From the NCBI GenBank assembly GCA_020184695.1, contig JAANOX010000034.1, positions 1 through 64,000 of the forward strand: a stretch of 64,000 nt of DNA, written 5' to 3'. Below the pieces are notes generated by a model. That model searched no databases, was not told where the DNA came from, and worked only from the letters and a program-made list of their open reading frames with translations. Of the stretch, positions 1-64,000 are shown piece by piece. Each line of letters opens with the position of its first letter. Position 1 is the stretch's first letter. Position numbers and translations under genes: made by a program. The stretch comes from Histomonas meleagridis 2922-C6/04-290x (taxonomy: Eukaryota > Protista > Parabasalia).

Positions 1-8635: not shown

Positions 8636-10783
8636 ATGCTATACTCATATCCAATATTCACCTTTGCACATACACTGGCGCTAACCCAATTTGCATATGA
8701 ATCCCAAAAATCAAAGTTAAAAAATAATACGTATACTTCAAGATTCAAATCAAATGATTTTAATCTTTACGTTTTACATGAAACAAAAAATTCTTCTTAC
8801 TTCCCCAAGATATTCATTACCATTTTTATTATTACTTATTCAATATTTTTTCGATGTGTTTATCATTTTCTCACCATATTTTATATTTAACAACAAATAA
8901 AAAAAATTCATTATCTTTTAATTCAGGACATTTGTTTATTGATATTTCAGAACAATTGAATATTCAATTTTCCTATAAATTAAAAATTTTTATAAAAGGT
9001 TTGTCTATTTTTTTAAAATCATTTCAAAGCTATTTGAATATTTTAATTATTTTTATATTTTTTATTGTTGTTTATATAATAAAATTAATTTATCAATATA
9101 TTGATAAACATAATAAAGAAAAATTTAAACAAAAATTTGTTCTTATATTATTGATTTTGTTTTTTACACAAACAATTGAAACGTATGATTCTACAATTAA
9201 AACTCTGACTATAACTAATTCAAATGAATATGAAGAAAGAGATACATATATGAATGAAGCAGAATATGTTATCATTGAAAGTGGCATTGAAGAAATCACA
9301 TCAAGATCTTTTCTTTCATGGAGCTCATTAGAATCAGTTGAAATTGGTAATTTAGTATAATTGTTGGATATTATTCATTTAGTTCATGTTCTAGTTTAGC
9401 AACAGTTATCATTGGAGAAAATGTAATCACAATTGAAAGTTATTCATTTCAATCATGTTCATCATTAACAAATGTTGAAATTCCAAAATCAGTTACATCA
9501 ATTGGATCAAATCCTTTTGAAAAATGTTCAAGCCTTCAGTTTATCAGAGTATCAGAAGAAAATGAATATTATTCGATTGATAACAATGGAATTCTATATA
9601 ACAAAGATCATTCAACAATTATATGCTATCCAATTGGAATTTCTAATAAAACATTTACAATACCATATTCTGTGATGACAATTGGAGATTATGCGTTTTC
9701 TTCAAGTAATAAATTAGAAACAGTTGTTCTTGGAGAAAATATGTTATTAATTGGAAATTTTGCATTTTCTCAATCATCATTAATAAATATTTCAATTCCA
9801 AATTCAGTTACATCAATTGCAAAATATGCATTTTATTATTGTTCTCAATTTGCTACAGTTATCATTGGAGAATATATAAAAACAATTTATGCTTTAGCAT
9901 TTTATGGTTGTACTAATTTAAAATGTATTTATTTTACAGGTTACGAATCACCAAATGACATAAATTCTAATGCATTTGGTAATGTATTAGCGCAATATGT
10001 TATGACATCAGATTTATATCAAGATACAAAATTTGGTTCGCTTTCAGTATCAAAAGGTACATGAGTTGAAGGATTTTCTCAATATGTCTGGCCAGACACA
10101 TACATTCACTAAATCAAATGCATTTACTAATTCTAATACATATACAAAATCAAATACATTTTCTAAATCAAATACACTTACTAAATCAAATACATTTACT
10201 CAATCAAATACATTAACTAAATCAAATTCATTTTCATTTACTAAATCGAATACATTTACAAAATCAAATACATTTTCTAATTCAAATACATTTACAGAAT
10301 CATTACAATTTGGTGTAACATATATTCAAACATTAATTTTAACACAAACAATTACACAAACAGTGATTTCCAAAAGTATTTTCACAAATACTATTACTCT
10401 TTCGATGTTTAAATCATCTTATTCTTATACTGAAACGAAATTTATATATTATGATTATATCATTCTTGTATATTCATCATATATTACATATTCTGGTTTT
10501 TATACAATTCTCAATAATAATACAGAAGCAGAAAATAAAACAGTAGAAGAAATTTTATTATTGTTATTGTAATTGTTTGTTTTATAATTCTTTTAATTAT
10601 TTCACTTCTTATTATCTTTTAACTGTCAATGTCAACAAAAGAGAAATAGTATTTGGGTTCTCAAGAAGATGAAAATGCAAATGCAAACAATCACAATATC
10701 ACCACAGAAAATGCCATGCTAATTTTTCTTCTATTGAAGAAGATCCATTTGCTAAAGATTTTGAAGAGAACAATTTAATATGA
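8636..10783 (+). pseudogene. BspA-like TpLRR surface protein copy A1, multiply frameshifted
   Basis: Pieces 8636-8890, 8854-9360, 9361-10064, 10033-10572 and the tail ending EEDPFAKDFEENNLI* (TGA 10781). Colinear with 18282-20206. TpLRR consensus IPxSVTxIGxxAFxxC. Confidence 0.88.
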
Positions 10784-10953
10784 AAATTTAATGTTTATAA
10801 TAAAAATTTCTCGTAAGTTAAACATAAATAAACTTTAAAAATCGCTTCTATTAAATCACAAAATCAATTGATTTTCTATAATAAGCAAATTGTATTACAC
10901 AAATAATATAATTTTATAACACTAACAAAACATTTATTATTTTAATATATAAT

Positions 10954-12372
10954 TTAAGTTTCTACATTAAAAGGAACATTTCTTGCGTTAAAATCTTCTT
11001 CTGTGATTATATTTAATTCGCCCACAATATCATTAACATCTTCATCATTTTTATCTTTTTGGTTTCCATTTTCAAGCATTGTTATTCCATTTCTTAATTC
11101 TATATCATATTCTAATGTATTCATAAATTCTTCAAATTCATTATCATCATCTTCTCTATGTGGGACTAATTCCTTAAGTTTCCAATACCTCTTTTTCTTC
11201 TTATGACTTAATGAAGTTTTAGCCACAATTACCACGCCGGAGTATTCAATTTTCTTTAATTCTTTCATTGTATCGTCAGTGAAAATCATCTCTCGCAAAT
11301 CATAACAAAGACAAACGTCTCCAACCGCCAATAACCGCCCCAAATGTGAGCGAACTAAAATTCTTTCTGAATATGTATCTTCATCCGTAATTTCAAACTC
11401 CGCGATGTCAGGCGTTTCAGTATCTTCTTTACCAAGAATTACAAAACGTTTCAATGATGTGTAATTCATTAATGGATTAAAAGGTTTTGTCCAATATGTC
11501 TTTGAATCAACTTTAATGATGTTTCCTTGGAAAGGATCAATAAGTGTGATCTTCTTGCCATACTTGTGACATAAAGTAAGCCTCGTTTTACCTGATTTGC
11601 GATTGATTAAATTTTTAGGAAGTAATACTAAGTCTTGGCGTGAAATGGTGGGAAATCGAACAGAATACGTGAATCTTACATCGAATGTGTTGCTTTGAAG
11701 ATCTTGGCCTGCAAGTTTTTTGGATGATTTAACATCAATTGGAAGAAATGATTTAAGGAAATTGACAAACCTTTCGGCTGATGGTTTGTCATTAAACTGG
11801 AAATCAAGGCCTTCAGGCTTTCTTTCAATGGCTGTTGCACTGTTTTGAGCATGATGTGAAATAATTTGTTGTTCAACCCAAAATATTGTTCGTTTTTGCG
11901 GGACGTGTTGACGTAACTGTACTATTGCTTTCCAATGTTCTCTTGGTGTTGAAAGTTCGCAACAATTTGGACATTGAACATTTGTTACAATAAATGTTAA
12001 TATTATAGATTGTCTTAAAACAGTCCCCTCAAATGTTTCTTTCTCTAGGGTTACATTTAGTTTGATTCTTTTTGAATGTGGTTCAGTCCATATAAAATTA
12101 GCATTAATAATTTTGATGTCTTTTGTCTTTGCTATTTTTTTAAGGCACATTTGCATGAGCTCCAATGACTCAAGATCGTACTTCATCCAAGCTGTAGGTG
12201 ATGCTTGATAACGCCCACAAGTTTTACAGTAATTTAATGTATATGTTTTTGGAATATCATTTCCAAATTCAACACGTGATGCTAAACAATCTGCGCACAT
12301 GTTGCTTGGATTTGGCGTGATTAATACTCCACAAATGCAACATGGGATTTGGACAGAAGTTGATTTAAACAT
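10954..12372 (-). CDS. NMD3: 60S ribosomal export adaptor NMD3
   Basis: CCICG..I.PNPSNMCADCL, CKTCGRY, WTEPHSKRIKL, QCPNC, W.AIVQLRQHVPQKRT. Likely ATG at 12372 (MFKSTSV). Confidence 0.96.
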   Translation of the reverse strand: MFKSTSVQIPCCICGVLITPNPSNMCADCLASRVEFGNDIPKTYTLNYCKTCGRYQASPTAWMKYDLESLELMQMCLKKIAKTKDIKIINANFIWTEPHSKRIKLNVTLEKETFEGTVLRQSIILTFIVTNVQCPNCCELSTPREHWKAIVQLRQHVPQKRTIFWVEQQIISHHAQNSATAIERKPEGLDFQFNDKPSAERFVNFLKSFLPIDVKSSKKLAGQDLQSNTFDVRFTYSVRFPTISRQDLVLLPKNLINRKSGKTRLTLCHKYGKKITLIDPFQGNIIKVDSKTYWTKPFNPLMNYTSLKRFVILGKEDTETPDIAEFEITDEDTYSERILVRSHLGRLLAVGDVCLCYDLREMIFTDDTMKELKKIEYSGVVIVAKTSLSHKKKKRYWKLKELVPHREDDDNEFEEFMNTLEYDIELRNGITMLENGNQKDKNDEDVNDIVGELNIITEEDFNARNVPFNVET

Positions 12373-12517
12373 TTTAATTAGCCAATTTTCCACACCGATC
12401 AAAACCGATTTAAACGTCCACTTAACTTTCTTACGATCAAAATTTGAGACAGTTTCAATTGACGGTAAAAAAATGAAATAAATCATTCAGTCAGTTAAAC
12501 CCCGCAAATAAATAAAA

Positions 12518-13699
12518 ATGGAATGTTTTTCAGTAGATGAAAATATAGTAATGATGCACTTCCAAAAAATCATGCATTCTATTCGCAAGGACAGTAATAG
12601 AGAATACCATCTTCTTTTACCACCTCCTTTTATTCCAAATTTATCAACAAATCCCTTGGATTACTTATTTTTCATACAAACATTTGAACCAAACATACTT
12701 GTACAATATAAAGATAATAAAAAGACAATTACAATGAAACCTGATAACTTGCTTATTTCAAGAGATGGATATGAAACACCTTTTCGTGTTAAAATTTTAA
12801 ACACAACACATTGCACAAGTGCAAATGGTCTATCATTTGCAATCGATGAACTTGAAAACAATCTCGGCAATCCAGTTTCATTTCCATTTTGTCAAAGGAT
12901 CACTCAAATATATAAAGATCCAGATGAATCCAAGAAATTCCTTAACACAGAGCTTCCAAAGAATCCCAAGTTAGCCAAACTTCTTGAAGGTATTAATAAT
13001 GCCATATTTATTGAAAATGTAGCTGAGACTAACTACCAAGATTTTGTCCAAAGAATGCTTGTTTCCATTGGACAATTATCACAAGTTGTCTTTGAGATTC
13101 CAATCACCAAGAAATTACCCACATGTGTCAAGACAATGTTAAATTATATGATATTTAATGCAATAACATCGAAATGTCACTACAAAATTCTTCTTGCATA
13201 CAACAAAGCTATGAGTAATGAGAACCACGCTGCACAAAGGAACATGAGGTACTATGCAATAAACCAAAAAACAGACCAATTAGAAGTTGCTGTAAATTTG
13301 CTAAAAAATGTTCTTCATTTACCATCACCAAGTGATTGTATACAAGCTTTAGTGAGGTTCTATAACGCTGTAGTTGATTCTTTGGCTGATAAAGAAGTTG
13401 GTGCTGATGATATATTGCCTGCGATTTGTTGTGCAATGGCCCAAGATATTTCATTTGGCTCACATTGTGTTTCCTTCTTGAATTATTTGGCTGACATATG
13501 GCCGAAATCTGGTCTATATGATGAGATAACATATGTTTTGATTACATGTTCAAGCGCTGCAACGCATTTGGCATATTACAAACCGCCGGAGCACCCCGCG
13601 CCTGCACCACCCCAACCGTCAGCAACCGCTCCACCGAAGAAGGATGATGCAACAAGTAAAACAATAGAAATGCTTGAAGACTTATTAAATTCTATTTAA
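12518..13699 (+). CDS. VPS9-domain protein (Rab5-family GEF)
   Basis: VGADDILPAICCAM matches the VPS9 GADDxLP catalytic motif, followed by helix YVLITCSSAATHL. Confidence 0.75.
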   Translation: MECFSVDENIVMMHFQKIMHSIRKDSNREYHLLLPPPFIPNLSTNPLDYLFFIQTFEPNILVQYKDNKKTITMKPDNLLISRDGYETPFRVKILNTTHCTSANGLSFAIDELENNLGNPVSFPFCQRITQIYKDPDESKKFLNTELPKNPKLAKLLEGINNAIFIENVAETNYQDFVQRMLVSIGQLSQVVFEIPITKKLPTCVKTMLNYMIFNAITSKCHYKILLAYNKAMSNENHAAQRNMRYYAINQKTDQLEVAVNLLKNVLHLPSPSDCIQALVRFYNAVVDSLADKEVGADDILPAICCAMAQDISFGSHCVSFLNYLADIWPKSGLYDEITYVLITCSSAATHLAYYKPPEHPAPAPPQPSATAPPKKDDATSKTIEMLEDLLNSI

Positions 13700-13775
13700 A
13701 TAAAATGAAAAGTCTCTTTGATTTGTCCTTATAGATTTATTTATTATACATATATTAAATTAATTAATATACACT

Positions 13776-14366
13776 TTAACAACAGCCTTGTTGTGGTTCT
13801 GGTTCTTGTGTTGCCCCTTCTTCAATTTCTTCGATTAAACCTGGGATTTCGGGTTCAAATGGAATACCTTGAATATCTGCCGCTTGTTTAAACATTTCTT
13901 TGATCCCATTTCCATCTTTTGCCGAACATTCAGAATAAAATGATGCTCCAATAGTATTTGCATAATTTTGTGCAACTGAGCTTGAGATTTTTCTTACATC
14001 TTGAAGATCATTTTTACTTCCAACTAATACATATTTAATATCTTTTGGAGCATTTTCCTCAAGGAGTTTGTAAAAACTTTCTATAGCAGAAAATGAGTCT
14101 TCATTTGTTAAATCGAAAACAATAAAAGCTAATCCAGTATCATTAAAAAACATCGGAATTAAACTTCTGTAACGCTCTTGTCCTGCAGTATCCCAAATTT
14201 TCATTGAAACAACTTCTCCGTTTTTATTTTGAACTTGATAAAAAGCATTCGATGAACCTACTGTAGCTTGGCTATTATTATCGAAAACATCTTCTGTAAG
14301 CCTTTTTATTATAGATGTCTTACCAACACCAGCATTGCCAACTAAGATAACTTTTACAGTTGGCAT
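13776..14366 (-). CDS. Rab GTPase (divergent, Rab5/21-like or lineage-specific)
   Basis: GNAGVGKTS, WDTAGQERYRSLIPMF, GSKND (atypical G4), CSAK, C-terminal CC. Confidence 0.92.
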   Translation of the reverse strand: MPTVKVILVGNAGVGKTSIIKRLTEDVFDNNSQATVGSSNAFYQVQNKNGEVVSMKIWDTAGQERYRSLIPMFFNDTGLAFIVFDLTNEDSFSAIESFYKLLEENAPKDIKYVLVGSKNDLQDVRKISSSVAQNYANTIGASFYSECSAKDGNGIKEMFKQAADIQGIPFEPEIPGLIEEIEEGATQEPEPQQGCC

Positions 14367-15008
14367 ATGGTTATCTGTTTATTCAATTAAATTATTTGAA
14401 AAAAGGAAATTTTGAGCTTTTCAAATTTGAAGTGGCAAAAAAAATTTAACCAACAACGATGGAGCTGTTTTATCGGCGAAATGCATTCGCAAAAGGAAAC
14501 AGATAATCGTAGAGTTTTCTATGTTTAATGTTTCAAAGACATCGAATAAATTCAGTGAAGAAACAAATAAGACCTTTTCGTTTTTTCTCTTTTACAATTC
14601 AATGTTGATCTGTATTTAAAAAAAATCAAATTAGAATGAAGATTTATGTTTCCAAAAGGGTTCTGTTCTTTGCCCTATAATAAAATAATTGGAAAAAAAT
14701 AATTTGGAGATACAAATTTATTTTTATCTTAACTGTAAACACAATACATTGATTACCTGGACATTAAAAAACAAGTTATTGTCAAAAAACTTGTTTAAAA
14801 TTCTTTATAGAAAAAATTACTTTCAAGTTTTATTCAGATGGTTTTGGAGAAACAAAGACAAAAGTGAAATGTTTATTGTGACTTTTTGTGGTCATTACGA
14901 AAGTTCTCCTTGATTTTGTAAACTATTTAATAAACATTGCGAAAATCTAATTCTCTCAAAAATTCAAAGCAAAGAACCGTTTTGGCTGAAAGTGTGGCCA
15001 CTCGCTGA

Positions 15009-17825
15009 ATGAACAAAAAGGCAACACGTACAATTCGTCCATACATTACTGAGAATGGAGTTTCTAACGACGAAGTTCAAAATGTAACTCTTGACGTTCT
15101 TTCAAAAAATGTGAAAAATACAAAAGGTGATGAACATGATCATGCAAAGCATTCTTTATTATGGAAACTTATGGAAGAATATATTCCTGCTGAAAAGAGT
15201 TCTGTCCAAACATCTTTTGTTAATCACATTGAATATACAATTGCACGTTCTCGATTCAATTTCGACCGTTTCTCTGCCTATTTAGCTGCTTCATACTCTG
15301 TTAGAGATAGACTTATTGAACTTTTCAACGATACAATGGAATATTTCATTGTTTCCAAAGCCAAAATTGTTTACTATGTATCAATTGAATTTTTAATGGG
15401 ACGTTTCCTTCGTAATGCATTACTCAATCTTGAAATGGAAGATCTTTACCGTGATTCTCTTCAAGAATTAGATGTTAACATTGATCAATTATATTCTGAA
15501 GAATATGATCCAGGTTTAGGTAATGGAGGACTTGGTCGTCTTGCTGCATGTTTCATGGACTCATTAGCCACACTTAATCTTCCTGCTTGGGGCTATGGTC
15601 TTATGTATTCATTTGGTATGTTCCGTCAAACGATTGGTGATGATGGCAGTCAAATCGAAATCCCAGACTATTGGCTTAACTATGGTGATCCGTGGCGAGT
15701 CCAAAAACCTACTGTCACACATCTTGTTGGATTTTATGGTAAAGTTGAAAACGGTACATGGAAGCCCGGATTATCCATCATTGCCGTTGCCAACGATTTC
15801 CTCATTCCAGGTTACAAGACTGATAACACGTTAGCATTAAGATTATGGTCATCAAAACCAACCTCAGAACTTGATGAAGAGAAGTTCCGTGGCGGTGACT
15901 ATTATGATGCAGTTTCCCAAAAGCAATGGTGTGAGAATCTTACATCAGTATTATATCCAAATGATAATACTGCCGAAGGTAAAGAAATGCGTCTCATGCA
16001 AGAATACCTTATGTCCTCAGCTACATTACAAGATATAGTTCGAAGGCTTAAGACCCAACAAAATTCCAAGATCCAAGATTTGCCCAAACTTGCAGCCATT
16101 CAACTTAACGATACACATCCAGCTGTCATGGTTGCAGAGTTATTGCGTATTTTGATTGATGAAGAAGGTTTAAGTTTCAATGAAGCATATGAAATCACTA
16201 CACAAGTATTCTCATACACATGCCACACATTAATGCCAGAAGCATTAGAGAAGTGGAGCATTCCATTATTTGAGAAAGTATTACCACGTCATATGCAAAT
16301 CATTTATCAACTTAATCAAGTCTTTTTAGACTCTGTTCGTTCGAACTATAATTCACCTGATGAAATCTTATCTGCGTTATCCATCATTGAAGAAAGTAAT
16401 CCTAAACAAGTACGAATGGCCAATTTAGCAGTGATTGGATCACATACTGTTAATGGTGTTGCACAAATCCATTCGGACTTAATGAAGAAATATGTGTTTA
16501 AAGAATTTGCACAATTATATCCAAACAAATTCCAAAACAAAACTAATGGCGTAACAATCCGTCGTTGGTTACATCATTGTAATCCAGGATTAACATCATT
16601 AATTAACGAAGCATTAGGAAGTGATACATGGGCACAACGCGCAGAAGATTTAACGGGAATTCTTTCACATATTAATGACAATGATTTCTTCATGAAATGG
16701 TTCTCTGTTAAACAAGCAAACAAACAAGCGTTAGCTTCATATATCAATGAACAACTTGGCATCCAATTAAATCCATCAACACAATTATTTGATATCCAAG
16801 TTAAGCGAATTCATGAATATAAGCGTCAAACATTAAATATCTTAAATGTAATTCATCGTTACTTAACAATCCTTGAAGCAACAGATGAAGAAAAGGCAAA
16901 TATGACACCACGCGCAATAATCTTTGGAGGTAAAGCAGCGCCAGGTTATTATGTTGCTAAGAAGTTAATTAAACTTATAAATAATGTATCGAAAGTCGTT
17001 AATAATGATGAAAATGTTGGCGACTTATTAAAAGTAATCTTTATACCAAATTATAATGTATCTATCGCAGAAATGATTATCCCTGCAGCAGATATAAATG
17101 AACAAATATCTACAGCAGGTACAGAAGCATCAGGTACATCTAACATGAAATTTGCATTTAATTCAAGTTTAATCATTGGTACATATGATGGCGCTAACAT
17201 AGAAATAGGTAATGCTATAGGTAATGAAAATGTATTTTTCTTTGGAGCTAAGGCAGATGAAGTTGATAAATTACGTGAAACTTCATTTAAGCGTACTATT
17301 AATCCTAAGCTTCGACGTGTGTTTAATACAATACGTAATGGATTATTTGGTAATGCCGAAGATTATGAATGCATTTTATATCCAATTGAACATGGTGATC
17401 ATTATTTAGTGAATTATGACTTCGAATCATATATCCAATGCCAAAAGAGAATCGACGAAGCTTATAAAGATCAAAAGAAATGGATGACAATGTGCATTAA
17501 ATCTACTGCTAACATGGGAAGGTTTAGTTCGGATAGAACTATAACAGAATACGCAGAACAAATTTGGCATATCGAGCCGCATTGTTTGCCTCCGATTATT
17601 GTTCCGAACCCGCCAGCTGCTCAACAATTCGGACAACAGGGATCAGTGGGATCATTAAGAAGACATCATCCAATGTCATTCGATGACAACGGAGCACATG
17701 TCGGAAGCATAACAAAGGGATCATTCGGATCTTTAAGAAGTAGAAATCAACCAGTGCATATCGTCGCACAACCTCAAATTGTCCCATCAGATTCAAGTGA
17801 TGATGGAGAGAAAATAGAACTTTAA
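15009..17825 (+). CDS. glgP: Glycogen/starch phosphorylase (GT35)
   Basis: GLGNGGLGRLAACFMDS, QLNDTHP, NKTNGVTIRRWL, QVKRIHEYKRQ, EASGTSNMKF (PLP lysine), FSSDRTI. Confidence 0.97.
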   Translation: MNKKATRTIRPYITENGVSNDEVQNVTLDVLSKNVKNTKGDEHDHAKHSLLWKLMEEYIPAEKSSVQTSFVNHIEYTIARSRFNFDRFSAYLAASYSVRDRLIELFNDTMEYFIVSKAKIVYYVSIEFLMGRFLRNALLNLEMEDLYRDSLQELDVNIDQLYSEEYDPGLGNGGLGRLAACFMDSLATLNLPAWGYGLMYSFGMFRQTIGDDGSQIEIPDYWLNYGDPWRVQKPTVTHLVGFYGKVENGTWKPGLSIIAVANDFLIPGYKTDNTLALRLWSSKPTSELDEEKFRGGDYYDAVSQKQWCENLTSVLYPNDNTAEGKEMRLMQEYLMSSATLQDIVRRLKTQQNSKIQDLPKLAAIQLNDTHPAVMVAELLRILIDEEGLSFNEAYEITTQVFSYTCHTLMPEALEKWSIPLFEKVLPRHMQIIYQLNQVFLDSVRSNYNSPDEILSALSIIEESNPKQVRMANLAVIGSHTVNGVAQIHSDLMKKYVFKEFAQLYPNKFQNKTNGVTIRRWLHHCNPGLTSLINEALGSDTWAQRAEDLTGILSHINDNDFFMKWFSVKQANKQALASYINEQLGIQLNPSTQLFDIQVKRIHEYKRQTLNILNVIHRYLTILEATDEEKANMTPRAIIFGGKAAPGYYVAKKLIKLINNVSKVVNNDENVGDLLKVIFIPNYNVSIAEMIIPAADINEQISTAGTEASGTSNMKFAFNSSLIIGTYDGANIEIGNAIGNENVFFFGAKADEVDKLRETSFKRTINPKLRRVFNTIRNGLFGNAEDYECILYPIEHGDHYLVNYDFESYIQCQKRIDEAYKDQKKWMTMCIKSTANMGRFSSDRTITEYAEQIWHIEPHCLPPIIVPNPPAAQQFGQQGSVGSLRRHHPMSFDDNGAHVGSITKGSFGSLRSRNQPVHIVAQPQIVPSDSSDDGEKIEL

Positions 17826-18281
17826 TAAAGGAACTAAATCCTTAACTTTTCTTATTAGAGTGAGTGGGAGCACAGCATTTAAATTTCGATGTTTAATTTT
17901 AATTTAAATTATTCACTCAAAAATAAGAAAGAATTGTGTCACAGATAAAAAATGATTTTTTAGATATATTTCACTTTACTTAGATGAAAGGTGATGTATC
18001 TATGCGATATATCTTAATTTAGAAAATATTTTTTTTGACAATTTGATCTTCAATCATTTTGCGAATTTTCGTAACATGTGGATGATTGTAATGTAGTCAA
18101 AATGTTAAGCAATTGAATAGTTAATATTTTGTAAAATAGTCAAAATAATGTCATTGTGGATAGCTCGATGATAGCATGTTTTCACCTAATCGATTTAATA
18201 AATGTAACTATAAACATTGATATATTTGTAATACTTAAGAATCGATAACAAAAAATTTAACTACTCTCAGATTCAAAATGA

Positions 18282-20206
18282 ATGAATAATTTTTTATTAA
18301 GATATTTTCATTTTATAAATCACTTTTTGAATGAAAATAAAATAGCAGTTTTGCCGGATCACACAAAAAGTGAATTCGGGAAGTTACAATTGTCAATTTA
18401 TCGAAATATTTATAAACATAACAAAGAAAAATTTAAACAAAAATTTTTTCTTATTTTATTTCTTCTATTTTTTACACGAACAATTGAAACATATAATTCA
18501 ACAACTAAAACTCTTATTATAACTAATTCAAGTGAATACGAAGAAAGAAATATATATGTAAATGAAGCCGAGCATGTTATCATTGAGAGTGGTGTTGAAG
18601 AAATAACATCAAATGCTTTTGGCTACTGGAATTCATTAAAATCAGTTGAAATTGGTGATTCTGTTAAAACAACTGGAGATTATGCATTTTATTACTGTTC
18701 TGATTTAGAAACAGTTATCATTGGCGAAAATGTAATCACAATTGGAAGTAATACATTTTATTCTTGTTCGTCATTAATAAATATTACAATTCCAAAATCA
18801 GTTGCATCAATTGTATCAAATCCTTTTGAAAAATGTTCAACTCTCCAATTTATTAAAGTATCAGAAGGAAATGAATATTATTCGAATGATAACAATGGAA
18901 TTCTCTATAACAAAAATTATTCAACAATTATATGTTATCCAATTGGAATTTCTAATGAAACATTTACAATTCCAAATTCTGTTATAATAATTGGAGAATC
19001 AGCATTTTTCCAATGTTCTAACTTAAAAACAGTTATCATTGGAGAAAATTTAACAACAATTGAAAGTTCTGCATTTTTATATTGTTCATCATTAAAAAAT
19101 ATTACAATTCCAAATTCAGTTACAACATTTGGAGATTCTGCATTTTATTCTTGTTATAATTTAGTAACAGTCATCATCGGAGAAAATGTAACAAAAATTG
19201 GAGATTCTACATTTCGATTATGTTCATCATTAAAAAACATTTTAATTCCAAATTCAGTTACAACACTTGGGTATTTTGTGTTTTATTCTTGTTTGAATTT
19301 AGAAATAGCCATCAATGGAGAAAATGTAACGAGAATTGGAAGTCAATCATTTTCTTATTGCTCTGAATTAAAAACAGTTATCATTGGAAAAAATGTAAAA
19401 ATAATTGAGAATAATGTATTTTCTAATTGTGATAATTTAAAATGTATTTATTTCACAGGTTATAAATCACCAACAGAAATAGATTCTGATGCATTTATTG
19501 GTATAAAAGCTTATGTTATGACATCGGATTTATATCAAGATACAAAATTTGGTTCACTTAATGTATCAAAAGGTTCATCAGTTGAAGGATGTTCTCAATA
19601 TGTCTGGCCAACGCATACATTTACGAATACATTTACACAATCAAATTCATTTTCATTTACTAAATCGAATACATTTACAAAATCAAATACATTTTCTAAT
19701 TCAAATACATTTACAGAATCATTACAATTTGGTGTAACATATATTCAAACATTAATTTTAACACAAACAATTACACAAACAGTCATTTCCAAAAGTATTT
19801 TCACAAATACTATTACTCTTTCGATGTTTAAATCATCTTATTCTTATACTGAAACGAATTTATATATTATGATTATATCATTCTTGTATATTCATCATAT
19901 ATTACATATTATTCTGGTTTTTATACAATTCTCAATAATAATAAAGAAGAAGAAAATAAAGAAACAGAAGAAATTCTTATTATTGTTATTGTAATTGTTT
20001 GTTTTATAATTCTTTTAATTATTTCACTTCTTATTATCTTTTTAATTCGTCATCGTCAACAAAAGAGAAATAGTATTTTAAGTTCTCAAGAAGATGAAAA
20101 TGCAAATGCAAACAATCACAATATCACCACAGAAAATGTTATTAATTTTTCTTCTATTGAAGAAGATCCATTTGCTAAAGATTTTGAAGAGAACAATTTA
20201 ATATGA
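18282..20206 (+). CDS. BspA-like TpLRR surface protein copy A2 with one frameshift near 19857
   Basis: About 10 TpLRR repeats and an SNTFT stalk. gaaacgAAttt here versus gaaacgAAAttt in A1; restoring one A gives a TM helix and the tail EEDPFAKDFEENNLI* (TGA 20204). Confidence 0.88.
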
Positions 20207-20329
20207 AAATTTAATGTCTATAATAAAAATTTCTCGTAAGTTAAACATAAATAAACTTTAAAAATCGCTTCTATTAAATCACAAATTCCAACGAGTATTA
20301 TTATATATCAAAAGTAAATGGTTTCTTTT

Positions 20330-21265
20330 TTATTTCTTACTCTTTTTCTTTTCTTTCTTCTCTTTCTTTTCCTTCTTCGGCTCTTCATTCTCTTCTTCAT
20401 TTGGCTGTCCCTCTGGTGGCCCATTTGGAGGTGGAGCTCCTGATGATTCTTCGTCATCCCTCTGGAACCCACCGTCGTCGTACTGTTCCTTCGTAACCTT
20501 TTCTTCGAGCGCTATGATTTGATCCATTGTCATATTGTACCAATCTTTCATTGATGCCATAAGTTTTCTATGCGAGTTTGTAAAAAGACCTGGATATGTG
20601 CTGTTCATAACAAACTTTTCAACGGCTGTTTGAAGTCCCCACCATTTGAAATGGAATTTGACAACTTTGATACACATGGTCATGGGGCCATCATATCTAG
20701 TAACCCATGGTGGAATCTGTTTTTCATCATACTTGTCATTAGAGTTGATGGGAGTATTGATGTTAGCTTCTGGACATACAAATCCATGCATGTCAAATTC
20801 TGGCTTATCGGGCTCAACAGGACCATTAATAACATCGAGGTAAACAATCTTCCTTTCTTTAAGCTCTTCTTTGCTTAATCCAATGATGTTATCTGGAATT
20901 TCCATTCCATTTGTATAGTTGATGTGTTGGGATTCAATGCTTAAAACAAAGTCTTTGCCCATACCTGGAACTGAATATTGTGTGAAATAATGTGGAAAGG
21001 CGTTCCATGACTTTTCATGGAAGTGAAGATATTTATCTGGAACAGCCCAACGAAAAGCAGCAGGGATCTTTGATTTAATGTGATATATCTTGTAGGTGTA
21101 TCTGCCTTTTTCATGTTCATTTTCGAAAGGTTCATTATTAAGGATTTCAATGCCTTCACCACCACCTTTTTCATCAATAATATATAGATAGTTCATGTAC
21201 CTATTGCCAATTTCGTACTTTTCAACATTTGTCGGTACAATAACACGGAACTCTATAATCTTCAT
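20330..21265 (-). CDS. Phosphatidylinositol transfer protein (START-like PITP family)
   Basis: MKIIEFRVIVPTNVEKYEIGNRYM, GRYTYKIYHIKSKIP, EKSWNAFPH, F.WWGLQTAVE; KKE-rich tail. Likely ATG at 21265. Confidence 0.92.
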   Translation of the reverse strand: MKIIEFRVIVPTNVEKYEIGNRYMNYLYIIDEKGGGEGIEILNNEPFENEHEKGRYTYKIYHIKSKIPAAFRWAVPDKYLHFHEKSWNAFPHYFTQYSVPGMGKDFVLSIESQHINYTNGMEIPDNIIGLSKEELKERKIVYLDVINGPVEPDKPEFDMHGFVCPEANINTPINSNDKYDEKQIPPWVTRYDGPMTMCIKVVKFHFKWWGLQTAVEKFVMNSTYPGLFTNSHRKLMASMKDWYNMTMDQIIALEEKVTKEQYDDGGFQRDDEESSGAPPPNGPPEGQPNEEENEEPKKEKKEKKEKKKSKK

Positions 21266-21734
21266 CTTTGGTGAGATGTTTGAAGCCGTGAAATTACACT
21301 CAATATTTGAGAGCATATTCAAAAAGGAAAAACGGTTTTCGTTACGTCTTTTAAGCCGATGGAACCCTGTCAAACATTGAAAAACTTGCAAAGAAATTTT
21401 TATACAAACCGTAGGCAATGGTGTGAATTTTCTTTCGAATCACTCGAGGAAGGCACCTTCACACAACCAAGTAATGACCAAAATTTCGGATGTGAGCTAT
21501 ATTTTACGATATAATTCAACATGAATTTGATTTCTTTTTTGTGATTTGATTTTTAAATTGTTGCTTCTTTCCTGTCATTGATTTTGCTAAGTGCCTTGAT
21601 GTAAGGGATGCGATCATCTTCTCTAGCTCCAAATTTATATATTTTAATCGAACTGATTTTGTTTCTGTTGTAAACTGGTGAAGTGATGCTTAACGTATGA
21701 GGAACACCCCGTAAAAGTGCCATACACATGTGAG

Positions 21735-21752
21735 TTCACTTTTAAAAGTGAA
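21735..21752. promoter_or_regulatory. Perfect 18-bp palindrome TTCACTTTTAAAAGTGAA in a divergent intergenic region
   Basis: Seen directly. Each arm contains AAAAGTGA, a motif recurring near several gene starts (956, 32094, 34331, 41149). Confidence 0.45.
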
Positions 21753-21770
21753 TTACTAAACGTTCATTTC

Positions 21771-23798
21771 ATGTCAATGGATAGCAATTGCGGAATCCCA
21801 ATAATCAACTCAAATATTGTATCACCTATTAAAGTTTCTACTAGTTTTCGAAGCATAATTTCTGATGCAAAATCTATTCCTCCAACATTTAAAATAATCA
21901 CAAAAAATAATCAATTCTTTTGTCACTTATTATTAGCATCTACATGTAGCCCGGTCATTTTAAAGGCAGCAGAAGAGTCTGAAAAACCACTTAATGAATT
22001 TGTTTTTAATGGAGATGATTCACATTTTGAACAAATCATAAACTTTTTCAATGGAGAAGATGTGAAAATAACAGACGAGAACAGGGAACACATCCAAAAT
22101 ATTTCCAAAGATTTAGGAATAACTCTACCTAAAAATCAAATTTTATCAATTCGTTCAAAGACATTTGACTTTATTAGAGCAACTAAACTTATCAAGCCTG
22201 ATTTTGTCATCAAATCCAACAAAAGCGAAGTAATGGTTCATATGTTAATTGCCCATACATATTGCAAAAACATTACTGATTTTTCAAAACCATTTACCAC
22301 TGATGACGGCATAGACTTTGGCCTCATAGCTAACTATTTGTGTGGAAAAGATCTTTCATTTGATCATAAAAACATTGATGAAATAGAAAAAAGTGCCAAA
22401 ACATTAGGAATTGAACATCTTTTAAACATAATCCCAACTATAAGGCTCCGTTTTCAGCGAATCCTTCATGCCTTTAAGTTCGCCAATCTCCAAGAGTATA
22501 TTAATACCATCAATGAAACCAATTCGCAAACTATTATTCAAACCATCAAGTCGTCCAAATTTTTCCAAAAAGAAAAATATCATCATGATTTATGTTTGTT
22601 CATCTTAATTTCATGTGAAATTCGTCCGAAGAGTAACGAACAACACTTATCACTCATTGAAGACTTATGTAAATTGTCTGACCACTTCCATTCTGAGCTT
22701 AAGAAGACAGTTGTATCCGAAATTACTCAGAGAGGAGGTAACTTTTATGTATACCGCCAACTTTTCTTACGTAATTTGCTTGAACTTGATTTAATCAAAA
22801 AGATATATAACACTGATATTAAAAACTTTTTCTACATGAATGCGACTGCACACAATATGATTAAGATATGGTTTGGCCCGGAACTTAAACTTAAATTTGA
22901 TGATCGAAATGATGATGAAACAGCCAAAGAGATTTATAACAAAGACATTAATTCCTATATAAAACTTATTAACAATGGATATAATCCAAATGTTTATGCT
23001 ACGGCAATTCGTAATGATGACATTGACGAATTACAATCATTATGTTCAGCAACTGATTTCGATTTTAACATGACCATTAAGCCATCGCCATTTGAACGTA
23101 CCACGTTTCTTAATTTTGAAGAAATTACATTACTTCAAATTGCGACATTTTATGGATCGATTAAATGTTTTCGCTTTCTAATACTTAATGGCTGTTCTAC
23201 AGACAATTGTCCGATGTTTTCAGGGTGTAATAGTAATAATAATAACAGTGAAATAATACGATTACTTTATCAAGAAAATAATAACTTTGAAGCAGCATTA
23301 ATATCATCAACATTATATCATAACAATGAAATATATGAATGGTTTGCAAGTATAACAGGAAACATAAATATTTATAAAAATATTCAATATACCAAATATT
23401 TACGATATAATTATAGATATCGTCTACCAGATTCATCAAATTTACTCGAGGCTACAGTTCAAAGTTGTAATTTAACACGTTTTTTACAGATATATCAATA
23501 TGGAATTGATATTAAAACAGCTATGCACATTGTGTCTATAATGGCGAAAAATGGTTTAATACATTTTCTGGAATTATTTGCGACTATCAAAGGTAACGAC
23601 TTATGTTACAAAGCTGGAAGAAATCGTTATTCGAACGAAAATCCTTTGGAAACTGCGGTCAAAGGTAATTGGGAAGACTGCGTTCTGTTTTTGTTGAGCA
23701 CAAAAGCTTATGATAATCAATATATAAAATCATTGGAGGCTGAGGCAACTAACGAAATGAAAGCTGTCATTGAGCAGTACTTAAAGAACAATGAATAA
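21771..23798 (+). CDS. Parabasalid tandem BTB-like plus DUF3447/ankyrin-like protein
   Basis: Two BTB-like repeats (F.IKT..NQF.CH..LA...S..I; IIN...G..V.I...N..........LGI), DUF3447-like AIRNDDIDELQ...SPFER...TLLQIATFYGSIKCFRFL, terminal ankyrin NPLETAV. ATG 21771 follows TCATTT. Confidence 0.75.
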   Translation: MSMDSNCGIPIINSNIVSPIKVSTSFRSIISDAKSIPPTFKIITKNNQFFCHLLLASTCSPVILKAAEESEKPLNEFVFNGDDSHFEQIINFFNGEDVKITDENREHIQNISKDLGITLPKNQILSIRSKTFDFIRATKLIKPDFVIKSNKSEVMVHMLIAHTYCKNITDFSKPFTTDDGIDFGLIANYLCGKDLSFDHKNIDEIEKSAKTLGIEHLLNIIPTIRLRFQRILHAFKFANLQEYINTINETNSQTIIQTIKSSKFFQKEKYHHDLCLFILISCEIRPKSNEQHLSLIEDLCKLSDHFHSELKKTVVSEITQRGGNFYVYRQLFLRNLLELDLIKKIYNTDIKNFFYMNATAHNMIKIWFGPELKLKFDDRNDDETAKEIYNKDINSYIKLINNGYNPNVYATAIRNDDIDELQSLCSATDFDFNMTIKPSPFERTTFLNFEEITLLQIATFYGSIKCFRFLILNGCSTDNCPMFSGCNSNNNNSEIIRLLYQENNNFEAALISSTLYHNNEIYEWFASITGNINIYKNIQYTKYLRYNYRYRLPDSSNLLEATVQSCNLTRFLQIYQYGIDIKTAMHIVSIMAKNGLIHFLELFATIKGNDLCYKAGRNRYSNENPLETAVKGNWEDCVLFLLSTKAYDNQYIKSLEAEATNEMKAVIEQYLKNNE

Positions 23799-23882
23799 AC
23801 ATTGACTTGAAATATTAATAAAATTCAAATGTTTCAGATTCAGCTGCGGCAAATCGAGTAATGCAATTGCAATCGTGGAATG

Positions 23883-24333
23883 GTGAAATTAAATGTAATC
23901 TGTGAATGTGAAATTAAATGTAATCTGTGAATGTGAAATTAAATGTAATCTGTGAATGTGAAATTAAATGTAATCTGTGAATGTGAAATTAAATGTAATC
24001 TGTGAATGTGAAATTAAATGTAATCTGTGAATGTGAAATTAAATGTAATCTGTGAATGTGATATTAAATGTAATCTGTGAATGTGAAATTAAATGTAATC
24101 TGTGAATGTGAAATTAAATGTAATCTGTGAATGGTGAAATTAAATGTAATCTGTGAATGTGAAATTAAATGTAATCTGTGAATGTGAAATTAAATGTAAT
24201 CTGCGAATGTGAAATTAAATGTAATCTGTGAATGTGAAATTAAATGTAATCTGTGAATGTGAAATTAAATGTAATCTGTGAATGTGATATTAAATGTAAT
24301 CTGTGAATGTGAAATTAAATGTAATCTGTGAAT
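23883..24333. repeat. Minisatellite of 18 tandem copies of 25-bp GTGAAATTAAATGTAATCTGTGAAT
   Basis: Counted 10 + 8 units. Variants: GTGATATT at 24058 and 24284, CTGCGAAT in the 24184 unit, an extra G at 24133. Confidence 0.95.
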
Positions 24334-24636
24334 GTGGTGCAAATTGTGACATATTCCAATAGGAAAATGATAAATTCACTCGGAAATTTTTTGTGCTTCT
24401 CTTGAAATTTCATTTTCGTTATATGTCTGTTATTATTATTATTTAAAAAAAAAATTGTAAGTCAGATAATTTTTCGAGAGCTGATTTCCTAATACATCCA
24501 TAAAAACACTCAACACACGCACAAAATCAATTGGCTAGTAAGTTAAGATAAATGTTAATGAATATCACATGTTGTTGTATAACATTTGGATTTAACTCAG
24601 CTAGGTTCCAAACAAACCACATCAGTTTACATTCCA

Positions 24637-24753
24637 AAATTAATTTATCGAAATATTTGTATGAATTACAAAGAAAAATTTAAACAAAAATTTATTCTTA
24701 TATTATTTATTTTATTTTTTATGCAAACGATCGAAGCATATGACCCTACATAA
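24637..24753 (+). pseudogene. A-type BspA 5' fragment (hydrophobic segment only)
   Basis: KLIYRNICMNYKEKFKQKFILILFILFFMQTIEAYDPT* aligns to A1/A2 KLIYQYIDKHNKEKFKQKFVLILLILFFTQTIETYDST. Confidence 0.8.
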
Positions 24754-25018
24754 TTAATTTCATTTTTAATTTAAGACACTTACAAATTTGTGTGAAAATG
24801 ATATAATAAAGAAGGTTCTTTACTTTAACCAATTAAAAGTTTATGTGCTAATTCTGAGATATATTTCAAGTAATTACCTATATAAGTAGTACACATACAT
24901 AATACTATAACGATAACAATTTTTAAAAAGTTTTTCATAAACAAAAAACACAATACTAAATATTAAGGTTGGAAGTAAACAACGAGAACAAGTATATTTT
25001 AATATTTATTTATCTTAG

Positions 25019-26932
25019 TTACATTAGCACGATGAATTTATCTTCTTTGAAGTCATCTGCAAATGGATCTTCTTCAATACCTGAGATAGATATTCCTGTT
25101 GTAAATGTGTTTGTGGTATGGTTATTATCATTTTGTTGTTCTGAAATTTCATTTTCTGCAATTTCTTCTTTTTTATTTTTAATTAGAATCAATAATATAA
25201 TTAGTATTGAAATTATAATAATAACAACAACAATAACGCAGACAATTATTATGATAATTGTTGTCTTATTATCATTTGTTTGAAAATCATTGTTGTATAT
25301 AAACGTAAAGAAGTTCGAATAATAATTATAATATGTCGAATAAATGATGACTGTGTAATCATAATAAATAAATTCTGTTTCAATGTAAATGTTCGATGAA
25401 TTAATTTTAATTAGAGAAAGTGATTTTGTTTGTATTTCATAATAAGTAAATGATTGCGTAAATGATAATGTGACTGTTAATAGATATGAAAAAGATTTCG
25501 TTAAATCATTTTGAAATGATTCAGTAAATGTATTTGACTGAGAATATGTGTTACTATGACTTGATGAATTTAATGCTGGAAATGTAATGGACTTTGAATA
25601 TGTATAGCTATGACTGAATGTATTTGACTGAAAATATGCATTACTAAATGTATGTGATGCTGAAAATGAATGTGTTGGAATTGGATTGCAGCTTCCTTCT
25701 GCGTTTTCTTTGGCAACATCTAAATGTCCAAATTTACTTCCTTTATATGTTGAATATGTGATAACACTTGTTGAAACATTATAAAATGCATTTTCGCCAA
25801 TTTTTGGTTCTGAATCTCCATAATAATAAATGCATTGAAGTTGATAACAATTACCAAATGCTGAACTTCCAATATCTCTGATTCCATATCCAAGTATTAA
25901 TAATGTTAAATTAGAACATGATGAAAATGCTGAATTTCCAATTGTTGTAACTGAATTTGGAATTGTAATGTTGTTGATTGATGAACACAATGAAAATGCA
26001 CTACCGCCAATTGTTGTAACATTTCCTCCAAAAATTATCGTTTCTAATTGTGAACATAACGAAAACACATAACCTCCGATATTTGTAACTGAGTTACCAA
26101 AATTAACTGAAACAACTGAATGCCATGCTGAAAATGAACCACTTGGAATTTCATATATATTTTCACTGATAATTATAAATTTTGTTATGTTTTGATATTG
26201 AGATATTTCATTAAAATCATTTGAATTCATGATTGAAAGTGTTGAAGTATTTTCATAAAATATTTCATAAGAGTTCATGAAAAACATAAAAAAAATATAA
26301 ACAAAAATATTTTCAATTTTTTTCTTATCTTTTACTTTCAATGTATATTTGGTCGTTGATATTTTCTGAACTGAGATTGTGTTTTTCTGATAAAATTTGA
26401 CATAAATAACCGGAAATGTAATTGAAAAAATGATGGTTAATTGAAGTAAAACATTCAAAATGTTTGGTCCTTCTTCGTTGTCGTTTCGCATCATCAAAAA
26501 ATGTGAAAATTCACGTTTTATAGGATATACATCTTCATAAAATTTATTGTATGATTTATCAAATATGCCATTTTTGACAAATATATCAATTTCGAAGTAT
26601 TTTTTCAAAATGTTTGAAAAATATGTTCTTGGAATTTTATGTTTGTTATTAAAATCCTGATGTACAATTGCTGTAGATTCATTATTTGGTATCAAATTTA
26701 AAAATAATTTGTTTATCAAAATTTTATAATTATTATGAAATCTTTGAAATTTTTTGTTCATAATTTCATTAATTGATACATCCCCATCACATTTGTAAGT
26801 CATACTTTTCTTGTTTTCGTGGTTTTGTATTTGTAATATTTCTTTTTGAATGATATAAGGTGTAACAAGCTTTGTATCGGTTATAAATCGTTTCACCATG
26901 ATCGAAATGCTGAATAAAAGAAAGGTTCTCAT
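25019..26932 (-). CDS. BspA-like TpLRR protein B1 (intact, 637 aa): B-type N-module, long stalk, EEDPF tail
   Basis: TpLRR repeats, S/T-rich stalk, TM helix, tail GIEEDPFADDFKEDKF. Confidence 0.9.
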   Translation of the reverse strand: MRTFLLFSISIMVKRFITDTKLVTPYIIQKEILQIQNHENKKSMTYKCDGDVSINEIMNKKFQRFHNNYKILINKLFLNLIPNNESTAIVHQDFNNKHKIPRTYFSNILKKYFEIDIFVKNGIFDKSYNKFYEDVYPIKREFSHFLMMRNDNEEGPNILNVLLQLTIIFSITFPVIYVKFYQKNTISVQKISTTKYTLKVKDKKKIENIFVYIFFMFFMNSYEIFYENTSTLSIMNSNDFNEISQYQNITKFIIISENIYEIPSGSFSAWHSVVSVNFGNSVTNIGGYVFSLCSQLETIIFGGNVTTIGGSAFSLCSSINNITIPNSVTTIGNSAFSSCSNLTLLILGYGIRDIGSSAFGNCYQLQCIYYYGDSEPKIGENAFYNVSTSVITYSTYKGSKFGHLDVAKENAEGSCNPIPTHSFSASHTFSNAYFQSNTFSHSYTYSKSITFPALNSSSHSNTYSQSNTFTESFQNDLTKSFSYLLTVTLSFTQSFTYYEIQTKSLSLIKINSSNIYIETEFIYYDYTVIIYSTYYNYYSNFFTFIYNNDFQTNDNKTTIIIIIVCVIVVVIIIISILIILLILIKNKKEEIAENEISEQQNDNNHTTNTFTTGISISGIEEDPFADDFKEDKFIVLM

Positions 26933-27482
26933 GTTTCAGCTTGTAATATATATATAGACCTTCACCAATTATACATCGGCTATCTCAAAAGTTTAAAATC
27001 TCACGGTTAAACTTTTAAAAACCTGTTGGTTAATTGTCGTTTTTCAAACCAATTTTTGAAATATTTCTATCGATTTTTTTAAGACGACAATCAAAGAAAC
27101 AGCTTTATAACATTATATTTTTCACTTTTAAATAACACAATGAATATATGTTATAGAACGGAATTTATGCTTTAATTTGGTGTGCCGTTCATTTATCAAA
27201 GATGTTTCCATCATCACAAAATTAACACTTTTTTATAACATTGGCAATTCAGCTATTTCTTGTTTGAATATTTATGATTTTATATAAAATAAACAAAATA
27301 TAAGGAGTTCTTTATGTCCGAAATCAATTACATTGTATCTTTAATTTATAAAATATTTTTCGATTTTGAGAATAAAAGTAAAAATGATATTTCGTTAATA
27401 TGATTTCATTTTATTTTATATGACAACACTTAATTATTATATATACTTTAAATTAATAAATGTTTTTTATGACACATTTTCT

Positions 27483-29245
27483 TCAGAGCCAATTGTCTTC
27501 ATCTTCTTTCACAATATCTTCAACTAAACTATTTACTTCTTCGATTTGCTTTGTACTTGATGTCGTCGTGTCCTTAAATTGTAACTTTGATTTCGATTTT
27601 TCTTTCTTATTATTACTTTTCACTAAAAATATAACAATTCCAACAATGATCAAAACAAATGCAAATGATCCGCAAATAATTCCAATCAAAGCATTCGTCG
27701 TAATTCCTTTTGGTGAATTTTCATTGGAAGTGTAAAACATTGTAAAGAAATTGGAATAATAATTATAATAAGTCGAATATATAACAATCGTATAATTGTA
27801 ATAAATAAATTCTGTTTCAATATATGAAAATGTCGAATTATTGATATATAATGAAAATGTTTTCGTTTGTGTTTCATAAATAGTTAATGAATGTGTTATT
27901 GATAATGTAATTGTTAATGTATATGAAAATGATAATGATAATGAAATATCACTTTGAAGTGATGCTGTAAATGTATTCGATTGACTAAATGAATGTGTTG
28001 GAATTGGATTGCAGCTTCCTTCTGCGTTTTCTTTGGCAACATCTAAATGTCCAAATTTACTTCCTTTATATGTTGAATATGTGATAACACTTGTTGAAAC
28101 ATTATAAAATGCATTTTCGCCAATTTTTGGTTCTTTGTCGCCATAATAATAAATGCATTGAAGTTGATAACAATTACCAAATGCTGAACCTCCAATATCT
28201 CTGATTCCATATCCAAGTATTAATAATGTTAAATTAGAACATGATGAAAATGCTGAATTTCCAATTGTTGTAACTGAATTTGGAATTGTAATGTTGTTGA
28301 TTGATGAACACAATGAAAATGCACTACCGCCAATTGTTGTAAAATTTTCTCCAAATATAATCGTTTCTAAATTAAAACATGACGAAAACGCATAACCTCC
28401 AATATTTGTGACTGAATTACCAAAATTAACTGAAACAACTGATGGCCAATTTGAAAATGCATTACTTGGAATTGAATAAATTCCTTCACTAATATATATA
28501 AATTTCGTGATGTTTTGATATTGAACAGTTTCATTAAAATCACTTGAGTTTGTTATTATTAATGTTAAATTATCACCACAAAATAATTGAAAAGAATTTA
28601 TGAAAAATACAACAAAAATTAAAACATTTTTATGTTTTTTCTTTTTGCTTGTTTTCAATTCGTAGTTGGTCAAAGAAAATTTCTGTGGAAACAGTGGTTT
28701 TCTCTGAAAAAAATTGACATAAACCACCACAATCATCATTGAAAATATAGCGGTTAAACGAACATAAGCATTGAATTTAAATGGTCTGACTTGTTTATCG
28801 TTTGGCATCAATGCAAAACAAAGAAACTCATACTGGATTAAAGATATATTCCCATAATGAATCTTTAAAGCTTGTGTTGATATATTGTTTTCAATAATCA
28901 TAATGGTTGTAAAGAATTTATTTTGTGAAATTGTAAAATATGATGCTAGGAATTTTATTTTGTCATAAAAGAATTGAAGTATTTCTGATTTACACTTACT
29001 GTCAGTCAAGAAATTTAAAAATATACTTGTTTTAAAGAAAGCAGAATTATTGATATATCAAAATTTGCATACGTAATTCCAAAGACTGGAACTACTACAT
29101 TGCGTGTATAAGAGTGCCCTTCTTTGCTTAGGTTCTTTTTCATATTTGATATTTTTGTGGTTGTAAAAAATGGTATACCTGGTATTATGTCGGTTGTAAA
29201 ATGCTTTGTTAAGGCCGAAATGAACAGCAATTGAAGAGTTTTCAC
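27483..29245 (-). pseudogene. BspA-like protein C1: N-module damaged (GTG at the position where B copies have ATG, frameshift near 29050), LRR-TM part intact, EDEDNWL tail
   Basis: 29015-29245 (VKTLQLLFISALTKHFTTD) is homologous to the B1 start (MRTFLLFSISIMVKRFITD). 27483-29009 is open from a TTG. Confidence 0.8.
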
Positions 29246-30122
29246 GGTTTATGACCTAATATAGTTGAAGGCCTTTGCCAAATACACATCGGCCAATACA
29301 AAAGTTAAAAATCATACGGTTAACATGAAAAAAATTTGTTTCTTTTTTGAAGTTTTTCAATTTAACCTAAGATTTGTTTTTTTCAATATTTAAAGACGCC
29401 CACTATAGATAATACATTAAAATGCTTGCAAAAGCACTTTTAAATAATATAATGAATGTGTTAGAGCTGAGTTTGCTGATCAAAATTATATATATTTGTT
29501 GTTGTTGAGCACTTTTTATAGTATTAAATTTCATGATTTTTGAGAGATATGCGTTTTATCCTAATTTTGTAACTTTATTTTGTCGATACAAGTTATGTGA
29601 ATAAACTAAACACATCCTAATATAGAAAAGAGATATTTTGTATAATTAAGTGATATACTGTAAGAAAAACATATCATTGTATGTTAATAAATTGTAAATA
29701 AAGTTATATCACAAACTTCATATCTTATTACTTCTATATTAATGGCGATTGTTAATCGATTGATTGTAATTATCTTTATATATAATGTTTTGCAATATGA
29801 ATGCTTTTCATTTAAATAATTTAGTTTTCCATTAATGTTTTGTAAAGTAACTTAATGATTCATATCATTTACATTTAACATCTGATACTTTACGAAAAAT
29901 TTCTATTGTAAACTATAAATCATTTGTAAATAAATGAGTAATGTCTTATTCTATTTGAACTTTAGAAAGTTTCATCAAAACAATATTCAACATTTTCGAT
30001 ATTTTCATTGTTAATTATAGCAAAATGAAAATCGATTAATATTTCTCATTGCGAATCACTTCATAATATTTATTTAAATTAAAAATATATCAATTAAAAA
30101 TATATTTTTATTTTACATTAAA

Positions 30123-31925
30123 TCATAGCCAATTGTCTTCATCTTCTTTAACAATATCTTCAACTAAAGTATTGACATCTTCAATTTGGTTTAAACTTGA
30201 TGTAGTCGAATCCTTAAATTGTAATGTCGATGTCGATTTTCCTTTTTTGTTATTACTTTTGATTAAGAATAAAACAATTCCAACAATTATTAATACTAAT
30301 GCAATTGATCCGCAAACAATTCCAATCAATGCATTCGTTGTAAGTCCATTTGTATGTAAAATGTTCGTGCGAAACATTGTAATGAAATTTGAATAATAAT
30401 TATAATGTGTTGAATACATAATAACTGTGTAATCATAATAAAGAAATTCTGTTTCGACATAAGAAAATGTTGAATTAAATATGGATAATGAAAGCGATCT
30501 TGTTTGCGTCTCATAATAAGTAAATGAATATGCAATTGTGAGCGTAAGTGTTAATGTATATGAAAATGATAATGTTAAATCGCTTTGAAACGATTCAGTG
30601 AATGTATTTGACTGAGAATATGTATTACTACTACTGAATATATTTGACTGAGAATATGTGTTACTTTGGCTAAATGTATTTGACTGAGAATATGTATTAC
30701 TACTACTGAATATATTTGACTGAAAATATGTGTTACTAAATGTATGTGATGCTGAAAATGAATGTGTTGGAATTGGATTGCAGCTTCCTTCTGCGTTTTC
30801 TTTGGCAACATCTAAATGTCCAAATTTACTTCCTTTATATGTTGAATATGTGATAACACTTGTTGAAACATTATAAAATGCATTTTCGCCAATTTTTGGT
30901 TCTGAATCTCCATAATAATAAATGCATTGAAGTTGATAACAATTACCAAATGCTGAACTTCCAATTTCTCTTATTCCATATCCAAGTATTAATAATGTTA
31001 AATTAGAACATGATGAAAATGCTGAATTTCCAATTGTTGTAACTGAATTTGGAATTGTAATGTTGTTGATTGATGAACACAATGAAAATGCACTACCGCC
31101 AATTGTTGTAACATTTCCTCCAAAAATTATCGTTTCTAATTGTGAACATAACGAAAACACATAACCTCCGATATTTGTAACTGAGTTACCAAAATTAACT
31201 GAAACAACTGAATGCCATGCTGAAAATGAACCACTTGGAATTTCATATATATTTTCACTGATAATTATAAATTTCGTGATGTTTTGATATTGAACAGTTT
31301 CATTAAAATCACTTGAGTTTGTTATTATTAATGTTAGGTTATCATCACAAAATAATTGAAAAGAATTTATGAAAAATACAACAAAAATTAAAACATTTTT
31401 ATGTTTTTTCTTTTTGCTTGTTTTCAATTTATTAACTAAAAATTTAATTTCAGAACATAAAAAAAAACCGAAAATAAAAAAGCATTGCATTAGAGCTTGA
31501 ACATTTCCATTGAATTTGAACATTTTCATCATGAAGTTATTATTCATTGAAATTGGTAAATGAACTTTTAATGAAAAATGATTAAACACTAAAGAAAAGA
31601 ATTCGATATAATGTTTAACAGATGAAATCGGTAATTCTAACAAAGGGGAATGACACTGATATCTGCTTGTACTGGTATTAAAAGGATTCCATTCATTATC
31701 TTTTAGCATAATAAAATTTGTGTTTTTAATGGATACACTCTCTTCGTTATGGAGTGAGAATGAGAGGTATGTAGTCCCTTTGGATTCTAAAGTAAGACAA
31801 GGGGAATGCTTGAGAGTTTGAGAAATAGAAAATTGATTACTAAAAATCTTTGAACCTGAATTTTTTGGTGAGGTTTGTAATAAGCAAATGATATGCATGG
31901 GTAAAAACAAAAGGAAAGAACACAT
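30123..31925 (-). CDS. BspA-like TpLRR protein D1 (intact, 600 aa): D-type N-module, repeat-expanded stalk, EDEDNWL tail
   Basis: ATG start, TpLRRs, QSNIFSSSNTYS/QSNTFS repeats, TM helix, tail. Confidence 0.9.
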   Translation of the reverse strand: MCSFLLFLPMHIICLLQTSPKNSGSKIFSNQFSISQTLKHSPCLTLESKGTTYLSFSLHNEESVSIKNTNFIMLKDNEWNPFNTSTSRYQCHSPLLELPISSVKHYIEFFSLVFNHFSLKVHLPISMNNNFMMKMFKFNGNVQALMQCFFIFGFFLCSEIKFLVNKLKTSKKKKHKNVLIFVVFFINSFQLFCDDNLTLIITNSSDFNETVQYQNITKFIIISENIYEIPSGSFSAWHSVVSVNFGNSVTNIGGYVFSLCSQLETIIFGGNVTTIGGSAFSLCSSINNITIPNSVTTIGNSAFSSCSNLTLLILGYGIREIGSSAFGNCYQLQCIYYYGDSEPKIGENAFYNVSTSVITYSTYKGSKFGHLDVAKENAEGSCNPIPTHSFSASHTFSNTYFQSNIFSSSNTYSQSNTFSQSNTYSQSNIFSSSNTYSQSNTFTESFQSDLTLSFSYTLTLTLTIAYSFTYYETQTRSLSLSIFNSTFSYVETEFLYYDYTVIMYSTHYNYYSNFITMFRTNILHTNGLTTNALIGIVCGSIALVLIIVGIVLFLIKSNNKKGKSTSTLQFKDSTTSSLNQIEDVNTLVEDIVKEDEDNWL

Positions 31926-32880
31926 TTGCGAGAAAACTTGAGAAACTTGCTAATAAATCAGTCAAAAACGATACAGAGAGCTTCAACCGCTTCTTCTTTT
32001 CGTCAGTTCATTTGTAAAACTTTTGCTGAAACGCGTTTTGTTGTTTTTGCAATCGGAAGATGTTCACAAAGCTGAAATGTAATGATTTTTATGAAAAGTG
32101 ACAGAATTTTCCCTTATTTAAATTGTAAAAGAAGACAAAAAAATGAAAGAAAGAAAATGATATCGTTTAGCATCAAAGGAACGGATTTTTGAATAAAGAG
32201 CGCTCAAAAAGTTTGTTTCAATAGAACAATAAATTGAATTTTGCAATTCAAATAACTGCTGACAAGATGGCCATGGGTGGGTTCAATTATTTGACACTTT
32301 TCGTAATATTAAGAAACCTTTTTCTTAATTTAACACAAGAAAATTTGTAAATTTATCAATTGAAAGCGTGCTCTGATAAATAAACGGTCGAAAATAGTTC
32401 GTCAATTTTAAAAAATAAATGTTTTCTCAATGGATATCAAGGCAATCGTAAAATCATAAGGTTGTCAATCAGACTACATATTATTCTATTTTTATACAAT
32501 TTTCAATAATGAAGGAAAAAATGAAAATCAAAACAAAGAAACAGAAAAAATTATTGTTTTTGTAATTTTTATTCAGATTTTTTTTTTCAAATATATCATA
32601 ATAAATCAATAAAATACTTTTTTAACCTTTTGAACATGCTCTCCCCAATAAACATAAGGTCTGATGTTTTCTGTTTAAAATAAATTTTCACAGGATTTCA
32701 CCCAGGCTAACTCTAGTACAAATCTTTCACAAGTATTTTATCTATGCAAAATATTTCATTTATTTAAATTGTTTTCATAATTTAAAGAACATATAAAAAC
32801 ATTTCTTATGTTTTAAAAATTTATTTTAATATTTACACACCCTATTTAGATAACATTTTCATATTAAAAAATCATTTTTA

Positions 32881-34308
32881 TTAACAAAATCCTTCTGTTT
32901 CATATCTTTCAGGGAAAACTCTTTTAAGACAAGAAGCGGCCAAACTCTCAATCTCTGGCGAGTCTTCGCGATAACACAAGTCAACCAATCTTTCTTGGAT
33001 TGTGTTGGTTATGATCTCGGGCATTTCTGGCATTTCCTTTTCGACCTTTGGAATGAAGTCCAAAAGCGATGGAATCAAAATCTTTTTAATGAAGTCCATA
33101 TCATCTGAATCGAATGTGATATCCACGAGACTATCGATTGACTGATGATTTAAAATCGCAAAAATACTTTCTAATGAACCAAAGCGTAACATGTTCCATA
33201 AACACCATATAACACTTTGTTGAATTTTGAAACTTTGTTCAATTGGATTTTCTAAATATGAGAACAATTTATCAAGTCTTTCAGGCGTAGATAAAACAGC
33301 GACGTTTTGTTCCCCTAATGACACATAATTAACAAAAAATGTTAAAAGATAAAATAATTTTAATTTGCTTGGATCAAAATTATCAAATAAATTTACAAGT
33401 ATATTAATAGGAATCATGGAAAGAACATCACCTACCTCGTCCTTCCCGGATGAATATAGCATAGCAGAGGCTAAGAGAACTAAATAATTTTGTAAGCTGT
33501 CAAAAGCTTCAGGTGAATTGAAGAGTGACATAGCAAGTGAAAAGCAGTTTGATGAGATTACTAAAGTGTAATGTTTCTTTTGCGCAAGGATGATGAGGAT
33601 ACGAAGGACTATCTCAATAACAGAGAAGCTGATGTTAATTTGGATGATTTTGGCTGAAAGATCTGTAATGGCAACCACATAATTTGAATACGAATCAATT
33701 TCATAAAACGTGGGAATCGATAAAAGAATATAATGAAGAATAGCAAAAAGATTTTGTGGATCAGACGTTGACGTTTCAAGTATGTGATATGCATAATTTA
33801 AACAAAGATCAAGAAAATTACGTGATAATAGATATTGAACACCTTCTTTTGAGGACTTGGCTAGATCACGAATAAGAAGAAAACCTACTTTGACATCGGT
33901 TTGAATAGGAGAATTAATAAGTGCTAAAATAAAATCTGCAGGATCATTATGGAGAAATATGGAATTGGCAGCTATAGAACGTGCAACAACGTAGTAAAGA
34001 AGTTTGTGAAGATTTGAACGTATGATTTCTGATGTATTAGAAGAAGCCATAAGAATAAATTGGATAATTTCACTTGATACGACAAAATCATCATCAACAT
34101 TTTTCATCTCCAAAATTGCATTAATGACTTGATTGAGAGATGTGTTAACTTCTTCTTCATTTTGGGATTCATTGAACAATTTTTTAAAATTCTGGACTAA
34201 TTCATTAAACTGTAACATTTGAGGAGAAGGTTCCTTTACAGGCATTTGCATCTGTATGATTTGTTCATTTGGCCTTATCTTGAAGTCATCAATTTTGTGC
34301 AAATTCAT
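32881..34308 (-). CDS. Helical-repeat (ARM-like, possibly importin-alpha-like) protein
   Basis: 475-aa intact ORF of amphipathic Leu/Ile helices. QSVIWCLWNML resembles an ARM H3 helix; no diagnostic motif. Confidence 0.5.
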   Translation of the reverse strand: MNLHKIDDFKIRPNEQIIQMQMPVKEPSPQMLQFNELVQNFKKLFNESQNEEEVNTSLNQVINAILEMKNVDDDFVVSSEIIQFILMASSNTSEIIRSNLHKLLYYVVARSIAANSIFLHNDPADFILALINSPIQTDVKVGFLLIRDLAKSSKEGVQYLLSRNFLDLCLNYAYHILETSTSDPQNLFAILHYILLSIPTFYEIDSYSNYVVAITDLSAKIIQINISFSVIEIVLRILIILAQKKHYTLVISSNCFSLAMSLFNSPEAFDSLQNYLVLLASAMLYSSGKDEVGDVLSMIPINILVNLFDNFDPSKLKLFYLLTFFVNYVSLGEQNVAVLSTPERLDKLFSYLENPIEQSFKIQQSVIWCLWNMLRFGSLESIFAILNHQSIDSLVDITFDSDDMDFIKKILIPSLLDFIPKVEKEMPEMPEIITNTIQERLVDLCYREDSPEIESLAASCLKRVFPERYETEGFC

Positions 34309-34744
34309 GTTGTGAATTTTATTTGAGATAAAAAGTGACGGGTTTTCTATCGTTGGCCGACTTAAAAGTTTTTTTTAACTCGAAGTGTGATTACCAATTT
34401 CCGCACATATATTTGTATATATCATATTCTATTCTCTGATTTTCAAATATTATTTTAAAAAAAATTTATATATAAATAGCAAACAAAGCAAATAAATTTC
34501 TTTAGTATTTTTGTAAATCCCTTCTTAAACAACATTTTTTATAATGATCAACATCTATTAAATGCATTTTCTCCAATTATATTGATATTACATAAATTCA
34601 TTGCTTCTAAGTCTGAACACAAATAAAAAGTAAATTCTTCAGTTGTTGTGATGAATTTGGAATTCCAATGCGTTTATTCGTACGCAATTTAAAATGGTAT
34701 ACGAAAATTAAGAAAAATCCCAATAAATCGCTTTATTATTAGAA

Positions 34745-35626
34745 CTAATCCCATTGTGTTGTTGATCCTAATCTCTTTATCAATCTATTTATCATTTCAG
34801 TGAATTTCTTGGGCTCGTCTTCGTGTACGCAATGATATGTGTTCAAGATTACTTCGAGTTGGAATTTTCCTGTCATATGGCCAATTGTAAATGGAGTGTC
34901 CAACCTATTTATATCGGGTAAAACAAGAACTTTGTATGGCTTGCAGTTAAGGAATGCGTCAGCAAAACCTTTGAACCATTCGGCCCATTGCGATTCACAT
35001 TTGAGAAGATCAGTACGCCATTCATAATGACCATCAACCTCCTTGAGACGACCTGCAGCTGATACTTGAGCACTTTGATAGTTTTGCAGCTCGCCACATG
35101 TGGAAATAAATTCGATGGCTTCAGCTGGAGTGTTGAAAATTTGTGGTCGGCATAGAAGTGCCTTCTTCATTTGTGGTATGGATTCAACTATATTGCCTTC
35201 AATAGTGTCAATTACCACAAGAGCATTCATATGATGTGTTAAAGCTGCTCGCGCTCCAATAGATCCACCAAGGGAATGACCTATGACAATAAGATGTGTG
35301 TTTGGTGGTTGTACAACTTTACAAAATTCAATTAAATCTTGAGTTAATGATTCAATAGTTAAATCTGTAGAAGGATCACCAGGCGTATCACCATGAGCCT
35401 TAAGATCATAGGCATAAATAGTGTGAGCGCCATTTAACATTTTAGCAAAAACAGAAAAAGAAAGTGCTGAATGTCCGGCTCCATGAACACATACCAAACA
35501 ATATGGTGAATTTCGGATGGTGCAATAGGTGTTAAATTCACCACGTCCTGGAACAATTATCATTTTTTTTTCTTCCCAATAATCACTCCAAGGAGAAAAA
35601 GACATTATTTCGAAGGAAAATTTCAT
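34745..35626 (-). CDS. PPME1: Protein phosphatase 2A methylesterase PME-1 (alpha/beta hydrolase)
   Basis: CVHGAGHSALSF, GHSLGG nucleophile elbow, GKFQLEVI...HCVHEDEP. Confidence 0.9.
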   Translation of the reverse strand: MKFSFEIMSFSPWSDYWEEKKMIIVPGRGEFNTYCTIRNSPYCLVCVHGAGHSALSFSVFAKMLNGAHTIYAYDLKAHGDTPGDPSTDLTIESLTQDLIEFCKVVQPPNTHLIVIGHSLGGSIGARAALTHHMNALVVIDTIEGNIVESIPQMKKALLCRPQIFNTPAEAIEFISTCGELQNYQSAQVSAAGRLKEVDGHYEWRTDLLKCESQWAEWFKGFADAFLNCKPYKVLVLPDINRLDTPFTIGHMTGKFQLEVILNTYHCVHEDEPKKFTEMINRLIKRLGSTTQWD

Positions 35627-35748
35627 GTCACATGACTTTGGATAAAGCTAAATTCAGAAGTTTATGAATAAAAATTCAAAGCCGATCAAAAGCAAGATGT
35701 GTTGATCGGAATGACAACGATAGTTAAATAATTCACTGAAAACCTCCA

Positions 35749-38094
35749 ATGGATGTATCTGCAACAACAAAAGAATCAACAATTAAAGAATTACAAGAAG
35801 TAGCTTCAAATTGGACTTATACTCAAAATGGATATTTTTCAAGTGAAAAAATAGATGGAACTACATTCGATTTTATTTTTCAACCAAATGATACAAAACA
35901 TTTTGGAATGGGAACATGTTCTGGTATGTTTGTTCACTTATGCACATCAACCACAAGTCAAGGAAAAAATCATATTATATCCAAATATGATTCAAAGAGG
36001 CAAAAAATGAATGATATTCAAATTAAACACAAATGTTCTGAATGCTTTATATATCCTCTCCCGAACGATGATGTTGTAGTTGTGACATGTGATGGATTTA
36101 TTTCTATTTATCATCATAATGAACAAATTTTAGAACATAATCTTAACTTAACTGATACGGACAATGTGGTATTTACTGCTTTTTCTGACAGCTCTGTTGC
36201 TTGTTTATTATCAAATGGTGATTTAATTGAAATTGAAAATTTCCAAATTTCACGTAAAATTAAACATTTTGAAAATGTTCCAATCCCCACTGAAATGCAG
36301 ATCATTCCAAAAAAATCTTCTCTGGTTAACCAAACGATAATATACATTCTTGATAATTCTGGCAATATTCTAATCATAACATCAATATCGAGTTACAGCG
36401 TTTCTTTTACTTCAAAAATTATCAAATTTTCACTTTCCAGCAACTTCGCTAAAATAGCTCTTGTTACAGAATCGCTTAATGTAATGGTTTGCAAATATGA
36501 TCTTTCCGAAATAATTTATGAAAAACAAGTTTCAACAGAATATTTAGAAAACTTCAATGACATCTGTTGGATTGGAGAAGTTGTTCCGGCTCTATGCTTT
36601 GCTGGTGGTGTTATTCTTGCTGTTGAAGATTCTGATGATCAACCAACAATTTTTTTTGAAACAAATGATTTATCTGTTGGCTTCACCAGTATTGATTCAA
36701 GTTTTATTATCACATCCTCCGAAGCTTATTTTCTTCGTTATATTCCCCAAGAAATAGTTAAAGTATTTATTTCACATATTCCAAATCCTTCATCTCTTTT
36801 GTTAGAGATATATGAAAATCGATTTTCTGATCCTCCAATACAACAACTCAATCGTATCAATGCACGTGAAGCATCTAAGAACCTCCTTCGTGCAGCCGAA
36901 TACGTAACAGAACTCGAAAATCAGCTTCTTCTTGTCAACGCATCGAAATTTGCTTTAACATACATAAACCGTAAAAGTGACGGCGGTTGTTGTGAAATCT
37001 TTAAAGCGATTTCACGATTGAGGATATTAAACTATTGCAATCGTATAGCTAATATTCCGATTACCTCGCAACAAATCAAATTTCTAGGCAATGAAATATT
37101 TATTGAACGATTAATGAATCGTCAACTTCATTTTATAGCGATTGAAATTTCCAACATTTTGAAGTTACCTATAGAACATATCGTTAATGATTATACTAAT
37201 AATGTTATAGAAACTGTACCAAATGATTTAGCATGTTTTAATTCACTTACAGAACAATCGAATATAAGTTATTATTATGCTGCTGTTTCATCATATAAAA
37301 ATGGCCGACTTGAATTAGCATTAAACTTCATCGAAATGGAACAAAAGCATTCGCTTAAAGCCGATTTTTATTCATTAATTGGCGAATATAAAGAATCGTT
37401 TGAAAACGCAATTTTAAGTTATGATAATTCTGTTATATTTAATGTGGTTAAAAATGCGTTTGCAAATGATTCACAAATTGATTTAATTAATGAATTAATA
37501 ATATCAAACGAAACAATTTGTCGATTTCTTTTAGAAAACTTTGATAAGTTCGATGATATTGAACGAGTTTCAAAAATATTAAACTTAATTCCAAACTCTT
37601 CATTACATAAAGATATAAAACAAAGATTTGAAATACGGAAAAATAAAAATTCTCCTGTTTTGGAATCATTAAAATCATTTCAACCAGAAAATAATTCAAT
37701 TAATGAAAATTTACGGCGTTTAATAACAAATGGAAAAGTTGATGACGCTTATGCATTAGCTAAAGAATATAAAATTTCGTTGAGAAATGTTTATGTTATC
37801 GAAATGAAAGTTTATGCTAAACAAAGAAAATGGAATAGTTTAATCGCTGTGACATTGAATAATAGAAAGGATAAGGAATTGTGCGCGTTGTGTATCGAAT
37901 TAATGTTTTGTGCAAATGAGAAAATGGCTGTGGAATTGTTCCTGAATGAAATGGAAAAAGTTGACCAGAAAAGAGCTTTGAAGTTAAGGAAACAAGTAGA
38001 AAATAATGAATTCGGTGTTGAGTCTTTGGCTGGTAAAAATTCTTATGCTAGAAATATGTTTTCGTCAAAAATATTTAAATTGATGAAAAGATAA
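35749..38094 (+). CDS. VPS16: Vps16 (HOPS/CORVET subunit)
   Basis: N-terminal beta-rich region, then LRILNYCNRIANIPITSQQIKFLG..IFIERLMNRQLHFIAIEIS (Vps16 signature), ISYYYAA. Confidence 0.8.
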   Translation: MDVSATTKESTIKELQEVASNWTYTQNGYFSSEKIDGTTFDFIFQPNDTKHFGMGTCSGMFVHLCTSTTSQGKNHIISKYDSKRQKMNDIQIKHKCSECFIYPLPNDDVVVVTCDGFISIYHHNEQILEHNLNLTDTDNVVFTAFSDSSVACLLSNGDLIEIENFQISRKIKHFENVPIPTEMQIIPKKSSLVNQTIIYILDNSGNILIITSISSYSVSFTSKIIKFSLSSNFAKIALVTESLNVMVCKYDLSEIIYEKQVSTEYLENFNDICWIGEVVPALCFAGGVILAVEDSDDQPTIFFETNDLSVGFTSIDSSFIITSSEAYFLRYIPQEIVKVFISHIPNPSSLLLEIYENRFSDPPIQQLNRINAREASKNLLRAAEYVTELENQLLLVNASKFALTYINRKSDGGCCEIFKAISRLRILNYCNRIANIPITSQQIKFLGNEIFIERLMNRQLHFIAIEISNILKLPIEHIVNDYTNNVIETVPNDLACFNSLTEQSNISYYYAAVSSYKNGRLELALNFIEMEQKHSLKADFYSLIGEYKESFENAILSYDNSVIFNVVKNAFANDSQIDLINELIISNETICRFLLENFDKFDDIERVSKILNLIPNSSLHKDIKQRFEIRKNKNSPVLESLKSFQPENNSINENLRRLITNGKVDDAYALAKEYKISLRNVYVIEMKVYAKQRKWNSLIAVTLNNRKDKELCALCIELMFCANEKMAVELFLNEMEKVDQKRALKLRKQVENNEFGVESLAGKNSYARNMFSSKIFKLMKR

Positions 38095-38169
38095 AATTTG
38101 TTTATAATAAAAAGCGTTTGTAATTAAATTGTTTATTGTAAAAGTGTGGGGAGGACGTTTGAAGCTAAA

Positions 38170-41100
38170 ATGGATGGAGCACAGAATCTATTTAAGATAT
38201 ATAATGATGCTATAAATCCTGAAAATGTGGGATTTGTTGCACAATATCTTGAAGAAATTTATGCTAATTGTCAAACAATTTTTGATCATTTGACAATTAT
38301 TCAAGCACAAAATGTAGATATAAAAATTAGAAAAATTGCTGCTATTGCACTCCCAAAATTATTAAAGCGACATACTTTATCAATGTCTGCAAATCAAATT
38401 GAAATTATTCAAAATTCATTAATTAATATACTTCAAAATGAGCCATCACAACATTTAAAATTCCTAATTTGTGATGCTGTTTCAGTGTTTTTAAAAATCA
38501 TAAAAGCAACTAATTGGCCAAACATTTTTGATTTTGCTATTACTCTTTTTCAAACAAATGAACAAATAATATTTGGTTTATACATATTTGCCAGGATAAT
38601 ACATCAAATTCCAGAAGAACGCAAACATGAATTTCTGATTTTTCTTACGAATGCATCTATTCAAATTCTAAAATCAGGTGAAGAAAATGTACGTATTCAA
38701 TCCTTATGTTTGATTCACAAGCTTGAAAAATATTCTCCTGATCAAGAATTCATGGAAACAAACACAATTTTCCATGATCTTTGTGATGCACTTTTTGAAT
38801 ATCTAGCTAACGGTCTCCAATCAATTAATGAAAATGAACTTTCTCTTATAATCGATACGTTTAGTGATTTATTTGGGAAAAAATGGTTTATTAATTCACC
38901 TTATAGTTTAAATATCTTTAATTTCTCTTTAACAATATTAAATAATGCTTCTGTTTCTGTTAACATTAGATATTTATTTTTCCAAATTGTTGAATCATCT
39001 TCTTTTTTAATAATATTAAAATCACCTGAACAAATACCATTTTTAATAAAGATTGCAATTGATTTATCTATTGAATTATGTCGAATTCAATGTGATGATG
39101 ATAAATATGAATTTGCACTTCCATTTTTTTCGACAATTTCTGATTCAGAAATTGATGGAACATTTGAACTTTTTATGAATTTTATTATAGAGCTTATTAA
39201 AACAAATCAAAGCATCGAAAAACAAATTGCTCTTTTTATATTAAGATCAATCATCGAAAGTTTTGCGACTGAAATTTCGAATAAAATTGAAGAAATCTTA
39301 AAAATTATATTTCAAGTTTCAATAAATGAAAACGAATTTATATTTTCTGAAGCATGTAAAGTTATAACAGAATTAATCGAATATGTTTCATATGATTTAA
39401 ATCCATATATTGATGAAATATCGAAATTTTTATTGTCTAATTTTGCACATACTGATTCATTACCGACATTAGATAAATTATTTTATCAATGTGATAAAGC
39501 ACCAGATTCATTCACATCAATAATTGAGTTTTTATTTTCATTAATTCCTCAATCAGGAAATTATCAAATACAACAAATTCTTTCATGTGTTTCATCGATA
39601 TTTACACAATTAAATATTACATCTGAACCATTAATTTCGAATATATTACCATTATTAAATTGTTTATTAAATGAACGAAATGAATTACGCGGATCGATTT
39701 TAGAATTTTTTGGGTTAATTGTTAAAAATGCGCCGAATTTAATACGTAATGAAATTGATAATATTATTAATTTTAGTATTAATTCATTAACATTAAATGA
39801 TGATTATTTATCTAATTCATCAATAGTCTCATGTTTTGGTAATTTAGTATATGTATTATCATCTTCTGTTTCGAAATATATCGATCAAATTATTCCACCA
39901 TTTATAGTATTTTTACAAGAAGCTGAAGATGATTTACTTGATTTCCAATTACAGCAAATCATAAAATTAAAATCATCTTCAATGATAACATTAGGTAAAT
40001 TCATTGGAAGATTACCTAAACAAATGATTGAATATGCACAAGTGCCAATACTTGATTTCATACTTGATGAAGGTATTAATTTATCATGTATAGATGCTTG
40101 TGAATCAATTGCATTTTCATGCGAAGGATTTTTTTCTTTAAATATTCCTTTCGATGAAACTCTTTTAATACTTTTCGATCAATTAAAAGTTATTGAAGAC
40201 AAAAATGAAATATCTGCGATTTTAATGACAATTGGAGAAATTTTCTTTTATTACGGATCGAATTTCCAACAAGAAACAATAAAAATAACATTGGAAATGA
40301 TCGAACAAATATTTTTTAATACTCCATTAAGTTTTATGAAGACAAATGTATCGAAAAACATTGATGTGATATTATTAAAGCCTTTGTTTTATTTTATTAA
40401 TAATTTTATCGATTCATTTGGAAGTAATTTTTCGAATTATCTTCAAATGTTTTATAAGATAATTCAAACTTATATACAAAATGATTCTGCTATTATTAGG
40501 AGTTATATAATATTAATGTCATCACATATATGTTTTAATTGTTCAATAAAAAACGCATTGTTTCAAATGGCATTAAATTATTCATTTAGAGAAATTTTAC
40601 ATTGTACGCAAAGAGAAATTATATTAAATATCGCAAACGCATTAAAACTTTTGATATTAACAAATAAAGAAGGTTTATTAGATAGAATTGAAATGATAAA
40701 TAATTTTGCACAACAAATTCTTGTTGAATATAATTGTTTTAATTTGTTTTGTGTTATGTTAATTCAATACGAACAATTCTCAAATGAAGAAATACTGAAA
40801 AAAGTTATCGATATTTTACCTCCGCCAATAGATTCTGAAGATTTATTTGTAGCTGGAGAATTTGCCTTTTTCATATTTAAGAAGTCCCCTGATTTAATAA
40901 AAAATAAAATCCCTTTAATCGCTGTAAGAATTTTTGCATCAAATGAAAAATGTTTAAAAATGTTATCGAATGATGCAAAACAATTCTTTGCTAATGTGAT
41001 TTCTCAAGGTTCTAATATCGATATCTTAAATTTGGTTGAAAGGAATGAATATTATGCTGAAAAGGTTATCGAACATATACAACAAATTCATAATATATAA
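38170..41100 (+). CDS. Importin-beta/karyopherin family HEAT-repeat protein (IPO4/Kap123-like)
   Basis: About 976 aa of HEAT-like helices; N-terminal IKIRKIAAIALPKLL...ILQNEPSQHLKFLICDAVS. First ATG is 38170. Confidence 0.65.
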   Translation: MDGAQNLFKIYNDAINPENVGFVAQYLEEIYANCQTIFDHLTIIQAQNVDIKIRKIAAIALPKLLKRHTLSMSANQIEIIQNSLINILQNEPSQHLKFLICDAVSVFLKIIKATNWPNIFDFAITLFQTNEQIIFGLYIFARIIHQIPEERKHEFLIFLTNASIQILKSGEENVRIQSLCLIHKLEKYSPDQEFMETNTIFHDLCDALFEYLANGLQSINENELSLIIDTFSDLFGKKWFINSPYSLNIFNFSLTILNNASVSVNIRYLFFQIVESSSFLIILKSPEQIPFLIKIAIDLSIELCRIQCDDDKYEFALPFFSTISDSEIDGTFELFMNFIIELIKTNQSIEKQIALFILRSIIESFATEISNKIEEILKIIFQVSINENEFIFSEACKVITELIEYVSYDLNPYIDEISKFLLSNFAHTDSLPTLDKLFYQCDKAPDSFTSIIEFLFSLIPQSGNYQIQQILSCVSSIFTQLNITSEPLISNILPLLNCLLNERNELRGSILEFFGLIVKNAPNLIRNEIDNIINFSINSLTLNDDYLSNSSIVSCFGNLVYVLSSSVSKYIDQIIPPFIVFLQEAEDDLLDFQLQQIIKLKSSSMITLGKFIGRLPKQMIEYAQVPILDFILDEGINLSCIDACESIAFSCEGFFSLNIPFDETLLILFDQLKVIEDKNEISAILMTIGEIFFYYGSNFQQETIKITLEMIEQIFFNTPLSFMKTNVSKNIDVILLKPLFYFINNFIDSFGSNFSNYLQMFYKIIQTYIQNDSAIIRSYIILMSSHICFNCSIKNALFQMALNYSFREILHCTQREIILNIANALKLLILTNKEGLLDRIEMINNFAQQILVEYNCFNLFCVMLIQYEQFSNEEILKKVIDILPPPIDSEDLFVAGEFAFFIFKKSPDLIKNKIPLIAVRIFASNEKCLKMLSNDAKQFFANVISQGSNIDILNLVERNEYYAEKVIEHIQQIHNI

Positions 41101-41192
41101 TAAAATATAGAAATAAATTTTTTTAATTTTTAAAATTTAAGTTCACATAAAAGTGACATTTCACGGAATTCAATTTTGTGTGGAAAACGATA

Positions 41193-42671
41193 ATGCCATT
41201 CATGAAAGTCGCAGTCATCTCTTCCACAATAACATATTATCCAATCGATCCAGAAAAGCAAGCAAAAATTCAACCGATATATCAAATTGTAATGTACATC
41301 AAAAAAACAGTCGATTCTGGACTAGACTATATTGCCGGAAATAATCAAACAATTGTTTTTCAATTTTGGAATAATATTTTATTTCTGATTTGTGGCAAAA
41401 GCAAGTCACCAGAGTTTCTCCGCTATCAGCTTGAAATCGTCAAAAATGTCACAACATTTCTATTTGGTCCACAATTTGAAACCAATATGTTAACACTCAT
41501 TGACGTCAGCAAGTGTCGTCTTTTTGCCAAATACATTGATACATATTTAGATTTTTGTAATCGTTTTTATCAACTTCCCTATGGCATTGTTGAATATAGT
41601 CCAACTTACCGAATTTTTAGTCGCATCTTTTCCCAAAAGATTCCAGTTGAAAAAATCCCCAATGAAATTCATTTTGTCGAATCCATAATTTTATGTGATC
41701 ATAAAGTCATCTCACGCACTTCCAACAATTCCATCATTGATTCCACTTCATTTTTAATGTTATATCTTACAGCTTATATTAATCATGAAGATCCGGAATA
41801 TTTTAATGATCGAGAAGTTAACACCGAATACACCACGCGACCAGACTCATATCGTCACAAGAAAGGCTTTTTAAAAATCAATGGAAATCTTTCGCAGTAT
41901 GTAATAAGCACTGTCAGATTTGGTGAACATAGTCCATACTTAGCCATCTTTATTACTGAAAACATTGAGCAACAAGACCTTGTGCACAGTATTGTCAGCC
42001 TGTTTGCGAATTACGTGAGTGAAAACTTGTACATCACCGACCAAATATCCACACAATTTATACCCGGCACAGTACGATACACGTTAATTAATCGAACGAC
42101 AGGCGAAAGTTGGGATCATAAAATGCAAAACATGGATAAACAAAGTGAAGAACTTACGAACGTATTGTTAAGCTCAATGAAATCGAAAGTTTTCGAAGCA
42201 CTTGTAAAAGGTTATCATTATATGATGTGGTATGACGAGTTATTTTTGTTCACTTACCAACAATTGTTTGTGCTGCCGAACGGAGAAATATTACAGCCGA
42301 AGCAAACAAGAGATTTTCCTGGTAAAACAGTTCGATTTAATTACCAATACATTGCGCAAAGAATGTTCCCAAGTCAAAAGAATATAAATGTTTACGAATG
42401 TTACGCAATCTTCTTGAAAACAATATCGCCTAAAGATGCACAAGAAATTTCGCAAAAGTATTTCGGAGACTTCTTATACACAAAGCAAACAAAACAAATG
42501 CAAAACAAGAAAAGAAGTTCTTCAACAAGTATGAAGAAAAGAAGTCAAAGCGATTTACCATTGGGTTATGATAAAAATAGAAACCAAAAATTGGTACACG
42601 CACCAAGCACTCATAATGTGTATAGAGGGGATTCGAAGCCGCCATTGCCATCAAATCTTAAACAAAAATGA
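41193..42671 (+). CDS. Probable tri-longin protein of the Mon1/HPS1/Fuzzy family
   Basis: Longin-like pattern FQFWNNILFLICGKSKSPEFLRYQLEIVKNVTTFLFG; size about 490 aa. Family assignment is tentative. Confidence 0.45.
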   Translation: MPFMKVAVISSTITYYPIDPEKQAKIQPIYQIVMYIKKTVDSGLDYIAGNNQTIVFQFWNNILFLICGKSKSPEFLRYQLEIVKNVTTFLFGPQFETNMLTLIDVSKCRLFAKYIDTYLDFCNRFYQLPYGIVEYSPTYRIFSRIFSQKIPVEKIPNEIHFVESIILCDHKVISRTSNNSIIDSTSFLMLYLTAYINHEDPEYFNDREVNTEYTTRPDSYRHKKGFLKINGNLSQYVISTVRFGEHSPYLAIFITENIEQQDLVHSIVSLFANYVSENLYITDQISTQFIPGTVRYTLINRTTGESWDHKMQNMDKQSEELTNVLLSSMKSKVFEALVKGYHYMMWYDELFLFTYQQLFVLPNGEILQPKQTRDFPGKTVRFNYQYIAQRMFPSQKNINVYECYAIFLKTISPKDAQEISQKYFGDFLYTKQTKQMQNKKRSSSTSMKKRSQSDLPLGYDKNRNQKLVHAPSTHNVYRGDSKPPLPSNLKQK

Positions 42672-42927
42672 AAAAATTGAAAGCGGTCATATTGGCACTT
42701 TTCGTGTAAGGAAAATGTTTTTCTTCATTTCTTTTAAATTAATGTTATCTAAAGTCTTATGATTGATAATGTGTTTTTTGCTTTATTCTTTTTTACCTCG
42801 AATTTTTAATGTTTTAATAAGAAACTGAGTTAACTCATATAAAAAGAATTTTGACGTTTTGGTTTGTGTGGTTTATTTCGACTTTTTCTTTAGATTATAT
42901 GTAAAAGTGACTACAGGAAACTTTTAT

Positions 42928-43533
42928 TTAACAGCATGGTTTCTTTTCCTGAGGCGCCTCTTTCTTTACAGTAATTGACATTGGAGGGATGTCTAGATGG
43001 ACAGGGGCATTCAAAAATGTTTTGAGATATTTTTCAAATGCTTCATTAATGCCTTCTCCTGTCTTAGCAGAAACTTTTGCAGTTTCGGTGATGTTGTGTT
43101 TCTGTGCCCATTCATTAATAACATCATCAGAAACTTGTGATTCCATATCAGACTTATTTCCTAAAACCAAAACTGGTAAAGGTTGTTGCTGATCATACTC
43201 AGCAGTATCAAGGAACATATTTAGATAGATCTCAATTTCGCCAAAGCTTTGAAGATTTGTTACATCATAAACAAGAATTAGACCGTTTGCACCTCTCAAA
43301 AGAGATGGTGCGACACTCCTGAACCTTTCTTCACCGGCAGTATCCCAGAGCATCATATTGATTTCTGTATCGTCAATATGCATTGTATGTGGAACAAATC
43401 CTGCTCCAATTGTTGCTTGTGTATTCTGAAGGAAAGTACCATTGCAGAACCTATGAATAACACATGTTTTACCAACACTAACAGGTCCAAGAACAACAAT
43501 TTTCAGGTCAAGGCTACTTGGGCGGCGGCTCAT
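42928..43533 (-). CDS. Rab GTPase (divergent, Rab7/32-like or lineage-specific)
   Basis: GPVSVGKT, WDTAGEERFRS, GNKSD, SAK, C-terminal CC. ATG 43533 follows TCACTT. Confidence 0.92.
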   Translation of the reverse strand: MSRRPSSLDLKIVVLGPVSVGKTCVIHRFCNGTFLQNTQATIGAGFVPHTMHIDDTEINMMLWDTAGEERFRSVAPSLLRGANGLILVYDVTNLQSFGEIEIYLNMFLDTAEYDQQQPLPVLVLGNKSDMESQVSDDVINEWAQKHNITETAKVSAKTGEGINEAFEKYLKTFLNAPVHLDIPPMSITVKKEAPQEKKPCC

Positions 43534-44338
43534 TTGACAAGTGAAAGCGTTTTCTGTCAATTTGCCGACAAAAACCGCACCTTCAAATCATGAAACGATG
43601 GGCTTTTTTAGAGAAGAAAATGATCGTGTTAATTCAAAAAGCTTCAAAAAAGGAGCTGGATAAAGGATGTTAGGTGAAGTGATTTGATTTCATGTGAAAA
43701 GTTCGAAATTTTTCTTCTATTTGCCATATATATAAATAAGGTTGAGATTACAACACAATAATTAAAATAAAACAAAAGTGTGAAAACCTCGGTCAAAAAA
43801 TACCTTGAAGTTTCTTGGATTCCCGAATCTCCATATTTAAATATCTTATTCATTAATATTCAGGATTTATTAATCATTGAGAAAAATGAAATTCCCTATT
43901 AAAAATTAAGTGATCATATGATAGTTCAAGTTAGTTTTTACATGATGTGGATTAAAGGCTTGCCGTTGAAGATACCTCAGCACTTGTAAGACTTTCGCTG
44001 TAACATGTATACTATTTGTATAGTTGGATATTGGTGTACATGAAAGAGTAAGAATTAACTTGATTAAGGCCAGTTTAATGAATAATGATTTGGGAATTTT
44101 CAAGTACTTCCTTGTTTTGGTGTTGTTGAATAAGCTAATCAATTGATTTTGTTGTATTTTTTGGAGTAATTCAATGTTATAAATCTTTTCTTATGAATAA
44201 TGCCATAGTCGAAAACACAGGAAAATGTCTTCCAATATGGAAGAAATGAATATTATCAAATTAATAACGAAATCTCTCTATAAAATTTAATCTGAATAAG
44301 GAAAATAAATTTAAATTGTATTTTTATTGATAATTATA

Positions 44339-46147
44339 TTAAATTTGTGCAATAAATTTTTCTTCTTGAAAATCTTCGGCAAATGGATCTTCTTCAATAT
44401 TTATGTTACTTATTCCTGTTGTAAATGTATTCGTCGTTTCGTTTTCATTTTCTTCTGATTTATCATTTTCATAAATTTCTTCTTTTTTATTTCGAATATG
44501 TGTCAATAATATAATTAATAATATGATAATGACTATTACTATAACAATTACACAAACAGAAATGATGATAATTGTTGTTTTATTGTCTTTATTTTGATTA
44601 TTATTATCATTATTATCAGTGTAAAACATTGTAAAGAAATTGGAATAATAATTATAATAAGTCGAATATATAACAATCGTATAATTGTAATAAATAAATT
44701 CTGTTTCAATATATGAAAATGTCGAATGATTTATATATAATGAAAATGTTTTTCGTTTTTGTTTCATAAATAGTTAATGAATGTGTAATTGATAATGTAA
44801 TTGTTAATGTATATGAAAATGATAATGATAATGAAATATCACTTTGAAGTGATACAGTAAATGTATTCGATTGACTAAATGAATGTGTTGGAATTGGATT
44901 GCAGCTTCCTTCTGCGTTTTCTTTGGCAACATCTAAATTTCCAAATTTACTTCCTTTATATGTTGAATATGTGATAACACTTGTTGAAACATTAAAAAAT
45001 GCATTTTCTTCAATTTTTGGTTCTGAATCTCCATAATAATAAATGCATTGAAGTTGATAACAATTACCAAATGCTGAACCTCCAATATCTCTTATTCCAT
45101 ATCCAAGTATTAATAATGTTAAATTAGAACAGAATGAAAACGCTCCACCGCCAATTGTTGTAACTGAATTTGGAATTGTAATGTTTATGATTGATGAACA
45201 CAATGAAAATGCACTACCGCCAATTGTTGTAACATTTCCTCCAAATATAATCGTTTCTAATTTTGAACATAACGAAAACACATAACCTCCAATACCTGAT
45301 ACTGAATTACCAAAATTCACTGAAACAACTGAATGCCATGCTGAAAATGAACCACTTGGAATTTCATATATATTTTCACTGATAATTATAAATTTTGTTA
45401 TGTTTTGATATTGGCTAATTTCATTAAAATCATTTGAATTCATGATTGAAAGTGTTGAAGTATTTTTCATAAAAGATTTCATAAGGGTTCATGAAAAAAA
45501 CATAAAAATATAAACAAAAATAATTTTTTTCTTATCTTTTACTTTCAATGTATATTTGGTCGTTGATATTTTCTGAACTGAGATTGTGTTTTTCTGGTAA
45601 AATTTGACATAAATAACCGGAAATATAATTGAAAAAATGATGGTTAATTGAAGTAAAACATTCAAAATGTTTGGTCCTTCTTCGTTGTCGTTTCGCATCA
45701 TCAAAAAATGTGAAAATTCACGCTTTATAGGATATATATCTTCATAAGATTTGTTATATGATTTATCAGATATACCATTTTTGACAAATATATCAATTTC
45801 AAAGCCTATTTTCAAAATGTTTGAAAAATATGTTCTTTGAAATTTTTGTTTGTTATTAAAATCATGATGTACAATTGCTGTAGATTCATTGTTTGGTATC
45901 AAATTTAAAAATAATTTGTTTATCAAAACTTTATAATTATTGTTAAATCTTTTTGAATTTTTTGATCATAATTTCATTGATTGGAACTTCTCCATCACAT
46001 TGGTAAGTCAATCCTTCCCCTGCTTTTTATCTTTTTTGTATCTTTGTATATTTTCTTTATGAATGATATAAGGTGTAATAAGCTGTGTATCGGTTATTAA
46101 TCGTTTTGTCATGATCAAAAATGATGGACAAAATGAAAGGTTCTCAT
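44339..46147 (-). pseudogene. BspA-like copy B2 (frameshifted or low-quality consensus)
   Basis: Colinear with 60563-62362. Indels in homopolymers near 44751 and 45465-45500; scrambled 5' part at 45930-46140. Confidence 0.85.
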
Positions 46148-46967
46148 GTTTCAGCTTGTAATATACTTATAGACCTTCACCAAATATACATCGGCTATCT
46201 CAAAAGTTTAAAATCTCACGGGTAAACATTAAAAAACCTGACGTTTAATTGTGGTCTTTTAAGTCAATTTTGAAACATTTGAATTAATATTTTAAAATGC
46301 CAATCGAAGAAACAACTATAACACATTATATTTTCACTTTTAAATAACACAATGAATATATGTTATAGAACGGAATTTAAGCTTTAATTTGATGTGCCGT
46401 TCATTGATTTAAAATGTTTTCATCATCATAAAATTTAATTTTTTTTTTGAAACATTGGAAATTCTTCTATAATATGATTTTAAGTTTCTTGTTTTATTCT
46501 AAATTAACATAACATGAGAAGCACTTTATGTACAAAATCATTTTTAGTGTATCTTTAATTTAAAAAATATTTTTTGCTTTTATAAATAATGAATTCAAGT
46601 AAAGTTTGTCCCATTTCATTCAGAAAAGTGCAAACATTAATGTAAATGTAATCATGATTCAAAATCATTGATCATTGATCAACAAAAGTTATTATGTTCT
46701 ATTTAAAGTCAGTAATAATAATAGTTATACATCTTTAAAATTCAAAATTTCTTATTAAAATGAAATAATTGCACACATTAAAAAGTCAAAATGCATCAAA
46801 ACAACAAGCGATTAATTTTACTTTATTATTGATGTTTAACAATGCTAACACAATATCTTATAATATTTTACAATAAAAAAAATTCATCAAAAAACAAAAC
46901 AACACTCAAAATTTAATTTTAACTTATATAACAAAAGATATCAAAATTTTTTATTACACAGTTTTCT

Positions 46968-48504
46968 TCAGAGCCAATTGTCTTCATCTTCTTTCACAAT
47001 ATCTTCAACTAAACTATTTACTTCTTCAATTTGCTTTGTACTTGATGTCGTCGTGTCCTTGAATTGTAACTTTGATTTCGATTTTTCTTTCTTATTATTA
47101 CTTTTTCACTAAAAATATAACAATTCCAACAATGATCAAAACAAATGCAAATGATCCGCAAATAATTCCAATCAAAGCATTCGTCGTAATTCCTTTTGGT
47201 GAATTTTCATTGGAAGTGTAAAACATTGTAAAGAAATTGGAATAATAATTATAATAAGTCGAATATATAACAATCGTATAATTGTAATAAATAAATTCTG
47301 TTTCAATATATGAAAATGTCGAATTGTTTATATATAATGAAAATGTTTTCGTTTTTGTTTCATAAATAGTTAATGAATGTGTAATTGATAATGTAACTGT
47401 TAATGTATATGAAAATGATAATGATAATGAAATATCACTTTGAAGTGATGCTGTAAATGTATTCGATTGACTAAATGAATGTGTTGGAATTGGATTGCAG
47501 CTTCCTTCTGCGTTTTCTTTGGCAACATCTAAATTTCCAAATTTACTTCCTTTTATATGTTGAATATGTGATAACACTTGTTGAAACATTAAAAATGCAT
47601 TTTCGCCAATTTTTTTGGTTCTTTGTCTCCATAATAATAAATGCATTGAAGTTGATAACAATTAGCAAATGCTGAACCTCCAATATCTCTTATTCCATAT
47701 CCAAGTATTAATAATGTTAAATTATAACAGAATTAAAACTCTCCACCTCCAATTGTTGTAACTGAATTTGGAATTGTAATGTTTTTGATTGATGAACACA
47801 ATGAAAATGCACTACCGCCAATTGTTGTAACATTTCCTCCAAAAATTATCGTTTCTAATTGTGAACATGACGAAAACACAGAACCTCCGATATTTGTAAC
47901 TGAATTACCAAAATCAACTGAAACAACTGAATGCCATGCTGAAAATGAACCACTTGGAATTTCATATATATTTTCACTGATAATTATAAATTTTGTTATG
48001 TTTTGATATTGGCTAATTTCATTAAAATCATTTGAATTCATGATTGAAAGTGTTGAAGTATTTTCATAAAATATTTCATAAGAGTTCATGAAAAACATAA
48101 AAAAAATTAAAATATTTTTCTGTTTTTTATTTTCGTTACTTTTAAATATATTCATTAAAAATTTGATTTCATATAATAAAAAAAATCCCAAAATAAAAAA
48201 GTTATACATTCGAACTTGAACAGTTTCATTGAATTTGAACATTTTCATCATGAAGTTATTATTCATTGAAATTGGTAAATGAACTTTTAATGAAAAATGA
48301 TTAAACACTAAAGAAAAGAATTCGATATAATGTTTAACATATGATATCGGAAACCTTAATAAAGGGGAATGACGTTGATATTCTTCTGTGATGATATTGA
48401 ATGTATTCGATTCATTCGCTTTTAGAATAATAAAATTTGTGTTTTTAATGGATACACTCTCTTTGTTATGGAGTGAGAATGAGAGGTATGTAATCCCTTT
48501 GGAT
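46968..48504 (-). pseudogene. BspA-like copy D2: D-type N-module with start and signal deleted, C/F-type stalk and EDEDNWL tail, several frameshifts
   Basis: The 48504/48505 junction joins sequences matching D1 31785 and 31961. ORF pieces 47733-48530 and 47098-47661; TGA at 46968-46970. Confidence 0.85.
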
Positions 48505-48829
48505 GTCAAAAACGATACAGAGAGCTTCAACCGCTTCTTCTTTTCGTCAGTTCATTTGTAAAACTTTTGCTGAAACGCGTTTTGTTGTTTTTGCAATCGG
48601 AAGATGTTCACAAAGCTGAAATGTAATGATTTTTATGAAAAGTGACAGAGTGTTCCCTTATTTAAATTGTGGAAGAAGTCAAAAAAATGAAAGAAAGAAA
48701 ATGATATCGTTTAGCATCAAAGGAACGGATTTTTGAATAAAGAGCACTCAAAAAGTTTGTTTCAACACAATCAACATGTTTCAACTTATCAGAGAAATTT
48801 TTTAGGAGATTTAAACAGTTTACACATAG

Positions 48830-50523
48830 ATTTGTAAACTTTTCAAATAACAAATTTGTTTGGATTGATTTCGAAACAAGTGATAACACTGAAACTACAC
48901 TTATAATTAATGATCACACTGAATTCTCCAATCAGACAAAAGATGGAATTTAATATGTTTTGATTGGTAGCAAAGTAAGTGACATACCTGTAAAAGCATT
49001 TGCAAATGGTCTTCTTTAAAAACTGTCCATGTTTTAGATCCTGCCACTATAATAGGAATAAGAGCACTTTATAATTGTAATAGCTTAACATCAATTGAAA
49101 TTGGAAATAACATAAATGTTAATACGTTAAAACTATTGGTGATTATTCATTTCATTATTGCAAAAAATTAAATTCAGTTCAATTAGGCTATATCATTACA
49201 ATCATAGGCGAAGGTGCATCGTACTGCCTTAAATTCAATTGATTTCGGTGAAAATATAATCACCATAGGTGTATATGAATGTTCTTTACAAAACATAACA
49301 ATTCCAAGCTTAGTTACATCCATCAATGACCATACATTTTTTCAGCGTACTAATTTAGTATGTAACATTTAGTACTAAAACCATAAATATTCCATCATCA
49401 TTAACAACAATTAGAAACCATAAATTTAAAATCATTTAGAATTGGCGTTAATGTAGAAACAATTGAGAAATATGCATTTAAAGGCTTTAGTAAACTTAAA
49501 TATATTCATGTAACAGCAGAAAACAAATACTTCTCCGAGCATAATTCCGATGGTGCAGTTTATAATAAGGATCAAACATCTTTAATGTTGATGTCCCCAG
49601 GTAATACAACATATATCATTTCAAGTTCAGTAATAACAATCAAAAGTTATGCATTTTCTTATGCAGCTTTGGATTCAATTAATTTTGGATTTGCACTTTA
49701 TACTACAATTGAAAGTTATGGATTTTATGAAAGTAATTATAATACCAAATACATGTAAAGATATTGGAGAACATGCATTTGATTATAGTTCACTCGAGAA
49801 AATTACTATTAAGAATGATAATAATGAATTAATGAATGGCGAAACAATTGCTTATACTTTTTTACTTCAAAGTAACAAATGATAATTTGCATTATTCGCA
49901 TTACAAAAACGATGGAATTCTATATGATAAAAACATGAGCAAAATTATACATTATCCTTTATCTATTCAAACAACAACAGATACATATGATATCATAGTG
50001 CATTAAATTTAAATAAATACTTAAGGTCAATTAATTGGTGAGTGTTACGACTTTTAATAAATTCGCATTTTCAAATGCATTACTTATCGAAATAATTAAT
50101 GATAAATTAGAAGTAATTGGTGTTAATTCATTTTCTTCTTCTTCATCTATAAGAAGTATACATTACCTTCTGTTAAAAAAAGTAAAGATTCCACTTTCGC
50201 TGATTGTAACCATTTAATATTTAATATGCATATACTATAATGGTAAGACTGAGCCTGAAATCGATGCAGATGCATTTAACGCGAAAATAGAGTACGTAAT
50301 GGTGAGTGAGATCTATGAAGGTAAAACATTCGCTAATTATAACGTGACTTATCAAAATTTGCCCCAATGTCCGACTATAAAAGATGATGACACAGTGACA
50401 ATTACATACGTTTTGGCTATTTCCATGCCAATCGTTGTCATAATAATAGTGGCGATAATAATAGTAATCGCTGTGATAAGGCGTAGAAGGAATATGTTTG
50501 TGATTCTTATTACGAGGAATTAG
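48830..50523 (+). pseudogene. Heavily decayed BspA gene of a different subfamily (copy E)
   Basis: Fragments in shifting frames: TIGDYSFHYCKKL, ETIEKYAFKGFSKL, DGAVYNKDQT, IIPNTCKDIGEHAFDYSSL, YYNGKTEPEIDADAF, then TM helix and RRRR. 5' boundary is approximate. Confidence 0.8.
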
Positions 50524-50964
50524 TTAATTAAATAAAAAGGAAATTAATTTCTGCTAACTAAAAAATGTTTTGAAATTTTCTTTATATCGATGCGATGTAA
50601 CATTAATGTTATGCTAACAGCGTAATTACTACACAAGAAAACATTCTAACTTTTTTTGAAAGCGTTTTTAAACGTTTAAAAAAAAGTAAAAATAAGTAAT
50701 TCAGCTTTCAATTTGCGTATCCGAGTATAACATCCTTCAACTTATAAATATTTTCGTCTGTTTGATTGCCAATCTTTCTTCAATACTTTCGAGTGATATT
50801 TGCGTTTTTAGCAACTGCAGCTTCTTTAATATGATCAAGCATTTGTTGATTCCTGAACAAGTAAAACCAAACATTAAAACTTGATTTTGATGTGTAGTCT
50901 GTCACTTTTAAATTTGTCTGATGGAAACACAGAGCAATCAAGAATTAAATGAATGGGAAACTCT

Positions 50965-51150
50965 TATATTAATGCCAAAGATATTTATTTGTTTTATTTA
51001 AAATTGATTTTGAAAAAAATATTTGAAAATTATATAAATTATTTTATACAGCACTGATGAATGCATCTTCAAATGATCATATAAAAATAGTTACATTACT
51101 TCTTGAACAAAAAGGAATTGAAAGAAATGCTAAAAACAATGTTTATTTTA
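50965..51150 (+). pseudogene. Ankyrin-repeat remnant
   Basis: YINAKDI, then after an AT-rich insert TALMNASSNDHIKIVTLLLEQKGIERNAKN. Confidence 0.7.
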
Positions 51151-51757
51151 AAAATATGATATTTCATAATAGTATTTTGAAAATTGGCATCATTTGGAAG
51201 TGCTCAATATATGCCCTGAGTCTAACGTCTTATCAAAGCTCAACAAAGAAAAACACATGTAGAACACAGAATATGCTTACAAAAATTGGTAATTGAGAGT
51301 AAACGGGTTTTACATCCAACATGCAAGTAGAATCGAAACATATGGATTTTTTATCTTAATTTTTATTTTCTTACTGGCAATAATGTAAAAATACATATTC
51401 ACCTAAGTTTCTAAATAAACTTTTGATTTTGATAAATGAAAAATTAAATTTCTATGAACATCTTCAGGGAAAAATTGAAGTTATAAATAACTAATTAAAT
51501 AGGTGACCACATTTTTAATGATCAAAATGCTTAACACAATCTGAATAAAGTTTGAGAAGATTGGAATACAAATTTTTTGCAACTCATTCTTTCATTCATT
51601 TAAACAAACTTCAAATCATGGAAATCCAAAGCACGTGGGAAATCTTTTTGTTGTTGCTTAATGTTTGGTTTGGTGTTTATGTTTCATTTTTTTGTGTTTC
51701 GTCATAAAATTGAATACATTATAGAATTATTCAGCACCATCTTTACGGTTATTCTCA

Positions 51758-54421
51758 ATGGGCTCTTTTTCATCTGGGACACAGAATGGGGATAATGAGT
51801 ACTTTGAATGGAAAATACCAGCCCCACTGGATTCCAGTCGTAACTACTCACTTTCTAGAATATTCACCCAAAACAAAGAGACATTTTTGATTTATCTCAA
51901 TCGTTCTCTTTGTACATTTTTTATTTATTGTTGTACTGCCTTAAAATGGCACCATGGCGAGTCTTTTAATTTCCATTTTAACATACGTTTTACACCCAAA
52001 GGAAAAACTTTGAAATCTGTTAGTACACTTACAAAGCGTCAACCTTTTTTTGCTCTCAAAGTCCACGAAATCCCGAATCAAATTTATGTTCAAATTATTT
52101 ATCCACAGAACTATTTATATATACGAAAAGATAAGTATCTTGGATTACTAAATTCTGGTTCGACCTGTTATATGGCCTCAGTTCTTCAAGTTCTATTCCA
52201 TATTGGAGCTTTTCGTCAACTTATCTATAGTTTTAAAGATCCAAAACAAGCTCCATTATCTCTTCAAAATTTATTTATTGAGCTTCAAACGTCAAGTTCA
52301 GTAGTAAGTCTAAATGAATTTATTTGTACTCTTGGCTCATTTGATGACATTTCTCACATGCAACAAGATGCCCATGAATTTTTCATCACATTAATTGATC
52401 GCCTTGAAAGTGATCTTGGTGCACCATTCAAAGAAGCATTATCACATTTATTCCATATAGTTGTTCATAAGACAATAACACAAGGGACAACAGTCAATGA
52501 AATCGATGAAACATATCTTTCGATTCCTATAATTGTTGAAGGGTTTAATAACCTCAACGAATCACTTGAATCAAATTTTTTTGGGAAACAAAAACTCGAT
52601 GATTACAATGGAAAAGAAGCATATCAAAAATGTTCGTTTAGATCATTTCCACATGTTTTAGTCCTCCAATTAGCGCGTTATAAATATTGCGCATCAACGC
52701 AAACGGTCGTCGAGATAACGGATCCTTTCTCATGTCCAAAGCAAATCGAATTAGAAGGAATCTCGTATGAATTATTCGCAGTAATATCACATAGTGGAAC
52801 ACCAACTTTTGGCCATTATGTATCGTTGATTAGAGTTGGCCTTGGAAACCAATGGTATATGTTTAACGATTCTTCAGTTAGCAAAGTAAGTGAAGCAGAA
52901 GTTATGCACTCGTTTGATAATGAATCTACGATGTTTTCTTTCGGGTTTGGAAAACCTCATGCTTATATGGTATTTTATGTTCGAAAAGAATCAGTGAACA
53001 TAATCACTGCTACTGACTTTATTCCAGTATATTTAGCTCCCTATAGATCAAATAAGTTATTTTCGAATTTCATTTTTTATGATGAAATTAAAGGATTGAA
53101 ATTACATCATAATAAAACTCCCTTTGAATGGGAAAATCAAGACGACAAAATTATAGAGATATTAAATAGAATTAGGCCTGACTTTACAGTAAGCAAATCC
53201 TCTTTTTCGGCCTGGGTGAGGATGCCGGGTGAATCGCAATTTGTTGGGCCGATAGATTTGAGTGAAAAGGCGTCGGCGCACGTTATCAAGGGGCACCCCA
53301 GCGAGTTTTTCATTTTGCCTTCTTCATTTGATAAGGGACCTGTTTTTGTTTCGTCAAATAAGTCTCCTTTCGAATATCTCGATGTCTATACAATAGATAA
53401 TATTCCTCAAGAAGAAGAAAATATGTTTATTTGGCAAGGGAGAAACATCAAAAAATTAACATTCGGGGTGCCCCAAGGAGCGGTTATTCAGAAAAAGTCG
53501 ATTTCAAGAGTGAACTTATGCTTCGGTACAACTCGCATTTCTATGCCTTATGACGCAACATTCTCTGATGTGCAAGCACGTATTGCACTCGAAAATGGAG
53601 TGCCTCCAGAAAAAATATTACTTACATATAATTCTTCGATAATGAAACCACATAAATTCCCAATTATAAGTTCATTTCCATCAACGTCATTATCATATCA
53701 AATCCTTAATGATAATGCAACAGCTTCATCAATATCATTATTTTCTTCTTTACGAATTATATTTGTATCGGATCATTATATTCAAGAACAAAAGAATCCA
53801 ATATTCCTTTCCAAGGGGTTCACATGTGAAGATTTAATTAATGAGATTCCGCATATTTTCCCAATCATTAACATAACAGATAAGATACGATTTCAATGTT
53901 CAGTTGGCAGTAAGACCTCCATAACCAAAGTCCTTCCGTCAAAGTATCGCATTAAAACCCCAGTAGTTCGAGTTGATATAGTTCGATATGAAATTCCTCG
54001 AGATAAGTGGCGTCTAGTTTCACTGATCGAAAACAACAGTCCCATGAGCATCGAAGTTCGCTGTACCTCGGATCGTAACTCAGATCAATATGAAGGCGTA
54101 TCTCGTATTGTATCACTCAAGAAAAATATAAGCGCACGAACAGTCGTCAACAAAGTAATGCGCTTAAATCGACTCTCAAGCGAGAAGCCGGTGAAGGTTT
54201 TCTTGTTTGCAAGTGAGAAAACAAAACTTCGATATGATTTCAATATCGACGACAACGTATACGAAGCTCTTGCGATATTCGCAAAAAAGTTAACACTGCC
54301 GAAGCAAAGGGCTTGTTTCGGTATCATGCTTGATGACCCGTTGTTATCAAGTACAAATGAGAAAACGATACCAAGGTCATTAAGCGATATTATGATATCT
54401 CATTGGAACTCTAACCAATGA
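51758..54421 (+). CDS. Ubiquitin-specific protease (C19), USP7-like layout
   Basis: GLLNSGSTCYMASVLQ (Cys box), QQDAHEF, HSGTPTFGHYVS (His box), WYMFNDSSV; possible MATH-like N-terminus. Confidence 0.9.
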   Translation: MGSFSSGTQNGDNEYFEWKIPAPLDSSRNYSLSRIFTQNKETFLIYLNRSLCTFFIYCCTALKWHHGESFNFHFNIRFTPKGKTLKSVSTLTKRQPFFALKVHEIPNQIYVQIIYPQNYLYIRKDKYLGLLNSGSTCYMASVLQVLFHIGAFRQLIYSFKDPKQAPLSLQNLFIELQTSSSVVSLNEFICTLGSFDDISHMQQDAHEFFITLIDRLESDLGAPFKEALSHLFHIVVHKTITQGTTVNEIDETYLSIPIIVEGFNNLNESLESNFFGKQKLDDYNGKEAYQKCSFRSFPHVLVLQLARYKYCASTQTVVEITDPFSCPKQIELEGISYELFAVISHSGTPTFGHYVSLIRVGLGNQWYMFNDSSVSKVSEAEVMHSFDNESTMFSFGFGKPHAYMVFYVRKESVNIITATDFIPVYLAPYRSNKLFSNFIFYDEIKGLKLHHNKTPFEWENQDDKIIEILNRIRPDFTVSKSSFSAWVRMPGESQFVGPIDLSEKASAHVIKGHPSEFFILPSSFDKGPVFVSSNKSPFEYLDVYTIDNIPQEEENMFIWQGRNIKKLTFGVPQGAVIQKKSISRVNLCFGTTRISMPYDATFSDVQARIALENGVPPEKILLTYNSSIMKPHKFPIISSFPSTSLSYQILNDNATASSISLFSSLRIIFVSDHYIQEQKNPIFLSKGFTCEDLINEIPHIFPIINITDKIRFQCSVGSKTSITKVLPSKYRIKTPVVRVDIVRYEIPRDKWRLVSLIENNSPMSIEVRCTSDRNSDQYEGVSRIVSLKKNISARTVVNKVMRLNRLSSEKPVKVFLFASEKTKLRYDFNIDDNVYEALAIFAKKLTLPKQRACFGIMLDDPLLSSTNEKTIPRSLSDIMISHWNSNQ

Positions 54422-54966
54422 AAACTTGAAAAATTGTTTGTAAAAATATTTATATATTATTAATTGTGGTTTTGAAATCAATTTAAAAAAAAAAAAAAAA
54501 TTGATTACTTTCTAAAAAAATTTCAAATCGGACTTTCATGAGCTAAATCGATTTAATGCATTTTAAAGTCAGATATGAACGAATTACTACAAATTAATAA
54601 CAAATCTTTAGTCATCGAAGCGACCGTTTGTTATTAGGAATGATAAATACGACAGGGTGCTCCATCTTCATGTTCTAATTTTTCATTATGGATTTCGTAA
54701 AATGTTTAGTAAAATATTGTACAACAAAAGCAAAATAGAATTTAGCACACATTGGTTTTTGGTTTTAGTGATTATTTGATGACATTTCTGACTTATATTG
54801 GTGAAACGTTTTCTGGCGTTGAAAATTCTGCAAATGAAATTGACGTCAAATACATTGAATTGTTTTTATGGCGAAAGATTGAATTGATTTGACAGATATT
54901 GATTCAATTGTGGATTTTAGATTGAAATGGCTTTGAATTTGTGTTAAACCGATACTAAAAAATTTT

Positions 54967-56946
54967 ATGCAACAATCACCATCTCGATTTTTCAAGCGAA
55001 TTAACATGAATAATAGTCTCCTACGTCTTGGGCTATGGTCAGACTCTGATGAATCTGATTCTCTTGATCTGTCGAATCCAAATCCGAACGATTTTACGCC
55101 GAATTGTGATAGTATCGAAGATTTTATCACAAAAACCAAAACTCCTGATGACCTCCCAAAACCTTCCACATCTTATGAGGATTTGCCTCTTTATAAATTA
55201 TCTCAAACACTTCCCTACTATTCTCCAAACAATTCTGTGACGACATCATCACAAGCATCATCTCCTTTGTGTTCGTCGTTTAGCACTGGAAACGAATACC
55301 CAGAAAAAACTTCAAATATTCCATCACTTGGGGTTCCTTATCAATACTTCCAAGTATCTTCTCGAAACCATCGTGACAGAGCCGAGAGTGAACTTTTATC
55401 TCCTCCACAAATGCCTTTTTCATATATTTATGATGTATCCAGAAAATTTTCAGATGATGTTACACAACCACAAAGTCGCGCAAGCCATCATATTCTGATC
55501 AAGCCCGGTGATAGTTTTTCTGATTTTACAGACGAACGCGCGATCAATCCTACATCTTTTACACCAAGATCGAAACATCATCGTCTCACAGTAAACTTTG
55601 ATGTTCTTCGGCCGAACCATGGCGTACCTCTTACCCAACAGCGAACACAATATCGTCGACATAGACGAACCATTCGACATTCTCGCAAAATTAATAATCA
55701 CACATTTGACATTTATGATCTCATATCACAAGAATTTTATCTTGGGAAGATCTATGACAAGAAATCTCTTCTTAAAATGCTATCCCAATACAATATTTTG
55801 GAGTTTGCCAAATCTAATTTTCGAGAGCATCATCGCGGCTCAGTTTTTCAAAAGAAAGTCATTCCTATTTCAGATTTAATATCATTTTCATTTAATCCAT
55901 TAAAGAAGCCCTTACTTAAAAGTGTTCCTAAAGAGAACAAAAATGATGCGTCGAAACTTTCGATGTTAATTTTAGAATATTCTAATGAAAAACAATTTTC
56001 TACAGCAGTTGAATCCATTATTAAAATACTTAAGATGTCTCCTGTTTTAATTGATGAAATTTATTTCCAATTAATCAAACAAACGACGAATAATTTTGTA
56101 CAACGTCGTTTATATAAAGTTTGGGAATTATTTTATATCATTTCATCAATATTTCCTATTTCCGAATCGAATTATTTACGAGTTTTATCACATATTGCAA
56201 AAAATTGTTTTTCAACTGATACAAATATTTCATTAATATCATTTTGTACATTTCTAAAATTCGAAACACGATTTTATAATGCTAAAATTTCATTACCGAA
56301 AATTAACAATGAAATAATCATCAAAACATTACAAACAATTGAAGAGCCGACATTAATATTTTTTAATTCGACATTATATGAACAAATGTGGAGCCAACGA
56401 ATTAAATATCCGAAACTTCCTATTCCTTATATGTTATATTATATCATTCATTGTTTATTAAAGAAGAAATGTTACAAAACAAAAAAAATATTTTATATAA
56501 ATGGAAACGAAGAATTAATCGAAGCAACTGTTAAACAAGAATACCTTTCGATAAATCTTGTTTCATCTGCGAATACTCATGACTTAGCAAATATTTTGTT
56601 GAAATGGTTGGCAACATTATCAATTCCTTTACTACCGATTTCTATTTTCGATGAATTCTTAAACTTGGCATCAAAAAGAAAATATTTCGAAGTGTTGAAA
56701 ATATTACCAAAAATACATTTGAATACTTTGATGTATGTCATTGGGTTCTTAAAAGATTTGGCGAAAAATAAAAAAGAAACAGAAATAGGAAAAAGAAAAT
56801 TGGCTGAAATGTTCGGACCGTTGTTGGTTAAAGCGGGCGAAAGATTTAGATCACCGAAAGTAATGAGAAATTTGGAGTTGTTGGCAACGGGATTTGTGCT
56901 GAAATTGATAAAAGAATGGAATACGGACTCGATATATCCACTGTAA
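54967..56946 (+). CDS. MyTH4 plus RhoGAP-like protein (ARHGAP39-type architecture)
   Basis: LIDEIYFQLIKQTTNN...VWELF (MyTH4); IPYML, HDLANILLKWLATLSIPLLP, KLAEMFGPLL (RhoGAP). Confidence 0.8.
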   Translation: MQQSPSRFFKRINMNNSLLRLGLWSDSDESDSLDLSNPNPNDFTPNCDSIEDFITKTKTPDDLPKPSTSYEDLPLYKLSQTLPYYSPNNSVTTSSQASSPLCSSFSTGNEYPEKTSNIPSLGVPYQYFQVSSRNHRDRAESELLSPPQMPFSYIYDVSRKFSDDVTQPQSRASHHILIKPGDSFSDFTDERAINPTSFTPRSKHHRLTVNFDVLRPNHGVPLTQQRTQYRRHRRTIRHSRKINNHTFDIYDLISQEFYLGKIYDKKSLLKMLSQYNILEFAKSNFREHHRGSVFQKKVIPISDLISFSFNPLKKPLLKSVPKENKNDASKLSMLILEYSNEKQFSTAVESIIKILKMSPVLIDEIYFQLIKQTTNNFVQRRLYKVWELFYIISSIFPISESNYLRVLSHIAKNCFSTDTNISLISFCTFLKFETRFYNAKISLPKINNEIIIKTLQTIEEPTLIFFNSTLYEQMWSQRIKYPKLPIPYMLYYIIHCLLKKKCYKTKKIFYINGNEELIEATVKQEYLSINLVSSANTHDLANILLKWLATLSIPLLPISIFDEFLNLASKRKYFEVLKILPKIHLNTLMYVIGFLKDLAKNKKETEIGKRKLAEMFGPLLVKAGERFRSPKVMRNLELLATGFVLKLIKEWNTDSIYPL

Positions 56947-58222
56947 CGGATTTTTTATAATAAAATAAAGAGCGTTGTGTTTAACTTTAAATCGTATTAT
57001 AAAGGATTTAATCATTTTTTATATTTTGTGAAAGATAAAATATGGCGAAGTATTGTTGAGTCAGATGTTTGGGGTTCAGATATTTACATAGTGATAGATC
57101 TCAATTTAGAAATTCTGAAATATCCTGCTGTGATCATACTGTTGATTGATATTCTATATTCCTTAAACTGCACTTGTTGTTTTTAATAGTATTTTTGCAA
57201 TTTAAACTTATTTATTATCTGTGTTGAGAAAAATGAGTAAAACATATAATATTGTCACTTTTTGTACTTTGACCTGTTTGAACCAGTTTAATTTAACAAA
57301 GTAAATATGTATAATTTCCTGCCTTATTGCTTGTTGTTTTATTGGTATTTTTGGAGAAAGATATTTCTTTTTTGCCTTCACCAAAAACAGTTATGTTGAT
57401 AAGGGCAAAAAAGGATAAATAATAAAAAATAAGAATGTTTCCTTCTTAAGACATAGTTTTAATCTTAATTTATAATTTTTTATTTACAATAAAATTTACA
57501 AATAAAATATAAACAAGAAGTAATTTTTTAAATGTATATTGGAGGATATATTTGTAATGTTTTAGATTCCGAATATTTGCAACATTCATATCTCAGCATC
57601 CACAATATTTTGGAATGAACCGAATGTAGATTTCATCAGCACCAAAATGTTCATTGGCAATGAATAATTTCATCTTTTAAAACATCATCTAGATATGTAT
57701 AGATTTTAAAATATGGTGCCCGGCTGAAGTGATTATAATTTATGGCTATAAAATTTTATAAATTTTTTAAATAAATATTTTTTGATAATGAGTTTTTATT
57801 CTACCAAATTCTTTGATTCTCGTGTGTTATACAAAAACTTCTCATTTGAGTTATAAAGAGATCAAAAGTAATGGAAAAGATTGTTTTATGTATAGATCTT
57901 TATATAATCGCGAAATTAACAAAATTCGATTTTCCACAATTTTATTCTGCTTTATTCTTAAAAAAAATTTCGATAATAAAATATACAAACAAAATGCAAA
58001 TAGTATGTATAAAGATTTAGAAAGTAAATAAGTTTAATGAATTCATTGGAACCAAAGTGACTTTTTGAAAACGCTGGCTCAGCTGTTATAAAAGCACATT
58101 TGTGATATCTACAAAAAACTTAATTCCCATAAAATTAATATTTGCTTGTTTTGAATGATGAATTTTAAGCGACCGTTATTTGCCAACACACAAACATTCA
58201 TCATTATTCAGTTACAGCAAAA

Positions 58223-59873
58223 ATGTATGATTTTCTATTGGCTTTTCCGATTCATTTCTTTTGTTCATTTCAACTTTCTTCAGGAATTTCAGGTTTAATG
58301 GTTTTTAATGATAAATTTTCTATTTTGCAAATTCAAAAAAGTAAAATTTTGCATATTCTCGACAACATAAGAGGTACACATTTTGTACTCTCGCATTATG
58401 AAAAAGATAAAGATAAGTATCGATTTTACTTTAACTTAAAAAGATATCATTACAAACCACCTTTATCAGAATTATTAATCACATACACTAAGCATAACTC
58501 TGAGTTATTTTTTATGGAGTTTAATTATTTTAATCAAAAAAAATATAATGCAATCTCGAAGCAAAATATTTTTAGAAAGAAAATGCTTATGCTTAATAAA
58601 ATAATTCGATTTCTAGCATTAAGCTTTATGATTTTTAAGTGTTTTTTATATATTCAAAATAAAATAATTTTTATAATTAAATTTTTAGTTAATAAATCGA
58701 AAATGAAAGAAAAATAAAAAACAGAAAAATGTTTTAATTTTTTTTATGTTTTTCATGAACTCTTATGAAATATTTTATGAAAATACTTCAACACTTTCAA
58801 TCATGAATTCAAATGATTTTAATGAAATATCTCAATATCAAAACATAACAAAATTTATAATTATCAGTGAAAATATATATGAAATTCCAAGTGGTTCATT
58901 TTCAGCATGGCATTCAGTTGTTTCAGTTGATTTTGGTAATTCAGTTACAAATATCGGAGGTTCTGTGTTTTCGTCATGTTCACAATTAGAAACGATAATT
59001 TTTGGAGGAAATGTTACAACAATTGGCGGTAGTGCATTTTCATTGTGTTCATCAATCAAAAACATTACAATTCCAAATTCAGTTACAACAATTGGCGGTG
59101 GAGCGTTTTCATTCTGTTCTAATTTAACATTATTAATACTTGGATATGGAATAAGAGATATTGGAGGTTCAGCATTTGGTAATTGTTATCAACTTCAATG
59201 CATTTATTATTATGGAGACAAAGAACCAAAAATTGGCGAAAATGCATTTTTTAATGTTTCAACAAGTGTTATCACATATTCAACATATAAAGGAAGTAAA
59301 TTTGGAAATTTAGATGTTGCCAAAGAAAACGCAGAAGGAAGCTGCAATCCAATTCCAACACATTCATTTAGTCAATCGAATACATTTACTGTATCACTTC
59401 AAAGTGATATTTCATTATCATTATCATTTTCATATACATTAACAGTTACATTATCAATTACACATTCATTAACTATTTATGAAACAAAAACGAAAACATT
59501 TTCATTATATATAAACAATTCGACATTTTCATATATTGAAACAGAATTTATTTATTACAATTATACGATTGTTATATATTCGACTTATTATAATTATTAT
59601 TCCAATTTCTTTACAATGTTTTACACTTCCAATGAAAATTCACCAAAAGGAATTACGACGAATGCTTTGATTGGAATTATTTGCGGATCATTTGCATTTG
59701 TTTTGATCATTGTTGGAATTGTTATATTTTTAGTGAAAAGTAATAATAAGAAAGAAAAATCGAAATCAAAGTTACAATTCAAGGACACGACGACATCAAG
59801 TACAAAGCAAATCGAAGAAGTAAATAGTTTAGTTGAAGATATTGTGAAAGAAGATGAAGACAATTGGCTCTGA
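58223..59873 (+). CDS. BspA-like protein F: diverged D-type N-module (58223-58717) joined to the LRR-TM part (58746-59873) across a +1 homopolymer frameshift
   Basis: MYDFLLAFPIHFFCSFQ aligns to D1 MCSFLLFLPMHIICLLQ. Removing one A from gAAAAAt near 58712 gives KENKKQKNVLIFFMFFMNSY. Tail is identical to C1. Confidence 0.82.
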
Positions 59874-60562
59874 AGAAAATGTGTCATAAAAAACATTTAT
59901 TAATTTAAAGTATATATAATAATTAAGTGTTGTCATATAAAATAAAATGAAATCATATTAACGAAATATCATTTTTACTTTAAAATGTTTTGAATTATTT
60001 TATTTAAATATGAAATTTTGAAATTTATGATGTTTAACTAGTAACAACAACTTCGAATTCTGATTGTAAATACATTAAATGTTAGCTTTTGAATGAAATT
60101 GGATAAACTTTATTTGAATTCATTATTCTCAAAATCGAAAAATATTTTATAAATTAAAGATATAATGTAATTGATTTCGGACATAAAGAACTCCTTATAT
60201 TTTGTTTATTTTATATAAAATCATAAATATTCAAACAAGAAATAGCTGAATTGCCAATGTTATAAAAAAGTGTTAATTTTGTGATGATGGAATCATCTTT
60301 GATAAATGAACGGCACACCAAATTAAAGCATAAATTCCGTTCTATAACATATATTCATTGTGTTATTTAAAAGTGAAAATATAATGTTATAAAGCTGTTT
60401 CTTTGATTGTCGTCTTAAAAAATCGATAGAAATATTTCAAAATTGGTTTGAAAAACGACAATTAACCAACAGGTTTTTAAAAGTTTAACCGTGAGATTTT
60501 AAACTTTTGAGATAGCCGATGTATAATTGGTGAAGGTCTATATATATATTACAAGCTGAAAC

Positions 60563-62362
60563 ATGAGAACCTTTCTTTTATTCAGCATTTCGATCATGGT
60601 GAAACGATTTATAACCGATACAAAGCTTGTTACACCTTATATCATTCAAAAAGAAATATTACAAAAACAAAACCACGAAAACAAGAAAAGTATGACTTAC
60701 AAATGTGATGGGGATGTAACAATTAATGAAATTATGAACAAAAAATTTCAAAGATTTCATAATAATTATAAAATTTTGATAAACAAATTATTTTTAAATT
60801 TGATACCAAATAATGAATCTACAATGGTTGTACATCAGGATTTTAATAACAAACATAAAATTCCAAGAACATATTTTTCAAACATTTTGAAAATAGGCTT
60901 TGAAATTGATATATTTGTCAAAAATGGTATATCTGATAAATCATATAACAAATCTTATGAAGATATATATCCTATAAAGCGTGAATTTTCACATTTTTTG
61001 ATGATGCGAAACGACAACGAAGAAGGACCAAACATTTTGAATGTTTTACTTCAATTAACCATCATTTTTTCAATTATATTTCCGGTTATTTATGTCAAAT
61101 TTTATCAGAAAAACACAATCTCAGTTCAGAAAATATCAACGACCAAATATACATTGAAAGTAAAAGATAAGAAAAAAATTGAAAATATTTTAATTTTTTT
61201 TATGTTTTTCATGAACTCTTATGAAATATTTTATGAAAATACTTCAACACTTTCAATCATGAATTCAAATGATTTTAATGAAATATCTCAATATCAAAAC
61301 ATAACAAAATTTATAATTATCAGTGAAAATATATATGAAATTCCAAGTGGTTCATTTTCAGCATGGCATTCAGTTGTTTCAGTTGATTTTGGTAATTCAG
61401 TTACAAATATCGGAGGTTCTGTGTTTTCGTCATGTTCACAATTAGAAACGATAATTTTTGGAGGAAATGTTACAACAATTGGCGGTAGTGCATTTTCATT
61501 GTGTTCATCAATCAAAAACATTACAATTCCAAATTCAGTTACAACAATTGGCGGTGGAGCGTTTTCATTCTGTTCTAATTTAACATTATTAATACTTGGA
61601 TATGGAATAAGAGAAATTGGAGGTTCAGCATTTGGTAATTGTTATCAACTTCAATGCATTTATTATTATGGAGATTCAGAACCAAAAATTGGCGAAAATG
61701 CATTTTTTAATGTTTCAACAAGTGTTATCACATATTCAACATATAAAGGAAGTAAATTTGGAAATTTAGATGTTGCCAAAGAAAACGCAGAAGGAAGCTG
61801 CAATCCGATTCCAACACATTCATTTAGTCAATCGAATACATTTACTGTATCACTTCAAAGTGATATTTCATTATCATTATCATTTTCATATACATTAACA
61901 ATTACATTATCAATTACACATTCATTAACTATTTATGAAACAAAAACGAAAACATTTTCATTATATATAAATCATTCGACATTTTCATATATTGAAACAG
62001 AATTTATTTATTACAATTATACGATTGTTATATATTCGACTTATTATAATTATTATTCCAATTTCTTTACAATGTTTTACACTGATAATAATGATAATGA
62101 TAATCAAAACAACGACAATAAAACAACAATTATCATCATTTCTGTTTGTGTAATTGTTATAGTTATTATCATCACCGTATTACTCATCATATTATTAAAA
62201 CATGTTCAAAACAAGAAAGAAGAAATTCATGAAAATGTTAATTCAGAAGAAAATGAAAATGAAATGATGAATACATTTACTACAGGAATAAGTAACATAA
62301 ATATTGAAGAAGATCCATTTGCTGAAGATTTCAAAGAAGAAAAATTTATTGCACAAATATAA
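60563..62362 (+). CDS. BspA-like TpLRR protein B3 (intact, 599 aa): B-type N-module, short stalk, EEDPF tail
   Basis: N-module nearly identical to B1; LRR and stalk nearly identical to F; tail NIEEDPFAEDFKEEKF. Confidence 0.9.
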   Translation: MRTFLLFSISIMVKRFITDTKLVTPYIIQKEILQKQNHENKKSMTYKCDGDVTINEIMNKKFQRFHNNYKILINKLFLNLIPNNESTMVVHQDFNNKHKIPRTYFSNILKIGFEIDIFVKNGISDKSYNKSYEDIYPIKREFSHFLMMRNDNEEGPNILNVLLQLTIIFSIIFPVIYVKFYQKNTISVQKISTTKYTLKVKDKKKIENILIFFMFFMNSYEIFYENTSTLSIMNSNDFNEISQYQNITKFIIISENIYEIPSGSFSAWHSVVSVDFGNSVTNIGGSVFSSCSQLETIIFGGNVTTIGGSAFSLCSSIKNITIPNSVTTIGGGAFSFCSNLTLLILGYGIREIGGSAFGNCYQLQCIYYYGDSEPKIGENAFFNVSTSVITYSTYKGSKFGNLDVAKENAEGSCNPIPTHSFSQSNTFTVSLQSDISLSLSFSYTLTITLSITHSLTIYETKTKTFSLYINHSTFSYIETEFIYYNYTIVIYSTYYNYYSNFFTMFYTDNNDNDNQNNDNKTTIIIISVCVIVIVIIITVLLIILLKHVQNKKEEIHENVNSEENENEMMNTFTTGISNINIEEDPFAEDFKEEKFIAQI

Positions 62363-62467
62363 TTATAAATAAAATACAAATTTCACAAGTAATTTTTTTT
62401 TCAGATTGTATTTTTATTAAATCATTTGTTAGCAAAAATGTTTTAAGATCTAAAAAAGATAAATATT

Positions 62468-64000
62468 TTATGAATTATTTGATCTGGCCGCATTTAAGTT
62501 TTGTATCATGAAATTTCTTTGTTCCTCTATACTTCCCAAATTTCTTACCATATTATTTACTGGTTTTACATTATTTTTATTCTGTGGCATGACTTTATGA
62601 ACGGGTTGAACATGTTGATGTTGAGTTAAAATTTCATTTTCTGTTACTTCAGTATAAGCCATCTCCTTTAAAAATGGTATCCTTATCACAGGTACATATG
62701 AATTAATTTTCTGGGCTTTAATTTCATTTACCAAAACTTTTGGCACTTTTTCTCTTGGCGCTTGTTTTTTCTTTACAGGTTTTACATTTGTCCGAGTATA
62801 AATCAATACATAAGCATCTCTTGAATGTGCAGATTTTGAATTTGTCATTTTTACAATTTCATCATTAAATAAATACCATTTCTTCAATTCATGATGATAA
62901 GCACGTGCCACATAATGTCCACCACTTAAATCACCTGAATGTTCAATTATACTTTGTAATTTGTATTTGTTTTCAGATAAATTTGGATCTTGAGGCTCCC
63001 TAATCAAAGGCGATAAATCAAGGTAATTTGGATACTTTACATCAACGTCAAGCTTAATAGAGCCGGAAGCCGTTTGCAAAAACCGCTTTAATTGAATGAT
63101 TAAAATTTCTGGGGCACTCCAAATTTCCATTTTTTTCTTTGCACAAACAAATTTCCTACAATGTGGACAAAGCCATTTATTATTCATATCTAAAGTATCC
63201 TCTTGCTGAAATATATTTAAACATTCTTCTAAAGTGACCTTTTTTTTAAGACGTTCTTCAGGAGGTATTTCAGGTTCTTTAATAATTCTAATATTTTTAA
63301 TAAGATTCCAATTAAACTTTGTTTGGTCTTTAATAATAGAAGGATTAAGAATAACATCAATGATTCCAGTTGTTAAACGTGAATGACGTTCTTTTTCAAT
63401 CGGATAAGAATTTGATACTTTAATAAGTTCGTTATCAAGAAATTGGAAATTTGGATTTTCACAAATTGATTCTTTTATCTCTAAAAGATTTTCAGGGATT
63501 TCTTCTTGCGTCGGAGTAAATAAGACATTAAATCTATTTTCGCATGCTTCTTTAATATCTTCATTTGATGGATTTGGTTTATGAATTTCAACTAAAAATA
63601 TTCCATCGATTTCGAAAGGTAAAACTTTCTTCTCGACTAAAACGATTTCTTTAAAAGAAATCAAACGAACGCAAATGAAAACGCCTTCATCTGAATGATG
63701 AGGAATTTCATAAGCATAAGAAGAACATAAAATATTTTGATTTAAAGGATTTAAAGTTTTTCCTTTTGCCGAATCGATAGAAGGAATCGAAGATCTCCAT
63801 CTTAAATTATCATTACTATTTTCAGTTCTTTCAGTGAACATTATATCTATAACATCTTGTTGAATCTTTTGACTTATTGCTTCACAATATTCAAGGATTG
63901 AAGCAGGTTTAATAGTTGCTATTTGCATTTGAACTTTAGGCTTAGTTAAGTCATAAGGTACAAATATAAATGGAATAGTTAATTCTTTTGGAATAGGTAA
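62468..64000 (-). CDS. Ubiquitin-specific protease (USP4/11/15-like), 5' part outside the window
   Basis: TLEECL.IF...DTL...NKWLCPHC, WSAPEILIIQLKRF, HSGDLSGGHY, WYLFND. The frame is open from 63928 to the window edge (LPIPKELTIPF...). No Cys box in the window. Confidence 0.9.
   Translation of the reverse strand, partial: LPIPKELTIPFIFVPYDLTKPKVQMQIATIKPASILEYCEAISQKIQQDVIDIMFTERTENSNDNLRWRSSIPSIDSAKGKTLNPLNQNILCSSYAYEIPHHSDEGVFICVRLISFKEIVLVEKKVLPFEIDGIFLVEIHKPNPSNEDIKEACENRFNVLFTPTQEEIPENLLEIKESICENPNFQFLDNELIKVSNSYPIEKERHSRLTTGIIDVILNPSIIKDQTKFNWNLIKNIRIIKEPEIPPEERLKKKVTLEECLNIFQQEDTLDMNNKWLCPHCRKFVCAKKKMEIWSAPEILIIQLKRFLQTASGSIKLDVDVKYPNYLDLSPLIREPQDPNLSENKYKLQSIIEHSGDLSGGHYVARAYHHELKKWYLFNDEIVKMTNSKSAHSRDAYVLIYTRTNVKPVKKKQAPREKVPKVLVNEIKAQKINSYVPVIRIPFLKEMAYTEVTENEILTQHQHVQPVHKVMPQNKNNVKPVNNMVRNLGSIEEQRNFMIQNLNAARSNNS

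What the first reader, a model, noticed from the sequence alone, without database searches (positions are those of the whole stretch)
25019..62362. Combinatorial module shuffling among BspA genes through a near-identical LRR core: candidate surface-variation system
Seen: the combinations are B1 = N(B)+stalk1+DPF tail; C1 = N(C)+stalk2+NWL; D1 = N(D)+stalk3+NWL; D2 = N(D)+stalk2+NWL; F = N(D')+stalk2+NWL; B2 and B3 = N(B)+stalk2+DPF. Switch points are visible inside the core. D1 starts like C1 (NLTLIITNSSDFNETVQYQNITKFI) and continues like B1 (IISENIYEIPSGSFSAWHS). B2 has the B1-type VNFG..GYVFSLCS and then the B3/F-type IGGGAFSFC. Its N-module has B1 STAIV but B3 KIGFEID...SDKSYNKSYEDIY. Flanking modules are far more diverged than the core. 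Inference: recurrent ectopic conversion or recombination generates new ectodomain, stalk and trafficking-tail combinations, as in segmental antigenic variation. No recombinase is visible in the window.
Basis: partly seen in the sequence, partly recalled or inferred. Interest (0 to 1): 0.78.

Follow-up and report, generated by a model that had tools for sequence, protein, structure and literature searches.

The report
Gene conversion homogenises paired BspA genes
Seven surface-protein (BspA) genes of the poultry parasite Histomonas meleagridis really are patchworks of one another. The pattern fits ordinary recombination that keeps the middle of neighbouring genes identical, not a demonstrated antigen-switching system.

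Summary
The window is contig 34 of the attenuated-strain Histomonas meleagridis assembly (43,133,364 bp, 281 contigs).

**Observation: confirmed.**
- The seven BspA (PF13306) genes are mosaics at DNA level.
- MaxChi breakpoints give p<=0.0002, and PHI gave 0 of 1000 permutations.
- N-module data reject clades that the LRR data accept (AU p 1e-7 to 1e-48).

**Context that changes the reading.**
- The family has at least 45 genes.
- Two tail classes, ...EDEDNWL and ...EEDPFA..., also occur in a related organism at about 37% identity. They are saturated against each other (dS about 1), as are the main N-module types (dS about 1.5).
- The genes sit as an NWL-gene followed by a DPF-gene in at least 10 dispersed pairs.
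- In seven loci the adjacent genes are 93-100% identical over one sharply bounded ~0.9-kb LRR+stalk tract. In three intact pairs LRR dS is 0-0.02, against about 0.15 between loci.
- The LRR tree groups genes by location; the N and tail trees group them by type.
- N and tail types stay linked (30 of 34 genes, Fisher p=2e-5).

**Reading.** Local gene conversion plus occasional unequal crossing-over gives concerted evolution. That homogenises neighbours more than it diversifies them.

**Limits.** Programmed surface variation is neither shown nor excluded. Reads and the sister-strain assembly could not be reached. Other first-stage notes of this scan describe similar BspA patterns elsewhere in this genome.

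The parts
30123..31925 (-). D1: BspA gene with N5-type N module, own long stalk and a divergent NWL tail. It is the upstream member of cluster K1.
   Evidence: ORF and translation; PF13306. Nearest paralogs by segment are L005 for N, C1 then B1 for the core, and L037 for stalk and tail.
31265..31275 (-). D1 breakpoint: C1-like sequence 5' of it, 100% B1-identical LRR 3' of it.
   Evidence: MaxChi chi2=34.5, permutation p=0.0002. Coordinates; site pattern.
27483..29009 (-). C1: BspA gene with N2-type (short) N module, shared stalk and NWL tail. The first in-frame ATG is inferred at about 28901.
   Evidence: Breakpoint from D1-like to D2-like at 28237-28197.
25019..26932 (-). B1: BspA gene with N1-type N module, own stalk and a divergent DPF tail. 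It is the downstream partner of C1.
   Evidence: Breakpoint from B3-like to D1-like at 26183-26104.
47098..48530 (-). D2: NWL-type gene, N5-type N module (its 5' part differs, so it clustered alone), split into two ORF pieces. It is the upstream member of cluster K2.
   Evidence: The frame breaks are 1-2-nt length differences in A/T runs relative to F and L005.
44339..45926 (-). B2: DPF-type gene split into three ORF pieces. It is the downstream partner of D2 and 97.5% identical to intact paralog L011 on contig 256.
58223..59873 (+). F: NWL-type gene with an N4-type N module (58223-58717) out of frame with the LRR ORF (58746-59873). It is the upstream member of cluster K3.
   Evidence: There is a 5-nt indel relative to L028 at the N/LRR junction.
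60563..62362 (+). B3: intact DPF-type gene, downstream partner of F. It is a mosaic of B1-like and B2-like blocks.
   Evidence: Main switches lie at 60864-60894, 61077-61105 and 61515-61516.
61184..62081 (+). Homogenised LRR+stalk tract, given in B3 coordinates. Equivalents are F 58728-59625, D2 48116-47217, B2 45518-44620, C1 28628-27731, D1 31397-30368 and B1 26311-25294.
   Evidence: Adjacent-pair identity jumps from 50-65% to about 93-100% and back at the same two boundaries in seven loci. Coordinates.
58695..61844 (+). Core-to-core collinear tract of K3 against K1 (28660-25645). It runs from the LRR of the upstream gene, through tail and intergenic DNA, to the LRR end of the downstream gene.
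   Evidence: blastn gives 93.2% over 1287 bp plus 96.8% over 1733 bp. Homology stops at both outer core edges.

Best explanation
The seven genes belong to a family of at least 45 BspA-type membrane proteins in Histomonas meleagridis.

**Gene layout.** Each gene has an N-terminal module with hydrophobic segments, one LRR_5 domain, a Ser/Thr-rich stalk, a transmembrane helix and a short acidic tail.

**Basic genomic unit.** The unit is a head-to-tail pair. The upstream gene ends ...EDEDNWL, and about 2.1-2.6 kb downstream a second gene ends ...EEDPFA(E/D)DF.... Both tail classes, and the main N-module types, are old (shown).

**Mechanism.** The only long stretch of homology between the two partners is the ~0.9-kb LRR+stalk. 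General homologous-recombination machinery repeatedly copies that tract between neighbours, so it evolves in concert within a locus and diverges between loci. The pattern is shown; the mechanism is inferred.

**Hybrids.**
- Crossovers inside the same tract occasionally give hybrid or extra genes. Examples are N5+DPF, N1+NWL, triplets such as D1-C1-B1, and core-to-core duplicated segments (inferred from the products).
- The mosaics in the window are the local record of such events among three nearby pairs.

**Net effect.** Partners keep the same ectodomain with different ends. This is not free module shuffling.
For: **Family size.** There are 45 high-identity core matches from 463 first-look candidates. 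Further unscored partners were found on contigs 190, 191 and 197.

**Trees.**
- The LRR tree groups genes by location. C238, C153, C82, C104 and the C255 triple have 99-100% bootstrap, and the window genes plus L011 have 90/99.
- Location-label changes are 8 on the LRR tree against a null mean of 13.5 (minimum 11 of 300 shuffles). On the N and tail trees they are 14 and 13, which equals the null.

**AU tests.**
- N-module data reject 'window seven' (p=2.6e-47), F+B3 (8.5e-7) and B1+D1 (5.6e-48).
- LRR data do not reject these groupings (p=0.30, 0.12, 0.14).
- LRR data do reject a clade of all DPF-tailed genes (6.8e-54).

**Synonymous divergence.**
- Between types, N is 1.5 and tail 1.0, but LRR is 0.175 and stalk 0.16.
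- In adjacent pairs, LRR dS is 0-0.02.
- LRR dN/dS is about 0.85, so protein-level constraint does not explain the identity.

**Other.**
- The tract boundaries are the same in seven loci.
- Breakpoint and PHI tests are significant.
- Both tail classes are present in P0001 and P0019 at 36-38% identity.
- Rad51-family genes are present in the genome.
- Precedent: gene conversion in the T. vaginalis TMAC family (PMC2914791).
Against: - Everything rests on one ONT+Illumina (Flye plus racon) assembly. No reads or second assembly could be consulted.
- Single-SNP-scale mosaic patterns among 97-100% identical copies could be affected by short-read mis-polishing.
- Conversion versus repeated local duplication with end replacement cannot be formally separated from sequence alone. 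The constant NWL-then-DPF order in at least 10 loci makes the latter far less parsimonious.
- Some test groups were named after seeing the trees.
- In cluster K1 homogenisation is patchy (C1/B1 LRR dS 0.156), so conversion is not uniform.
Confidence: 0.8

Rival explanations
1. A working surface-variation system. Frequent mitotic segmental conversion among the BspA genes would create new ectodomain, stalk and tail combinations within a clone. Broken copies would serve as a donor archive, as in segmental antigenic variation.
For: - The recombination footprints are real and recent, with LRR dS of 0-0.02 in adjacent pairs.
- 14 of 40 copies are frame-broken.
- LRR dN/dS is about 0.85, with variation concentrated at the IGxx and FSxC repeat positions.
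- One of two coding regions with partial read support in the attenuated strain is a BspA-LRR gene, and its 'deletion' was not confirmed by PCR. A converted segment could look like that (PMC8529796).
- Noel et al. 2010 speculated on pseudogenes as a recombination reservoir.
Against: - The converted tract is homogenised, not diversified, within loci.
- N and tail types stay linked.
- The layout is conserved centre with divergent ends, the reverse of known cassette systems.
- Most copies are complete genes with their own starts and tails.
- The two strains, about 320 passages apart, are reported collinear with no rearrangements within contigs.
- Many frame breaks are 1-nt A/T homopolymer differences, typical of residual nanopore error.
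- No expression data were examined.
Confidence: 0.1
2. Assembly or polishing artefact. Chimeric consensus, or short reads mis-mapped among paralogs during racon polishing, created the apparent mosaics and the identical adjacent cores.
For: - The assembly used Flye on ONT reads, then three racon rounds with Illumina reads mapped by minimap2 at default settings.
- B2 and D2 carry many single-base homopolymer indels, which shows imperfect base accuracy in these paralogs.
- Some identical blocks (77-430 bp) are of read-length scale.
Against: - Mis-polishing needs copies that are already nearly identical. It cannot turn about 10-13% between-locus divergence into 98-100% identity only between neighbours, at the same boundaries, in seven independent loci.
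- The 0.9-kb tract and the 0.6-0.7-kb N modules are easily spanned by nanopore reads.
- Adjacent cores still differ at a few sites, about 8 for F versus B3.
- The large-scale module combinations recur on many contigs.
Confidence: 0.07
3. No recombination. The core is similar simply because purifying selection conserves the LRR and stalk while the ends drift.
For: The stalk and tails show purifying selection, with dN/dS of 0.24-0.44.
Against: - Synonymous divergence in the LRR is near zero in adjacent pairs, and LRR dN/dS is about 0.85.
- The core tree follows genomic location and conflicts with the N and tail trees at p down to 1e-54.
- Breakpoints and the PHI test are significant.
Confidence: 0.02

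Closest known systems
Trichomonas vaginalis BspA-like (TvBspA) family, Noel et al. 2010 (PMC2843621)
   Same: - LRR_5/TpLRR ectodomain, C-terminal transmembrane helix and short cytoplasmic tails that fall into conserved classes.
- One TvBspA class carries [DE]D[PS]FA, matching the EEDPFA tail seen here.
- Clusters formed by tandem and ectopic duplication.
- Many pseudogenes, and speculation that recombination generates diversity.
   Different: - The long N-terminal module upstream of the LRR.
- The fixed NWL-gene then DPF-gene pair.
- The sharply bounded homogenised LRR+stalk tract. None of these was described in the parts of that paper I searched.
- The ...EDEDNWL tail class is not among the two classes quoted there.
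- Only one LRR_5 block occurs per protein.
[quoted passage not shown] Examples are delta/beta-globin chimeric fusion genes (PMC4041002), Entamoeba Gal/GalNAc lectin genes (Weedall 2011, cited in PMC6917348) and T. vaginalis TMAC genes (PMC2914791).
   Same: - Paralogs in one locus are more alike than same-type genes between loci.
- Tree incongruence along the gene.
- Low dS inside the tract.
- Hybrid genes of the kind unequal crossovers produce.
- No dedicated recombinase is needed.
   Different: - The converted tract is an internal domain flanked on both sides by anciently diverged, essentially non-homologous modules.
- The same two boundaries recur in many dispersed copies of a two-gene unit.
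Segmental or mosaic antigenic variation (trypanosome VSG mosaics, Borrelia vlsE, Neisseria pilE/pilS, Anaplasma msp2). This comparison rests on general knowledge; the review by Deitsch et al. 2009 is cited in PMC2843621.
   Same: Gene conversion between family members creates mosaic surface-protein genes. Broken copies exist alongside intact ones.
   Different: - Those systems have expression sites plus silent partial donors.
- They have a variable centre between conserved ends.
- Their switching has been measured.
- Here the centre is the conserved, homogenised part, most copies are complete genes, and no switching has been observed.
Plant NLR / LRR resistance-gene clusters (Leister 2004, cited in PMC2843621)
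   Same: LRR genes in tandem and ectopic clusters. They undergo unequal crossing-over and conversion, with elevated dN/dS at exposed LRR positions.
   Different: The protein class and organism are unrelated. In plants, recombination in the LRR is usually discussed as a source of diversity, whereas here it mainly equalises neighbours.

Membership tests
BspA-like LRR surface proteins (Pfam PF13306, LRR_5 / TpLRR) | LRR_5 domain above Pfam's gathering score | tested here: met
   Scores are 91-100 bits against a cut-off of 27.7 for B1, C1, D1, B3 and F. AlphaFold2 gives a confident beta-strand repeat solenoid only for residues 220-407.
BspA-like LRR surface proteins (Pfam PF13306, LRR_5 / TpLRR) | C-terminal transmembrane helix with a short cytoplasmic tail of a conserved class | tested here: met
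   Kyte-Doolittle peaks of 3.1-4.0 lie at the C-terminal hydrophobic segment. The two tail classes split 28 NWL to 12 DPF among 40 genes. The DPF class matches the [DE]D[PS]FA motif of TvBspA. Surface location itself was not tested.
Concerted evolution by interlocus gene conversion | Phylogenetic incongruence between segments of the same genes | tested here: met
   AU tests are, label-change counts, and MaxChi and PHI.
Concerted evolution by interlocus gene conversion | Within-locus paralogs more similar than same-type genes between loci, at synonymous sites, inside a bounded tract | tested here: met
   Adjacent-pair LRR dS is 0-0.02 against 0.15-0.175 between loci. Common boundaries lie at about 61180 and 62070 in B3 coordinates in seven loci.
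Programmed segmental antigenic variation (VSG / vlsE / pilE-pilS / msp2 type) | Expression site(s) plus an archive of silent, partial donor cassettes | tested here: not met
   26 of 40 copies are full-length ORFs with their own N module, transmembrane helix and tail. No end-less cassettes were seen. Expression was not examined.
Programmed segmental antigenic variation (VSG / vlsE / pilE-pilS / msp2 type) | Variable exposed segment flanked by conserved sequence that guides recombination | tested here: not met
   The layout is the reverse. The centre is 85-94% identical family-wide, and the ends are unalignable between types.
Programmed segmental antigenic variation (VSG / vlsE / pilE-pilS / msp2 type) | Observed switching between clones or over time | not testable with these tools
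   No reads or second assembly were reachable. The published strain comparison reports collinearity (PMC8529796).
Assembly / polishing chimera | Mosaic junctions lack support from single spanning reads or from an independent assembly | not testable with these tools
The species' own proteins are withheld from the protein searches.

The most novel reading that the evidence does not exclude
The NWL/DPF pair may be a functional unit. The parasite would display one and the same LRR ectodomain on two anciently distinct N-module/anchor/tail chassis, for example with two trafficking or signalling fates. Conversion would be retained because it keeps the partners' ligand specificity matched while specificity diversifies between loci (LRR dN/dS about 0.85). 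On top of this, mitotic conversion could be frequent enough to change the repertoire within clonal lines. The unvalidated partial 'deletion' of BspA gene g7085vir in the attenuated strain would then be one such event.
Probability: 0.15. Interest if true: 0.65.

Novelty: new member of a known kind. Interest (0 to 1): 0.42.

Why it matters
- BspA proteins are the main candidate adhesins of trichomonads. In H. meleagridis more than 80% of them are predicted to be membrane-anchored, and a BspA-like protein is reported as up-regulated in a virulent strain (PMC8529796; PMC10063853).
- The family is built from a dispersed two-gene unit whose ectodomains are kept identical by conversion. This gives a concrete evolutionary model for the family.
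- It also warns that short-read mapping, PCR assays and orthology calls in this family will be confounded. The authors of the genome paper met this problem with g7085vir.
- It defines a simple test of whether the repertoire changes during passage or infection.
- It does not by itself reveal a new mechanism.

Tried and rejected
- **Independent support from another assembly.** Exact-protein look-ups for B3 and D1 found nothing, and my references included the stop codon.
- **The search for homologous proteins.** It returned no H. meleagridis proteins, so the species appears to be withheld. Hits were bacterial LRR proteins covering about 20% of the query, plus two full-length relatives.
- **Structure prediction.** It was confident only for the LRR (mean pLDDT 48). 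The N module stays unassigned and no fold search was run.
- **Pfam.** It gives nothing for the N module or tails beyond sub-threshold noise.
- **Purifying selection alone.** Rejected by the dS results.
- **B2 as the mosaic gene.** Rejected in favour of B3.
- **Literature searches.** BspA combined with gene conversion or concerted evolution found no paper analysing this in BspA genes.
- **The search of earlier findings by words.** It returned nothing.

Full report
**Source and gene set**

The window's genome has 43,133,364 bases in 281 contigs. These are exactly the figures published for the attenuated Histomonas meleagridis strain (Palmieri et al. 2021, PMC8529796). That assembly was made with Flye on nanopore reads and polished by three racon rounds with Illumina reads.

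The window is AT-rich, 24-39% GC in 2-kb windows. It holds ordinary eukaryotic genes: a Rab-type GTPase, ubiquitin hydrolases, a RhoGAP, a glycogen phosphorylase and NMD3.

It also holds seven paralogous genes. The five ORFs scanned (B1, C1, D1, B3 and F's LRR ORF) each have one PF13306 (BspA-type LRR_5) domain.
- B1: 25019-26932 (-)
- C1: 27483-29009 (-)
- D1: 30123-31925 (-)
- B2: 44339-45926 (-), in three ORF pieces
- D2: 47098-48530 (-), in two pieces
- F: 58223-59873 (+), with the N module out of frame with the rest
- B3: 60563-62362 (+)

**Is the mosaic really there?**

Yes. In a seven-gene MAFFT alignment, identity between pairs changes block by block.
- B1 and B3 are 94-100% identical through the N module.
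- D1 is C1-like just before the LRR, then 100% identical to B1 through most of the LRR.
- F, B3 and D2 are 100% identical in the first LRR blocks.
- B1, C1 and D1 share a block that the other four lack.
- The stalks of B1 and D1 are each unique (72-83% to all others), while the other five share one stalk (96-100%).
- The transmembrane-plus-tail region falls into an NWL class (C1, D1, D2, F) and a DPF class (B1, B2, B3).

The variable-site display shows the switches directly. Triplet maximum-chi-square tests with 5000 permutations give p=0.0002 for the following:

| Gene | Switch | Window coordinates |
|---|---|---|
| D1 | C1-like to B1-like | 31275/31265 |
| B1 | B3-like to D1-like | 26183-26104 |
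| C1 | D1-like to D2-like | 28237-28197 |
| B3 | alternates between B1-like and B2-like, at least three main switches | |

A PHI test on the seven-gene core gives 0.163 against a permutation mean of 0.407, with 0 of 1000 permutations as low. On the LRR of 40 family members, 13 of 1000 permutations were as low.

Exact identical runs reach 427 bp (F/B3), 343 bp (D2/F) and 302 bp (B1/D1).

1. B2 is not the recombinant. It matches paralog L011 on contig 256 along its whole length at 97.5%. The incompatible patterns among B1, B2 and B3 are best placed in B3.
2. F's N module is a separate type whose nearest relative is L028. It is not a variant of the D type.
3. The flanks are 'far more diverged than the core' only when different types are compared (figures below).
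4. B2 and D2 are frame-broken, and so is F's N module.

**Genome-wide context**

The 931-bp core of B3 has 45 scored matches at 76-100% identity on many contigs, out of 463 first-look candidates. I took 40 genes with flanks and later found further unscored partners.
- 26 of the 40 are intact ORFs of about 500-640 codons.
- Tails are of exactly two kinds: 28 end ...KEDEDNWL and 12 end ...EEDPFA(E/D)DF(K/Q)E(E/D)KF....
- N modules cluster into two large types, N5 (21 genes) and N1 (13 genes), plus rare types.
- N type and tail are strongly linked: N5 has 20 NWL and 1 DPF, and N1 has 10 DPF and 3 NWL (Fisher p=2e-5).
- All four combinations exist.

The genes are arranged as an NWL gene followed about 2.1-2.6 kb downstream by a DPF gene on the same strand. 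Three such pairs lie in the window: C1>B1, D2>B2 and F>B3. Others lie on contigs 238, 153, 82, 104, 190, 191 and 197. Contig 255 carries a triple.

Two full-length relatives come from metagenome contigs, at 36-38% identity to B3. P0001 carries an EEDPFADDFKEDKF tail and P0019 carries a KEDEDNWI tail. Each has the transmembrane segment that goes with its tail, and both have a recognisable N module. Both tail classes and the N module therefore predate this species, and the N module is coding.

**What the segments say**

Maximum-likelihood trees were built per segment for the 40 genes.

The LRR tree groups genes by genomic location, whatever their N or tail type.
- The pairs on contigs 238, 153 and 82 and the contig-255 triple have 99-100% bootstrap.
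- The contig-104 pair has identical LRRs.
- The seven window genes plus L011 have 90/99 support.

Counting changes of a location label (8 groups, 18 genes) gives the following:

| Tree | Location-label changes | Tail-label changes |
|---|---|---|
| LRR | 8 | 11 |
| Stalk | 9 | 10 |
| N module | 14 | 6 |
| TM + tail | 13 | 1 |
| Null from 300 shuffles | mean about 13.4, minimum 10-11 | - |

AU tests:

| Grouping tested | N-module data | LRR data |
|---|---|---|
| Window seven as one clade | rejected, p=2.6e-47 | not rejected, p=0.30 |
| F+B3 | rejected, p=8.5e-7 | not rejected, p=0.12 |
| B1+D1 | rejected, p=5.6e-48 | not rejected, p=0.14 |
| All DPF-tailed genes as one clade | rejected, p=0.0012 | rejected, p=6.8e-54 |

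Some of these groups were chosen after seeing the data.

**Synonymous divergence**

| Comparison | N module | LRR | Stalk | TM + tail |
|---|---|---|---|---|
| Same type, different loci (median dS) | 0.13-0.17 | 0.15-0.16 | 0.12 | 0.09-0.31 |
| Different type, different loci (median dS) | 1.5 | 0.175 | 0.16 | 1.0 |

- The adjacent pairs on contigs 238, 82 and 104 have LRR dS of 0.0-0.023.
- LRR dN/dS is about 0.76-0.9, so protein-level constraint cannot explain the identity.
- The stalk and tails show purifying selection, with dN/dS of 0.24-0.44.
- Amino-acid variation in the LRR is concentrated at the IGxx and FSxC positions of each repeat.

**Tract boundaries**

For seven loci, identity between adjacent genes rises from 50-65% to about 93-100% (60-bp windows) at B3-equivalent position ~61180. 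That point lies at the hydrophobic segment just before the LRR. Identity falls back to 42-65% at ~62070, the start of the transmembrane segment. The tract is about 0.9 kb.

In cluster K1 (D1, C1, B1) homogenisation is patchy and stops at the end of the LRR, because the three stalks differ.

Between clusters K3 and K1, homology is collinear from core to core: 58695-61844 against 28660-25645. It ends at both outer core edges. This is what exchange with end points inside the core would leave.

**Mechanism**

The best-supported reading is non-allelic homologous recombination limited by homology.

*Shown:*
- Recombination footprints.
- A location-structured core with near-zero dS between neighbours.
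- Tail classes, and main N-module types, saturated against each other.
- A conserved pair order.

*Inferred:*
- Short-tract gene conversion between neighbours is the main process.
- Unequal crossovers within the core gave the N5+DPF gene L010, which has no partner at the usual pair spacing, and the solitary N1+NWL gene L015.
- They also gave the N1+NWL genes in the contig-255 triple and the D1-C1-B1 triple.
- The units spread by segmental duplication.

No special enzyme is needed. Three strong and three weaker Rad51-family matches lie elsewhere in the genome.

Gene conversion in a trichomonad multigene family has precedent in the T. vaginalis transmembrane cyclases (PMC2914791). Tandem and ectopic duplication of BspA genes, conserved tail classes including [DE]D[PS]FA, and the idea of a recombinational reservoir were described or suggested for T. 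vaginalis (PMC2843621). My literature searches found no paper that analyses conversion in BspA genes.

**Surface-variation reading**

It is not supported, but it is not excluded.

*Against:*
- The process equalises rather than diversifies neighbouring ectodomains.
- N and tail types stay linked.
- The layout is conserved centre with divergent ends. By general knowledge this is the reverse of VSG, vlsE, pilE or msp2 systems.
- Most copies are complete genes.
- The genome paper reports high collinearity and no rearrangements within contigs between two strains of one clone sequenced at passages 28 and 346.

*For:*
- The recency of conversion.
- The high LRR dN/dS.
- The many frame-broken copies.
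- One of two regions with partial read support in the attenuated strain is a BspA-LRR gene (g7085vir), and its deletion was not validated by PCR. A converted segment could give that picture. This last point is my speculation.

**Artefact reading**

Base accuracy in these paralogs is imperfect. Relative to their closest paralogs, B2 and D2 differ by many 1-2-nt length changes in A/T runs. These may be residual nanopore errors or real slippage, so I do not call them pseudogenes.

Mis-polishing could blur single-SNP patterns among copies that are already 97-100% identical. It cannot produce 98-100% identity confined to neighbours, with common boundaries, in seven loci whose cores otherwise differ by about 10-13%.

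Direct confirmation was not possible.

**Protein architecture**

Hydropathy shows the following:
- A strong C-terminal transmembrane segment.
- A hydrophobic segment about 50 residues before the LRR.
- A shorter hydrophobic stretch preceded by a Lys-rich run immediately before the LRR.
- A hydrophobic N terminus in N5-type proteins.

A three-span topology with both the N module and the LRR outside the cell is possible, but it is only inferred.

AlphaFold2 on a 23-sequence family alignment was confident only for the LRR (residues 220-407, pLDDT 80-95). The N module and stalk scored below 50. Calling the two tails trafficking signals remains a hypothesis based on motif resemblance.

**Verdict**

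The recombination inference is right. The 'combinatorial surface-variation system' reading overstates it.

[quoted passage not shown] It has one unusual feature, a dispersed two-gene unit with a sharply bounded homogenised ectodomain.

Other first-stage notes of this scan describe similar BspA patterns on other contigs of this genome. They are unverified and were used only as leads.

Noticed in passing
window 44282-48168 (-) and 58675-62414 (+): Clusters K2 (D2>B2) and K3 (F>B3) are inverted copies of about 3.7 kb at 90-97.5% identity. They bracket about 10 kb that holds a ubiquitin hydrolase gene and a MyTH4-RhoGAP gene. Recombination between them could invert that segment.
   Followed up: partly
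P0001 and P0019 (ENA metagenome contigs of about 2 kb): These are full-length relatives at 36-38% identity, with the same N module, LRR, stalk and anchor layout. One has the EEDPFADDFKEDKF tail and the other a KEDEDNWI tail. They are 62% identical to each other and both have an N1-like N module. They presumably come from a related parabasalid.
   Followed up: partly
window 44339-48530: B2 and D2 differ from their closest paralogs by many 1-2-nt length changes in A/T homopolymers. This may reflect locally poor polishing of the nanopore consensus in multi-copy genes, so frame-broken BspA copies in this assembly need read-level checking.
   Followed up: partly
LRR of the family, B3 residues 227-414 (window 61241-61804): Between loci, LRR dN/dS is about 0.76-0.9. 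Amino-acid variation is concentrated at the two positions after IG and at the x of FSxC in each repeat. This is compatible with diversifying selection on exposed positions.
   Followed up: partly
L006 and L008 (G000 contig 255, about 86.9 and 89.5 kb): Two adjacent N1+NWL genes are 100% identical in the N module and tail and 88-100% in the core. This is either a very recent tandem duplication or a duplicated assembly segment.
   Followed up: no
window 18282-19994 (+): This is another BspA gene of a different subfamily: 570 aa, three LRR_5 stretches, E=1.3e-69. DNA similarity to the seven genes is only 68-75%.
   Followed up: no
PMC8529796, gene g7085vir (virulent strain, contig 51; not in this window): This BspA-LRR gene has only partial Illumina support in the attenuated strain, and its 'deletion' was not validated by PCR. 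A gene-conversion replacement would give the same picture.
   Followed up: no
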